In this document: piece after piece, positions 1-64,000 of the stretch
Layout of the letters: every line of letters starts with the position of its first letter
How positions within the stretch are numbered: position 1 is the stretch's first letter
DNA from: Mobula birostris
Lineage: Eukaryota
DNA: 64,000 nt
Direction of reading: 5' to 3'
NCBI RefSeq assembly: GCF_030028105.1
Contig: NC_092376.1
Coordinates: 180,024,080 to 180,088,079 of the forward strand
Translations under genes and position numbers: made by a program
Notes under the pieces: model-generated
What the model saw: only the letters and a program-made list of their open reading frames with translations
Told to the model about the DNA's origin: nothing
The model's database searches: none

Positions 1-115
1 ACTTTCAAATCTCTTACTATCTCTTCTTTCAGTTAGTTCTGAAACGTCGACTGTACCTCTTCCTATAGATGCTGCCTGGCCTTCTGTGTTCACCAGCATT
101 TTTTGTGTGTGTGAC
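1..115 (+). mobile_element. Remnant of Penelope-like terminal-repeat family (hammerhead core deleted)
   Basis: GAAACGTCGACTG...TAGATGCTGCCTGGCC...TTCACCAGCA...TGTGTGT matches the dispersed repeat at 14464, 44545 and 47597. Confidence 0.55.
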
Positions 116-293
116 TTAAATTTGTATGTTATTTTGTTGTTATTCTGTGCAGTTTTATGTCAAATATTTTGTAAACCTACATAAACTGTCCCATGTGTGC
201 ATTCAGGGCGCACATACTTTTGTCACAGGAGAAAAATTTGCACAACGTAAGATTTTTGCGCACACTGACTACAAAAAATTAGAGGGAACGTTG

Positions 294-391
294 TCCACAG
301 CCCTTTATTTTTCTAAGCTCTATGTACCGATCCAGAACTCTCTTAAAAGACCCTATCGTATCCGCCTCCACCATCGTCGCAGGCAGCCCAA
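294..391 (-). mobile_element. CR1-clade LINE 3' fragment
   Basis: Minus-strand translation LPATMVEADTIGSFKRVLDRY resembles the CR1 ORF2 C-terminus at 901-1206 (LPQKAVEANSLDAFKKELDRY). Confidence 0.7.
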
Positions 392-559
392 GTATTAATA
401 ATTTAGTAATTTTCCTAACAGAACTGAAAACACTGCTAAAGAAGTCGTTAAAAAGTGTGGTAGGGCAGAGTAGAGACAACAAGTAGACCATTTACTCTTT
501 GCTACTTTCTTATGGAGTTCTGAATCAGAAATACATGTAAATTTTTACATGGTAACGGT

Positions 560-810
560 CATCCTAAGAAATTTGCTGCAGATGTTAGCAGTATCTGAAG
601 CTATAATCTCCTGAATGAAAAAAACTTGGTTAATAAAAAGAATTGCGAAATCCTTACATTCTGTGGCATATGCTTGACAGGTGACATTCTACGTGGTACA
701 GGTTTCAACAGTCGTTTTATAGTTGAGAATAATATTCTTGAATCGCCTCTATTTTCTATATTAATACTGTTGCTAAACTTTAACCACTTTGCTAAAACTG
801 AGCAAACACT
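560..810 (-). mobile_element. L2-like LINE ORF2 fragment
   Basis: Minus-strand FSNSINIENRGDSRILFSTIKRLLKP, then (other frame) CKDFAILFINQV, resembles the L2 EN-RT linker. Boundaries approximate. Confidence 0.5.
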
Positions 811-811
811 T

Positions 812-3745
812 GATAGACAATAGACAATAGGTGCAGAAGTAGACCATTCGGCCCTTCGAGCCTGCACCGCCATTCTGAGATCATGGCTGATCATCTACTA
901 TCAATACCCGGTTCCTGCCTTGCCCCCATAACCCTTGATTCCCCTATCCATAAGATACCTATCTAGCTCCTTCTTGAAGGCATCCAGAGAATTGGCCTCC
1001 ACTGCCTTCTGAGGCAGTGCGTACCACACCTCCACAACACTCTGGGAGAAGAAGTTCCTCCTCAACTCTGTCCTAAATGACCTACCCCTTATTCTTAAAC
1101 CATGCCCTCTGGTACTGGACTCTCCTAGCATCTGGAACATATTTCCTGCCTCTATCTTGTCCAATCCCTTAATAATCTTATACGTCTCAATCAGATCCCC
1201 CCTCAATCTCCTTCATTCCAGCGTGTACAAGCCCAGTCTCTCTAACCTCTCTGTGTAAGACAGTCTGGACATCCCAGGAATTAACCTAGTGAACCTACGC
1301 TGCACCTCCTCCACAGCCAGGATGTCCTTCCTTAACCCTGGAGACCAAAGCTGTACACAATACTCCAGGTGTGGTCTCACCAGGGCCCTGTACAAATGCA
1401 AAAGGATTTCCTTGCTCTTGTACTCAATTCCCTTTATAATAAAGGCCAACATTCCATTAGCCTTCTTCATTGCCTGCTGCATTTGCTCATTCACCTTCAG
1501 AGACTGATGAACAAGTACTCCTAGATCTCTTTGTATTTCTCCCTTACCTAACTCCACACCGTTCAGATAATAATCTGCCTTCCTGTTCTTGCTCCCAAAG
1601 TGAATAACCTTACACTTCTTCACATTAAACGCCGTCTGCCAAGTTTCTGCCCACTCATCCAGCCTATCCAAGTCACCTTGAATTCTCCTAACATCCTCAT
1701 CACATGTCACACTGCCACCCAGCTTAGTATCATCAACAAACTTGCTGATGTTATTCGCAATGCCTTCCTCTAAATCATTGATGTAAATCGTAAACAGCTG
1801 TGGTCCCAATACCGAGCCCTGTGGCACCCACTAGTCACCACCTGCCATTCCGAGAAACACCCATTCACTGCTACCCTTTGCTTTCTATCTGACAACCAGT
1901 TTTCTATCCATGTCAATATCCTCCCCTCAATGCCATGAGCTCAGATTTTACCCACCAATCTCCTATGTGGTACCTTATCAAATGCCTTCTGAAAGTCAAG
2001 GTATACCACATCCACTGAATCTCCAGCGTCTATTTTCCTGGTTGCATCCTCGAAAAACTCCAATAGATTAGTCAAGCATGATTTGTCCTTGGTAAATCCA
2101 CGCTGGCTCGGCCCTATCACTGCTATCAAGATATGCCGCTATTTCATCTTTAATAATGGACTCTAGCATCTTCCCCACCACTGATGTTTGGCTAACAGGG
2201 CGATAGTTCTCTGTTTTCTCCCTCCCCCTTTTCTTAAAAAGTGGGATAACATTAGCCATTCGCCAATCCTCAGGCTGATCCTGAATCTACAGAACATTGG
2301 AAAATGATCACCAATGCATCCGCAATTTCCAGAGCCACCTCTTTTAGTACCCTAGGATGCAGACCATCTGGACCTGGGGATTTGTTAGCCTTCAGTCCCA
2401 TCAGTCTACTCATCACCGTTTCCTTCCTAACGTCAATCTGTTTCAGTTCCTCTGTTACCCTATGTCCTTGGCCCATCCATACATCTGAGAGATTGCTTGT
2501 GTCTTCCCTAGTGAAGACAGATCCAAAGTACTTATTAAATTCATCTGCCATTTCTCTGTTTCCCATAACAATTTCTCCCAATTCATTCTTCAAGGGCCCA
2601 ACATTGTTCTTAACTCTCTTCCTTCTCTTCACATACCTAAAAAAACCTTTGCTATCCTCCTTTATATTCCTAGTTAGCTTGCGTTCATACTCATTTTTTC
2701 TCTCCGTATTGCCTTTTTAGTTAAGTTCCGTTGCCCCTTAAAAATTTCCCAATCATCCGTCTTCCAACTCTGTTATACTACTTCTTTTTTAATGCTATGC
2801 TATCTCTGACTTCCTTTGTCAACCACTGTGGCCACTTTCCCCCCTTTGAATCCTTCCTTCTCCGGGGGATGAACTGATTTTGCACTTTGTGCATTATTCC
2901 CAAGAATACCTGCCATTGCTGTTCCACTGTCTTTTCTGCTAGGATATCCGACCAGTCAACTTTGGCCAGCTTCTCTCTCATAGCTTCATAGTCTCCTTTG
3001 TTCAACTGCAATACGGACACTTCTGATCTGCCGTTATCTACGGTCACTACCTCCTAATGTCTCCTTTACTTCAAGATCACTTTTCAAATCCTGTTCATTG
3101 CACAGCACTAAATCCAGAATAGCCTTATCCTTGGTCTGCTCTCGTACAAGTTGCTCCAAAAATGCATCCCGTAGGCACTTTACAAACTCCCTATCCTGGG
3201 GTCCAGTACCAACCTGATTTTCCCAGTTCACCTGCATGTTGAAATCCCCCCATAACTACTGCGACATTTCTTTTGCCACATGCTACTGTTTGGGGGCCTG
3301 TAGATAACATCTATTAGGGTATTTTTGCTCTTACTGTTCCTCAGTCCTATGCACACTGACTCTACTTCTCCTGAATCTATGTCCCCCCTTGCAAGGGACT
3401 GAATCTCATTCCTCACCAACAGGGCCACCCCACCTCCTCTACCCACCTTTCTGTCCATTCAATAGCACGTATACCCTTGTACATTCAATTCCCCGGTCTG
3501 ATCCCCCTGCAGCCATGTTTCCGTTATCCCAACAACATCATAGTTACCCATTCGCAACTGAGCATCAAGCTCATCCGCCTTATTTCTGACACTTCGAGCA
3601 TTCAGATGTAGAATTTTTAACCCATTTCTCCTCTCTCTGTTTAAATCGCTGCCTATTGTGCATAACCCAGCTCCCCGAACTCTCACCGGTCTATACGCCC
3701 CTTGAATTTTGTTGTCTTTCTTAAATTTACTTACTCTTTCTGCAC
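812..3745 (-). mobile_element. CR1-clade LINE, decayed near-complete ORF2 (APE endonuclease + reverse transcriptase)
   Basis: Fragmented minus ORFs: LKILHLNARS...GITETWL (endonuclease), [36 protein letters not shown]...FVDDTKL (RT). (TAGACAA)n 3' tail at about 813-830. Many frameshifts and stops. Confidence 0.93.
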
Positions 3746-4694
3746 ATATGCTTCTTTATGTCTTTGACGGGATAATCACAGGCAAGACTAGTGTTTCTCC
3801 CATCCACATTACCCTTGAAGTCGTGTCAAAGAGACATGCTCATGAAACAGTGAAACCCTTCTGCTGCTGGATCTCCAGTAAGTCTATTGCACGAAGCCTT
3901 ATATCCAGGAGCGGTAAAGAAACTGTGATATGATTCCCAGTTAAAGTTAATTGTATTGCAGGAATGAAACCAAAGCATGTTAATGTGGCATGGTGAATAT
4001 TATTTGTCGATTCAGTGGAGTAGCCTTCTCTAGATTAACTATCCATTCTTTTATTTGGCAATAGCAATGGATCGCGTTTGATACCAGGACTGGACAGAGA
4101 CTTAATGCTGGACATCGTGGCATGCTGGTGTACGTTTTACACAAAGACAAAAACATTAGCTTTTGCTTAGGAAAATATATGGAGAGTATTGAATGAAGGC
4201 ATTTTCACAAATTGTGAATAGCTATAGATAATATCCGATTTATTCGGCTATTTATTGTCCACAGAAACATATTTTTCCTCCTAAATTGAAAATATTATTG
4301 ATGGATTCGTTTTCATCACACACAGAGAGCTTAGTCATCTGGCAAAACAGCTCTATTTTAATTTTTGCTGTGGTTTTGTGCACGGGGTGCGCGCGACAGT
4401 TACATGAGAATTAATTAACAAATGGTCATGACTATAAAAGCAAGATGAAGCAAATGTACATGGACTCTGCATGTAATTTGATTATCTGCAAGAGGAGACA
4501 CATGGTTGAATTTGATCGAGATTCCCATGGCTTTAACTCATGTTAGGTATTTAAGACTTTCACAACAACATAGTTTCTGAAACTACGATTCAGGAATGAA
4601 ATTTCCACAGAAATCAAAATGATCTAGAATTCTAAAATAAATATCAATTGTGCACTATTAAATGTAACAAACTGCGCTAAATTACGTAGTTCTT

Positions 4695-4811
4695 GCTTTA
4701 AGAAATGAGCTGAATTCTAATTGGTCAGATTTGTATGCTATATTATCGACCAATCAGAAGCTGAGATGTGACTGGTGATCCGCACGGCCCCCTTCAGTTC
4801 CCAGCCGCCAT
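4695..4811 (+). promoter_or_regulatory. Conserved promoter module of V1
   Basis: GCTTTAAGAAA 4695; ATTGG 4720; CCAAT 4750; TGTGACTGGTGATCC 4767; CCGCCAT 4805. Confidence 0.8.
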
Positions 4812-5032
4812 CGACTAAGATCAGACGCCGTGAAAACTGCAGAGCAGGCAACATTGGAAGATTTAAACGCGGATCTTTTTGAATTGGAGATAAAAAAGAA
4901 CATTTTAATGCAAACAACAGAGTACATAACAAAAGGTACGGATATTTTCTGCATCGCATTTTCTCATTTATATAAATAGCTGTTAAAAGGCATTGTCTCC
5001 AGTCGAAACCATTGGAATGACTTCTCCTGGAA

Positions 5033-7441
5033 ATGAGAGATAATATAAACTGGCTGGTGAAATATCAAATATTTTACTGTTTGATCACCTATTGGGATGT
5101 TGTTTGTGGCCACATTCGTTACTCTGTTCCCGAGGAATTGCAAGTAGGTGCCTTTATTGGAAATATCGCAATTGATTTGGAGTTAAATTTAAAGCAGCTG
5201 TCGGCTCGCAGATTGCGGGTGGCGCCCAGTCCGAGGAAGCGGTATGTTGACGTCAATTTGGAGAACGGAATTTTATTTGTGAAAGAAAGAATCGACCGGG
5301 AGCAACTTTGCGGGCCGAGCACTGAATGTGTTTTATCATTCAACGTTGTGCATGAAAATCCCCTCGGTCTGCACCAGGTGGAAGTGGAAATTCTCGACGT
5401 TAATGACAACGCCCCCAGTTTTCCTAAAAGACAGATCCGCCTGGAAATCTCAGAGAGTCGGGCACCGGGAGCGCGATTCCACCTCGAGGCCGCTCATGAT
5501 CCGGATATTGGAACTAATTCCTTACAGACATACAAGCTCCTTCCCAATGAATATTTCATTCTTGATGTACAAGAACGAGAAAGGATAGGAAAGTTACCAG
5601 TATTGGTGCTGCTGAGGGCTTTGGACAGAGAAAAGATATCGACCCATCAGATAACTCTAGTTGCCGAGGACGGCGGAGTCCCTGTGAGATCGGGGACTGT
5701 CCAGGTAACAATCAAAGTGAACGATGCGAATGACAACTCTCCTGTTTTCTCACAGTCGGTTTATCAGGTGAGTGTGTCGGAATCGGCTCCCAAAGGAACT
5801 CTGATTATTACGTTAAATGCCACTGATTTGGACGATGGTCCGAATGCAGAGATAAAGTACGACCTTAGCAGCCATAATTCAGCTGAGATTCGTGCATTAG
5901 TAGGAGTGAATTCCAAATCTGGGGAAATCATACTGAAAGGGCAGTTAGACTATGAAGAAAGACAATCTTTTGTCATTAATATTTACGCAATCGATAGTGG
6001 GCATCTCCCAATACCCCAGTACTGCGATGTGTTGGTGGATGTAATCGACGTGAATGACAATGCCCCTGATCTGTTGGTGACATCCATGTCAGATGTCGTG
6101 GCAGAAAATGCTCCAGTGGGAACTATTATCGGCCTTATCAGTGCAGAGGACAAGGATTCTGAGAGAAATGGTCAAGTGCAGTGTCGAATTCCGAATGAAC
6201 TTCCCTTTAAGTTAAATTCCTCTATAAATAACAATTGGAAACTATTTATACAACATGCACTGGATCGCGAAACTACCTCGAGGTATGACATTACTGTAAT
6301 TTGTACTGATGCAGGGGATGCTCCCCTAACATCCAAGAAAACGATCCGCGTAGAAGTTTCAGATATAAATGACAACGCGCCAAGTTTTACGCAGTCTGTA
6401 TACTCGGCTAATATAATGGAAAACAACGATATTGGCGATTCGATATTCTCCCTGACAGCTTTCGATCCAGACTCGGGACAGAATTCCCTATTGAACTTTA
6501 ATATCCTGAATTCAACAGCAGCCTCGTATGTCTCCATCAACTCGCAGAGTGGTGTCATATTTGCTCGGAGAACGTTTGACTTCGAGATTTTGAAGACCTT
6601 CCAGATCCAACTTCAGGTGCAGGATTCTGGAGTCCCAGCCCTCAGCAGTAACGTTATAATCGATGTTGTTGTCCTTGATGAGAACGATAATGCCCCGGTG
6701 ATCGTGCATCCTTTACCTGCGTATGGGTCAACGGTAATGGAGACCATGAGCAGGTTTGCTGAACCTGGATACTTCCTTATCAAGGTCTCAGCTACTGACG
6801 CCGACGCTGGTCAGAACGCCCGTCTGTCTTACCACATTTTTCAGGCTACCAATCGCGATCTATTTACTATTTCAGCAGACACAGGTGAAGTTTGGAGTAT
6901 CCGCGGTATTCGGAGTAAAGACGCTTTAAAACAAAGGCTGGTGATTGTTGTGAAAGATCACGGAACGCCCTCACTTTCAGCCACAGTAACCATAGTAATA
7001 TCTGTGACTGGACATGAAAAGATTTTCAGTGCCACCAATTTAAGTAAAGATCGAGAGTTCTCCCCTGATGTGAACCTTCACTTACTCATAGCATTAGGGA
7101 CAACATCTATAATTTTTCTAGTAATTTTAATTATTCTTGCGATTAAAGTTCATAAAAGCAGAACTGGGATGGGATGCCAATACAATTCTCTGAATATCTG
7201 TTGTTGTTTGGAAACAAGGAACTTCCTAAATGGAACTCAAAAAGCCAGCAGAAGTCTTCAAATACCACCGAACTATGTTGAGGTATTCGGAGGTGATCCA
7301 CTTTCCCAGAGTTTCCGTTACGAGTCGTGTTCCACACTGCACAGCGTGAAGAGAGACTACGCAACCTCACACACCTGCGCACCACCTGCAGGGATGCACT
7401 ACGCAGAGAAAAGTACGATGGGGAAAGCAAATCCAGAAATG
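5033..7441 (+). CDS. Clustered protocadherin variable exon V1 (SP, EC1-6, TM, variable cytoplasmic); 3' end uncertain
   Basis: Cadherin motifs (DxNDN, LDRE/LDYE, AxDxG), TM helix and IPPNYVEVFGGDPLSQ tail. The ancestral donor at 7480 is GC and out of frame. A putative in-frame ATG|GTAAGG donor lies at 7441/7442. The unspliced ORF runs to 7696. Confidence 0.88.
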
Positions 7442-9723
7442 GTAAGGCCGAAGTCTGGAATTGCAATTCAAATAACGAGGCAATCTATTTCGCAAAGGAA
7501 AAGTAGTTGTTTGGGGTCATTTCTTTTGGAAAGTAGATCGCCATGTTATTTGAATTACTACATGTTTACTGCGTATTATATTTTAAATAAGTTGCGAAAA
7601 ACCAGGGGCATACATTTGGATGTGCTTGCTGCGAGCACTTCGTTTGAAAGCAGCCGTTTTCCCCATTTTGTATCTTTTAGGTCACTTTGTATTTAAATTC
7701 TGAACGAAGATAGCCATGTACTTATTGGGAAGCGGAAATAAAAAAGAGCGTAATATACTGAAATTGCAGCAACATTTGTGAAGCGAGAAACGAGGGTCCA
7801 CTTTTGTATCTGATGACCCTAAATCGCAACTCGATGTAAGGTGATCAGTCTGGAGTGTCATTTTGCGTTTCTCTCCACAGTGTTGATTAACATAATGAAT
7901 AATTCAATTTGTTTTGGTATACTATTTGGTATCCAAATGATCGAGTATATTTTATCCACTGCCACTTAACATGGAGCTTCGATCTGGACACTACCGACCT
8001 CTGTATGCATTGTGGGAATTACCTATTCATTCTAAAAGAGAATTTGTCAACAAGTATCTGAGTACCTCATTCCTAGTGGTGGAAGGGTATGAAGTGCCCA
8101 GAAACTAGGGGTTTTCCCTCCTCTGACAGCCAACGTATGATTTAACTCATTCACAACTTTCTAATAAATAGTAGTACATCGGAGAATTTGGAGAAATGTC
8201 ACCGGTTAGTCCAATGAATTCTGTGATGGACTGAATGAACAATTAGGTTGTTATGTACTGCTAAACAGGGTGAAGGTTTTGACTTGAATGACGTTGAGTA
8301 TTCTGGGTGTCGTTGCAGTTACCTATCCAGGGATAGATAACTGCAAGAGGCAGAAGACTGGAGGAATCCCTCAGTGCCAAACTTCTGGTGTCTTATCAAA
8401 ATCATAGTATTTATGTATTTACTTTAATAATTTGTAACATGTAGTGAAGGCTTTGTGAATTCATTTCAGGGCAGTATAACTTAATTCGAGGAAAAATGGT
8501 TGTCATACCTTTTGCCAGGTTGTACTATGCCTAGCATTTCTGTAATTTTATAGGAACGTTTCCTAAGTCAAAGCAACAACTTTGTGTAGAGTTTTTTTTT
8601 CCACGTGAGGAAGGACTGCATGCTTATCTGACGACTGTTAAATATAAATTAACATCGTGTGGTCAATAGCGAACATTTCAACACATAATATTGTGCAGCT
8701 ATTTTCCGAAGCCGCTGGGATGGAAGAGCATGAAAGGTCCTAGGGAACTGTTGCAGGCATGGTTTGCATAGGGGATCAGTATTCTGCAACTATCAAAGTC
8801 TTGATTTTTTGAGTCAGATGCAGTGTTTCTCCCATCCACGTTCCCTTGAAATGGTGGGGAGACATCTTCATGAGGTTCTTGTTTTGATAGATCTTCCTCG
8901 AACTTAATGCGTATAGTTTCCAAAAGTTAGATCCAGGATTACTGAAGAAAATAAGATATATGGCTTCCAGTAAAGTTAAAGGTAGAGCAGGGATAAAACC
9001 ACAACAGATTAAAGTTCTTGAGAGAATATAGACTTTCGAGTCGGTAGATTGGCATTGGGAAGATTATCTACTTTTATTCCTGCAGTAATAGCCATAGATT
9101 TCGTCTGATATGCGGAATGGAAGGAAATTCAATGGCAGACGTGATGGCATTCTAGTTTACAGTTTAAGCAAAGTCGCTCTCATTTGCTTTGGCTTTCGGA
9201 AAAGACCATGAAGAATATTTGTGCATAAAACCTTAAGTTATGAAATGTTATGGATAAAATCTACTCGCTATGTATTCTGGACAGCAGGGGTTTAAAACAT
9301 GTTTCGTTATTCTAATGGAAATATTATAGGTGTATTCGTTTAAAGTGATGGAGAAAGAGGTTACTCGTCTTGGTAAAACAGTTCTTTTAGTGTTCTTCTT
9401 TCAATTCTGTTCAAAAGGGGGAAATGCAGTGCTTCATGACTATTAATTAACAGGAGGCCACGATAGTGAAACAATGAAAAAACAACTATACAGAGAGCAT
9501 GCACTGCATACTCGGTAAGAGGATTTAATTTACTGTGTTTGATCGTGTTTCTGAAGGCTTTATACAACACTAGAACTTTAAGATATTCATTGTCTCTAAT
9601 TTTCTCAAACAACTATTGAGGAGCTAAATTTCTACAAAAATCTGAATAATCTACAATACTGAAATTAATTTCAACTGTGCACTATTAAAGGCAACAAACG
9701 AAGCGCCAAATACAGCACCTCTT

Positions 9724-9840
9724 GCTTTAAGAAATCATCTGAATTCTAATTGGGCAGATATGAATGCTGCATTCTCCACCAATCAGAAGCTGAGATGTGA
9801 CTGGAGATCCGCACAGCCCTCTTGAATACCCAGCCGCCAC
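9724..9840 (+). promoter_or_regulatory. Conserved promoter module of V2
   Basis: GCTTTAAGAAA 9724; ATTGG 9749; CCAAT 9779; TGTGACTGGAGATCC 9796; CCGCCAC 9834. Confidence 0.8.
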
Positions 9841-10068
9841 CACGTTAAGATCAGACGCCATGAAAACTGAATAGCAGGCAGCACCGGAGGACTTATACAC
9901 GATTCTTTTCGAATGAGAGAATTAAAAACAAGAACATTTCAAAGCAAACGGTAGGGGAAAGAACAAGAAGGTACGGATATTCTCTGCGTCTCCATTTTAC
10001 TATTTAAATAAATCGCTCTTAAAAGGCATTGTCTCGGGTCGAAACTATAGGAATGATTTCTCCTGGAA

Positions 10069-12507
10069 ATGAGAGATAATATAAATTGGCTGGTGAAATA
10101 TCAAATATTTTACTGTTTGATCACCACTTGGGATATTGTTTATGGCCAGATTCGTTATTCTGCTCCCGAGGAATTGCAACGGGGTGCCTTTGTTGGGAAT
10201 ATCGCAATTGATTTGGGGTTTGATTTAAAGCAGCTGTCGGCACGCAAATTGCGGGTGGCACCCAGTCCGAAGAAGCAGTATGTTGACGTCAATTTGGAGA
10301 ATGGAGTTTTATTTGTGAATGAAAGAATTGACAGGGAACAGCTTTGCGGACCGAGCCCTCAATGCGTTTTGTCTTTCAACGTTGTGCTTGAAAATCCCCT
10401 CGGTTTGCACCAGCTGGAAGTGGAGATTCTTGATATAAATGACAACTCTCCCAGTTTCCCGAAACAGCAGATCCGGCTGGAAATCTCAGAGAGCAGGGCA
10501 CCGGGAGCGCGATTCCCCCTTGAAGCCGCGCACGATCCGGACATTGGAACTAATTCCTTGCAGACATACCAGCTCCTCCCCAATGAATATTTCGTTGTTG
10601 ATGTACAAGTCCACGATGGTATAGGGAAGTTCCCAGTATTGGTGTTGCAAAGGGCATTGGACAGGGAAACGATATCGACCCATAGGTTAACGTTACTTGC
10701 TGAAGACGGCGGAGTCCCGGTGAGATCGGGCACAGTCCAGGTAACAGTCATAGTGAACGATGCGAATGACAACCCTCCTGTTTTCTCCCAGTCGGTTTAT
10801 AAGGTCAATATGTTGGAATCGGCTCCCATAGGAACTCTGATTATTACATTAAACGCCACAGATTTGGACGATGGTCCGAATGGAGAGATAACGTATGTTC
10901 TCAGCAGCCACAATTCAGCTGCGGTTCGTGAATTAGTTGTCGTGAATTCCAAAACTGGTGAAATCAGACTGAAAAGGCAATTGGATTATGAACAAAGCAA
11001 AACATTTATGATTAATCTGCAAGCAGTCGATAGCGGCCCTTACCCAACGCCCCAGCACTGTCTTGTTTTGGTGGATGTGATTGATGTGAATGACAACGCT
11101 CCGCAACTGTCGGTGACGTCCATCTCGAATTCTGTGACAGAAAATGCTCCAGTGGGAGCTATTGTCGCCCTGCTCAGTGCGGAAGATAAGGATTCTGGGC
11201 AAAACGGGCATGTCGAATGTCGAATTCCGAATCATCTTCCCTTTAAGTTAGATTCCCCTGTGAAGAACAGTTGGAAACTGCTTGTACAGCATGTGCTGGA
11301 CCGCGAGACTACCTCCAGCTATGACATTACTGTGACTTGTACGGACGCAGGGACGCCGCCCCTCACATCCAAAGAAACGATTCAGGTGCAAGTTTCAGAT
11401 GTAAATGATAATGCACCCAGTTTTACGCAGTCTGTATACACGGCAAATGTTATGGAGAACAACGTTATTGGGGGATCCATATTCTCCGTGACAGCTTTCG
11501 ACCCAGACAGAGGACTGAATGCTCGACTGAAATATACTATCCTGAATTCATCCCTAGCCTCATATGTCTCTATCAACTCGCAGAGTGGTGTCATTTATGC
11601 TCAGAGATCGTATGACTACGAGATGTTGAAAAATTTCCAGGTATACGTTGGGGTGCAGGATTCAGGAATCCCACCCCTCACTAGTAATGTTACAATTGAT
11701 GTTGTTATTCTTGATCAGAACGATAATGCCCCGGTGATCGTGCATCCTTTACTCGAGTATGGGTCAGCAGTAATGGAGACAATGAACAGGTTTGCTGAAC
11801 CTGGATATCTCGTTGTCAAGGTCTCAGCTACTGACGCCGATACTGGTCAGAATGCTCGTCTGTCTTACCACATTTTTCAGGCTACCCATCGCGATCTCTT
11901 TACTATTTCAGCAGAAACCGGTGAAGTTTGGACTATCCGTGACATTCAGATCAAAGATGCTCCAAAACAAAGGCTGGTGATTGTTGTGAAAGATCACGGA
12001 ACGCCCTCACTATCAGCCACAGTAACTATAGCAATATCTATGACAGGTAGTGAAACGATATCCAGCGCCACAGGTCTAAGTAAAGATCGTGAGCTCTCTC
12101 CTAAACTGAACTTTTACTTAGTTATAGCGTTAGGGTCGACATCTATAATTTTCCTCGTCATTTTAATTACCCTTGCTATTAAAGTTCATAATAACAGAAA
12201 CGGAATGGAATGCCAATACAATATCTGTTGCTGTATGGAAACAAGCAACTTTCTAAATGGAACGCAAAAGGCCAGTAGAAGCCTTCAGATTCCACCGAAC
12301 TATGTTGAGGTATTTGGAGGTGATCCACTTTCTCAGAGTTTCCGTTACGAGTCATGTTCAACTTTGCAGACTGTCAAAAGGAACTTCACGGCCCCCCACA
12401 AGCATGGACCGTCTGCAGGTATTCCCTTGGCACAGCAGGAACCTCTTGAGAAAGAAAGTGCAGGAATGGTAAACCCTGAAATCTGCAGCTGCCGTACAAA
12501 TAATGAG
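10069..12507 (+). CDS. Clustered protocadherin variable exon V2
   Basis: 813 intact codons, 6 EC + TM, phase-0 donor GAG|GTGAGT at 12507/12508. Confidence 0.95.
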
Positions 12508-14463
12508 GTGAGTTAATTCGCAAAAGCAAAGAAAGCGTTTTGTAAATTCGAAGCCTTGTATTCAATTGGACGAAATTATTATCTACATAAAAATGTTTCT
12601 TTGCATACGAATTTCGATTCTCATGCCTACTTGCCATATATTCATTTTTATTCTATGTTTTCATGATTTTGTAAGATTCTGCGTATCTTCAATGCTTTGC
12701 TATACCAGTTTCTTGAATCCCACGTGATCCTCTTTCGACTTTCTACCCATTTGTATTTTATCGCATTGCTCGTTGAGAGAGATGTGGTGTTAATCGGGTC
12801 TACATTTGCTACACGTTTTACTTAAACCTTGTTGAAGAGAACTGAGCAACCATTTGAACGTGTTTACTATGAACACTTCATTTGAAAGCAGCTGTTCTCC
12901 ACAAACTTCTATAATCACCTTTCAGTTGAAAGTCGGAAGAGAAAATAAAGGCATCTGTTGCTGAAAAACGAAAATGAAAATGAACGCTATATGCTGGAGA
13001 TTCCCTAAAAATAAGTATGTGGAATTTGAACCAAGGGTTCAAGTTCACAGACTTATATCGGACTTCACGTAAAGTCAGCAGGTTGGGAAATTATATTTGC
13101 GTTTTTCTCCATGAGCGATGCTAAATATATTGAGAATTTCGATACACTTTATGTTCTTACATCATTTCGAATCATCTAAAGCATATCATGAATTGCTTTC
13201 AGTCTAGAGCTTCTTTATGCGCATTGTGCAACTCTGACTGTATTGTGGCAGTTGCCTATCCATTCTGTAGGGGAACATTCCAACAAGATCCTGGTTATCT
13301 CCTTTACCGCAATGGGAAGTCTCCAGATAGGTCCCAAAGTCCGTAAGAAAAAGTAGAGTTGCCAAAATAAAGTATGCAGCAAGTTCACAATGTTCTAATA
13401 GATTGGATAAATTGTGAGGTGTAACATGGAATTTTCTCGTGCATTTACTTCTCGCTATCTGCTTCATTTCTTCGTTGATCAGGCCTAGGAGAGAATTTGG
13501 AGAAATGTCACTGGATTATTCCATTGAGTTCTTAGATGGACGAAATGAAACTATATGGCATTTTATGTACTGCAAATCAGGATGAAAATTTTGATCAGAA
13601 TGGTATTCTGTATTCCGGATGTTCTGTTAGGTATCTAGGAATTTGGAAAATATTCAAGCAAAATACTAATCTGCGGCTTCTAACTGGAAGTTCCTAAATG
13701 CCAACATCCTTTGTCCTATCAAAACGATAGTACTTAAGTTGCTAACTCGGTAGTTTGCAATACATAGTGAAACCCGTATTAATACGATGCCAATTCAATG
13801 ACGACAGTGGGATTTAGTTCGAGGAGGCTGTTTGTCATACCTGTTGCTGGAGTTAGTCAATACCTTGTATTTGTATGATATATAATTGTTTCTTCAGTTA
13901 AAAGTAAAAAAAAAAGCATCATGGTATATACATTTTTCTTTGTAGGTACGGGACTGCTTGCTTATCCTCTAAGGAACGTTGAATATAAATTAAACTCGTG
14001 TTGTTATTAGTATATTTTCCTCTAAATATATTTTGATATCCTAGAAAGTCTTTACGATGGCAGACTTCAAGGAATTACTGTAGTTATTTTCGTTTGGTGA
14101 TTAGCATTCATCAACTGTCAAATGTACGTTTCATTGTATCGTCGCAATGGGTATCATAAGCAAAATCAATGTTTCTCCATTTCACGTTGCCTTGAAGATG
14201 TGGTGGGGAGACATCTTCATGAATCAGTGCGACATCTCTGTTGATAGCTCTCCCTTACGTTTATTACGTAAAACGTCCTAAAGTTTAGATCCAGGATCAG
14301 TAAAGGAATTGTGATATATGATTTATGATAAGTTAAGCATGTACCAGAAATTAAGCTAGAGAACTTTAAAGAAACTGGGCTAATATTGTTTTTCACCTCA
14401 GTAGACTAGCATTCTAAAACTGTCCCAATTCATTTCGTCAGTAACAGCAATAGATCTCGCTTG

Positions 14464-14643
14464 TTAAACAAAAGAAAACCTGCAGATACAGGAAATGCAA
14501 GCAACACACATAAAATTCTGAAGGAACTCAGCAGGCCAAGCAGCATCTGTGGAAAAGTGTATGGTCAATGTTTCGGGCCGAGACCCTCAATCAAGACAGG
14601 TGATGACGGGTCCTGCTAAGGGGTCTCGGCTCGAAACATCGAC
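14464..14643. mobile_element. Penelope-like terminal-repeat insertion with two inverted degenerate hammerhead cores
   Basis: Flanked by TAGATCTCGCTTG (14451) and TAGATCTCGTTTG (14644), a 13-bp TSD with 1 mismatch. Paralogous spacers (about 4065, 9095, 20285) lack it. Confidence 0.7.
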
Positions 14644-15247
14644 TAGATCTCGTTTGACAGGGACTGAATGTTAGACATGGTGGCACTCTGGTTTACATTT
14701 TCCTCAAAGGCAAAGTCATTAGTTTTTTACGTAGGAAAAGATCACGGAGAGTCTTTGCATGATAGCATGTAAATTATGAAACGCTATCGGTAAAATCTGA
14801 TTTATATGGCCATTTATCGCGGACAGAAATATTTTCCTTATAGAAATGAAAATACTATTGGCGTATTTGTTTTAAACTGATGCATATTCATCTTGATAAA
14901 GCAGATCTATATTTGTTTTTGCTTTGGATTTTGTACAAGGAATGGGGTGACTGTGCTCCATGAGAATTAATTAACAGCTGGAATCGACTATCAGATCAAG
15001 ATTTTTAATATATATACACAGATCCTATATGTAATGTGAGGATCAGCAAGAGGAGATACTCGGTTGAATTTGATCGCTATTCTCCGGGGTTTATCTCGTG
15101 TATGATATTTAAGATATTCACTGCATCATAGTTTCTGAAACTAAGATTTACGAACAAAGTTTCTGCGGAAATTAGAATCATCTTGATTTCTAAAATAAAT
15201 TTCAATTGTGCACCATTAAATATTATGCGCCAAATTAAACACTTCTT

Positions 15248-15364
15248 GCTTTAAGGAATGAGCTGAATTCTAATTGGTCAGATGTGAATGCTATATTATC
15301 CACCAATCAGAAGCTGAGTTGTGACTGGTGATCCGCGCAGCCCCCTTCAATACACAGCCGCCAT
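15248..15364 (+). promoter_or_regulatory. Conserved promoter module of V3
   Basis: GCTTTAAGGAA 15248; ATTGG 15273; CCAAT 15303; TGTGACTGGTGATCC 15320; CCGCCAT 15358. Confidence 0.8.
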
Positions 15365-15585
15365 CGCTTAAGATCAGTCGCCGTGAAAACTGCATTGCCA
15401 GCAGCACTGGGGATTGGCACTCGGTTCTTTTCACATTGGAACAATCTAAGAACATTTCTAAGCTAACAGCAGAGGATATATCAAAAAGGTACGGATATTT
15501 TCTACATCGCATTTTCACATTTAAATAAATCGCAGTTTCAGGGCATTGTCTCGGCTGGAAACCATTGGAATGATTTCTCCTGGAA

Positions 15586-18015
15586 ATGAGAGACAATATA
15601 TACTGGCTGCTGAAATACCAACTGTTTTACTGCTTGTTCACCTGTTTGGACCCTGTTAGTGGCCAGATTAGATATTCTGTACCCGAGGAATTGCAACTGG
15701 GTGCCTTTGTTGGAAATATTGCAATCGATTTGGAGTTAAATTTAAAGCAGCTGTCTGCTCGTAGTTTGCGGGTGGCGCCCAGTCCGAAGAAGCGGTATGT
15801 TGACGTCAATTTGGAGAATGGAATTCTATTTGTGAATGAAAGAATCGACCGGGAACAACTTTGCGGACCGAACACCGAATGCATTTTATCATTCGACGTT
15901 GTGCTTGAGAATCCCCTCGGTCTGCATCTGGTGGAAGTGGAGATTCTTGATATAAATGACAACGCTCCAAGTTTCCCCAGAAGCCAGATCCGCTTGGAAA
16001 TTTCAGAGATTACGGCACCAGGAGCGCGATTCCCCCTCGAGACCGCGCACGATCCGGATATTGGAGCTAATTCTGTAGAGACGTATCAGCTCCTTCCCAA
16101 TGAATATTTCATTCTTGACTTACAAGTACACGGAGGTATAGGGAAGTTCCCAGTATTGGTGTTGTTAAGGGCATTGGACAGAGAAACGATATCGACCCAT
16201 CAGTTAGTTCTAACTGCCGAAGATGGCGGAGAACCTATGAGATCGGGCAAAGTCCAGGTAAAAATTACAGTGACTGATGCGAACGACAACTCTCCTGTTT
16301 TCTCGCAGTCGATTTATAAGGCCAATATGTTAGAGTCGGTTCCCATAGGAACTCTAATTATTATGTTAAACGCCACAGATGTAGACGATGGCACGAATGG
16401 AGAGATAACGTACGCCCTCGGCAGTCATAATTCAGCTGAGGTTCGCGAATTAGCTGCCGTGAATTCCAAAACTGGTGAAATCAGACTGAAAGAGCACTTG
16501 GACTATGAACAAAGAAAAAGTTTTTTAATAAATATTCAAGCAGTCGATAATGGACATCCCGCAATGTCTGAACATTGTGATGTCCTGGTGGAGGTTATCG
16601 ATGTGAACGACAATGCTCCTGAATTGTCGGTGACGTCGATCTCAAATGACGTGACAGAAAACGCTACAGTGGGAACTACTATCGCACTGCTCCGGGCAGA
16701 GGATAGGGACTCTGGGGAAAATGGACAAGTACAATGTCGAATTCCGAACGAGCTTCCCTTTAAGATGAATTCTTATATAAATAACAATTATAAATTGTTG
16801 GTAGACCGTGCGCTGGATCGCGAAACTACCTCCAGATATGACATCACTGTAACTTGCACAGATGCTGGGAACCCCTCTCTCACATCTAAGGAAACTATCC
16901 GTGTGGAAATTTCAGATGTGAATGATAATGCACCAAGTTTTACGCAGTCTATATACACGATAAATATAATGGAGAACAACATTATTGGAAATTCAATATT
17001 CTCCCTGACAGCTTTCGATCCAGACTCGGGACAGAATTCCCTGTTGAACTTTACTATCCTGAACTCATTTGGAGCTTCATATGTCTCTATCAACTCACAG
17101 ACTGGTGTTATCTTTGCTCAGAGATCTTTTGACTACGAGAAATTGAAAAACTTCCAGTTCCAAGTTAAGGTGCAGGATTCTGGCGATCCCGCCCTCACCA
17201 GTAACGCTACAATTGATGTTGTTATCTTTGATCAGAACGATAACGCCCCGGTGATCGTGCATCCTTTACCCGAGTATGGGTCAGCAGTAATGGAGACCAT
17301 GAGCAGGTTTGCTGAACCTGGATATCTCGTTGTCAAGGTCTCAGCTACTGACGCCGACGCTGGTCAGAACGCCCGTCTGGCTTACCACATTTTTCAGGCT
17401 ACCAATCGTGATCTGTTTACTATTTCAACAGACACAGGTGAAGTTTGGACTGTCCGGGCTATTGAGAGCAAGGATGCTTCTAAACAAAGGCTAGTGATTA
17501 ACGTAAAAGATAACGGAACGCCCTCACTTTCAGCCGCAGTAACCATCGTAATATCTGTGACAGGAAGTGAAACGGTCTCCAGTGCCACCAGTTTAAGTAA
17601 AAATCGCCAGTTCTCTCCCGACCTGAACCTTTACTTAGTTATAGCATTAGGAACGACATCTATAATTTTCCTGATAATTTTAATTATCCTTGCTATGAAA
17701 GTTTATAACAGAACTGGAATGGGATGCCAAAGCAATGTCGGGTGCTGTCTGGATACAAGAAACTTTCTTAACGGGACTCAGAAGGCCAGTAGGAGCCTTC
17801 AGATACCACCGAACTATGTCGAGGTATTCGGAGGTGATCCACTTTCTCAGAGCTTCCGTTACGCGTCTTGTTCAACATTGCAGTCCATGAAGAGAGACTT
17901 CACAGCCCCTCGTGGACCATCTACATCTATTCCTTACACCCACAAGAAACCCACTGGGAAAGAAAGCCCTGGAATGTTATCTACTGAAGACTACAGTTGC
18001 AATACAAATAATGAG
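15586..18015 (+). CDS. Clustered protocadherin variable exon V3
   Basis: 810 intact codons, 6 EC + TM, donor GAG|GTGAGC at 18015/18016. Confidence 0.95.
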
Positions 18016-19134
18016 GTGAGCTTTCTGGGGCAATACTTTTATTGGTACGACGTTTTTATTTAGATCATTTTTTTCTTCATACTGATTTTAATCCAAATGC
18101 CTAATTTCCGTGTATTCTTTTTAATTGAATTGAATTTTGTAGAATTGCAAGTAATTCTTGATATTTTAACTATCTTGCTAAACTGCTGCGAACAAACAAA
18201 CTTGTTGAGATTACTTCTGTTGAAAGCAGCTGTTCTTCCCAGATGTCTTAGGTCACTATACATTTAAAACCCGAAGGGAATCGGTATTGGGGACAAGTGG
18301 ATGTTGCAAAGCGGATATCACACAAAATACTTATATACTGAAATTACAGCGTCATCTGTGCAGCTAGATTCAAGTATGCACCTTTCTAGTCGCTAATCTC
18401 AAAACGGAAATCAATGTAAGTTGATTAGTATGTAAGTGTATATATGCATTTTCCCTCAGTTTGTGCTGCCTGACAAGATGAAATATTCAATGCGCTTTGG
18501 GCTCTAATTTTGTCTCTAAATTATCCACTGTTGAGAAGCATAGAGCTTCGTATTGGCCATTAGGAAACTCTCTATGTTGTCAGAGTTGCTTGTCTAATCT
18601 AAGGAAAATGTTCCAACAGGATTCTGATTACCATCTTCTTGTTGGTGAAAGTCTGCAGAAAGCTCCCAGAGCGCACAAAAACAAGGTATATGGTCTCCTG
18701 TCACAGTCAATATATGTATTTAGCTAACTCAAATGTTTCTAATGCATAAAAAGATATATCTTCATAAGGCATGGGACATTGAGGCGATTACTTCCTTTTG
18801 CTCTTACATTTCTTCATTGGCTGGGTCTGGAGAGAATTTGGAGAAATATATCTGGGTTATTCCACCGAATTCTGCAATGGAATGAATGAATATTTAAGTA
18901 ATTTTATTTACTGCTAACCAGGATGAAAAGTGTTGAATGTGCTGGGTGATGTTACAGTTTCATATTCGGGTAGTTGTAAAATATTCAATACTGATTTGTG
19001 GCTTCCAAGTGGCAGCAGGGTAGAAGAAAAGTCAACTTCTAGTGTCCTTTCATAACAATAGCACTTATGCTGATAAATCAGTATTTTTGTTTAAAAAACA
19101 ATTTTGAACCCCATATTTTAAAACAATTGTGAAA

Positions 19135-19625
19135 TGCGTGTGCTCATGGGTAAAGCTGTCCCAACCGTTGAGCACATCTACATGAAACGTTGCCATTGAA
19201 AAGCAGCATCAATCATCAAAGATCCTCACCACGCAGGCGATGCGCTTTGCTCTCTGCTGCTATCAGGTAGAACGTACAGGTGCCTCAGGACTCGCATCAC
19301 CAGGCTCAAGAACAGTTACTACTGCTCAACCAACAGGCTGTTGCACAAAAAGTGATAACTACACTCATTCTATTTCTGGTGTTCCCACAACCGATGGTCT
19401 CACTTTAAGGACTCTTTATCTTGTTATTTTATGCTCTTTCATTTTATGCTATTTCATACTCGGAGTTTGTGCTGTTTATTTATATTTGTATGTGCAAAGT
19501 TATTGTTCATTCACCTTAATTGTTGTTCTTAGCTCAGCTAAGTATACCCGCAGGAAAAAGTATCTCAGGGTTGTATATGGTGACATATATGTATTCTGAT
19601 AATAAATTTTACTTTGAACTTTGAA
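19135..19625 (+). mobile_element. Rex1/Babar-like LINE 3' end
   Basis: Encodes decayed VPTVEHIYMKRC..KAASIIKDPHH and ends in AATAAA...(CTTTGAA)2 tail. Same family at 27140 and 36405. Confidence 0.7.
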
Positions 19626-20875
19626 TAGGATGTGAATTCAAGGATGGCACTGGAACTTAATTCGAGGAGAAGTTGTTGCTGGGGGTGGACAATGCCTAAC
19701 TTCTGTTATACAAGAAAGTTCCAAAGTTAAAAGTCAAAGCAATTATATTGTGTGGAGCTTGCTCCGTGTGGGTATGAACAGCTTACTTATCAAAAGAAGT
19801 CTGAATATAAATTAACATCGTGTGGTCAACAGCAAACTTTCCCACTCATAGTACTTTGGTAGTGCATAGCTGAGGAACTGTCCAAGATGCAAGCAACCTC
19901 ATAAAATACTAAAGAACTGCTGTAGAGATACTCTGCTTTGCAGGTTAGCAATCATGAACGATCAAAGTTATGATTCTTTGTATATTTATGTGGGTGTCAC
20001 TGATAAGGCCAGTGTTACCCATCCGACAATGCCCTTGGAAAAGTGATGAAGAGACATCAAGATGAAGCAATGTGGCTAATGGATCTCCCACGAAGTTACT
20101 ACATATGAAGTTCCAACTTTTAGGTCCAATATCAGTGAAACAATAGTGATACAGTATATGAATCCTGGACAAAGTTAAACATATAGCCGGGATGAAACCA
20201 GAAAGTGTTAAAGTACGCCAGATTATATTCATTTTCGAGTCACTATCTTAGTATTCTACAAGTTAATCTTCCATTAAAATAACTGTAGATCTCGACTAAT
20301 CTCAGGACTGCAAAGAGATTTAATGGCAGAGATTATTGCATTCTGGATTGCGTTTTGAACACAGTCGATCACGTTGGAGAGATTTTACACACTGGTCCTT
20401 AATTTATGAAAAATTATGGATAATATTTAAGTGATTTGGTTATTTATCATGGACACAGGGGATCGAAACATATTACTCTTTAAGGGAACGTAATTGGCAT
20501 TGCCTCATTCGTTTAAATATGATGGAGATGGAGAGTACTCATCTTGGTCAAACTGCTGCATTTGTCAACAATGTGCCCTAAGTAGTACATAACAGGAGGG
20601 CACGTTTGTAAAACCACGATGAAGCAAATATACTCGGAAACTGAATACATATAATTATATAATCAGCAAGACGAGCTAGTTTACCCAGTTTTATTACGAT
20701 CCTAAAGGTTTTCTCTCACAATAGATCTTTAAAATATTCACAGTATCATTGTTCCTGAACCTACAAATCTGAAGATAATTTTTCACTAATACTTGAAATA
20801 TCAATAATGCCGATTTTTATTTCAGTTGTGCAGTAATAAATATGTTAGCGCTCTGCGCCAAATTAAGCACTTCTT

Positions 20876-20991
20876 GCTTTAAGAAATTAGCTGAATTTCA
20901 ATTGGTCAGATATGAATATTGTTGAGTCCACCAATCAGAAGCCGAGATTTGACTGGCGATCCGACAGCCCCCTTCAGTACGCAGACGCCAT
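20876..20991 (+). promoter_or_regulatory. Conserved promoter module of V4
   Basis: GCTTTAAGAAA 20876; ATTGG 20901; CCAAT 20931; TTTGACTGGCGATCC 20948; ACGCCAT 20985. Confidence 0.8.
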
Positions 20992-21214
20992 TGCTTGAGA
21001 TCAGACGCCGTGAAAACCGGAGAGCAGGCAGCATCGGAGGATTTATAGACGGTCGGTCTCCCACTGGAATCAACGTGAAAACATTTCAATGAACACAACA
21101 GATTGCAAAAAAAAGGTACATATATTTTCTGAATCGCATTTGTCTCCTTTAAAACAATACGTTGTTAAAAGGCATTGCGTCGTATCGAGACCGTTGGAAT
21201 GATTTCCACTGGAA

Positions 21215-23653
21215 ATGAGATACAATATATACTGGCTGCTGAAATACCAACTGTTCTGCTCCTTGATCAACTCCTGGGATTTTGTTTGTGGCCAGAATCG
21301 CTATTCTGTTCCCGAGGAATTACAACTGGGTGCCTTTGTTGGAAATATCGCAGTTGATTTGGGATTAGATTTAAAACAGCTCTCTGCTCGTAGATTACGG
21401 GTGGCGTCAAGTCCGCGAAAGCGGTATGTTGACGTAAATTTGGAGAATGGGGTTTTATTTGTGAATGAAAAAATTGACCGGGAAGAACTTTGTGGATCGA
21501 GCACCGAATGCGTTTTATCATTCAACGTTGTGATTGAAAATCCCATCAGCGTGCACCAGGTGGAAGTGGAGATTCTCGATGTAAATGATAACGCTCCCAG
21601 TTTTCCCAAAAGCCAGATCCGCCTAGAAATCTCGGAGATTATGGCACCGGGAGCGCGATTCCTCCTCGAGGCTGCGCACGATCCGGACATTGCAACGAAC
21701 TCTTTACAGACCTACCACCTACTTCCCAATGAATATTTCATTCTTGATGTTCAAGAGCACGATAGGGTAGGAAAGTTACCGGAGTTAGTGCTGCAGGGGG
21801 CCTTGGACAGAGAAACGATATCGGCTCACCATTTAACTCTAGTTGCTGAAGACGGCGGAGTCCCGGTGAGATCGGGCACGGTCCAGGTAACAATCGCAGT
21901 CAAGGATGCGAATGACAACTCTCCTGTTTTCTCGCAATCGCTCTATCAGGTCAGTATGTTGGAATCGGCTCCCATAGGAACTCTGATTATCACGTTAAAC
22001 GCCACGGATTTGGACGACGGCCCGAATGGAGAGATAACGTATGCTCTCAGCAGCCGTAATTCAGCTGAAATTCGCGAATTAGTTAGCCTGGATTCCAAAA
22101 CAGGTGAAATAAGTTTAAGAGAGTATATAGACTATGAACAACGCAAAACCTTTGTTCTGAATGCAGAAGCAATCGATAATGGCCCTTACCCAATGCCCCA
22201 GCACTGTGCTGTGGTGGTGGACGTTATTGACGTGAATGACAACGCCCCTGAGCTGTCGTTCACATCCATCTCAAATACCGTGGCAGAAGGTGCTCCAGTG
22301 GGGACTATTGTTGCGCTTCTCAGTGCAGAAGACAAGGATTCTGAGCAAAATGGGCAAGTAGAATGTCGAATTCCAAATAACTTACCCTTTAAGTTAGATT
22401 CAGATGTGAAGAACAATTGGAAACTGCTTGTAGAGCATGTGCTGGATCGCGAAGCTACTTCCAGCTATGACATTACTGTGACTTGCACGGATGCAGGGAG
22501 GCCTCCCCTCGCATCCAAGAAATCAATACGTGTGGACGTTTCAGATGTAAATGACAACGCACCAAGATTTACGCAATCGGTATTCACGGCTAATATAATG
22601 GAAAACAACGTCATTGGGGATCCCATATTCTCCCTGACAGCTTCCGATGCAGACTCGGAACAGAATTCTTGCTTGAACTTTACTGTCATGAATTCAGCCG
22701 TAGCTTCTTATGTCTCCATCAACTCGCGGAGTGGTGTCATATTTGCCCAGAGATCGTTTGACTACGAGAGATTGAAAACTTTCCAGATACACGTCCGGGT
22801 GCAGGACTCTGGAACCCCACCCCTCGCCAGTAATGTTACAATTGATGTTTTCATCCTTGATCAGAACGATAATGCCCCGGTGATCGTGTATCCTTTACCC
22901 CAGTATGGATCTACTATAATGGAGACAATGAGCAGGTTTGCTGAACCTGGTTACCTCGTGGTCAAAGTGTCAGCCACCGACGCCGATGCTGGTCAGAATG
23001 CTCGTCTGTCTTATCATATTTCTCAGGCTACCCATCGCGATCTGTTCACTATTTCGGCAGAAACCGGGGAAGTTTGGACTATCCGGACTATTGAGAGCAA
23101 GGATGCTTCCAAGCAGAGACTTGTGATTGTCGTAAAAGATAACGGAACGCCTTCACTTTCGGCCACGGTAACCATAGTAATATCAATGACAGGAAGTAAA
23201 ACTATCTCCGGAGCTACCAGTTTAAGTAAAGCTCCAGAGCTCTCCCCTAAATTGAACCTTTACTTAGTCATAGCATTAGGAACGACGTCTATCATTTTCC
23301 TCATAATTTTAATTATCCTTTCCATTATAGTTCGTAATAACAGAAATGAAATGGGATGCCAATACAGAGCATGTTGCTGTTTGGAAACAAGGAACTCTCA
23401 AAATGGAACTCAGAAGGCCAGTAGGAGCCTTCAGATACCACCGAACTATGTCGAGGTATTCGGAGGTGATCCACTTTCCCAGAGTTTCCGGTACGAGTCG
23501 TGTTCGACTTTGCAATCGGTAAAGAGAGACTTTACGACACCGCATACGCGCGGTCCATCTGCCGTTATGCACTATGCGCAGATGCAACACATTGGGAAAG
23601 AAACTTCAGCAATAGTAGACTCTGAAGTATACAACTGCGGTACGAGTAATGAG
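21215..23653 (+). CDS. Clustered protocadherin variable exon V4
   Basis: 813 intact codons, donor GAG|GTGAGC at 23653/23654. Confidence 0.95.
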
Positions 23654-24059
23654 GTGAGCTAGTTTGCAAAAGAATCGTTTGGGAATATTGGGCCTTTGCC
23701 TTTACGGGGACGAATTACAGTACATATCGAGGTCAAATTATATTTATGCACAGTGATTTTCATATACATTATAATTTGCTTTGTATTCATTTTATTATAA
23801 TTTTCAGGTTTTTGTGCGACTCTTTGCGTTTCTAATACGTTGTTACACCAAGTCATGGAAGCACATAGGATTCGCTTATGACTTTGTACCGAAACGAAAT
23901 TTAGTGAATTGCTTAGTGGTTGTTAAATCGGGTCCCATCTTCCACAGTTTATATGTTAACTGTTTCGCGAAGAACTACAGGTATAGCTGAACCCCCTTGC
24001 TGTGAGCACTTTGTTTGAAAGCAGCATTTCATCGTATATTATTACGTCACCCTCCATTT

Positions 24060-24138
24060 CAGGAGTTCCCAACCTAGTGTCCATGGACCCCTCGGTTAAT
24101 GGTAGTGGTCCGTGGCGTAAAAAGATTGGGAACCCCTG
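24060..24138. mobile_element. Small hAT-type MITE
   Basis: Terminal inverted repeats CAGGAGTTCCCAA / TTGGGAACCCCTG; 79 bp long. Confidence 0.6.
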
Positions 24139-24143
24139 TTTTA

Positions 24144-24240
24144 TTTCAGATGTAAACGACAACGCACAAAGATTTACGCAATCGGTATTCACGGTTAATA
24201 TAATGGAAAACCACGTCATTGGGGATCCCATATTCTCCCT
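24144..24240 (+). pseudogene. 97-bp duplicated fragment of the V4 exon (EC4/EC5 junction)
   Basis: Matches 22539-22635 with 4 mismatches by eye; encodes SDVNDNAQRFTQSVFTVNIMENHVIGDPIFSL. Confidence 0.9.
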
Positions 24241-24241
24241 T

Positions 24242-24292
24242 TTATATGTTGTATATGTTATATATATGATATATAACACATATATATATATA
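24242..24292. repeat. Imperfect (TA)n microsatellite
   Basis: TA-rich run directly after the duplicated fragment. Confidence 0.7.
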
Positions 24293-24588
24293 CCGGTGCT
24301 GCTTGACATGATGCGCATTTCCATTATTTTTATGTTCTTATATCACGTCCTGTTGCACTGTTGGGATTTAGGATGCACAGGAATTGGGGAAGGTTTGACC
24401 TTCGATTGATTTACTATTCACAGGTTTAACTTAATATCATTTAAGATTCCCAAGAAATTGAAGCCACAGTCAATAAAACTACGTCATGCAATAATATTCT
24501 CCACTTTTGGAGGATTGTGCTGTGGGTGCAGTCTTCTGTTTTACGAATGTATGTATTAATGAAGCCTTATATTGGGCAAATAAATTAA

Positions 24589-25121
24589 ACACTCATTGGC
24601 TACCTTACTAGGTAGATATTGTACCTTATAAAGTAGCCATTGAGTGTGTGTTCGTGGTTTTCTGCTGATGTAGCCCATCCACTTCGGGGTTCGATGTGTT
24701 GTGAGTTTAGAGATGTTCTTCTGCACACCACTGTGAAAAGGTGTAGTTATTTGAGTTACTGTCGCCTTTCTATCTGCTTGAACCAGTCTGCCCTGTCTCA
24801 CAAGACTGCTGCTCACCAGGGGTTTCTTTTTTCACTGTTTTCCACACCATTCTCAGTAACCTGTTGTGCGTGAAAATCCCAGAAGAGCACTTGTTTCTGA
24901 AGCACTCAAACCAGCCTCTCTAGCACCAGTTATTCCACTGTCAAAGTCACTTGTATCACATTTCTTCTCCACTCTGATGTTTGGTCTGAGCAACAAGAGA
25001 ACTTCTTGCTCATGTCTGCATGCGTTTATCCATTCAGTTGCTGCCAAATCATTGGCTGATTAGATATTCGTATCACCGAGCAGACGCACAGGTGTACCTA
25101 ATAAAGTAGCCACGGAACGTA
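24589..25121 (-). mobile_element. Tc1/mariner-like non-autonomous element
   Basis: Transposase remnant RLVQADRKATVTQITT...ISKLTTHRT.KWMGY on the minus strand. Ends resemble TIR (G)TGGC(C/T)ACTTTATTAGGTA. Confidence 0.75.
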
Positions 25122-26014
25122 CATCTTTAAGTGCAAATACTCCTAAACTTCTCCTGGTTCAGCAACAGAGTAGGATTGGCAGTGGGTGTATTGCCATTGA
25201 TGTCCTCATCAAGTGAATAAATGAATATAGGAGTAAAGGAGTATTACCTATTAACAGTAAATTAACAAACTATAATTTAATCATTTAGTTTGAACACAAC
25301 CAAACCGCGGTTGCAAAACCAAAATGAAAAGATTAGAGGTGTAACTTTACACTTCTACCTCCTGCATTTCTATTTTAATTAGCGTACTGTGAAAGCTTAT
25401 AGACCCAAATTCGAAGATCTCCATCACACCATGAGTTTACTGGATGATAATCACCAAACAATGTCACAATGTGGGGGGAATCATCATGACCCGTTATTGC
25501 TTTCCGTTGTACTATATCTGTATTACAACAGCTATAACGACAGGTCAAGTATTTCAAGCCAAAGTATTGATAGTAAGATAGCACTCCACAACAATATTTC
25601 TCATATGAAGATGTGTGTCAATTATTGCAAATGGCAGCAGGTAACGCAAACTTCGAGACGGAATAAAATACAAATATAATCTGCTGAGATGTAAGCAAAC
25701 TAAAATGAATGAATAGGTTCATTTAGATTTTCACGTGGTTGTCTGACAACGTTTCACTTCTACTTTAAGATGTGGAGTGACACGTAAATTTAAAGTAAGT
25801 GCTGTCTTAGTGGCAGCAGATATTGCTTGTTTCTATCTTTTGGAATAATTTTCAAAGAAGCATTCTTGGATTTTTATTAATGATTTTCCGTGTTATAGCT
25901 GTTTTATTAACTTTCCCGGTTATAAAGCTTTGTGAAGCCAAGGAAAGAGTACAGGAATACTTTCTACTTGTAACTTGCCCAGATAAATTGCATTGGCATG
26001 TGAAAACAATATGA

Positions 26015-26600
26015 GCATAAGACATAGAAGCAGAATTAGACTATTCAGCCTATCGGGTCCAGAAGATTTATTATCCCCTCCATCATGACAGATATATTAT
26101 CCCCTCAACTCCATTCCCTTACCTACTCCCTGTAACCATTGACACTCTTTCTAATCAAGAACCTATCTACCTCCGCCTTAAATATAAGCAATATCCTCAC
26201 GGCCACAGCCGTGGGTTGCGATGAATTCCACAGATTCATCACATTCCAGATAAAGAAATTCCTCCTCATCTCTATTCTAAATGGACGTCTTTCTATTATG
26301 AGGCTGTGCTCTCTGGTCCTAGACTCCACCACTACAGGAACCATCCCCTCCACGTCCACTCGATCTAGGCCTTTCACTATTCGGTGGGTTTCAATTAGTT
26401 CCCCCCTCATTCTTCTAAGCTGTAGCGAGTACAGACCAAGATCCATCTAACGCTGGTCATACGTTAACCCCTTTATCCAGAGATCATTCATGTGAACTTT
26501 CTCTGGACTGTCTCCTATTCCAGCACATCCTTTCATGGATAAGGGGCCAAGAATTGCTTACAATACGCCAACAGCGGCCTGACCGATGCCTTATAAAACA
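26015..26600 (-). mobile_element. CR1-clade LINE 3' fragment
   Basis: Minus ORF LGLYSLQLRRMRGELIE...RTREHSL...FKAEVDRFL. Confidence 0.85.
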
Positions 26601-27139
26601 TCAGTCATTATCGTAGAACGGTATCTGAATGTGAATAATTTAATCTTATAGATACGTATCACTGAGATGGTACAATAACTAAATATCTCCACGAAAGTGA
26701 GTTTAAAAAAATTAACTCATGACAATTATGTCAGTATTCAAAGAAATATGGCGAATTGAGAATGATGTTCTATCTCTTCTTTCTAAGCTATGGCAGGTTA
26801 TAGCTTATATAATATTTACCTGACAGCCATTTCTGGACCTTGAAGATCCAACGATTAATACAAGTTAATATGCATTAAGCAGTAGCTAATCGGGGCAAAG
26901 CATTAAATCCTCCATAATCAAACTCGATTGCCTATTTCAGAGGTCAGTGCTTTTTCAACGGGCTTTGGATTTTATCATTGGCTCCTTAGCCCCTGAATTA
27001 AACGGTAATTTGCATATTGGGGGTATACAACATAGGAAAGACAATAGTACTGATTAGTTTATTTTTCCGGGACAATGGGATAAAATTCATTATTCCAAGA
27101 GCAATAGGTAGCAGCAGATAGATTGACAACCAATTTATC

Positions 27140-27291
27140 ACATTGGCTGTTTGGCAGTCTTTGCATCTAGTTTTTGATGGATTCTATTGTATTTCATTGC
27201 TCTACTGTATATGCCTGCAAAAAAAAACGAATCTCAGAGCAGTATATGGCGACAGAGGAAATTATAATAATAAATTTACTTTGAACTTTGA
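27140..27291 (+). mobile_element. Rex1/Babar-like LINE 3' tail remnant
   Basis: ATCTCAGAGCAGTATATGGCGACA...AATAAATTTACTTTGAACTTTGA matches 19562-19625. Confidence 0.6.
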
Positions 27292-27562
27292 TCTTATAAA
27301 CCAACATGGGATTAAGTATGCTATACCCTGATAATGAAAGAAATTTTATGATTAAGTCAAGCCATTTCATTTGGTTCATAACTACTATTTATTTATTTTG
27401 AGCATTTTCCTGTTGAGGACCTTGAGGCTGTTAATTGTGAATCAATTCGAGATTGTCCACGCAACAGGCCATAACGTGCAGACTACTGCGCAAGAAAGCG
27501 TCAAATATAAATTTAAACTGTGCAACGATAAATACCATTCTGTGCTCGTTTCGGACAACGCG

Positions 27563-27649
27563 GCTTTAAGAAATGGTGTGCATCATGATTCGCTGAATAT
27601 CAGTACGCTTGTGTTCACCAATCAGAAGCTAAGAAATGTTTGGAGATCC
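27563..27649 (+). promoter_or_regulatory. Conserved promoter module of V5
   Basis: GCTTTAAGAAA 27563; ATTCG (variant) 27588; CCAAT 27618; TGGAGATCC ending at 27649. Confidence 0.75.
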
Positions 27650-27900
27650 GGACTGCCCTCTAGCATTACCCACCCTCCCTTACGTGAGATCAGAAGCGGT
27701 GAAAAAAAAAATTGGCTGGTCAGATTTTATTGCGAGAATACATTGGAAACTGAGCAAAAGCAGAAGATGGGGACGAAATGAACCGTGCGATTTATGATCC
27801 GGCAGGAGAGTCGAATATCAAGGTTTATAAAAATCTGAATAAAGGAACGATTAATGGTGGCATCAGGTACTAACAAACGTTGGAATGGTTTACACTGGAA

Positions 27901-30327
27901 ATGCGGTATAATATATATTGGCTGCTAAAATGTCGGTTGCTATATTGCGTGTTTTATTCGTGGAGTATAGTTTCGGGCACGATTCATTATTCGATTCCTG
28001 AAGAACTGCAGCAGGGCGCCTTTGCTGGGAACCTCGCAGCCGATTTTGGTTTAGATGTAAAGCAGCTTTCGGCACGAGGTGCTCGGATCGTGTCCGGTCC
28101 CAAGAAATCATATATGGATATCAATTTGAAAAATGGACTTTTATTTGTGAAGGAAAAAATTGACAGAGAACAGTTGTGTGAGTCGAGCCTCTTTTGTGTG
28201 TTATCCTTAGATGTTTTGCTCGAAAATCCCCTAAAGCTGTACCAGGTTTCAGTGGAGATCCTTGATGTAAATGACAATGCTCCCATTTTCCCCGAGAGCG
28301 AAATGCGGCTTGAGGTCTCCGAGCTGGCTGCACCGGGAGCGCGTTTCCTTCTCGAGTCAGCGCATGATGCGGACGCCGGGCCCAATTCCTTGCAAACGTA
28401 CAAGCTCCATCCGAACGAATGTTTCTTTCTGGATGTGCAAGTGCGCACAGGAAATGAAATGTTACCAGTATTAGTGTTGCAGCGCCCCTTGGACAGAGAA
28501 AAAGAATCGATCCACAAATTAGTTTTGATAGCGGAGGATGGTGGTATCCCTTTAAGGTCAGGCACCCTTAAGGTTACCATCATGGTGACGGATGCAAACG
28601 ATAACGTGCCTGTTTTTCCTCAGTCAACTTATAAAGTTCGCCTATTAGAGTCTGCACCCAAAGGAACACTTATTATCAAATTAAACGCCACTGACATGGA
28701 CGATGGTCCCAACGGAGAGATTATGTACTCGTTCAGCAGCCATAATTCTGTCAGAGTGCGTAAACTTTTTGATGTTAATTCCAGAACTGGTGAAATTACA
28801 TTGAAAGGAAATTTGGATTATGAAGAAAGTAGCTCAATGGAGATTAGCATACAGGCAAAGGACATGGGCTTAAACTCAGTGGCCGTGTATTGTGACGTGT
28901 TGCTGAACATTATCGATGTCAATGATAACGCACCTGAGGTAACAGTCACATCCCTATCGAGTAACGTTTTGGAAAATGTTCCCAATGGGACTGTAGTAGC
29001 TCTCTTCAGCGTAGAAGACAAGGACTCGGGACAAAACGGACAAGTACAGTGTCAAATTTCAAGCAAACTGCCTTTTAGACTCGATTCATCTTTGACGAAT
29101 TATTACGGGATGCTTATTGACCAACCGTTGGATCGCGAAAGCGCATCCAGGTATGATGTTACAATAACATGTACCGATGCAGGAATCCCTCCTCTCACAT
29201 CTCAGGAAACCATTCGCTTGGAGGTTTCAGATGTAAATGATAACGCGCCAAGATTTATGCAGCCCGCATACACCGCTAGTGTCATGGAGAATAATGTGAT
29301 TGGTGCTTCTATATTACAGATAAGTGCCGTCGATCCAGATGTAGGGCAAAATTCCAGATTGAAATTTTATATTCTAGAGTCTCAACATTGGAACCCCCAA
29401 GAAAATTCTTACGTCTCTGTTAATTCAGAGAGTGGCATCATATTTGCTCAGAGATCGTTTGACTACGAACAACTGAAGAAGTTCCAGATCCAGGTTCAGG
29501 TGCAGGATTCCGGAGTCCCGCCGCTCTGCAGCAACGTTTCAGTGGAGGTTGTTATACTCGATCAGAACGACAATGCCCCAGTGATTGTGAATCCTCAGCC
29601 CGAATACAGAACAGAAACAATATCTCTGTTCTCTGAACCAGGATCCCTCGTTGCCAAGATAGCAGCCACCGATGCTGACAGTGGTCAAAACGCCTTTCTC
29701 TCTTTCCAGATTTTTCAAGCCACCCATCATGATCTTTTTACTATTTCTCCGGAGACTGGCGAAATTTGGACTATACGTCGGATCACAAGCAAGGATGCCC
29801 CTAAGCAAAGGCTAGTGATTGTGGTCAAAGATCATGGAACTCCTTCACTCTCATCTTCTGTGACCATAGCATTGACTGTGGTTGGGACTGACAGTGAAAA
29901 GTTCTCAGGTGCTAATGGTTTACCTAAAAGTCTGGGGTTCACACGCCATCTTGGTTTTTCTTTGGTCATAACGTTTGGGATAACATCTACAGTTCTCTTT
30001 GTTATTTTACTTATCCTTGCTGTTAAGATTTATAGAAACAGGCAGGGATCCGGAGGACATCACTGTTCCTGTTGCTGCCTTGGATCAAGAGATTCTCTGA
30101 ATGGAATTCAAAAGGCCAGTCGAAGCCTGCAGATACCTCCAAATTACGTCGAGGTATTCGGGGGCGATCCACTCTCTCAGCGTTTTCCTTACGAGTCATG
30201 TTCAACTTTGCCGTCGACGGATGTCAAAGCATGTGGGCATTCCACAGGCGATCATTATCTACAGAATGAGGTTTTCAGGAAAGACAAACCTGAAAGTGGC
30301 AATTACAGCAACACTATAAATAACGAG
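27901..30327 (+). CDS. Clustered protocadherin variable exon V5
   Basis: ATG at 27901 is the paralog-equivalent start; 809 codons; donor GAG|GTGAGG. Confidence 0.95.
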
Positions 30328-31185
30328 GTGAGGCACTTCTTAAAATCAATAAGATATATTCAGTTGGTTTGGTTTGGATGTGTTTGATGCTGACTGGATG
30401 TGAGTCAATTTTCAATCTCCTCTTTGTTCAATGTTTATGAATATCTCTATTATTTCTGAGCATTTCTGTTCCCTTTTTTTAAGATCAGGGTAGGTATCTG
30501 ATCACAGAAACAAACACATGGATACCCGTCCCCACCCCCACATTGAATCTTTGCAGCTATCTTCACCAAAGATCTGTGTAGGCAGGGTTATTATTCATTT
30601 TCAGGACAGGAATAGGTAAATTTTATAAGTGCAACAAAATCAACGACTAATATGAGTGCATAAAGTTTAAATCCAAAGATTATTTCTGTTTTGATCATAA
30701 TGAATTGCGGCGACCATATGATGTAGTTCAGCTATTACGTCTGATACTGTGTTCGTACTTCTCTGAAGTTGTTTGCATATGTTTTTACAAAAACAATTGT
30801 AAAATCTTTAAAAAGATATTCTCTGAAGTTCCACGTGATTTTATTGCTAGCTCAATAGACAGTCGGGTATATTCAACTATCTGTTGAAATTATCTTGCTC
30901 TCTATTTATGTATTGCCAATCTCAGCAGGAATTCTCCGACGTAGATTACCAAGCATGCGCAGAACAGTTTCCTTGTGACCATCACTGGGTTTCTATTCAG
31001 CGCTTGCATGCAGCTTACTTAGTAACTGAACCTAACGTATATCTAATGTCTGGATTCGCCTCAAGATGTCAGCAAATGTTATACTTCAAACAACTCAAAC
31101 GATAATGCTAAGGGCTATACATTCTGTTCATATTTTTGCCCATATTGTATCAGCTGCTCCATCGAGAAAGTTAAATATATTCAGT

Positions 31186-31355
31186 AACACACAAAAAAAA
31201 ATGCTGGAGGAACTCAGAAGGCCCTAAGGGAGGGTTTTGGCCCGAGATGTCGACTCCTTATTCCTTTCCATAGTTTCTGGTGCCCTGCCAAGTTCCTCCA
31301 GCATATTGTGTGTAGTACTCAAGATTTTCAGTATCTGGCGGACCTCTTATGTTTA
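31186..31355. mobile_element. Penelope-like terminal-repeat remnant (inverted arrangement)
   Basis: Inverted repeat ATGCTGGAGGAACT / AGTTCCTCCAGCAT around GGGTTTTGGCCCGAGATGTCGAC. Confidence 0.55.
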
Positions 31356-31689
31356 AAATTAAATAAGTTGTTGCTTTAAGACATTTCATGTGACTCGGGT
31401 CTCCAAATTTAAGTATCGATGGTTTACTTAGTGAAGGTTTCATTATGCATTAGTGCCAAATAATAACAAGTATTGCTTTATAGTTATATCATGTGCCTTC
31501 AAGATAGGAATTCGCGTTTTAACGCGTCTTCTCCTTGTTACACAAGATCCATCCTGTTTTATAATCCATTACTTGCATCATAATTCCCAACGTTTTCTGT
31601 TCACAAAGTAGTTTCGAATTTACATCATAATTAGAACATTTTACGTCCGTGGTTGAGAATGTAAAACTATATTTTTGTTTAGGGGATGC

Positions 31690-31902
31690 AGCAATGTAAG
31701 AAGCCCTTGCGGCCAACGAGCCCACTTACACCCATGTGACCAATTAACTTACTGTCCCGTACGTCTTTAGAGAAAAATGGAGCAGTCGGAGGAAACCCAT
31801 TTCACGGGAGAACGTGCAAACACCTTACAGTCAGAAGTGGGAATTGTACCAGGAACTCTGGCTCAGTGATAGCTTCACTAACCGCTTCGCTACCTGCCGC
31901 CC
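31690..31902 (-). mobile_element. tRNA-derived V-SINE (HE1-like)
   Basis: Minus strand starts GGGCGGCAGGTAGCGAAGCGGTTAG (A-box-like) and carries the V-domain-like GTTTGCACGTTCTCCCGTG...GGGTTTCCTCCG. Confidence 0.65.
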
Positions 31903-32127
31903 TTAACCCCTATTGTGTTCCGGTTTATTGTGTTAAGTTAAATAGAGCTAAATATACGTTTATTTTACAGCGAATGTGAAATATTGATAAATATATGCGT
32001 CAAAAACATTTTCCCAGGAATAATTTGACAAAATAAAATTGTAATAATAATGGGATAGAAATATTTGATTTTTAACTGTACAGCTAAAAATGTTAATTTT
32101 AACCAAATAGTCAGATACGACGTTGCG

Positions 32128-32212
32128 GCTTTAAGAAACGTTCAGTGCGGGAATTGGCTGAACGTAAGGGATTCCGTCCGCCAATCAAAAGCAGCAATGT
32201 TACTGGCGATCT
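32128..32212 (+). promoter_or_regulatory. Conserved promoter module of V6
   Basis: GCTTTAAGAAA 32128; ATTGG 32153; CCAAT 32181; TGTTACTGGCGATCT 32198. Confidence 0.75.
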
Positions 32213-32507
32213 TGACTGCCCCCTTCCCTCCCGGTCCACCATCACAGACGATGCAATCCTGAATGGCGGACTGCCGAGAGCTTGCTTGGTTTATTCCGCT
32301 ACTCATGAGCTTCAGAAAAAAACAAGGGTTGCCGGAAGGAATCTCAAAGGCTCGCAAAACCCATTTTGTCTTTTTTTTTATTTGTGTGTATCTATGTGTT
32401 TTTTAACGTTTGCTCACCAAGGACATGATTTATCAAGAAATTAATGTGGAAGACTGAACCGACTGCGCCGTGTAGCGCTGAAATAATTGGAATGTTTTGT
32501 ACCTGCG

Positions 32508-34958
32508 ATGGAATATTATCAAATATTTTGGAGGCTAAACTGGCATTTGCTGTATTGTGTCTTCTTTGAATGGGCCGTGGCTTCTGGACAGATTCGTTAT
32601 TCAATCCCTGAAGAACTACAAGTGGGCGCGTTTGTTGGAAATATCGCAGATGATCTGGGTCTACGCACAAGGGAGCTCTCAGCTCGCAATTTTCAGATTG
32701 TGCCTGGTTCCCAGAAACAGTATTTGGAGGTAAATTTAGACAATGGGATTATGTCTGTTATAGAGAAAATCGACAGGGAGCAGTTATGTGGAACGAGCCT
32801 CGCGTGCACTTTGTCTTTGGAGGCTGTAGTCGAAAATCCGTTGACTGTGTATCACATCGAAGTGGCGATTCTCGATATAAACGACAATTCTCCCAGTTTC
32901 CCAAATAGCCAACTTCGCCTTAAAATCTCCGAGCTTGCTGCACCGGGAGCGCTCTTTCCCCTGGAGTGTGCATACGATCCAGATGTCGGAACCAATTCCC
33001 TGCAAACCTACCAGCTAGCTGCTAACGAGTATTTCGTATTAAATATTGACTCGCGCGGTGGAACCGGTAAATTGCCAATATTAGTGCTGGAACGGCCTTT
33101 GGATCGGGAAAAGCAAGCAACACATAAATTGGGACTGCTTGCCAAAGACGGCGGTATTCCTGCTAAGACTGGCACTGCTGATATAATTATTGCAGTGCAG
33201 GACGAAAACGACAACGCACCCGTCTTCCCAAACTCCGTTTACAGAATTAATCTGCCAGAAAATGTACCCAAAGGGACACTAGTTATCAGATTAAATGCCA
33301 CTGATCTAGATATTGGCTCTAACGGTGACATATCATACTCATTCAGTAGTCAGAATTCAGCTAAAATCCGTGAATCGTTTTCTGTGGACTCCAGAACAGG
33401 GGATATCAGAGTGAAAGGAAATCTGGACTATGAGGAATACAGTGCGTTTGAAATCAACGTGCAGGCACTGGACCAGGGTACGAATCCAAGTGCCGGGTAT
33501 TGTCACCTTGTGGTTAATATTATCGATGTCAACGATAACGCCCCTGAGGTAAAGTTAACCTCTTTATTCAGCCCTGTTCGTGAAGATTCACCACCTGGGA
33601 CTGTGGTTGCTCTGATTGGTGTGTCAGACCAAGACTCGGGGGCAAATGGGCAGATAGAGTGTGAAATTACGGACGGATTACCCTTTATACTGGATTCGTC
33701 CTTGAGGAATTATTACAGATTACTTACTGAGAAGTTGCTGGATAGAGAAAATACCTCGAGTTATGACGTTTCTGTCACGTGCAGTGACTTGGGGTCTCCT
33801 CCTCTCGCATCCAGGAAAACAATTACGGTGGAAGTTTCGGATATCAATGACAACGCGCCACACTTTACGCAGTCATCCTACACAGCCTACGTAATGGAGA
33901 ACAACGTCATAGGGGCGTCAATCATCACAGTGACGGCGGTTGACCCAGACCTGAGCCAGAATTCCCAGGTATTTTACTCAATTCTGGAGAAGCAATCGCT
34001 GAGTGAGCCTTTGTCCACTTATGTCAGCGTCAATTCCAAGAACGGGGTTATATTTGCTCAAAGGGCTTTTGATTACGAGCATCTCAAAAGTTTTCAGGTC
34101 GAAGTCCAGGCCAGGGATTCTGGAGACCCGCCACATATTGCCACCACTTCGGTAGATGTAATTATCCTTGACCAGAATGACAACGCCCCGGTGATCGTGC
34201 ACCCGGCCACAGCACACGGCTCAACAGCATTGGAAACAGCATCCCGCTTCGCCGAGCCAGGCTATCTGGTCACCAAACTTACAGCAACCGACGTTGACTC
34301 GGGCCAGAATGCACGTCTCTCTTACCGGATTCTACAGTCCACTGACCCCGGACTTTTCACCATCTCACCCGATACGGGAGAAATATGGACAATTCGCAAG
34401 TTTGCGAGGAAGGACGCAAACAAGCAAAGGCTGATTGTTGTGGTAAATGATAATGGGGCGCCGGCACTTTCTGCTACAATGACTCTTATCTTGTCGGTGG
34501 CGGAAGACGATACGGAAATTATTTCTCGTGTGAACGATTCATCTGAAGATGCAGGATTGACCGGTGACATAACATTCTACTTAATTATAGCTTTAGCGAT
34601 AATCTCATCCACTTTCTTCGTTATTTTAATCGGTCTTGCCACCACAGTGTACAGAAACAGAACTGGGTTTGGCGCCTATGCATGTTCCCTAGATACATGC
34701 TATTGTTTTCCAAAGAGGACCTCGTTCAATGGTTTCCAAAAGAGCAGAACTCTCCAGATACCACCGAATTACGTTGAAGTATTTGGGGGTGATCCTCTTT
34801 CTCAAAGGTTCCGTTATGGCACCTGTTCCACTTCCAATTCGACAAAGGGAGCGTTCTTGTACTCCGGCGGGTACAGAGGTGAAGCCAAGGGTGAAATTGT
34901 GTGCAGTAACGAACAGTCTCAATCATTATATTCTAACCATTGTAGCAGCATTCATAAG
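32508..34958 (+). CDS. Clustered protocadherin variable exon V6
   Basis: ATG at 32508; 817 codons; donor AAG|GTGAGA. Confidence 0.95.
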
Positions 34959-35059
34959 GTGAGATGATTGTGTAACTTGGCCGGTCCATAAATGCACATA
35001 ACTGCGGTATATTGTTGCAGATAAATAATTCTTAACTTGCTCTTTAAGATTTTTATAAG

Positions 35060-35242
35060 CAACAAATAAAATGCTTGAAGAAGTCAGTGGGTCAGGCAAC
35101 ATCTATGAAGGGAAATGGACAGTCGACCGTTCGAATCCAGACCCTTCATAAGGACTAGTTGATATCAAAACTGACGCACTGAATTCTTCCGGCTTTTTGT
35201 ATGTTGCTCCAGAGTTCCAACATCTGTAGTCTCTCATGTCTC
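35060..35242. mobile_element. Penelope-like terminal-repeat remnant
   Basis: Minus strand GTCCTTATGAAGGGTCTGGATTCGAACGGTCGACTG, plus an inverted tail ending TCCAACATCTGTAG. Confidence 0.55.
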
Positions 35243-35879
35243 CTTTGCGCTTTTCCCAATTGACCTGTGTAAAGTAAACTCCACACTTCACGTGGCACCC
35301 TTCAGATTGATGCGACGTTAACAATTAATGTAATTCGTTGGTTGTTTTTGAAATTTCTCCTACTTGGCAATTGGTCGTATAATTTTATGTTGTAGGTGAC
35401 ATCAGTTCGTTGCACGTGTAAGATAAAACTTCTTTGCAATCAGATAGAGAATATGCGTTCACCCCTCGGTCAGACTTGAACGTGATGGCAGGTACATTCT
35501 TCATCTGGGTTGATATATAACAATCATAACGAGCACCTGATAGCAGCTAATATACTAAAACATGCTGTTTTGCTTTGATAGGTAACATTTCTTTTTGTTG
35601 AGGATATGGTGTCATCAAAGCGCCAAAACTGGTGTATCTGTGTATGCACTTAATATTCACGGGGTCGCGTGCTCTAAGCAGAAAGGAGTGAAGTAAGGAA
35701 CAATGTTGTATTCCTAAGATTGAAAACACAGTTATGAAGGTGAAGGTGTACAATGAATTAATTATATAAAACGCATGGACTGACTGGAGATGACTCAATA
35801 GGGCAAATTTATTTAATAGCATAAACACGAATAACTATATCGATGTTATGCAAGAGCATAAGAGCACCACAACAGTGTA

Positions 35880-36320
35880 ACAGTAGGCCTTTCGACAGTG
35901 GACTATATACATCCCCTCCTTATCCAGTTTCCCTCACTATCTTCATTTCTTACCAGATTCAATACTCGACAGTCATTTGTTGTGTCCACATCTCACTTTT
36001 CGGCCTCCTTCGCTATCTCCATTCATTCCATCCCACTCAGCATCACTTTATCTGTCCACACTTACAATCCTATATCTACCTCATTAGTTCCTCCCTCAAT
36101 GCTCTCACTCAGCTCTTTATACTGTCTATGCCCTTTACACACTCAGTCCTGGTGCAGGTCTAGACTTCACCTCTTTATACTGCCTCTCTTCCCTTTACAG
36201 TCTTGATGCAGGGCGGTGACTGAAACGTAGACGACCCTCTGCAACCTCAGACACTGCTTGACGCACTGAGCTCCTCCAGCAGCTTCTTTGCTTACTTTGG
36301 GCCAGTCAGTCTCTTGTGCC
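35880..36320 (+). mobile_element. Older Penelope-like terminal-repeat remnant
   Basis: Pyrimidine-rich leader followed by CAGTCTTGATGCAGGGCGGTGACTGAAACGTAGAC...CTGAGCTCCTCCAGC. Confidence 0.45.
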
Positions 36321-36844
36321 CGCTGAAACATTCAAAAAGATCATCACTACTCCTTAGTACCTGAACATCACTTACACACGGCATCCTCACATGCCTTGAT
36401 TTCCTCAAAAGTCAAAGTAAATTTATTATTGAAGTACGTATAGATCACCATAGACTACCCTGAGATTTATTTTCTTGCAGCTATTTACAAGAAAGCAAAG
36501 AAAAATACACTAGAATTCACTGAAACAAAAACTGGCCAACAACCATTGTGCAAATAGATAAGTAAATAGTACTGTCAATATGAGTTGTGAGTTCTTCAAA
36601 GCGAGTCTGCAGGTTGAGAAATCAGTTCAGAGTTGAGGTGAATGAAATTATGCATGCAGGCTCAGGAGCCTGATGATTGTAGGCTAATAAATGTTCCTGA
36701 ACCTGCTGGTGTGCGATCTTGGGGGTCTGCACGTTCAGCGCGATTGTAGTAGTGAGAAGACAGCATGGCTTGAATGAGAGCGCTTGATGATAGGCGCTGC
36801 TTTCATGTGACAACGCTCCTTGTAGATATGGTCAGCGGTGGGCA

Positions 36845-38716
36845 GACAACAGACAATAGACAATAGGTGCAGGAGTAGGCCATTCGGCCCTTCGAGCCAG
36901 CACCGCCATTCACTGTGATCATGGCTGATCATCCACAATCAGTATCCATTTCCTGCCTTATCCCCATAACTTTTGATTCCGCTATCTTTAAGAGCACTAT
37001 CCATCTCATTCCTGAAAGCATCCAGAGACTTGGCCTCTACGGCCTTCTGGGGCAGAGCATTCCATACATCCACCACTCTCTGGGTGAAAAAGTTTTTCCT
37101 CAACTCCGTTCTAAATGGCCTACCACTAATTCTTAAACTGTGGCCTCTGGTTCTAGAAACATAGAAAACGTAGAAAATAGGTGCAGGAGTAGGCCATTCG
37201 GCCCTTCGAGCCTGCACCGCCATTTATTATGATCATGGCTGATCATCCAACTCAGAACCCCGCCCCAGTCTTCCCTCCATACCCCGTGACCCCCGTAGCC
37301 ACAAGGGGCATATCTAACTCCCTCTTAAATATAGCCAATGAACTGGCCTCAACTGTTTCCTGTGGCAGAGAATTCCACAGATTCACCACTCTCTGTGTGA
37401 AGAAGTTTTTCCCAATCTCGATCCTAAAAGGCTTCCCCTCTATCCTCAAACTGTGGCTCCTCGTTCTGGACTTCCCCAACATCGGGAACAATCTTCCTGC
37501 ATCTAGCCTGTCCAATCCCTTTAGGATTTTATACGTTTCAATCAGATCCCCCCTCAATCTTCTAAATTCCAACGAGTACAAGCCCAGTTCATCCAGTCTT
37601 TCTTCATATGAAAGTCCTGCCATCCCAGGAATCAATCTGGTGAACCTTCTTTGTACTCCCTCTATGGCAAGGATGTCTTTCCTCAGATTAGGGGACCAAA
37701 ACGGCACACAATACTCCAGGTGTGGTCTCACCAAGGCCTTGTACAGCTGCAGTAGTACCTCCCTGCTTCTGTACTCGAATCCCCTTGCTATAAATGCCAG
37801 CATAGCATTCGCCTTTTTCACCGCCTGCTGTACCTGCATGCCCACTTTCAATGACTGGTGTATAATGACACCCAGGTCTCGTTGCACCTCCCCTTTTCCT
37901 AATCGGCCACCATTCAGATAATAATCTGTTTTCCTATTTTTGCCACCAAAGTGGATAACTTCACATTTATCCACATTAAATTGCATCTGCCATGAATTTG
38001 CCCACTCACCCAATCTATCCAAGTCACCCTGCATCCTCTTAGCATCCTCCTCACAGCTAACACTGCCACCCAGCTTCGTGTCATCCGCAAACTTGGAGAT
38101 GCTGCATTTAATTCCCTCATCCAAGTCATTAATATATATTGTAAACAACTGGGGTCCCTTGCGGTTCTGGACTCACCCATCAGCGGGAACATGCTTCCTG
38201 CCTGCAGCGTGTCCAATCCTTTCATAATCTTATATGTTTCAATAAGATCCCCTCTCAGCCTTCTAAATTCCAGAGTATACAAGTCCAGTCGCTCTAATCT
38301 TTCGACATATGACAGTTCCGCTATCCCGGGAATTAACCTTGTGAACCTACGCTGCACTCCCTCAATAGCAAGAACGTCCTTCCTCAAATTTGGAGACCAA
38401 AACTGCACACAGTACTCCAGGTGTGGTCTCACCAGGGCCCTGTACAGCTGCAGAAGGACCTCTTTGCTCTTATACCCAATTCCCCTTGTTATGAAGGTCA
38501 GCATGCCATTAGCTTTCTGCACTGCCTGCTGGCTTTCAGTGACTGATGGACAAGAACACCCAGATCTCGTTGTGCTTCCCCTTTTCCTAACTTGACTCCA
38601 TTTAGATAATAATCTGCCTTCTCGTTCTTACCACCAAAGTGGATAACGTCACATTTATCCACATTAAACTGCATCTGCCCACTCACCCAGCCTGTCCAAG
38701 TCACCCTGCATTCTCA
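36845..38716 (-). mobile_element. CR1-clade LINE (outer copy), 5'-truncated
   Basis: (TAGACAA)n tail at 36845-36865. The ORF2 C-terminus is interrupted at GGTTCT 37149 and resumes at GGTTCT 38164. Confidence 0.85.
37154..38157 (-). mobile_element. CR1-clade LINE (inner copy, young), 5'-truncated
   Basis: Open 298-aa RT C-terminal ORF (37252-38148, FADDTKL) with a different tail (TAGAAACATAGAAAA). Confidence 0.88.
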
Positions 38717-39489
38717 AAACAGAGCTTTGACTGTGATGGGCTGGGCTGTATCCACCACCTTCTGTAGCCTTTTTCCTTCCTGGGCATTGCTGTTTTCATA
38801 CCAGACCTTGATGCGACCAGCCAGGATGCTCTCCTCTGTGCATCTACTTCTATAAGAAAGGCTTTGTCATTTTTAGACAAAGTTGCACAAACTGAAGCCG
38901 AATCTACGAAAATTTCTAAAAAAAAAAAAAAAAAAAAGTAGAGGTGCTTTGGTGCCTTCTTTTTGAGTAAACGTAGGTGCTGGTCCCAGGACAGATAATC
39001 TGATATGTTAGTAACTCAAAGTTACTTAGAAATTCAAAGTTTCCTCCGATCTCCTAAAGGGGATTAGCGATGGGCCAATCTTCCTCCTGTAGTCGATAAT
39101 CAGCTCTTTGGTTTTGCTAACGTTGAGTGAGAGGTTGTCTGCAAATCACCATATTTTCAATCTCCCTCCTATATGCTGATTCGTTACCACCACTGCTTCG
39201 GCCCTCAACAGTGCTATCGTCAACAAGCTTAAATATTGCAATAGAGCTGTACTTAGTCACACAATCGAAGATCTAAAACGAGTAGAGCAGGGAGTGGCCA
39301 CGCAGCCTAATGCTGCACCTGTGCTCATGCTGATTGAGGAGGGGAGGTTGTTGCCCATCGTACTGGTTGGGGTTTGCAAGAGAGGAAAGCGGATATCCAG
39401 GAAGGTATCGAGGCCTAGGTCTTGGAGCTTAGTGATTAGTTTTGAGAAGATGCAGTGTTGAATAATGAATTATAGTCAATGAAGAGCAC

Positions 39490-40700
39490 CTGGATGTATA
39501 AAGGGGATGTAGTGTAGGTAAAGGGGATACAGCGGATGTGGTATGCTTGGGCTTTCAGAAGGCCTTTGTCAAAGTGCCACACATGTGGCTGCTTAGCAAG
39601 TTAAGAGCCATGGTATTACAGGAAAGTTACTAACATGGTTAGAGCATTGGCTGATTGGTAGGAGGCAGCGAGTTGGAATAAAGGGATCCTTTTCTGGTTG
39701 GATGCCAGTGGTGTTCCGCAGGGTTCAGTGTTGGGACCACTTCTTTTTATGCTGTATATAAGTGATTTAGATTATGGAATAAAGGGCTTTGTTGCCAAGT
39801 TTGCAGATGATACGCAGATTGGTGGAAGAGCAGGTAGTGTTGAGGAAACAGGTAGGATGCAGAAGGAGCTAGACAGATTAGGAGAATCGGCAAGAAACTG
39901 CCAAATGAAATAAATGATAGTAGAAATAAATGTGCAGCCTATTCTCTAAATGGGTAGAAAATCCAAAAATCTGAGATGCAAAGGGTCTTGGGAGCCCTTA
40001 TGCAGAACACCTTAATGGTTAACTTGCAGGTTGAGTCGGTGGTGAGGAAGGCCATGTTAGCATTCATTTCAGGAGATTCAGAATGCAAGAGCAAGGATGT
40101 AATGCTGAGGCTTTATAAGGCACTGGTAAGGCCTCACCCTGAGTATTGTGAACAATTTTGTGCCGCTCATCTTAGAAGAGATGTGCTGGCATTGGAGAGG
40201 GTCCAGAGAAGGTTCACAAAGATGATTTCAGGAATAAAAAGTTTATCATATGAGGAACGTTTGATGGCTGTTGGTCTGTACTCGCTGGAATTCAGAAGGA
40301 TGAGAGGAGATCTCATTGATACCTTTCGAATGTTGAAAGTCCTAGATAGAGTAGATGTGGAAAGGACATTTCCCATTGTGGGAGAGTCTAGGACAAGAGG
40401 GCACAGCCTCAGGATAGAGGGACGCCCTTTCAAAACAGAGATGCGGAGAAATTTCTTTAGCCAAGGGTGGTACATTTGTCGCATTTGTTGCCACGTGCAG
40501 CTGTGGAGGCCAGATCGTATTTAAAGCAGAGGTTGATAGGTTCTTGATTGGACACGGCATCAAAGTTTATGGAGAGATGACCGGGAACTGGGGTTGAGGA
40601 GAAGAAGTAAAAAGGATCAGCCATGCTTAAATGGCGGAGCAGACTCAATGGACCAGATTCCCTAATTCTGCTCCTATGCCTTATGGTCTTATGGTCTTCT
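39490..40700 (+). mobile_element. CR1-clade LINE, 5'-truncated
   Basis: [19 protein letters not shown] and RRMRGDLI motifs; (TATGGTCT)n tail at about 40682-40698. Confidence 0.88.
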
Positions 40701-41446
40701 CACGCTAGTCATGACCAATTCTCTTTACAACGCAGCTATACCGAGAGGAGAATCTTCCTGCATTAAATTATATTCACACTGTATGTGTAGCCTAAACAAA
40801 ACTACATGAAGTTTCGCTCATGACTTTTGATTTTTTTTTATAGCTATGAATTGTCAAAAGGACAATGTGGAAAAGAAAGAGAGAGTACCTAAATTTCTCG
40901 TGCTAATTTCGCGTACTTTCATGAGATTTCTGACATCTGCAAATACTAGCTGCATCAATGCATCTATGTAGAATATATCAGTGTCGTTGGATAATTCTGC
41001 TTGAATTTGAAAAATAAAACATTGGTAGACGCGGTAAATCACCTTGTGCTTTGATCCCGAAGAGGATTTGGACCCGAATGCTAAAAGTTAAAGCAAGTTT
41101 CTGCTAATCCACTGTGCAGTGTTCCTTCCTAACAGATAAGTTCTAACTTGTTTGCTTCTACTGAGAGTACGCATGACCAAGACAGTTAAAGGTAGTTAAA
41201 TATATTTCACGAACAATTGCTCAAAATTGCATTTGTTCAGCCGAAATGTGGGATAGGAAAATATAGTACATGCGCTTCTTCATGCATGTGTGCTCTTCTT
41301 GATGCGTCTTCTGAATAGGGAAAGTTCGAATATATTGCAATCATTTCTTAGAGAAAAAATCTAAAATATTGAAAGTTAAAGTGTATGAATATATTTTGAT
41401 TGCGCAACAATAAATGTGTGCTATATCGCTTTAATATGACAGTCTT

Positions 41447-41521
41447 GCTTTAAGAAACAAACGGTATTCTGATTGGTTAAAAAGGCCTACCAATCAGCAG
41501 TTGTTATGTGACTGGAGATCC
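41447..41521 (+). promoter_or_regulatory. Conserved promoter module of V7
   Basis: GCTTTAAGAAA 41447; ATTGG 41472; CCAAT 41490; TGTGACTGGAGATCC 41507. Confidence 0.78.
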
Positions 41522-41796
41522 TGACTGTCCTTTTTCTTCCACCATTACATATGAAGACGAGACAATGTGAATTGGATAGCGAGCTGCCTTGGGTTGCAGT
41601 CGTTTGCTTCCGCCTTTCTTTCGTGGATTTTATCACCCAGCTGGAGAAATTCATCAAATAATCCAGACTTTTTTTGAAAGAGAAGGTTTTTTTACAAGGA
41701 AGCCTTTCTTGTGAAGGTATACATCTGCTTTTATCACGGGAATAAACCGAAAGCCACGGTATCGCACGGAAGCCATTGGAATGTTTAACACCGGCG

Positions 41797-44250
41797 ATGA
41801 GATGTTATAAACTATTTTGTTTCTTTAAAAGGGAACTGTTGTATTACATTTTTATCGCCTGGGAGCTAGTTTTCGCCGAAATTCATTATTCGATTCCCGA
41901 GGAATTGCAGCGAGGCGCCTTTGTTGGGAATATTGCAGACGATTTGGATTTAGATGTTAAACAGCTCGCTGCTCGTAATTTCCGTCTTGTGCCAGGTGAA
42001 AGAAAGCAGTATTTGGAGGCAGATATAAACAGTGGGATTTTGTTCGTAAAGGAAAAAATTGACAGGGAGGAGCTCTGTGGTCCAAGCCTTGCTTGCGTTC
42101 TGTCGTTGGAGGCCGTGCTTGACAATCCTCTCAGTCTGTATCAAATCGAAGTGGATATTCTGGATATTAATGACAATTATCCCAGTTTTCCAAAGAGCCT
42201 GCTTCGGATTGAAATATCCGAGCTTACCGCACCAGGGGCTCGCTTCCCCCTCGAGTCCGCTCACGATCCGGATATTGGGACTAACTCCATTCAAACCTAC
42301 CAGCTGGTTGCAAATGAGTTCTTTGCATTAAACATTGAAGATGGTATCGCCGACTGGAAATTGCCAGTTTTAGTGCTGCAACAGCCCTTGGACAGGGAGA
42401 CGCGTTCGGCCCACAGGCTACTGCTCTTAGCCAAAGATGGCGGGATCCCCGAGAGGTCGGGCACTACCGAAATAAACGTCGCGGTGGGAGATGCTAACGA
42501 TAATACGCCGGTTTTCTCTCAGTCGGTATACAAGGCTAGTTTGTTAGAAAATGCGGCCAAAGGGACAATAGTACTGCAAGTAAATGCCACTGATTTGGAT
42601 GACGGTTCAAACGGAGAGATTCTGTTTTCCTTCAGTAGTCATACCTCTGCCAGGGTTCGTGAACTTTTTAACTTGGATCCTCAAACTGGTGAAATAAAAC
42701 TTATAAGGAATTTAGATTACGAAGAAAATAATGTATATGATATTATAATACAAGCTAAGGACAAGGGTAGTCAAGCTACTGCCGTGTACTGTCACATTTT
42801 ATTGACTATTTTAGATGTAAATGATAACTCGCCTGAGGTTACCCTAACATCTTTGTCAAGCCCAGTTCCCGAGAATTCGCCCCCTGGAACTGTAGTCGCT
42901 CTAATAAGTGCGTCTGATAGAGATTCCGGGGAGAATGCGGAACTCCGGTGTCAAGTAGTAAATAAAGTGCCTTTCATACTGGATTCCTCCTTAAAGAAGC
43001 ACTTAAGATTACTTACACGCGATCTGCTGGACCGAGAATCGGCCTCCATGCACAACGTAACCGTTGCCTGCAGAGACGGCGGAAGTCCGCCTCTCACCAC
43101 GAGCAAAACCATTCCAATTGAGGTTTCAGACAGAAATGACAACGCTCCACAATTTTCGCAATCTGTGTTCACAGCCTCCGTGATGGAGAACAATAATATT
43201 GGTGCCTCCATATTCTCCATGACAGCATTTGATCCGGACCTGGATGAAAATGCTCGGATATCGTACGATATTCTGGACAGTTGGGTAGAGGGGCAGTTAG
43301 TAAACAATTATATCTATATTAATTCGGAGACTGGAATTATATATTCTTACAGATCATTTGACTATGAAGAGTTAAAAACCTTTCAGATTCAGGTTCGGGC
43401 ACGTGACCATGGAGTCCCATCGCTTTCCAGTAATGGTTCCGTGGACGTCATCATTCTTGACCAAAATGATAACGCCCCAGTGATCGTTCATCCATTGGGA
43501 CCAGCGACCACGGAGGTCATAACCCGATTCGCTGAAGCAGGCTATCCAGTAACCAAAGTTACAGCTACAGATGCCGACTCAGGTCAAAATGCTCGCCTCT
43601 GCTATCGGATCCTTCAAGCTACTGACTTTGCACTTTTTACTATTTCAGAGGGCACGGGAGAAGTATGGACAACTCGTGCTATTACGAAAACCGATGCATC
43701 CAAACAAAAGTTGGTTGTCCAAGTGAGTGACAATGGGACACCTGCACTTTCTGCTTCTATAACTATTATTTTAACTTTGATAGATGGTGAAGAATCATTA
43801 TTTTCCGACAAAAATACTTTGCCTCAAAGGCCTAACATTGCTTCTGTAACCAGCCTATACTTGGTGATTTCATTAGCGATAACTTCAACTATTTTTCTGG
43901 TTATTTTGATTTTACTAGCTGTTAAACTTCACAAAAGCAGAAATGTATTTGAGGACCACTGTGTACTGGGCCCGTGTTGTTGCTTACGTACAAAACGATC
44001 ACTGAATGGAATTCAGAAAGCCAGCCGCAGCCTCCACATTCCTCCGAACTATGTTGAAGTATTTGGAGGCGATCCGCTGTCACAAAGTTATCGGTATGAG
44101 ACGTGTTCCATGGCACGTTCGACAAAGGGAGACTTCCCGTTCCCCAAAACCAGTGGTTTATCAAAGGGAAGTAACAAAGCGGCCGGTGAAGTTGTTGCGA
44201 AGGCAGAAACTTCATTATTCCCAAATTGTGGGAACCCTGCTAATTCTGAG
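41797..44250 (+). CDS. Clustered protocadherin variable exon V7
   Basis: ATG at 41797; 818 codons; donor GAG|GTGAGA. Confidence 0.95.
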
Positions 44251-44544
44251 GTGAGAAGCTTGTTTAGTAGGAGAGGTCAATGTTAACTCAACCTCTGGAA
44301 GGGGATTGGCATCAGGGAGTTAACAGATTTTGTTTTGCTTATTGTGCAATCCATCCAGCGCAGACAGGATCAGAAGTGTCGTATCCAGTAGGTGTTAACT
44401 TCAATATACGGTTAAATAATTGTAATGACTACCACTTTGCTGTGCAATTGTAATGAACCCAGCTGTACAGGATATCGTACGATATCCGAGTATTTCCATC
44501 CAGGTCCGGATCAAATGCTGTTAAATCGTGACGCAAACCTCCTT

Positions 44545-44862
44545 CCCTTTCGCCCGCTGTGCACACTTCCCTCCTGTCAGATTCCTTCCTCTCCAGCCCT
44601 TTCTCCAACCATCAACTACCAGCTTCCGACTTCATATCCTCTCCCCCTCCCACCTGACTTCACCTATCACCTTCTAGCTTGCACTCCTTCCCCTCGCCAC
44701 ACCATCTTATACTAGCCCTTTCTATTCACTCCCAAGGAAGGGTCTCAGCCCGAAACGCCGACTATTTATTCCTCTCCAGAGATACGGCCTGATTTGCTGA
44801 GTTTCTCCAACATTTTTTTGTGTGATGTCCGAATTTCCAGCATCTGCTGTATATCTTGTGTT
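44545..44862 (+). mobile_element. Penelope-like terminal-repeat remnant
   Basis: Pyrimidine-rich leader, then AGGGTCTCAGCCCGAAACGCCGACT, GCTGAGTTTCTCCAAC and AATTTCCAGCATCTGC. Confidence 0.6.
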
Positions 44863-45950
44863 GAAAAGTTGATCGTGAAGTTGGTTCGGCGTGGAGGGAT
44901 TACAGTCGCAAATTTGTAAAAGGACTAACTTTTGAATTTGCGTTATTATTAACAAAATATGGCTGAAACGGAAGGGGTATCGCAGCCCATTGATCCGCGG
45001 GGTTGAGAAGGACATCTAATCCACTATTGTCTTCGAACATTTAATCAATTGCCATTCATGTTATGCTCCTCAAGGAAAGGTTTGGCCATATAAGCAGGAT
45101 CCTGCATCTAACCTACTTTCAGCAACGAGTTCAGGGCCCATACAAAATATAAACAAATATTTTCCTCACATATCCTGTAACCATTCTGACAAATCTTCCA
45201 ATCTATCACTCCCAACCACAGCTCCCTCCCACGCCCGCACCGACACCCAGCTTTAAACACCCTTATCCAACAGGGCCTATATTCCCTGAGTCTCATATAA
45301 TTCAATATGCCTCAGTTAAAACTCTCCTAAACACTTCATATCCAATTGTACTTATAGTTGCTAAATGGGAAAATGTCAGTCAAGGTGCATACAGTTACCA
45401 TAAGCCTGAAAGTGGAATAAGGGCGGAAAAGTTATTTAGGCTATCCCAGTAGAAGGTTAATAAGGATTGACCGGGGCAGGTAGCCCAACAACCCTGTTCT
45501 TCAACATAATGCCAGGGGACCTTGACATCCCATAGAGAGCAGACAGAGCAACGTGTGGAATATGAAATCTATGACAGTTCAGCAATTTAAGTTTGGCACA
45601 GTTCTTTGCAGGGAAAACCCATCCCTTCGTCATTATGTTTACATTCTGTGGCCATTTTATTAGGTACAACTCTACACCTGCTCGTTAATGCAAATATCTA
45701 TTTAATGCATAAGAGTATACAGATATTGTTAAAAGGTTCAGTTATTGTTCAGACCAAACCTCAGGGTAAGGAAGAAAAGAGACCTAAGTGACTTTGGCTG
45801 TGGAATGATGGTTAGTTCGAGACGGGGTGGTGTGAGCATCTCAGAAATTGCTTATCTCCTGGGAATTTCTCTGGCGTTTACAGAGAATGGTGCGAAAAAG
45901 AAATAAAACATCCGAAGACCAGCAGCTCTGTGACCGAAAAGGCATTATTG

Positions 45951-47457
45951 TTTTTTTTTCATTTTTTTTTATTATTTATTCTTATTTTACAAAGCAGCAG
46001 AGCATATCATAGGGCAGATACAGTACAGCATATTTACACAGCCATCCCATGACAGGAAACTTAGAAACAGAAAGAAGTTCTAACTTAAGTTTAAATTAAC
46101 ATACAACCAAAATTGATCCCATGCGTCTTGCACTTTCCCCTCACTGTTAATTCTTCCCAGCATGTGTTCATACGATGAAATCTTAATCATTTCCTCTGTC
46201 CATTCCTTCACAGTGGGACATCTGCTTTTTTTTTCCAGTTTTGCAATATAATTCTTGCAACTGTGATGAGACCCACCTTTAAAATAGTAAATTTGTCATT
46301 GTTTACGATAGGTGTCATTGTCCTATCACCCAGGAGACAAAGCCATGGGGACAAGGGCAGTGTGGAACCCGACCAATTCCCCAACGAATCAAGAACTTTA
46401 CACCAAAATGGACGAACCATGGAACACTCCCAAATCATGTGAAAATATGTGCCCACCTCATTTTTACTTTTCCAGCATAAATTATTATCAACAATCCCCA
46501 TTTTGTAGTGTCCAGTTGGTGTCCAATAATATCGGTGTACTGAATAAATTTCTCTCTCACTTCCCTATTATTATCTACCCACATTTGCTAAAATATGACC
46601 ACTCATTATCTTCAATATCGCTTCCAAGATGGTTCTGCCACATTGCTTTGAGATTGTTACACGATTCACCCACAGAGGGCTTGAACATTTTATAAAACAC
46701 TGATGCTTTATGAACTTACTGTGGTAATGTAAAGAATTCAGTTAAAGGGTTACTTTATGGGTCACCATTTTGAATATGCTACTAACACAATGTCTTATTT
46801 GTAAATACTTCCAAAAATTCCCTTCATCTACAAAGTTATATTTCCTCTGCAAATCCACATATGACATAAAATCCCATTCTCATAGAGATCACATACTGTA
46901 TTTACATCTTTAATCTTCCATTCTTTCCAGTACACCATTCTTTTCCCAATGCATATCTCAGGGCTATTCCAGAGCGAGGAGTATAGCTGGTTTAAATGTG
47001 ACTTTCCACAAGCTGTATGAATTGTACTCCACACACTCCTTGAGTGAGATAGTATAGGATTTAGATTAGTCTTGTTTTCCACATGTTGTGAGAGGATGTT
47101 AAGGGGAGAATGTGGTGCAGCCAGGCTCCTTTCTATAATTACCTAATCTAAATCAACCTTAGCCCTGTCCCAATGTTTAGCTAATTTGGTCATTTCAAAC
47201 GATAATTTATATGTCCTGACGTCTGGTAGACTGAGCCCACCCATATCCCTGGACATACACATCTTACTCATTTTAATTCTGAACAACTTCTTGTCTCATA
47301 GAAAATCACTGATAATTTTGTTGTATTGCTTGTAAATCAAATCTGATATATTTAAAGGAAACATCATAGAAAGATAGCTAAACTGAGGTACTATGACCAT
47401 CTTAGCTACATTGACTTTACCCCAGAGTGACAGTCTCAGTGCCCCCCACTTATCCAG
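45951..47457 (-). mobile_element. L1-clade LINE, 5'-truncated
   Basis: Minus-strand W..LRLSLWGKVNVAKMVIVPQFSYL and the C-terminal Zn-knuckle remnant CWKS...HMIWEC; poly(A) tail appears as a T run at 45951-45980; ATTATT-like TSD. Confidence 0.8.
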
Positions 47458-47596
47458 ATTATTAATGAAAAAGGTCAGCGGAGAATGGCCAGACTGACAA
47501 CAAGGCGACGGTAATTCAAATAACCACTCATTGCAAAAGTGCTGTGCAGAAGAACATCTCTGCATGCACAACACGTCGAACCTTGAAATGGCTGGA

Positions 47597-47696
47597 ACAC
47601 ACATCAAAGTTGCTGGTGAACGCAGCAGGCCAGGCAGCATCTCTAGATGTGTGTTGCTTGAATTTCCAGCATCTGCAGAATTCCTTGTGTTTATGT
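47597..47696. mobile_element. Collapsed inverted Penelope-like repeat insertion
   Basis: TSD CTTGAAATGGCTGGA (47582) / CTTGAAATGGATGGA (47697). The paralogous site at about 51733 is empty. Confidence 0.7.
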
Positions 47697-48275
47697 CTTG
47701 AAATGGATGGACTACTTTTTAGTAGAAGTCCACGAACATACACTCATTGACCACTTTATTTGGTACAGCAGGAATATAATAAACTTGCCTCTGAGTGTAT
47801 AAGCACATCCAGATCCATTTAAAATTCGTCCTTTAAGAGCGCAAAGGCACTGTCATAGTTGTAAATGTTCGTTTCCATTTGATTGGCTACTTTCTGAATA
47901 TTATTCATTTCTCTCCTGCCTCAAGAAAGTATTGAAATTATCATTTTTTTCCCTTTTTTCACTTCATTAATATTCACACATTGCTGTATTGCTGAAAGTA
48001 ACATGAAATAATGTTCAGGTTATTTAAAAAAGTTAAATGCTAAGTATTGAATGACAATTAAGACATGTTTTGGCGAATTAAAACTGACTTAGCCTTCAGC
48101 GATGTATAACTCTTGATCAAGTCTGAATTACAAATCATCTCTGTGCAAAATTCACAGTAGAATTTAATATTGCTGTTAAAAGAATCTAAAACCAATGAAC
48201 TTAAATATTTCTTAGATTTTATATTGTACAACTTTAAATATAGACAAAGCCTCCAAGTATTGGGACTACAGTCCA

Positions 48276-48390
48276 GCTTTAAGAAATGCTTAGTGTGGTG
48301 ATTGGCTGAACTTAAGTCATCCTCGTCAGCCAACGAGCGGTTGAAATGTGCCTGGAGATCCTTGCTGTCATACCCTCCCCTTCCGCCATT
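48276..48390 (+). promoter_or_regulatory. Conserved promoter module of V8
   Basis: GCTTTAAGAAA 48276; ATTGG 48301; CCAAC (variant) 48330; TGTGCCTGGAGATCC 48347; CCCTCCCC; CCGCCATT 48383. Confidence 0.78.
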
Positions 48391-48646
48391 GTGTGTGAGT
48401 AGATGCCGTGTATCATGGATAGAGCTGCCTGTCGTTACATTCGGTTCTTTGCAATCATCTATTGGCGAAATTAGAAGAAATACGAAGGTTTGTCGGAAAT
48501 CCAAACGCAGAATTTTTGAGCAGTATGTATGGTTTTATGAAATTCAGCTGTATTTGTCAAAATGGAACCATGATTTGCTCTTTTTGGCAGGAATTATTGA
48601 ACGGTGCCGCGTTGTTCTCAATTGTTTGAAATGCTTTATGCTGGAA

Positions 48647-51088
48647 ATGGGACTTTATAGATTATATTTGCTAATGAAATGGAAACTTTTATGTTTCATT
48701 ATCCCTTCCTGTCAACTAATTTCTGGACAAATACGTTATGCGATTCCTGAAGAATTGAATGCCGGCGCCTTTGTTGGGAATATCGCAGAGGACCTGAATT
48801 TAGATGTAAAACAACTCTCGGTTCGCGGCTTTCAAATCATGCCTGGACCTGGCAAACAGTATATAGATGTAAATTTAGACAATGGGGTTTTACTTGTGAA
48901 AGAAAAAATGGACAGAGAACAGTTGTGTGAGCAGAGCCTCGTTTGCACGTTATCTTTAGAAGCGGTGATTGAAAATCCTCTAAATGTCTATCATTTTCAA
49001 GTGGACATTCTGGACGTAAATGATAATGCCCCGAGATTTCCAGAGAGCCAGTTCCGTTTGGAAATTTTGGAGGTTGCTGCTCCTGGAACTCGATTCGCTC
49101 TGGAATGCGCACAGGACCCGGACATTGGAACCAACTCAGTGCAAAGCTACCAGCTAACAGAGAACGGCTATTTCTCCCTCGATGTCGAGACGCTGGGTGG
49201 CGACGGAAAGGTACCGGTTTTAGTCTTGGAAAGATCGCTGGACAGAGAAAAGGAAAGTGCTCACAGGTTGGTGCTGATCGCTAACGATGGAGGGGTTCCT
49301 CGGAGATCTGGCTCTGCTGAGATACTGATCGTTGTCGGGGATACCAATGATAACGCGCCCGTTTTCTCCCAGTCCATCTACAGGGTCAGTTTGTGGGAGA
49401 ATGCACCGAAAGAGACATTAGTGATAAAACTGGATGCTTCAGATCTGGACGCTGATCTCAATGGCCAGGTAGTGTATTCGTTTGGCAGTCATACTTCGAG
49501 CAGAGTTCGTGAAATATTTCGGCTAGATTCCACAACTGGCGAAATTAGAATTAAGAACAATTTGGACTACGAGAAAAATAGTGTTTTTGAGATTAACGTT
49601 CAAGCGAAAGATATGGGTCCTTACGCAACTCCTGTATACTGTCACGTGGTGGTCAAAATTCTTGATGTGAACGACAACGCTCCTGTGATTACATTGACAT
49701 CTTTATTCAGTCCTGTCAGCGAAGATTCCCTCGCGGGGACAGTGGTGGCTCTGATTACTTCAACGGACAAGGACTCAGCTGAAAACGGGGACGTGGATTG
49801 CGAAATCACACAGGACCTTCCCTTTAAACTGGATTCATCTGTACGTAACTATTACAGACTGGTTACCCAGCACACACTGGATCGTGAACATGTATCAGCC
49901 TACAATGTAACTGTCGTGTGCACCGACGCTGGGGTTCCCCCTCTCACATCCAACAAAACGATCCCGGTGGAGATCTCGGATATAAATGATAACCCACCCC
50001 AGTTTACACAGCCTGTATATACAGCTTATGTAATGGAGAATAACGCCATAGGTGCATCCATTTTCACTGTGACTGCTTTCGATCAAGATTCAAATAGGAA
50101 CGCCGATGTGTCATACTTTATTTTGGAGAGTCAGATTCAGGGCATGTCAGTGGCCGCATATGTCTCCATTAACTCACACAGCGGGGTCATATTTTCGCAG
50201 AGAAGTTTCGACTTCGAGAATCTCAAAAACTTTCAGCTCCTGGTTCAGGCGCGGGATTCCGGATCCCCACCACTTTCTGGAAATGCCTCAGTGGATGTAA
50301 TTATCTTGGATCAGAACGACAATGCCCCCGTGATCTTGCAACCACTACCCGAATTCGGCTCCACTGTGTCAGAGACCATATCCAGGCTCGCAGAACCAGG
50401 TTACCTGGTTACGAAGGTTTCTGCTACCGACGGTGACTCTGGCCAGAATGCTCGCCTTACCTACCAGATTCTTCAAGCTACTGAGGTCGGTCTATTTACC
50501 ATTTCACCGGACACGGGAGAGATCTGGACAATACGCAGTATTAGTAAGAATGACGCTGTCAAACAAAGATTGGTCATCTGCGTTAACGACGATGGATCAC
50601 CGTCACTGACAGCCACCGTGACAATCATTTTGTCTTTAGTTGGAAATGATAGACAAGTGCTGTCGGAACGGAATAGTTTGTCTGAGAATCCAGGGTTTGA
50701 TTTTGATACCAGCTTTTACCTCGTAATCGCTTTAGGGGTCACCTCCTCCGTGTTCCTGGTGATTTTGATTATCCTCGCCGTTAAGGTTCATAGATCCTCT
50801 TCTCTTGGCGCATGTGGTTGTCTTACAGTAAGAAACTCGTTACATGGATTTCAAAGAGGCAATAGAACCCTCCAGATACCACCGAACTACGTTGAGGTGT
50901 TTGGGGGTGATCCACTTTCTCAGAGTTTCCGCTATGATTCATGCTCAAGTTCACGTTCTGTGAAGAGGGATTTCAGGTTGTCCAGCAGCGCATCTACGCG
51001 AAAGGATTTTACTCCGAGTGGCGTTCTGGGAAATGGCGATACTTTACAAACCGCCAAGTCTGCGCAGTGCAGGAATACTGTAAATGAG
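48647..51088 (+). CDS. Clustered protocadherin variable exon V8
   Basis: Paralog-equivalent ATG at 48647 (alternative in-frame ATG at 48638); 814 codons; donor GAG|GTGAGG. Confidence 0.93.
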
Positions 51089-51729
51089 GTGAGGTTGCAT
51101 TTCGGTAGCGAGAAGAGCACCTCATGGGTCTCGATTGGAAGTACAAATGTTTACTGAATATATTTAGATCATGTCATCTGAATTTGCAGTAGTTATTTCA
51201 GGAACAGCTGCACTGCAAATGAATCAGTTGCCTTTTTTGCGATTATAATGTGTTACCATTTCGTTGCATGTGGGAGTTAGAAAATGTTACCATTGAGGAT
51301 ATACGGATACAGCACAAAAATAGTCCTGGATTTATTGTCAGCGAAAATTTCGTGGATCACAGGCCCTGAGGAAGTTAAAACGAAATGAATATTATTGCTC
51401 CACCCGTGGTACTGATGTCACAAGTTTTGGTGTTGGGTTAATATTTCTATGAAGACATTGTGAAATGTCATTTTTATTTAACTATGGCTTATATATTGCC
51501 TTACCGTCATAATATATAATAATATGACGTTTTAATGTACTATAATGGGGATTGTGTATAAGCAAAATAGGTGCTAGTGATCTATTCTGAAAGTGTGTAC
51601 ATCAGTTTATAGATGCTTCCAAAACTACGTAACATAATCTTTTTTTAATGGGTTAGAAAGTAGTTATTCTTAGAAAGTCCGCCAAAAAGTAGCAGCGGAA
51701 AGGAAATTTTCAACCTAATGCAGAAAATT

Positions 51730-51830
51730 AACCTTGAAATGGCTGGGCTACAGCAGCAGAAGATCACGTATATGCACTTTGTGGCCACTTTATTAGGTAC
51801 AAGAGGGATCTAATAAAGTGGCCATTGGGA
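51730..51830 (+). mobile_element. Tc1-like 3' remnant carried in the duplicated unit
   Basis: AACCTTGAAATGGCTGGGCTACAGC...GTGGCCACTTTATTAGGTAC...CTAATAAAGTGGCCA. Confidence 0.7.
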
Positions 51831-52306
51831 ACATAAGCGCATCCAATTCCATTTAAAATTCGTACTTTAAGAGTGCAAGGGCCGTGGGCGAGGTACCATC
51901 GCAATAGTAGATCTTTGTTTTCCGTAGCCTCGCTACCTTTTGAGCATTATTCTCCTCTCACCCTCATCAAGAAAATATTCAAATTGTCAAATCATTGTTT
52001 TCTATTTTCACCTCAGTCATTTGATATTCACGCAGTGCTCTAACGCCAAAAGTACTATGAGATGATGTTCAAGTTATTTAAGAAAGTTAAATGTTAAATA
52101 TGGAACGATAAGTAAGAATGGTTTTGGCGAATCGAACTGATTAAGCATTCAGTGAAATATAATTCTTGATAAAGAATGAATTGCAAATAATCTACGTGCA
52201 AAATATACTGCAGAATTCAATATTGTTGTAAAACAATCTAAACTGGTGAAATTAAATATTTGTTGGATTTATTATTGTACACCTTTAAATATACACAATT
52301 GCGCTA

Positions 52307-52420
52307 GCTTTAAGAAATGCTAGTGTGACGATTGGCTGAACTTCTGTCAGCCTCGTTAGCCAATGAGCGGATCTAATGTGACTGGAGATCCTTGCTGTCC
52401 TACCCTCCCCTTCCGCCATT
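52307..52420 (+). promoter_or_regulatory. Conserved promoter module of V9
   Basis: GCTTTAAGAAA 52307; ATTGG 52331; CCAAT 52360; TGTGACTGGAGATCC 52377; CCGCCATT 52413. Confidence 0.8.
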
Positions 52421-52676
52421 GTATACGAGTAGATACCGTGTATCATGGATAGAGCTGCCTCTCCTTACATTCAGTTCTTTACAATCATCCATTGGCGAAA
52501 TTAGAAGAAAGAAGAAAGTCTATCGGAAATCCTAAAGCAGAATTTTATAAGCAGTACGTATGGTTTTATACAATTCAGCTGTATTTGTCAAAATGGAAAC
52601 ATGATTTAATCTTTTTAGCAGGGATTATTAACGGCGCTGCGTTGTTCTCAATCCCTGGAAATGCTTTCTGTTGCAA

Positions 52677-55118
52677 ATGGAATTTTATAAATTATATTTG
52701 CTAAGGAAATGGAAACTTTTATATTTCATTATCACTTCCTGGCAAGTAATTTCTGGACAAATACGTTATTCGATTCCTGAAGAATTGAATGCCGGTGCCT
52801 TTGTAGGGAACATTGCAGAGGACCTGAATTTGAATATAAAGGAATTTTCGGCTCGCGGCTTTCAAATTATGCCTGGACCTAGCAAGCAGTATATTGATGT
52901 AAATATAGACAATGGGGTTTTATTTGTGAGGGAAAAAATCGACAGGGAACAGTTATGTGAACGGAGCCTCGCATGTACGTTATCAGTGGAAGCGGTGATA
53001 CAGAATCCTGTAAATGTGTATCATTTTCACGTGGATGTTTTGGACGTAAATGACAATGCCCCGAGATTTCCAGACAGCCGCTTTATTTTGGAAATATCAG
53101 AGGTCGCTGCTCCTGGAACCCACTTCGCTCTGGAGTGCGCACAAGACCCGGACGTTGGAACCAACTCTGTACAAAGCTACCAGTTACTAGAAAATCTTTA
53201 TTTCTCTCTCGATGTTGAGAAGGGCGTTGGCGGCGAAAAACTACCGGTTTTAGTGTTGGAAAGACAGCTGGACAGAGAAAAGGAAACTACCCACAGGGTG
53301 GTGTTGATAGCTAAGGATGGAGGGTTTCCTGAGAGATCTGGCACTGCTGAGATATTGATCATTGTTGAGGATGCCAATGACAACGCGCCTGTTTTCCCTC
53401 AATCTGTCTACAGGGTCAGTTTGCCAGAGAATGCACCCAAAGCAACATTAGTGATTAAATTAGATGCCGCCGATTTGGATGCTGGAGTCAATGGGCAGAT
53501 AGTGTATTCGTTTAGCAGTCACACTTCAAATACAGTTCGTGAAATGTTTGGGCTGGATTCCAAATCTGGCGAAATCAGAATTAAGAATAATTTGGACTAC
53601 GAGGAAAACAGTGTTTTTGAGATAAATGTCCAAGCAAAAGATATGGGTCCTAACGCAACTCCTGTGTATTGTCAGGTGGTGGTTGACATTGTTGATATGA
53701 ACGACAACGCTCCTGTGATTACACTGACATCTTCCTTCAGTCCAATCCGCGAAGATTCACCCCCGGGAACTGTAGTGGCTCTCATCAGTTCAACAGACAA
53801 GGATTCAGCTGAGAACGGGGACCTGGATTGTGAAATCACAAAGGAACTTCCGTTCAAACTAGAGTCATCCTCACGTAACTATTACAGACTGGTTATCTGG
53901 GAGACACTGGATCGTGAACATGTATCAGCCTACAATGTAACTGTCGTGTGCACCGACGCTGGGGTTCCCCCTCTCACATCCAACAAAACGATCCCGGTGG
54001 AGATCTCGGATATAAATGATAACCCACCCCAGTTTACACAGCCTGTATATACAGCTTATGTAATGGAGAATAACGCCATAGGTGCCTCCATTTTCACTGT
54101 GACTGCTTTCGATCAAGATTCAAATAGGAACGCCGATGTGTCATACTTTATTTTGGAGAGTCAGATTCAGGGCATGTCAGTGGCCGCATATGTCTCCATT
54201 AACTCACACAGCGGGGTCATATTTTCGCAGAGAAGTTTCGACTTCGAGAATCTCAAAAACTTTCAGCTCCTGGTTCAGGCGCGGGATTCCGGATCCCCAC
54301 CACTTTCTGGAAATGCCTCAGTGGATGTAATTATCTTGGATCAGAACGACAATGCCCCCGTGATCTTGCAACCACTACCCGAATTCGGCTCCACTGTGTC
54401 AGAGACCATATCCAGGCTCGCAGAACCAGGTTACCTGGTTACGAAGGTTTCTGCTACCGACGGTGACTCTGGCCAGAATGCTCGCCTTACCTACCAGATT
54501 CTTCAAGCTACTGAGGTCAGTCTATTTACCATTTCACCGGACACGGGAGAGATCTGGACAATACGCAGTATTAGTAAGAATGACGCTGTCAAACAAAGAT
54601 TGGTCATCTGCGTTAACGACGATGGATCACCGTCACTGACAGCCACCGTGACAATCATTTTGTCTTTAGTTGCAAATGATAGACAAGTGCTGTCAGAACT
54701 GAACGGTTTGTCTGCGGATCCCGGGTTTGCTTCTGATACCAGCTTTTACCTCGTAATCGCTTTAGGGGTCACCTCCTCCGTGTTCCTGGTGATTTTGATT
54801 ATTCTCGCCGTTAGGGTTCACAGATCCTCTTCTCTTGGCGCATGTGGTTGTCTTACAGTAAGAAACTCGTTACATGGATTTCAAAGAGGCAATAGAACCC
54901 TCCAGATACCACCGAACTACGTTGAGGTGTTTGGGGGTGATCCACTTTCTCAGAGTTTCCGCTATGATTCATGCTCAAGTTCACGTTCTGTGAAGAGGGA
55001 TTTCAGGTTGTCCAGCAGCGCATCTACGCGAAAGGATTTTACTCCGAGTGGCGTTCTGAGAAATGGTGATACTTTACAAACCGCCAAGTCTGCGCAGTGC
55101 AGGAATACTGTAAATGAG
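52677..55118 (+). CDS. Clustered protocadherin variable exon V9
   Basis: ATG at 52677; 814 codons; donor GAG|GTGAGG. Confidence 0.95.
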
Positions 55119-55846
55119 GTGAGGTTGTTATTCGCTGGTGAGAACAACACCTCATGGGTCTCGATTGGATGTACAAATCTTTACCGAAAATATTCAGATC
55201 ATGGAGACTGGATTTAAGAAATATGTATGAATCAGTCATATTAGATTACAGTGTTATCTGAATTTCCAGTCGCTATTTCTGGACCAGTACTTCTGCTTAT
55301 CAATCATTTGCCTTTTGGTGCGATGAGAGTATTTTGGCATTTTATTGCAGATGGGAGTTAGAAAATGTTACCTTTGAAGATGTACCGATGAATCACAACA
55401 ATAGTCCTGGATGTATTACCAGCTATATTTTCGTGTAAGAACAGAGGAAATCCAGCTACTTCTCTAGGGCAGGAGAAGTTAAACGAAATTAGCATCATTG
55501 ATGCACCCAATGCACTGGTGTCGTGAGTTTTGGTATTGGATTGATATCTCTAATGAGAAATGGTGAAATATCTCAAACAACTCAAATCAATAGTCAGTTG
55601 CTTATATATTGTCATAATATATGTATATGACATTATATTGTTATATAATAGGGATTAGGTATTTCAAATAAGCAAAATAAGTGCCAGTGATCTGTTTTGA
55701 AAGTATGAAGTCATGGACACCAATTGTTAGATGCTTCCAAATTTGCATAAGATAGTTTCTTTCAATCAGTTGACAAGTGCTAACTCTTAGAAAATCTACC
55801 AAAATTTAGCAGTGGAAAGGACATTTCCTAACCAACACAGAAAATT

Positions 55847-55949
55847 AACCTAGAAGTGGACATGCTACAGCCGTAGAAGACCACGAACATAAACTCAGTG
55901 GCCACTTTATTAGGTATAGGAGGAACCTAATAAAGCAGCCGTTGGGTGT
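55847..55949 (+). mobile_element. Tc1-like 3' remnant carried in the duplicated unit
   Basis: CTCAGTGGCCACTTTATTAGGTAT...CCTAATAAAGCAGCC. Confidence 0.7.
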
Positions 55950-56433
55950 CTAAGCACATCTAATTCCCTTTAAAATTCGTCCTTTCAAAGGCCGTAGTGT
56001 GGGGTACCATCGCAGCTGTAAACGTTACTTTCCTCTTGATTCGCTACCTTTTGAAGTTTATTCAAAATTCCTCCACCAGCCCCCACCTTTAATCAAGAGC
56101 GTATTGAAATTGTCAATTCATTGTTTTTTTTTTCTTTTCACCGCAACAATTTTATATTCACATCCTGCTGTAATGCCCAAAGTACTATGAGGTCATATTC
56201 AAGTTATTTCAGAATGTTAAATGTTAAATATAGAATGATAAGTACGACTGGCTTTGCGAACAGAACTGTTTAAGATTCAGTAAAATATTACTCTTGATTT
56301 CGACTGAATTGCAAATGAACTAAGTGTAAAATGCACAAAAACTGTAATATTGCTGTAAAACAATCTAGAATTGCGAAATTAACTGAGAGTTAGATTTTAT
56401 ATTGTACAACTTAAAATATAGACAATTGCGCCA

Positions 56434-56547
56434 GCTTTAAGAAATGCCTAGTGTGGTGATTGGCTGAATTTATGTCAGCCTCTTTAGCCAATGAGAGGCT
56501 GTAATGTGACTGGAGATCCTTGATGCCCTACCCTCCCCTTCCGCCAT
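56434..56547 (+). promoter_or_regulatory. Conserved promoter module of V10
   Basis: GCTTTAAGAAA 56434; ATTGG 56459; CCAAT 56488; TGTGACTGGAGATCC 56505; CCGCCAT 56541. Confidence 0.8.
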
Positions 56548-56803
56548 GATATACGAGTAGGTACCGTGTATCATGGATAGAGCTGCTCGTCCTTACATTC
56601 GGTTCTTTACAATCATCTGTTGGCGAAATTAGAAGAAATAAGAAGGTTTGTCGAAAATCCTAAAGCAGACTTTTTAAGCAGTACGAAAGGTTTTGTACAA
56701 TTCAGCTGTATTGTTAAAATTGAGCCATGATTTACTCATTGTAGTCGGAATTATTCAACGGCGCTGCGTTGTTCTCAGTCGTTTGAAATGCTTTGTGCTG
56801 GAA

Positions 56804-59245
56804 ATGGAATTTTATAAATTATATTGGCTGATGAAATGGAAACTTTTATATTGTTTTATCCCTTCCTGGCAAGTAATTTCTGGACAGATACGTTATTCGA
56901 TTCCTGAAGAATTGAATGTCGGCGCCTTTGTTGGGAATATCGCAGAGGACCTAAATTTGGATATCAAAGAACTTTCATCTCGCGGCTTTCAAATTGTGAC
57001 AGGACCTAGTAAGCAGTATATTGATGTAAATTTAGACAGCGGGGTTTTAGTTGTGAAGGAAAAAATGGACAGGGAACTGTTGTGCGAGCAGAAACTCGCC
57101 TGCACGTTATCTCTGGAAACGGTGGTTCAAAATCCTCTAAATATCTATCATATTCAAGTGGACATTCTGGACGTAAATGATAATGCCCCGCGTTTTCCTG
57201 AGAGTCGCATTAGGTTGGAAATATCGGAGGTGGCTGCCCCAGCAACGCGCTTCGCTCTGGAGTGCGCACAGGACCCGGACGTTGGATCCAACTCGGTACA
57301 AAGCTACCAGCTCGTGGAGAACGGCTACTTCTCTCTCGATGTTGAGACGCGGGGTGGCAGCGAAAAATTACCGGTTTTAGTCTTGGAAAGACAGCTGGAC
57401 AGAGAAAAGGAAAGTAACCACAGGTTGGTGTTGATAGCTGCGGATGGAGGGGTTCCTGAGAGATCTGGCACTGCTGAAATATTGATCGTTGTTGAGGATG
57501 CCAATGACAACGCGCCTGTTTTCCCGCAACCTGTCTACAGGGTCAGTTTGCCAGAGAATGCACCCAAAGGAACATTAGTGATTAAATTAGATGCCGCTGA
57601 TTTAGATACTGGAGTCAATGGGCAAATAGTGTATTCGTTTAGTAGTCATACTTCAAATAGTGTTCGTGAAATGTTTTGGCTGGATTCCAAATCTGGCGAA
57701 ATCAGAATTAAGAATAATTTGGACTACGAGGAAAATAGTGTTTTTGAGATAAATGTCCAAGCAAAAGATATGGGTCCTTACGCAACTCCTGTATACTGTC
57801 ACGTGGTGGTCAAAATTGCTGATGTGAACGACAACGCTCCTATGATTACACTGACATCTTTATTCAGTCCAATCCGCGAAGATTCCTCACCGGGGACTGT
57901 GGTGGCTCTGATCAGTTCAACGGACAAGGATTCAACTAAAAACGGGGATTTGGATTGCGAAATCCCAAAAGGTCTTCCATTTAAACTAGTTTCAACTTTA
58001 CAAAAATATTATAAACTGGTTATCTGGGAGACACTGGATCGTGAACATGTATCAGCCTACAATGTTACTGTCGTGTGCACCGACGCTGGGGTTCCCCCTC
58101 TCACATCCAACAAAACGATCCCGGTGGAGGTCTCGGATATAAATGATAACCCACCCCGGTTTACACAGCCTGTATATACAGCTTATGTAATGGAGAATAA
58201 CGCCATAGGTGCATCCATTTTCACTGTGACTGCTTTCGATCAAGATTCAAATAGGAACGCCGATGTGTCATACTTTATTTTGGAGAGTCAGATTCAGGGC
58301 ATGTCAGTGGCCGCATATGTCTCCATTAACTCACACAGCGGGGTCATATTTTCGCAGAGAAGTTTCGACTTCGAGAATCTCAAAAACTTTCAGATCCTGG
58401 TTCAGGCGCGGGATTCCGGATCCCCACCACTTTCTGGAAATGCCTCAGTGGATGTAATTATCTTGGATCAGAATGACAATGCCCCTGTGATCGTGCAACC
58501 ACTACCCGAATTCGGCTCCACTGTGTCAGAGACCATATCCAGGCTCGCAGAACCAGGTTACCTGGTTACGAAGGTTTCTGCTACCGACGGTGACTCTGGC
58601 CAGAATGCTCGCCTTACCTACCAGATTCTTCAAGCTACTGAGGTCGGTCTCTTTACCATTTCACCGGACACGGGAGAAATCTGGACAATACGCGGTATTA
58701 GTAAGAATGACGCCGCCAAGCAAAGGTTGGTCATCTGCGTTAAGGACGATGGATCACCGCCACTGACAGCCACCGTGACAATCATTTTGTCTTTAGTTGG
58801 AAATGATAGAAAAGTGCTGTCGGAACGGAATAGTTTGTCTGAGAATCCAGGGTTTGCTTCTGATACCAGCTTTTACCTCGTAATCGCTTTAGGGATCACC
58901 TCCTCCGTGTTCCTGGTGATTTTGATTATTCTCGCCGTTAAGGTTCATAGATCCTCTTCTCTTGGCGCATGTGGTTGTCTTACAGTAAGAAACTCGTTAC
59001 ATGGATTTCAAAGAGGCAATAGAACCCTCCAGATACCACCAAACTACGTTGAGGTGTTTGGGGGTGATCCACTTTCTCAGAGTTTCCGCTATGATTCATG
59101 CTCAAATTCACGTTCTGTGAAGAGGGATTTCAGGTTGTCCAGCAGCGCATTTACGCGAAAGGATTTTACTCCGAGTGGCGTTCTGGGAAATGGCGATACT
59201 TTACAAACCGCCAAGTCTGCGCAGTGCAGGAATACTGTAAATGAG
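56804..59245 (+). CDS. Clustered protocadherin variable exon V10
   Basis: ATG at 56804; 814 codons; donor GAG|GTGAGG. Confidence 0.95.
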
Positions 59246-59981
59246 GTGAGGTTGTTATTCGCTGGCGAGAACAACACCTCATGGGTCTTGATTGGATGTA
59301 CAAATCTTTACTGAAGATATTTAGATCGTGGAGACTGGATTTAGGAAATATGTATGAATCAGTCATATTAGATTACAGTGTTATCTGAATTTCCAGTCGC
59401 TATTTCTGGACCAGTACTTACGCTAATCAATCATTTGCCTTTTGATGTGATGAGAGTGTTTTAGCATTTTGTTGCATATGGGAGTTAGAAAATGTTACCG
59501 TTGAAGATGTAACGATGAATCACAACAATAGTCCTGGATTTATTACCAGCTATATTTTCGTGTAAGAAAACAGGAAATCCAGGTACTTCGCTAGGGCAGG
59601 GGAAGTTAAATCAAATTAGTATTATTGATCCACCCAATGCACTGGTGTCGTGAGTTCTGGTATTGGATTGATATCGCTAATGAGAAATTGTGAAATACCT
59701 TGTTTTGCTCAAATAACAAATCAATAGTCATTTGTTTATATAATGTCATAATATATGTATATGACATTATAATGTTATATAATAGGGATTAGGCATTTAA
59801 AATAAGCAAAATAAGTGCCAGTGATCTGTTTTGCAAGTATGAAATCCTGGACACCAATTGTTAGATGCTTCCAAATTTGCATAAAAATAGTCTCTTTCAA
59901 TGGGTTGACCAGTACTAACTCTTAGAAAATCTACCAAAATTTAGCAGTGGAAAGGACATTTCCTAGCCAACACAGAAAATT

Positions 59982-60084
59982 AACCTTGAAGTGGACGTGC
60001 TATAGCAGTGGAAGACCACGAACATACACTCAGTGGCCACTTTATTAGGTACAGGAGGAACCTAATAAAGTAGCCGCTGTGTGT
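59982..60084 (+). mobile_element. Tc1-like 3' remnant carried in the duplicated unit
   Basis: CACTCAGTGGCCACTTTATTAGGTAC...CCTAATAAAGTAGCC. Confidence 0.7.
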
Positions 60085-60573
60085 CTAAGCACATCTAATT
60101 CCCTTTAAAATTCGTCCTTTCAAAGACCATAGTGTGGGGTACCATCCCAGGTGTAAACGTTACTTTCCTCTTGATTCGCTACCTTTTGAAGATTATTCAT
60201 TATTCCTCCACCCACCCACCCCACCTTTAATCGACAGAGTATTGAAATTGTCAATTCATTGTTTTTTTTCTTTACACCGCAACAATTTTATATTCACATC
60301 CTGCTATAATGCCCAAAGTACTATGAAGTCATATTCAAGTTATTTCAGAATGTTATATGTTAAATATACAGAACGATTAGTACGACTAGCTTTGGCGAAC
60401 TAAACTGTTTAAGATTCAGTAAAATATAACTCTTGATTTCGACTGAATTGCAAATGAATTAAGTGTAAAGTGTACTGTAAACTGTAATATTGCTGTAAAA
60501 CAATCTAGAATAGTGAAATTAACTGAGAGTTAGATTTTATATTGTACAACTTAAAATATAGACAATTGCGCCA

Positions 60574-60687
60574 GCTTTAAGAAATGCCTAGTGTGGTGAT
60601 TGGCTGAATTTATGTCAGCCTCTTTAGCCAATGAGAGGCTGTAATGTGACTGGAGATCCTTGATGCCCTACCCTCCCCTTCCGCCAT
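60574..60687 (+). promoter_or_regulatory. Conserved promoter module of V11
   Basis: Identical to the V10 module at offset +4140. Confidence 0.8.
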
Positions 60688-60947
60688 GATATACGAGTAG
60701 GTACCGTGTATCATGGATAGAGCTGCTCGTCCTTCCTTACATTCGGTTCTTTACAATCATCTGTTGGCGAAATTAGAAGAAATAAGAAGGTTTGTCGAAA
60801 ATCCTAAAGCAGACTTTTTAAGCAGTACGAGAGGTTTTGTACAATTCAGCTGTATTGTTAAAATTGAGCCATGATTTACTCATTGTAATCGGAATTATTC
60901 AACGGCGCTGCGTTGTTCTCAGTCGTTTGAAATGCTTTGTGCTGGAA

Positions 60948-63389
60948 ATGGAATTTTATAAATTATATTGGCTGATGAAATGGAAACTTTTATATTGTTT
61001 TATCCCTTCCTGGCAAGTAATTTCTGGACAGATACGTTATTCGATTCCTGAAGAATTGAATGTCGGCGCCTTTGTTGGGAATATCGCAGAGGACCTAAAT
61101 TTGGATATCAAAGAACTTTCATCTCGCGGCTTTCAAATTGTGACAGGACCTAGTAAGCAGTATATTGATGTAAATTTAGACAGCGGGGTTTTAGTTGTGA
61201 AGGAAAAAATGGACAGGGAACTGTTGTGCGAGCAGAAACTCGCCTGCACGTTATCTCTGGAAACGGTGGTTCAAAATCCTCTAAATATCTATCATATTCA
61301 AGTGGACATTCTGGACGTAAATGATAATGCTCCGCGTTTTCCTGAGAGTCGCATTAGGTTGGAAATATCGGAGGTGGCTGCCCCAGCAACGCGCTTCGCT
61401 CTGGAGTGCGCACAGGACCCGGACGTTGGATCCAACTCGGTACAAAGCTACCAGCTCGTGGAGAACGGCTACTTCTCTCTCGATGTTGAGACGCGGGGTG
61501 GCAGCGAAAAATTACCGGTTTTAGTCTTGGAAAGACAGCTGGACAGAGAAAAGGAAAGTAACCACAGGTTGGTGTTGATAGCTGCGGATGGAGGGGTTCC
61601 TGAGAGATCTGGCACTGCTGAAATATTGATCGTTGTTGAGGATGCCAATGACAACGCGCCTGTTTTCCCGCAACCTGTCTACAGGGTCAGTTTGCCAGAG
61701 AATGCACCCAAAGGAACATTAGTGATTAAATTAGATGCCGCTGATTTGGATGCTGGAGTCAATGGACAGATAGTGTATTCGTTTAGCAGTCACACTTCAA
61801 ATACAGTTCGTGAAATGTTTGGGCTGAATTCCAAAACTGGCGAAATCAGAATTAAGAATAATTTGGACTACGAGGAAAATAGTGTTTTTGAGATAAATGT
61901 CCAAGCAAAAGATATGGGTCCTAATGCAACCCCTGTATACTGTCATGTGGCGGTTAACATTGTTGATGTGAATGACAACGCTCCTGTGATTACACTGACA
62001 TCTTTATTCAGTCCTATCAGCGAAGATTCCCTCCCGGGAGCTGTGGTGGCTCTGATTAGTTCAACTGACAAAGATTCAGCTAAAAACGGGGATTTGGATT
62101 GCGAAATCCCAAAAGGTCTTCCATTTAAACTAGTTTCAACTTTACAAAAATATTATAAACTGGTTATCTGGGAGACACTGGATCGTGAACATGTATCAGC
62201 CTACAATGTTACTGTCGTATGCACCGACGCTGGGGTTCCCCCTCTGACATCCAACAAAACGATCCCGGTGGAGGTCTCGGATATAAATGATAACCCACCC
62301 CGGTTTACACAGCCTGTATATACAGCTTATGTAATGGAGAATAACGCCATAGGTGCATCCATTTTCACTGTGACTGCTTTCGATCAAGATTCAAATAGGA
62401 ACGCCGATGTGTCATACTTTATTTTGGAGAGTCAGATTCAGGGCATGTCAGTGGCCGCATATGTCTCCATTAACTCACACAGCGGGGTCATATTTTCGCA
62501 GAGAAGTTTCGACTTCGAGAATCTCAAAAACTTTCAGATCCTGGTTCAGGCGCAGGATTCCGGATCCCCACCACTTTCTGGAAGTGCCTCAGTGGATGTA
62601 ATTATCTTGGATCAGAATGACAATGCCCCTGTGATCGTGCAACCACTACCCGAATTCGGCTCCACTGTGTCAGAGACCATATCCAGGCTCGCAGAACCAG
62701 GTTACCTGGTTACGAAGGTTTCTGCTACCGACGGTGACTCTGGCCAGAATGCTCGCCTTACCTACCAGATTCTCCAAGCTACTGAGGTCGGTCTATTTAC
62801 CATTTCACCGGACACGGGAGAGATCTGGACAATACGCAGTATTAGTAAGAATGACGCCGCTAAGCAAAGGTTGGTCATCTGTGTTAAGGACGATGGATCA
62901 CCGCCACTGACGGCCACCGTGACAATCATTTTGTCTTTAGTTGGAAATGATAGACAAGTGCTGTCGGAACGGAATAGTTTGTCTGAGGATCCAGGGTTTG
63001 ATTTTGATACCAGCTTTTACCTCGTAATCGCTTTAGGGGTCACCTCCTCCGTGTTCCTGGTGATTTTGATTATCCTCGCCGTTAAGGTTCATAGATCCTC
63101 TTCTCTTGGCGCATGTGGTTGTCTTACAGTAAGAAACTCGTTACATGGATTTCAAAGAGGCAATAGAACCCTCCAGATACCACCGAACTACGTTGAGGTG
63201 TTTGGGGGTGATCCACTTTCTCAGAGTTTCCGCTATGATTCATGCTCAAGTTCACGTTCTGTGAAGAGGGATTTCAGGTTGTCCAGCAGCGCATCTACGC
63301 GAAAGGATTTTACTCCGAGTGGCGTTCTGGGAAATGGTGATACTTTACAAACCGCCAAGTCTGCGCAGTGCAGGAATACTGTAAATGAG
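60948..63389 (+). CDS. Clustered protocadherin variable exon V11
   Basis: ATG at 60948; 814 codons; donor GAG|GTGAGG. Confidence 0.95.
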
Positions 63390-64000
63390 GTGAGGTTGTT
63401 ATTCGCTGGCGAGAACAACACCTCATGGGTCTCCATTGGATGTACAAATGTTTACTGAATATATTTAGATCATGGAGACTGGATTTGGGAAATATCTATA
63501 AATTAGTCATATTTGCTTTCAATGTGATCTGAATTTCCCGCCGCCTTTTCGGGACCTGCTGCTCTGCTAATGAGTCGTGTGCCTTTTGGTGCTCTTATAG
63601 TGTTTTAGTATTTCATTGCATACTAGAATCAAAAAAATGAGGATGTACGGTTAAAGCACAAAAGTCCTGGATTTATTATCATCTATATTTTTATGGAAGC
63701 AAAATGCGAAATACTGATCACCCTGGTTATTCGCTAGGGCCTGGGGAAGATAAACTAATTGAGTTTTCTTGCTCCAGCCATGATACTGATGTCATGAGTT
63801 TTGGTACTGGATTGATATTTATGTTCAGATTTTGTTTAATGATGTGTTTTACTCAGTCAACTAAAATCAACAGTCATTTGCTTATATAATGTCATAATGT
63901 CATAGTACATAATTATATGACAGTATAATGTAATATAATTGTAATGCTTATTTATTTTAATAATATTTGAATGCCCGACCCCAATTATATAACATTTTAC

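Follow-up and report, generated by a model that had tools for sequence, protein, structure and literature searches.

Clustered protocadherins serve in neuronal self-recognition. In mammals each of their variable exons has its own promoter with a CSE (pCBS), whose features are a CGCT box and CTCF-cohesin looping to HS5-1-type enhancers. Only four mammalian genes (alpha-c2, beta-1, gamma-c4 as well as gamma-c5) are CSE-less. In the elephant shark a Pcdh-nu subcluster is said to have been described by Yu et al. in 2008. The CGCT element has already been reported in the elephant shark cluster (PMC2926608). In Xenopus tropicalis, the 22 variable exons pcdh-gamma2 15-36 lie side by side without a CSE and have another conserved motif of 13 bp, about 200 bp 5' of the ATG (PMC4978886).

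In the window considered here, a 64-kb stretch from the elasmobranch Mobula birostris, there are 11 variable exons, all from the nu subcluster of protocadherins (Table 1). The cluster totals 69 exons, most of them preceded by a shared scaffold. The 11 open reading frames (815-887 aa counted from the ATG) lie in tandem, are about 2.4 kb long and encode six EC repeats and a TM segment; protocadherins are their best structure matches, and the splice donor GAG/GTGAG is present in 10 of the 11 exons. Constant exons lie downstream (C8, 180106743-180168515), with 74, 56 and 83% identity to those of elephant shark nu17. Exon architecture and constant exons both fit clustered protocadherins of the nu subcluster, to which the window genes are assigned.

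Table 1. Variable exons, promoter modules and exonic CTCF-like matches in the window. For promoters the last column gives the starts of the upstream element (YTGYRCA..TAAA), GCTTTAAG, ATTGG, CCAAT, GATC and the CCGCCAT-type site, in that order.
Feature	Position	Strand	Parts and remarks
V1 promoter	4648..4811	+	4648, 4695, 4720, 4750, 4777, CCGCCAT 4805; decayed CSE slot 4713-4749; TGTGACTGG 4767; C-rich tract
V1 variable exon, coding part	5033..7441	+	ends at putative new in-frame donor; ancestral donor altered
V1 exonic CTCF-like match	5368..5386	+	ATG+335, 13.6 bits, CTCF matrix
V1 exonic CTCF-like match	5474..5492	-	ATG+441, 12.8 bits, CTCF matrix
V2 promoter	9675..9840	+	9675, 9724, 9749, 9779, 9806, CCGCCAC 9834
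V2 variable exon	10069..12507	+	ATG to GAG/GTGAG donor
V3 promoter	15206..15364	+	15206, 15248, 15273, 15303, 15330, CCGCCAT 15358
V3 variable exon	15586..18015	+	
V4 promoter	20826..20991	+	20826, 20876, 20901, 20931, 20958, ACGCCAT 20985
V4 variable exon	21215..23653	+	
V5 promoter	27518..27670	+	27518, 27563, ATTCG 27588, 27618, 27645; no YY1-like site
V5 variable exon	27901..30327	+	
V6 promoter	32076..32242	+	32076, 32128, 32153, 32181, 32208, CCACCAT 32236
V6 variable exon	32508..34958	+	
V7 promoter	41400..41545	+	41400, 41447, 41472, 41490, 41517, CCACCAT 41539
V7 variable exon	41797..44250	+	
V8 promoter	48224..48389	+	48224, 48276, 48301, CCAAC 48330, 48357, CCGCCAT 48383
V8 variable exon	48647..51088	+	
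V9 promoter	52275..52419	+	52275, 52307, 52331, 52360, 52387, CCGCCAT 52413
V9 variable exon	52677..55118	+	
V10 promoter	56402..56547	+	56402, 56434, 56459, 56488, 56515, CCGCCAT 56541
V10 variable exon	56804..59245	+	
V11 promoter	60542..60687	+	60542, 60574, 60599, 60628, 60655, CCGCCAT 60681
V11 variable exon	60948..63389	+	

The initial annotation described a module before every exon, and the module is real: a regular expression for the whole of it gives 11 forward and no reverse matches in the window, and none in 200 approximate dinucleotide shuffles. GCTTTAAG(A/G)AA occurs exactly 11 times, always on the forward strand and 338-380 nt 5' of an ATG. As described, ATTGG starts 25 nt after the start of GCTTTAAG (24 nt in V9; ATTCG in V5), CCAAT is present (CCAAC in V8), and a TGTGACTGGnGATCC-like motif starts 17 nt past the start of CCAAT in 11/11 promoters, exact in seven and with one mismatch in V4 and in V8, two in V6 and four in V5. 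Overlooked at the time was a further conserved element, YTGYRCA-N2-7-TAAA (mostly N4-5), found in all 11 promoters 33-53 nt 5' of CTTTAA.

Judged from sequence, this module is not a new element but the cluster-wide promoter with its CTCF site decayed. The order throughout the cluster is YTGYRCA..TAAA, GCTTTAAG, a CTCF part, CCAAT (position 0), GATC (+27) and a C-rich box (about +36), with some 54 nt between GCTTTAAG and CCAAT; the CTCF part comprises an upstream module at -37, a core ending in CGCT at -9, and then GTCTA. I compared 40 upstream genes with a clade of 26 distal nu genes that includes the 11 of the window, using CCAAT as a hand-chosen anchor, so that counts of CCAAT itself hold by construction. 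In 35/40 upstream genes a classical CGCT element (the CSE, a CTCF site) has CCAAT as its 3' flank, with CGCT lying exactly 9 nt 5' of the CCAAT. As had been claimed, the window promoters have no CGCT box: the position is empty in 11/11 of them and filled in 0/26 of the clade, which counts as one event on one branch and not as 26 independent observations. Read in the same way, the upstream CTCF module TG[CT]A[AG]T at -37 is found in 28/40 upstream genes and 0/26 of the clade, whereas ATTGG, an inverted CCAAT box lying in the vacated footprint, is found in 24/26 of the clade against 7/40, and a YY1-like CCAT site in 20/26 against 0/40. GCTTTAAG and GATC at +27 are each present in 26/26 clade promoters and in 30/40 upstream ones.

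A CSE matrix built from this genome's own CSEs (leave-one-out over 35 genes) gives a median of +33.6 bits in the 35 CSE genes and of -20.7 when the corresponding slot of the 26 clade genes is scored. The best score per clade promoter (600 nt, both strands) averages -3.8, as against -3.9 in shuffles, which bears out the absence of a CSE/CTCF site from these promoters. Of 29 matches to the exact CSE pattern in the genome, 28 fall in the cluster's upstream part, and the 26-gene block has none. The check proposed in the initial annotation, a search with the JASPAR CTCF matrix, turns out not to distinguish CSE-bearing from CSE-less promoters, since a JASPAR-type matrix gives even the intact CSEs of the cluster no more than 1.3 bits. 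CTCF binding by the ray CSE is itself presumed, from the CGCT box and where it lies, from motif geometry and from 11 nt that match the primer of a human HS5-1 construct.

What surrounds the lost site is positionally homologous, with GCTTTAAG, CCAAT, GATC and the C-rich box at the offsets seen in CSE genes. Relics of the 3' end of the CSE are found in the clade, GTTCA or CTCCA in 12/26 promoters and GTCTA in one (L046). The distance from GCTTTAAG to CCAAT is 54-55 nt in 23/25 CSE genes and varies from 43 to 55 nt in the clade, while that from GCTTTAAG to ATTGG stays at 24-25 nt in 26/26; length changes are therefore confined to the lost footprint. The rigid spacing once claimed thus holds outside the lost CTCF site but not between ATTGG and CCAAT, whose starts are 30 nt apart in V1 to V5, 28 in V6, 18 in V7 (where the old footprint is about 12 nt shorter) and 29 in V8 to V11. 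A search for an NRSE/RE1 at the module found 5-13 mismatches over the 15 specified positions of the fugu protocadherin NRSE consensus in all 26 genes.

The comparison with mammals is then as follows. In the ray, too, every variable exon has a promoter of its own, set about as far from the ATG; ray upstream genes have CGCT at the same place, and the window module is the positional homologue. In contrast, the 26 distal nu genes, set against four CSE-less genes in mammals, are without CGCT, core or upstream module, tolerate deletions at that place and have an inverted CCAAT. The Xenopus block resembles the clade in being CSE-less with another conserved motif; in the ray the motif that remains is identifiable as the common scaffold flanking a lost CSE.

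The reading I prefer, at a probability of about 0.6, is that the window promoters represent the ancestral clustered-protocadherin proximal promoter minus its CTCF site. The history of the sequence is very probably right; the NF-Y-based mechanism stands slightly better than even. By the sequence evidence the CTCF part decayed once, on the stem of the 26-gene clade, the flanking scaffold being kept under selection, an inverted CCAAT box becoming fixed within the vacated footprint and a CCGCCAT site arising downstream. In the proposed mechanism the forward box, and as a rule also the inverted one, would be occupied by NF-Y, with an Sp/KLF factor on the C-rich box, YY1 on the CCAT site and other factors on GCTTTAAG and G.GATC, which match no nameable partner motif. 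Jointly these would keep every promoter competent although it carries no CTCF loop anchor.

NF-Y boxes typically lie 60-100 nt upstream of the transcription start and have the flank consensus RR..SRG. The proposal that both boxes are of NF-Y type is sustained by their flanks, which score 4.08/5 in the forward box (26 genes) and 4.0/5 in the inverted box (24 genes), against 1.99/5 over 298 exonic CCAAT. NF-Y is known to use pairs of CCAAT boxes 26-30 bp apart as a platform, in promoters with Sp1 sites, and the reported minimum between boxes for double binding is 19 bp (PMC4889920). Likewise, 9/11 window promoters have two boxes (28-30 nt apart) with a C-rich box nearby; they differ in that the boxes are divergent, V7 falls under the minimum and V5 has one box. 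The clade's YY1-like site may be compared with human alpha-6, whose SSE-CSE probe has a YY1-bound site at its 3' end, 3' of the CSE (PMC3333863).

The assertion that no CTCF core is present stands for the CSE slot; elsewhere there are weak CTCF-like matches, in the C-rich tract and the exons. With a CTCF matrix, 7/11 window exons have a match of at least 8 bits in their first 1.2 kb; V4 shares the ATG+335 site of V1 (at 21550, 14.9 bits), and the reverse ATG+441 site recurs in V3, V4 and V7 (42241, 13.1 bits). It is conceivable, though unlikely, that the CTCF anchor has moved into the exons, forward at ATG+335 in the subclade of L044-L055 and V1-V4 and reverse at +441 and +990 in others, preserving a mammal-like logic. 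The clade's exonic matches exceed a codon-shuffle null (21 versus 10.6 at 8 bits or more, 8 versus 2.0 at 12 or more, counts attained by 0/100 shuffles); at 12 bits there is none in 31 CSE-bearing genes. The +335 site reaches at least 4.8 bits in 12/16 genes of the subclade, and L004-L006, also without CGCT, have at +453 a site that resembles a forward eCBS (9.4-12.6 bits). However, these matches are inherited rather than independent, are spread over three positions and two orientations, have A at matrix position 15 and show no upstream module (none was seen at V1 5368..5386); at +335 the scores of V5-V11 and L056-L058 are negative, and in 12/26 clade genes the first 1.2 kb hold no match of at least 8 bits. 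A Pcdh-alpha-type forward eCBS would lie about 700 bp downstream of the CSE; at the homologous FPLE codons all 26 clade genes have forward scores of 3.6 bits or less by this matrix, which gives 9.4-12.6 bits in L003-L007 and L022.

Less probable still is a bidirectional promoter, the minus strand offering a GC box, two CCAAT boxes and a TATA-like CTTAAAGC. Upstream antisense RNA would here replace the exon-born antisense lncRNA of Pcdh-alpha, a reading compatible with the preferred one. The divergent CCAAT pair and the invariant GCTTTAAG-ATTGG distance speak for it, but TTAAAG makes a poor TATA box, and GCTTTAAG is common in upstream promoters that mostly lack ATTGG. Pcdh-alpha promoters are activated by antisense transcription, according to bioRxiv 10.1101/360206, which also favors it.

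The initial annotation itself proposed a rigid, subcluster-specific NF-Y composite with a partner on ACTGGAGATCC that selects the promoter, which is improbable. CCAAT and GATC are indeed 27 nt apart in 26/26 clade promoters, and of 15 matches to the composite pattern in the whole genome 14 lie inside the cluster. Yet one of these is the CSE-bearing L041, and the same spacing beside intact CSEs in upstream genes speaks against the idea of a separate promoter logic. The partner motif keeps its 17-nt position in the window, but over the 26 clade members only G.GATC is invariant (TGTG is found in 18/26, TGG.GATC in 20/26). Nor would such an element choose among promoters: being common to all and without gene-specific information, it can license but not discriminate.

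I consider it improbable that an inverted CTCF core makes up the C-rich tract and that CTCF thus binds the promoter in reverse orientation. Reverse scores of 7.7-11.9 bits at CCAAT+32/33 occur in 4/26 genes (L047, L054, V1 with 8.8 and V4 with 9.1 bits), but the other 22 score at most 3.6, and the tract lies at the same offset in CSE-bearing and teleost-like promoters, which suits an Sp/KLF box better.

The 26 distal nu genes make up a single clade (SH-aLRT 100), whose sister group is the CSE-bearing L040-L043 (support 97). Elephant shark nu8, nu13, nu15 and nu17 nest within the clade, as do shark proteins, so the loss of the CSE is probably ancient. It is very improbable that the clade, in the manner of Xenopus gamma2 15-36, expanded from the CSE-less gamma-C4/C5 lineage and shares its loss with bony vertebrates. 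The clade does share the 3'-most position in the cluster, and the Xenopus block groups with mouse gC4 and gC5 (PMC4978886); the ray clade does not, pairing with ray CSE-bearing nu genes, while bony-vertebrate sequences form their own group (97) with one long teleost branch outside. An AU test on 28 rows (quick tree, without alpha-C or Xenopus rows) rejects the grouping of the clade with gC4/C5 (p=0.003), from which the two losses are judged independent. Three of eight teleost-like contigs examined (L082, L083 and L086) agree in the offsets of upstream module, CGCT and C-rich box, but TCCAT or CCGTA replaces CCAAT and GATC is absent at +27; that part of the scaffold may therefore be chondrichthyan only.

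The likeness of the modules is not a product of recent duplication, since four-fold degenerate sites have diverged (mean identity 0.43 over the clade; invariant columns 4/80 across the 11 exons and 0/44 across the 26 genes) while none of the 26 departs from GCTTTAAG, CCAA and G.GATC (17 motif positions), nor from the A that follows GCTTTAAG. Neutral similarity through recent duplication or gene conversion is thereby already largely refuted, despite the young copies V8-V11 (four-fold identity 0.89-0.96, two pairs tested), for the duplications are older than the shark-ray split and two pseudogene promoters within the block have both CCAAT and GCTTTAAG broken.

If these promoters did lose their CTCF site as preferred above, choice among the 26, which have the module in common, must come from elsewhere: from enhancer contact through cohesin extrusion that runs past the promoter without stalling, from closeness to the constant region, and from methylation state. 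Compared with the four CSE-bearing nu genes located ahead of the same constant exons, their expression would then be more distance-biased or C-type-like and would respond less to loss of CTCF. The clade would serve as a natural test case for the switching on of such genes without a DNA-looping anchor.

Eleven protocadherin variable exons (V1-V11) lie in tandem in the window, all on the + strand. Searching with the first cadherin repeat yielded 73 matches, of which 69 fall in a single stretch of C8, the contig on which the window occupies G000:C8:180024080-180088079 (see table), and 4 kb was taken around each of the 58 loci outside the window (L001-L058) and around two controls on C5 (L059-L060). 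The best protein matches come from rays, then from sharks and elephant shark. Because the constant exons downstream of the window match those of elephant shark nu17, the window is part of the nu subcluster, which begins at L039 and which PMC2764143 describes as lacking a bony-vertebrate ortholog. L039, the first exon past the mu constant region, has neither CCAAT nor the CGCT-box promoter element that serves as a CTCF site (CSE), and its position is like that of mammalian beta-1. Two extra exons belong to the nu constant region, whose last exon has two reading frames, in agreement with two C-termini seen in ray proteins.

Coordinates of features in the window and along C8
Feature	Position	Remark
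Example of YTGYRCA..TAAA	window 4648-4662	
V1 donor region; ancestral donor now GAG|GCAATC	window 7436-7485	V1 out of frame with the ancestral donor
V1 in-frame donor ATG|GTAAGG	window 7441	could rescue splicing
V8-V11	window 48276-63389	young four-copy expansion; V10 and V11 proteins 97% identical
Minus-strand open frames between exons	window 1216-1830, 37255-38627	presumably LINE reverse-transcriptase fragments, by resemblance
Contig from another organism (run X5)	window 15144-15587	whole V3 promoter, 8 differences
Contig joint	window 4845 to 15558	non-canonical ends; excluded from analysis
Cadherin-repeat matches (69)	C8 177.8-180.1 Mb	
L039	G000:C8:179667906	
Last constant exons	C8 177850928, 179640984, 180168327	
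Extra nu constant exons and last-exon reading frames	G000:C8:180151286, 180163634, 180168321	
Reverse-strand CTCF-like matches	G000:C8:180111400, 180294491, 180296078	14.3-16.9 bits; within the constant region and past it

An initial annotation had proposed that every variable exon in the window is served by a rigid, NF-Y-anchored composite promoter with no obvious CTCF element, the module comprising GCTTTAAG, ATTGG (an inverted CCAAT box), CCAAT, GATC, and, in most cases, a C-rich tract and a YY1-like CCAT site. The anchor GCTTTAAG(A/G)AA does occur 11 times, once ahead of each exon, and the spacings of 25 nt (anchor to ATTGG) and 17 nt (CCAAT to the motif containing GATC) hold as given. The whole-module pattern finds 11 forward matches in the window, none in reverse, and none in 200 shuffles. 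It is not rigid throughout: the distance from ATTGG to CCAAT is 30 nt in V1-V5, 28 in V6, 18 in V7, and 29 in V8-V11, so the module has a rigid half on either side of a flexible stretch. The exons of V1-V4 are covered by sequencing contigs from three studies, whose RNA nature is a guess (three runs guessed to be RNA, one of unknown kind); cover is absent between exons and low upstream of position 4860, and such assembled contigs are uninformative as to the start of transcription.

Promoters were aligned on a hand-chosen CCAAT, from which offsets are counted, and I compared the 26 distal nu genes (L044-L058 and V1-V11) with 40 genes upstream (within L003-L043), leaving out L001, L002, and L039, in which the module could not be anchored. 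The upstream promoters have the same scaffold as those in the window, plus TGCAG/ATT at -37 and TTTGTGTCGCTGTCTA leading into CCAAT. The spacing between this upstream module and the core fits the known geometry of CTCF. The position of the CGCT box is the one that PMC7811963 gives for the mammalian CSE, and according to PMC2926608 a CGCT element had already been found in the elephant shark cluster. CGCT at -9 is present in none of the 26 distal genes vs. 35 of the 40 others, and the upstream module in none vs. 28. Both GCTTTAAG and GATC at +27 are found in all 26 (30/40 in the others), ATTGG in 24 (7/40), the CCAT site in 20 (0/40), and an element YTGYRCA..TAAA in 22 (15/40, and 1 of 1497 background windows), all these contrasts amounting to a single evolutionary event. 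In the window, this last element precedes GCTTTAAG by 33-53 nt in 11 of 11 promoters.

A matrix built from the CSEs of this genome separates the two groups by a median of about 54 bits and, applied to the 600 nt upstream of the distal genes, finds on average nothing above the level of shuffled sequence. An exact CSE pattern has 29 matches in the 4-Gb genome, of which 28 belong to the cluster's upstream part. Changes of length within the distal group are confined to the interval between ATTGG and CCAAT, within the old footprint. Two other measures do not speak to the loss: a JASPAR-type CTCF scan, which had been suggested as a check, is uninformative because intact CSEs themselves score 1.3 bits or less, and the number of mismatches to CCASYAGRKGGC, the core sought initially, is 2-4 in both groups. 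A reading of GATCCGGACAGC as an NRSE was rejected. The ray element shares GTGTCGCTGTC with a human HS5-1 construct primer (PMC7087399), the one mammalian sequence set beside it. The distal promoters have lost the CSE, kept the scaffold, and acquired both the inverted CCAAT box and the CCAT site. The module seen initially is real and under selection, but it was partly misread: it is the standard promoter of clustered protocadherins in a form without the CSE, carried by a large and old clade.

In a tree of 70 rows (L012 left out), the 26 genes form one clade (SH-aLRT 100), whose sister is the four CSE-bearing nu genes L040-L043 (97). When 33 chondrichthyan homologs were added (FastTree), proteins of sharks and six of elephant shark, four of the latter named nu, nested within the clade, which by parsimony suggests that the CSE was lost before the holocephalan split. 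Between subgroups, four-fold sites have almost reached saturation (identity 0.24-0.43), yet the motifs are invariant, and they are broken in two pseudogene promoters of the block, observations that together argue for purifying selection. At least four pseudogene fragments lie among the intact exons (L161, L163-L166, L169); L161 keeps a perfect CSE and has lost the GATC part, and CCAAT is broken in L164 and L165. CGCT has decayed separately in L004-L006, L020, and L023.

With 34 bony-vertebrate exons in the tree (gC3, gC4, and gC5 labelled), the clade stays with the other ray genes, and its orthology to gC4/C5 was rejected (AU test against joining that group, p=0.003). A metagenome scan gave 80 loci, of which the 8 at 45-48% identity, on teleost-like contigs, were examined. 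CGCT stands at the best CSE-matrix match in four (L082, L083, L086, L088) and is missing there in the other four; three of the 8 match the ray offsets for the upstream module, CGCT, and C-rich box, with neither CCAAT nor GATC at +27.

The clade might still be tied to CTCF from within its exons. CTCF-like matches there exceed a codon-shuffle null (21 vs. 10.6; at 12 bits, 8 vs. 2.0), which counts against a CTCF-less reading, and at 12 bits the exons of 31 CSE-bearing genes have none. The matches are spread over three inherited positions and two orientations; no match is seen in 12 of the 26 genes. Similarly counted are the C-rich tracts, 4 of 26 scoring 7.7-11.9 bits on the reverse strand. Both scores use a JASPAR-type CTCF matrix; it gives intact CSEs at most 1.3 bits and therefore neither confirms nor excludes unusual CTCF sites. 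Where CSE-bearing genes give way to CSE-less ones, two reverse CTCF-like matches about 730 bp from each other resembled an HS5-1 pair; they were dropped because they lie within a high-copy repeat (19,576 candidates).

A forward CTCF-like site (9.4-12.6 bits by the JASPAR-type matrix) occurs in the FPLESA codons of L003-L007 and L022 at ATG+450/453. Its place, about 650-700 bp farther downstream than the CSE slot, agrees with the distance reported for the alpha eCBS in mammals. It is present in L004-L006 despite their decayed CGCT, and may predate the alpha cluster. The 200 kb downstream contain 9 CTCF-like matches of at least 13 bits, 6 of them reverse and several with repeat-like shared flanks, and the scan for such matches identified no enhancer there. 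Three reverse-strand matches (see table) are candidate enhancer anchors.

CSE-less promoters have precedents. They are described for four mammalian genes (PMC7811963, PMC6881428, PMC13395409) and, in Xenopus, for a 22-gene block that has an unnamed 13-bp motif (PMC4978886); the ray clade is convergent with the Xenopus case. Searches judged by titles and the beginnings of abstracts found no report that shark or ray nu genes have lost the CSE, nor any of NF-Y at protocadherin promoters, with Yu et al. 2008, the likeliest source, outside their scope.

Both CCAAT boxes have NF-Y-type flanks (4.08 and 4.0 of 5 vs. 1.99 for exonic CCAAT, by the NF-Y consensus), and from its motifs the module would bind NF-Y, Sp/KLF, and YY1. 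NF-Y double boxes are known at 26-30 bp and none closer than 19 bp (PMC4889920), so V7, with boxes 18 nt apart, could hold only one NF-Y. YY1 has been observed to bind beside a human CSE in vitro (PMC3333863). The promoters may be licensed without a loop anchor of their own, and the module would leave the choice among them to enhancer contact, distance, and methylation. The fullest reading is that in cartilaginous fishes a large stochastic-type array has had no CTCF anchor at all since before holocephalans and elasmobranchs parted, that an inverted NF-Y box took the physical place of CTCF in the promoter, and that YY1 or NF-Y took over contact with the enhancer. I regard it as tentative, with roughly one chance in three.

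The CSE/CTCF model explains alternate-exon choice in mammals and says little about CSE-less promoters or other promoter factors. In this cluster, one set of constant exons follows both the four CSE-bearing genes and the 26 that lack the element. Their promoters are homologous and the difference lies chiefly in the CTCF footprint, which provides a built-in control for the part that a promoter CTCF site plays in choice. Comparing the two promoter classes by subtraction also brings out short motifs that are deeply conserved. The value is limited by the Xenopus and mammalian precedents, and the elephant shark paper may already note the gap. If the fullest reading above is true, clustered protocadherins would be able to choose among promoters that have no CTCF of their own, and the sites GCTTTAAG and G.GATC, both conserved, would point to the factors that license these promoters.

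Follow-up and report, generated by a model that had tools for sequence, protein, structure and literature searches.

Why does an ATG that is out of frame with the coding sequence stand exactly 16 nt upstream of the start codon in every gene of a tandem array in Mobula birostris, and is it read as a start codon? By ORF reading and homology, the array occupies positions 5033..63458 on the plus strand of the window (the whole 64,000-nucleotide stretch of DNA analysed) and holds 11 tandem ORFs of 815–887 aa each, with cadherin Pfam domains found on their homologues. The V5 variable exon (27901..30327, plus strand), for example, encodes a signal peptide, six cadherin repeats, a transmembrane helix and a cytoplasmic stub, and has a GT donor at its end. 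The V6 and V7 donors follow positions 34958 and 44250, and RNA-like contigs cease to match the genome at the donors, immediately behind a common GTGA. The array continues in G000 contig C8 (L046–L060), with nu-type constant exons (L065, L066 and L071) at its end, and three matches to the tail of Callorhinchus nu15 downstream of the array point to a shared nu-type constant region. The 26 genes of the group form one clade with Callorhinchus nu8, nu9, nu13, nu15 and nu17 (FastTree support 0.987), and protein identity among the paralogs is 52–97%. The window genes are chondrichthyan clustered protocadherin-nu (Pcdh-nu) variable exons, clustered protocadherins being neuronal cell-recognition genes. 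The organisation and evolution of protocadherin-nu are treated in PMC2764143.

The first-pass annotation had listed 11 pairs of an upstream ATG (uATG) and a main ATG in this array; an ATG stands at each of these positions, and in 11/11 pairs the two differ in frame and are separated by 16 nt. All of the resulting upstream ORFs (uORFs) lie on the plus strand. Those of V1 (5017..5043, main ATG 5033), V2 (10053..10079, main ATG 10069) and V5 (27885..27911, main ATG 27901) have 8 codons, and those of V7 (41781..41810, main ATG 41797), V8 (48631..48660, main ATG 48647), V9 (52661..52690, main ATG 52677), V10 (56788..56817, main ATG 56804) and V11 (60932..60961, main ATG 60948) have 9, which bears out the earlier count of eight short uORFs; the other three are longer, at 29 codons in V3 (15570..15659, main ATG 15586), 52 in V4 (21199..21357, main ATG 21215) and 25 in V6 (32492..32569, main ATG 32508). 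The uORF frame is open up to the main ATG in 11/11 window genes, so that every one of these uORFs overlaps the main start. The count of 11/11 is true, but the genes are paralogs and not independent trials, and we therefore tested significance on a tree. An in-frame TGA stands at codon −5 in V1–V4, and V8–V11 read GAAATG, both as annotated. V8 has an additional in-frame ATG at 48638, and a protein search with its upstream frame alone gave one match and no useful extension. Hidden N-terminal coding, which had been dismissed on the strength of the TGA in V1–V4, is excluded by the in-frame stops, by the lack of codon periodicity in the block upstream of the start (32/32/36 steps in the main frame, and likewise none in the uORF frame) and by the want of an upstream in-frame start in most genes. 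A Sec-like TGA/TGY alternation was rejected for the same reasons.

Across the whole genome, the −16 ATG is present in 25 of the 26 intact exons of the nu paralog group and in 0 of 42 other variable exons; the feature is thus confined to this group and is not, as had been proposed, cluster-wide. All but one of the 25 uORFs overlap the main start, the exception (L060) stopping just before it. The single intact group member without a −16 ATG is L046, in which the entire octamer has decayed together, and both ATGs are gone from the pseudogene L044. We note that in two other paralog groups ATGs stand at −10 and −25, in the same frame as the −16 ATG and likewise out of frame with the coding sequence.

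The fixed spacing of 16 nt is by itself weak evidence, because a stretch as short as 13 nt may stay free of indels by chance. The columns of the ATG have 0, 1 and 0 parsimony steps; 50 fourfold-degenerate sites average 7.0, and none of them has one step or fewer. Simulation of neutral evolution on the tree, whose third-position length is 9.6 substitutions per site, led us to expect that about 4.8 of 26 genes would keep the ATG, and 25 do so (with the third-position rate, P ~5e-6 to 2e-4; with a quarter of that rate, still 0.017–0.04). Among the 25 triplets of the block from −27 to −1, the uATG is the best conserved. Its surroundings change in the manner of those of a true start codon, the −3, −2 and −1 positions having 1, 3 and 2 steps at the uATG and 1, 4 and 4 at the main ATG; the −3 G and the ATG are kept in all variants (GAAATG, GCAATG, GGGATG and GGTATG), and position +4 is free (5 steps). 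Purifying selection acts on the uATG and its −3 G. Other ATGs in the leaders are mildly depleted (61, against 82 expected), and since 61 remain, the −16 ATG is not the sole uORF start.

These results bear on the notion of the ATG as a neutral relic, left by common descent or by gene conversion among paralogs. The genes are tandem paralogs, the 3′ halves of V8–V11 are near-identical, and Pcdh clusters are known to undergo gene conversion (PMC1852091). Columns within the same 13 nt change 5–9 times, like neutral sites, so the region has not been homogenised; the third-position tree length and the loss of both ATGs from L044 also speak against a relic. The column steps and the neutral simulation largely refute this reading, to which we give scarcely any credence.

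A further argument against a neutral relic comes from other cartilaginous fishes. In six other genera, including a chimaera, N-terminally extended nu gene models carry a TG at the matching position: 12 of 18 distinct models have Cys at −5 after E, K, Q or G, which is compatible with ATG, and five of these 12 are chimaera genes. The comparison was made through protein models, so that the amino acids imply the A of the ATG but do not show it. The six models without Cys at −5 we read as probable splice junctions of fused predictions. The −16 ATG has apparently been kept since before the split of sharks and chimaeras.

The uATG does not stand alone. It lies within a constrained, start-proximal block from −27 to −1 that is found in every group gene (in V6, −27 to +3 is 32481..32510, plus strand), in which 11 of 27 upstream columns have at most two changes, compared with 44 of 725 third codon positions. 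The statement that the 13 intervening bases vary does not hold, since T−11 is invariant and T−10, C−6, G−4 and G−3 change only one to three times. A start codon by itself does not explain the conservation of T−21, T−11, T−10, A−26 and C−6, and because the ATG sits within a wider constrained block, that block may be a DNA or protein-binding element. In the vicinity, a candidate REST/NRSE element was rejected: all that we found, at about −37 to −26, was a stretch resembling a half-site in a few genes, with columns of 5–9 steps.

Might the block, then, be a DNA element with a core that spells ATG by chance, be it a transcription factor site, a downstream promoter element or a chromatin element? 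Between −27 and −1 its conserved columns are interrupted by gaps, as they might be in a composite binding site, and the octamer of L046 decayed as a whole. The commonest form is TTGGAATG(T/C), and GG(A/T)ATG, which we take to be the TEAD/MCAT core, occurs in 18 of 26 genes. The TEAD alternative raised in the first-pass annotation fails, however, in seven genes that retain the ATG with a broken core: five substitution steps at −18/−17 break the core while the ATG and its −3 G stay, and the chimaera models carry the same K and G variants. The distance of the block to the start codon is fixed, moreover, whereas its distance to the promoter module differs by up to 44 nt, the module lying at −258 to −302 across genes. 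In V5 the module (27618..27690, plus strand) comprises what we assume to be a CCAAT box and, 25 nt on, a GATC anchor with a C-rich motif that is presumably CTCF-like. Control of clustered protocadherins is promoter-based according to parts of PMC3333863 and PMC2926608, which favours a DNA element; the block, by contrast, lies about 200 nt downstream of the 5′ ends of RNA-like contigs. On balance we regard a DNA element as unlikely, though it is the rival that we weigh most heavily.

The contigs in question come from sequencing runs that we guessed to be RNA, as we did ten of the listed runs, none of which is on record as such, and the contig ends cannot give the main transcription start site. 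In V5, V6 and V7, contigs begin about 195–245 nt upstream of the start and run through the uATG. The V5 uATG is bridged by a spliced contig (27706–30331, run X11), which reaches the splice junction; that of V6 by contigs from 32264, 32265 and 32298 (X3, X11 and X1); and that of V7 by contigs from 41562 (X11) and 41353 (X8). X8 contigs start upstream of the promoter module, and one X3 contig starts 3 nt before the V7 uATG. Over a 72-nt stretch at V3, paralog contigs from four runs cross the uATG, with differences only far from the contig ends that are uninformative on the letters of the uATG. Together with conservation on the tree, the bridging contigs from these putative RNA runs place the conserved start of an overlapping uORF inside the mRNA leader, which would be some 200–240 nt long.

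The block's place in the mRNA, its fixed position relative to the start codon and the U residues conserved beyond the ATG itself would also suit a protein-binding site at the RNA level, or a general initiation-tuning sequence, in which the uAUG is incidental. RNAalifold gave no consensus fold for any of three windows (energy 0.0; mean z 0.12), and several genes have a disrupted GAAUG pentamer but an intact AUG, both of which make such a site improbable.

Could the uORF work instead through its product or its end, as a micropeptide, by stop-start reinitiation or by frameshifting into the main frame? After 8–9 codons, 9–14 nt beyond the main ATG, 19 of the 25 uORFs end; the peptides have a loose M-x-x-[PTA]-G-[ND] pattern in common, and codon 2 always ends in T, with T nearly always next. 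Lengths in the group nevertheless range from 4 to 52 codons: the early stop is absent in five separate genes (25–52 codons) and falls before the main ATG in L060, a frequency of loss close to that seen at twofold synonymous sites (mean 4.7 steps). A uORF with a conserved peptide was accordingly rejected, there being no conservation at the amino-acid level and no fixed length. Neither frame has codon periodicity, and the TGA at −5 blocks an extension of the main frame in many genes. A role for the product or the end is thus very improbable.

We slightly favour the remaining explanation, in which the −16 ATG serves as a leaky decoy start codon and so reduces the output of Pcdh-nu. A portion of scanning ribosomes would start at the −16 ATG in the Pcdh-nu leader, translate a short peptide, itself dispensable, past the real start and then be lost; the remaining ribosomes would reach the main ATG by leaky scanning, and less protein per Pcdh-nu isoform would result. 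Initiation at the uATG, leaky scanning and lowered output are what we infer. The context of the uATG (−3 G, +4 usually not G) is predicted to be of intermediate strength. The conserved T−21, T−11, T−10 and C−6 may tune both start sites or form an overlapping element. According to parts of PMC9743702, out-of-frame uATGs repress by distance and context, with competition fading near 17 nt; the 16-nt spacing would sit at the edge of that range. Overlapping uORFs are mostly purged, and surviving ones in strong context are conserved (PMC3486843, in part). It is possible, if doubtful, that the nu decoy codon, copied along with each nu variable exon and kept for more than 400 million years, caps and equalises isoform output and so forms a translational layer atop stochastic promoter choice. 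If so, the ATGs at −10 and −25 would mean a repeated origin in chondrichthyan Pcdh subclusters, possibly from demoted start codons.

Current explanations of clustered protocadherin diversity rest almost entirely on promoter choice and splicing. Were the decoy reading true, the protein dose of each isoform would also have been under long-term selection since early cartilaginous fishes, within a subcluster that bony vertebrates lack. Our literature search on protocadherins and uORFs, upstream AUGs, leaky scanning or Kozak context, whose scope left out the original description of nu (Yu et al. 2008), found no report of this feature.

One parallel is uORF2 of ATF4, which is overlapping, out of frame and stress-regulated, and blocks the main start. 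The nu leaders differ from it in having no conserved short upstream uORF1 to allow delayed reinitiation, their other ATGs varying in number and place, and in an overlap that is short and whose stop is not conserved. Vertebrate overlapping uORFs (oORFs) resemble those of nu in that an out-of-frame leader AUG has no stop before the coding start, and conserved oORFs exist though the class is generally purged (parts of PMC3486843 and PMC4890304). In vertebrates, uORFs tend to be scarce close to the coding start and to have a poor context (PMC4890304), whereas in nu 25 of 26 tandem paralogs share a single offset and always have a purine at −3. Like the nu block, the cis-elements of clustered protocadherins (the CSE/CTCF site, SSE and NRSE) recur ahead of every variable exon in a paralog group, but those are promoter or intergenic DNA elements (PMC3333863 and PMC2926608), and the nu element is in the transcribed leader and adjoins the start codon, with the CCAAT and CTCF-like module standing apart from it, 260–330 nt upstream. 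Another parallel is Brownian ratchet scanning, in which two AUGs in different frames lie no more than about 17 nt apart and distance and context set the split between them (PMC9743702). That work used synthetic reporters in yeast and HeLa cells; nu is a natural, conserved pair, and would offer a natural series for the split by AUG spacing and context, with 25 variants, one loss (L046) and one non-overlapping uORF (L060).

The plus strand of the window carries 11 tandem ORFs of 815-887 aa (V1-V11), every one of them a protocadherin variable exon. The protein of V6 has its top match in a stingray (92% identity), and the named proteins among its matches include Callorhinchus protocadherins nu8, nu9, nu13, nu15 and nu17, which identifies the host as a ray. 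Searching the animal's own genome returned 79 matches, 71 of which lie within a single 2.3-Mb array (contig C8), and we compared the window exons with 60 array members from outside the window. The 26 intact exons that we call the nu group, V1-V11 included, have a cytoplasmic motif in common and group with the named nu proteins in a single clade (support 0.987); pairwise identity among the 26 proteins is 52-97% (mean 63%). Three nu-type constant exons are located 3' of the array, the second of which (locus L066, ~5050-5230) codes for a repetitive (E/D)VQR(E/D) tract found in the Callorhinchus nu tail too. Within the window, V10 and V11 are recent duplicates, and V8-V11 (48647-63458) have almost identical 3' halves and more diverged 5' halves, a pattern such as regional gene conversion would leave. 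The V6-V7 interval (36800-40900) holds nested and tandem pieces of a high-copy retroelement, which we take to be LINE-type, with a 260-aa reverse-transcriptase C-terminal-like ORF on the minus strand (37252-38034). An excerpt of an earlier report describes the nu subcluster as specific to cartilaginous fishes (PMC2764143).

The first-pass annotation reported an out-of-frame ATG 16 nt upstream of the start codon (the uATG) in all 11 window exons, and all 11 pairs were verified. Across the nu group an ATG is present at -16 in 25 of 26 genes, the exception, L046, reading AAG, whereas it is present in 0 of the 42 other variable exons with an assignable start (a count that omits pseudogenes L012, L044 and L045, for which no start could be assigned). 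The element is thus a property of one paralog group, and not the cluster-wide feature originally proposed. L046 lies 5' of all other intact group members and has lost both the uATG and its upstream flank; its apparent sawfish ortholog, by N-terminal likeness, is P0111. In pseudogene L044 both ATGs are lost, although the -27 to -1 block is still recognisable in outline. In L060, the last variable exon, a 4-codon uORF (-16 to -2) ends in a TGA one base 5' of the main ATG, making it the sole non-overlapping uORF of the group.

Retention of the uATG exceeds what shared descent would be expected to leave. On the 26-gene tree the A, T and G columns take 0, 1 and 0 steps, as against a mean of 7.0 (minimum 2) at 50 fourfold-degenerate sites and 5-10 at each leader column from -45 to -28; just 10 of 725 third positions take at most one step. 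In neutral simulations run on the third-position tree (length 9.6), a mean of 4.8 of 26 genes retained the ATG, and at least 25 did so in 1 of 200,000 runs when sites had independent rates, at a frequency of 2e-4 when they shared one, and at 0.017-0.04 when the rate was reduced to one-quarter. Gene conversion as the cause of this retention was rejected because columns between the two ATGs vary (5-9 steps at -13, -12, -9, -8 and -7). The earlier description of the intervening bases as variable fails for T-11, T-10, C-6 and G-3, which together with T-21 and G-19 are among the 11 of 27 block columns that take at most two steps.

The uATG is the best-retained triplet of the block, and its surroundings vary in a manner that resembles those of a start codon: relative to the uATG, -3 is G in 25 of 25 genes, -2 and -1 change in 3 and 2 steps, respectively, with +4 free to vary (A, C, T or G), the corresponding -3, -2 and -1 positions of the main ATG taking 1, 4 and 4 steps. 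The conserved bases beyond the ATG leave room for two other readings of the block. One, that it is a DNA element, we regard as unlikely; the commonest form of the flank matches a TEAD-type core, which is intact in 18 of 26 genes and disrupted in 7 that retain the ATG. The other, an RNA-binding site, we consider less likely still, and a search of the nu-group leaders for a common RNA structure found none. Either could coexist with a decoy start. No codon-level selection on a peptide was found in either frame in the nu group, and uORF length varies (8-9 codons in 19 genes, 25-52 in 5, 4 in 1), the stop position not being fixed. Since neither peptide nor stop is conserved, the act of initiation itself is likely the function, and we lean, by a modest margin over even, towards the uATG being a leaky decoy start.

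As a decoy start, the uATG would be met by the scanning 43S complex in an intermediate context (purine at -3, mostly non-G at +4); a fraction of ribosomes would initiate there, cross the main start out of frame and terminate, and the others would leak through to the main AUG. Excerpts of a reporter study in yeast and HeLa cells state that out-of-frame uAUGs cut output depending on distance and context, that two AUGs less than ~17 nt apart compete, and that part of the uAUG-caused loss is nonsense-mediated decay (PMC9743702). Vertebrate uORFs are described, again in excerpts, as rarer near coding starts and mostly in poor context (PMC4890304), and overlapping uORFs as slightly deleterious, with good-context survivors conserved (PMC3486843). 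Retention in 25 paralogs despite such pressure points to use.

Contigs from three sequencing runs (X3, X8 and X11) look like spliced mRNA, though no run is recorded as RNA. They terminate at 30331, 34962 and 44254, directly past a GTGA that occurs both at the splice donor and in the first constant exon; X8 and X11 contigs extend 15-24 letters past the junction. One X11 contig runs from 27706 across the V5 uATG to the splice junction; contig 5' ends lie at 32264, 32265 and 32298 for V6 (three studies) and at 41562 and 41353 for V7. From these ends, which do not by themselves mark start sites, the leader would therefore be ~200-240 nt long with the uATG inside it. Against this stand X8 contigs whose starts lie 5' of the promoter module and an X3 contig that starts at 41778. 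The module, ~230-330 nt 5' of each start in the window (for example 4750-4815) and positioned at -258 to -302, comprises a CCAAT box, a GATC anchor at a fixed 25 nt downstream, a C-rich motif and a GCCGCCAT motif, the last two of which we presume to be CTCF-like and YY1-like (reverse), respectively; its distance to the uATG is not constant. Further leader ATGs are mildly depleted (61 observed, 82 expected), as are several other triplets to an equal degree.

In other species the leader is visible only as amino acids, in gene models that extend upstream in the main frame, where a -16 ATG should give Cys, Trp or a stop at -5, the codon before it having A as its last base. We started from 20 rows with at least 5 upstream residues and dropped one from another subcluster and one duplicate. 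Cys stands at -5, after E, K, Q or G, in 12 of the remaining 18, from Callorhinchus (5 genes), Heptranchias, Scyliorhinus, Rhincodon, Pristis and Hypanus. The other 6 are fused multi-exon predictions in which likeness to the block ends at -5 or -4, read here as predicted splice junctions; in 4 cases the gene appears orthologous to one that has TGA at -5. Because such Cys models occur in both Callorhinchus and elasmobranch genera, the element, its A implied and not observed, apparently predates the holocephalan-elasmobranch split, ~420 million years ago. We conclude that the -16 ATG is real, old and selected, with a translational role probable.

Upstream ATGs also occur in other paralog groups. 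In L008-L019, 9 of 11 intact genes carry an ATG at -10 that is out of frame with the main start and shares the frame of -16; it stands in weak context (T or C at -3) before a strong main start, within a leader conserved throughout, so that it is not conspicuous. L036 and L038 have one, again in that frame, at -25 from the first in-frame Met and 82 nt 5' of the first cadherin repeat, the position of the true start in other genes; the signal peptide of these genes is short (19 aa). This ATG may be a former start codon shifted out of frame, and a demoted start is a possible route by which such decoys originate. In L039, which is distant in the tree, the region from the true start through the first codons looks like the nu uATG with its downstream bases, a hint that the nu uATG could be an ancestral start.

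Overlapping uORFs as a class and the host genes as a subcluster are known already. In the literature on protocadherins and uORF-type features we found no report of the -16 element; the original elephant-shark description, outside this scope, could bear on it. The cis-elements known for clustered protocadherins, as described in excerpts of two reports (PMC3333863, PMC2926608), act as DNA, whereas the nu uATG is a putative translational element.
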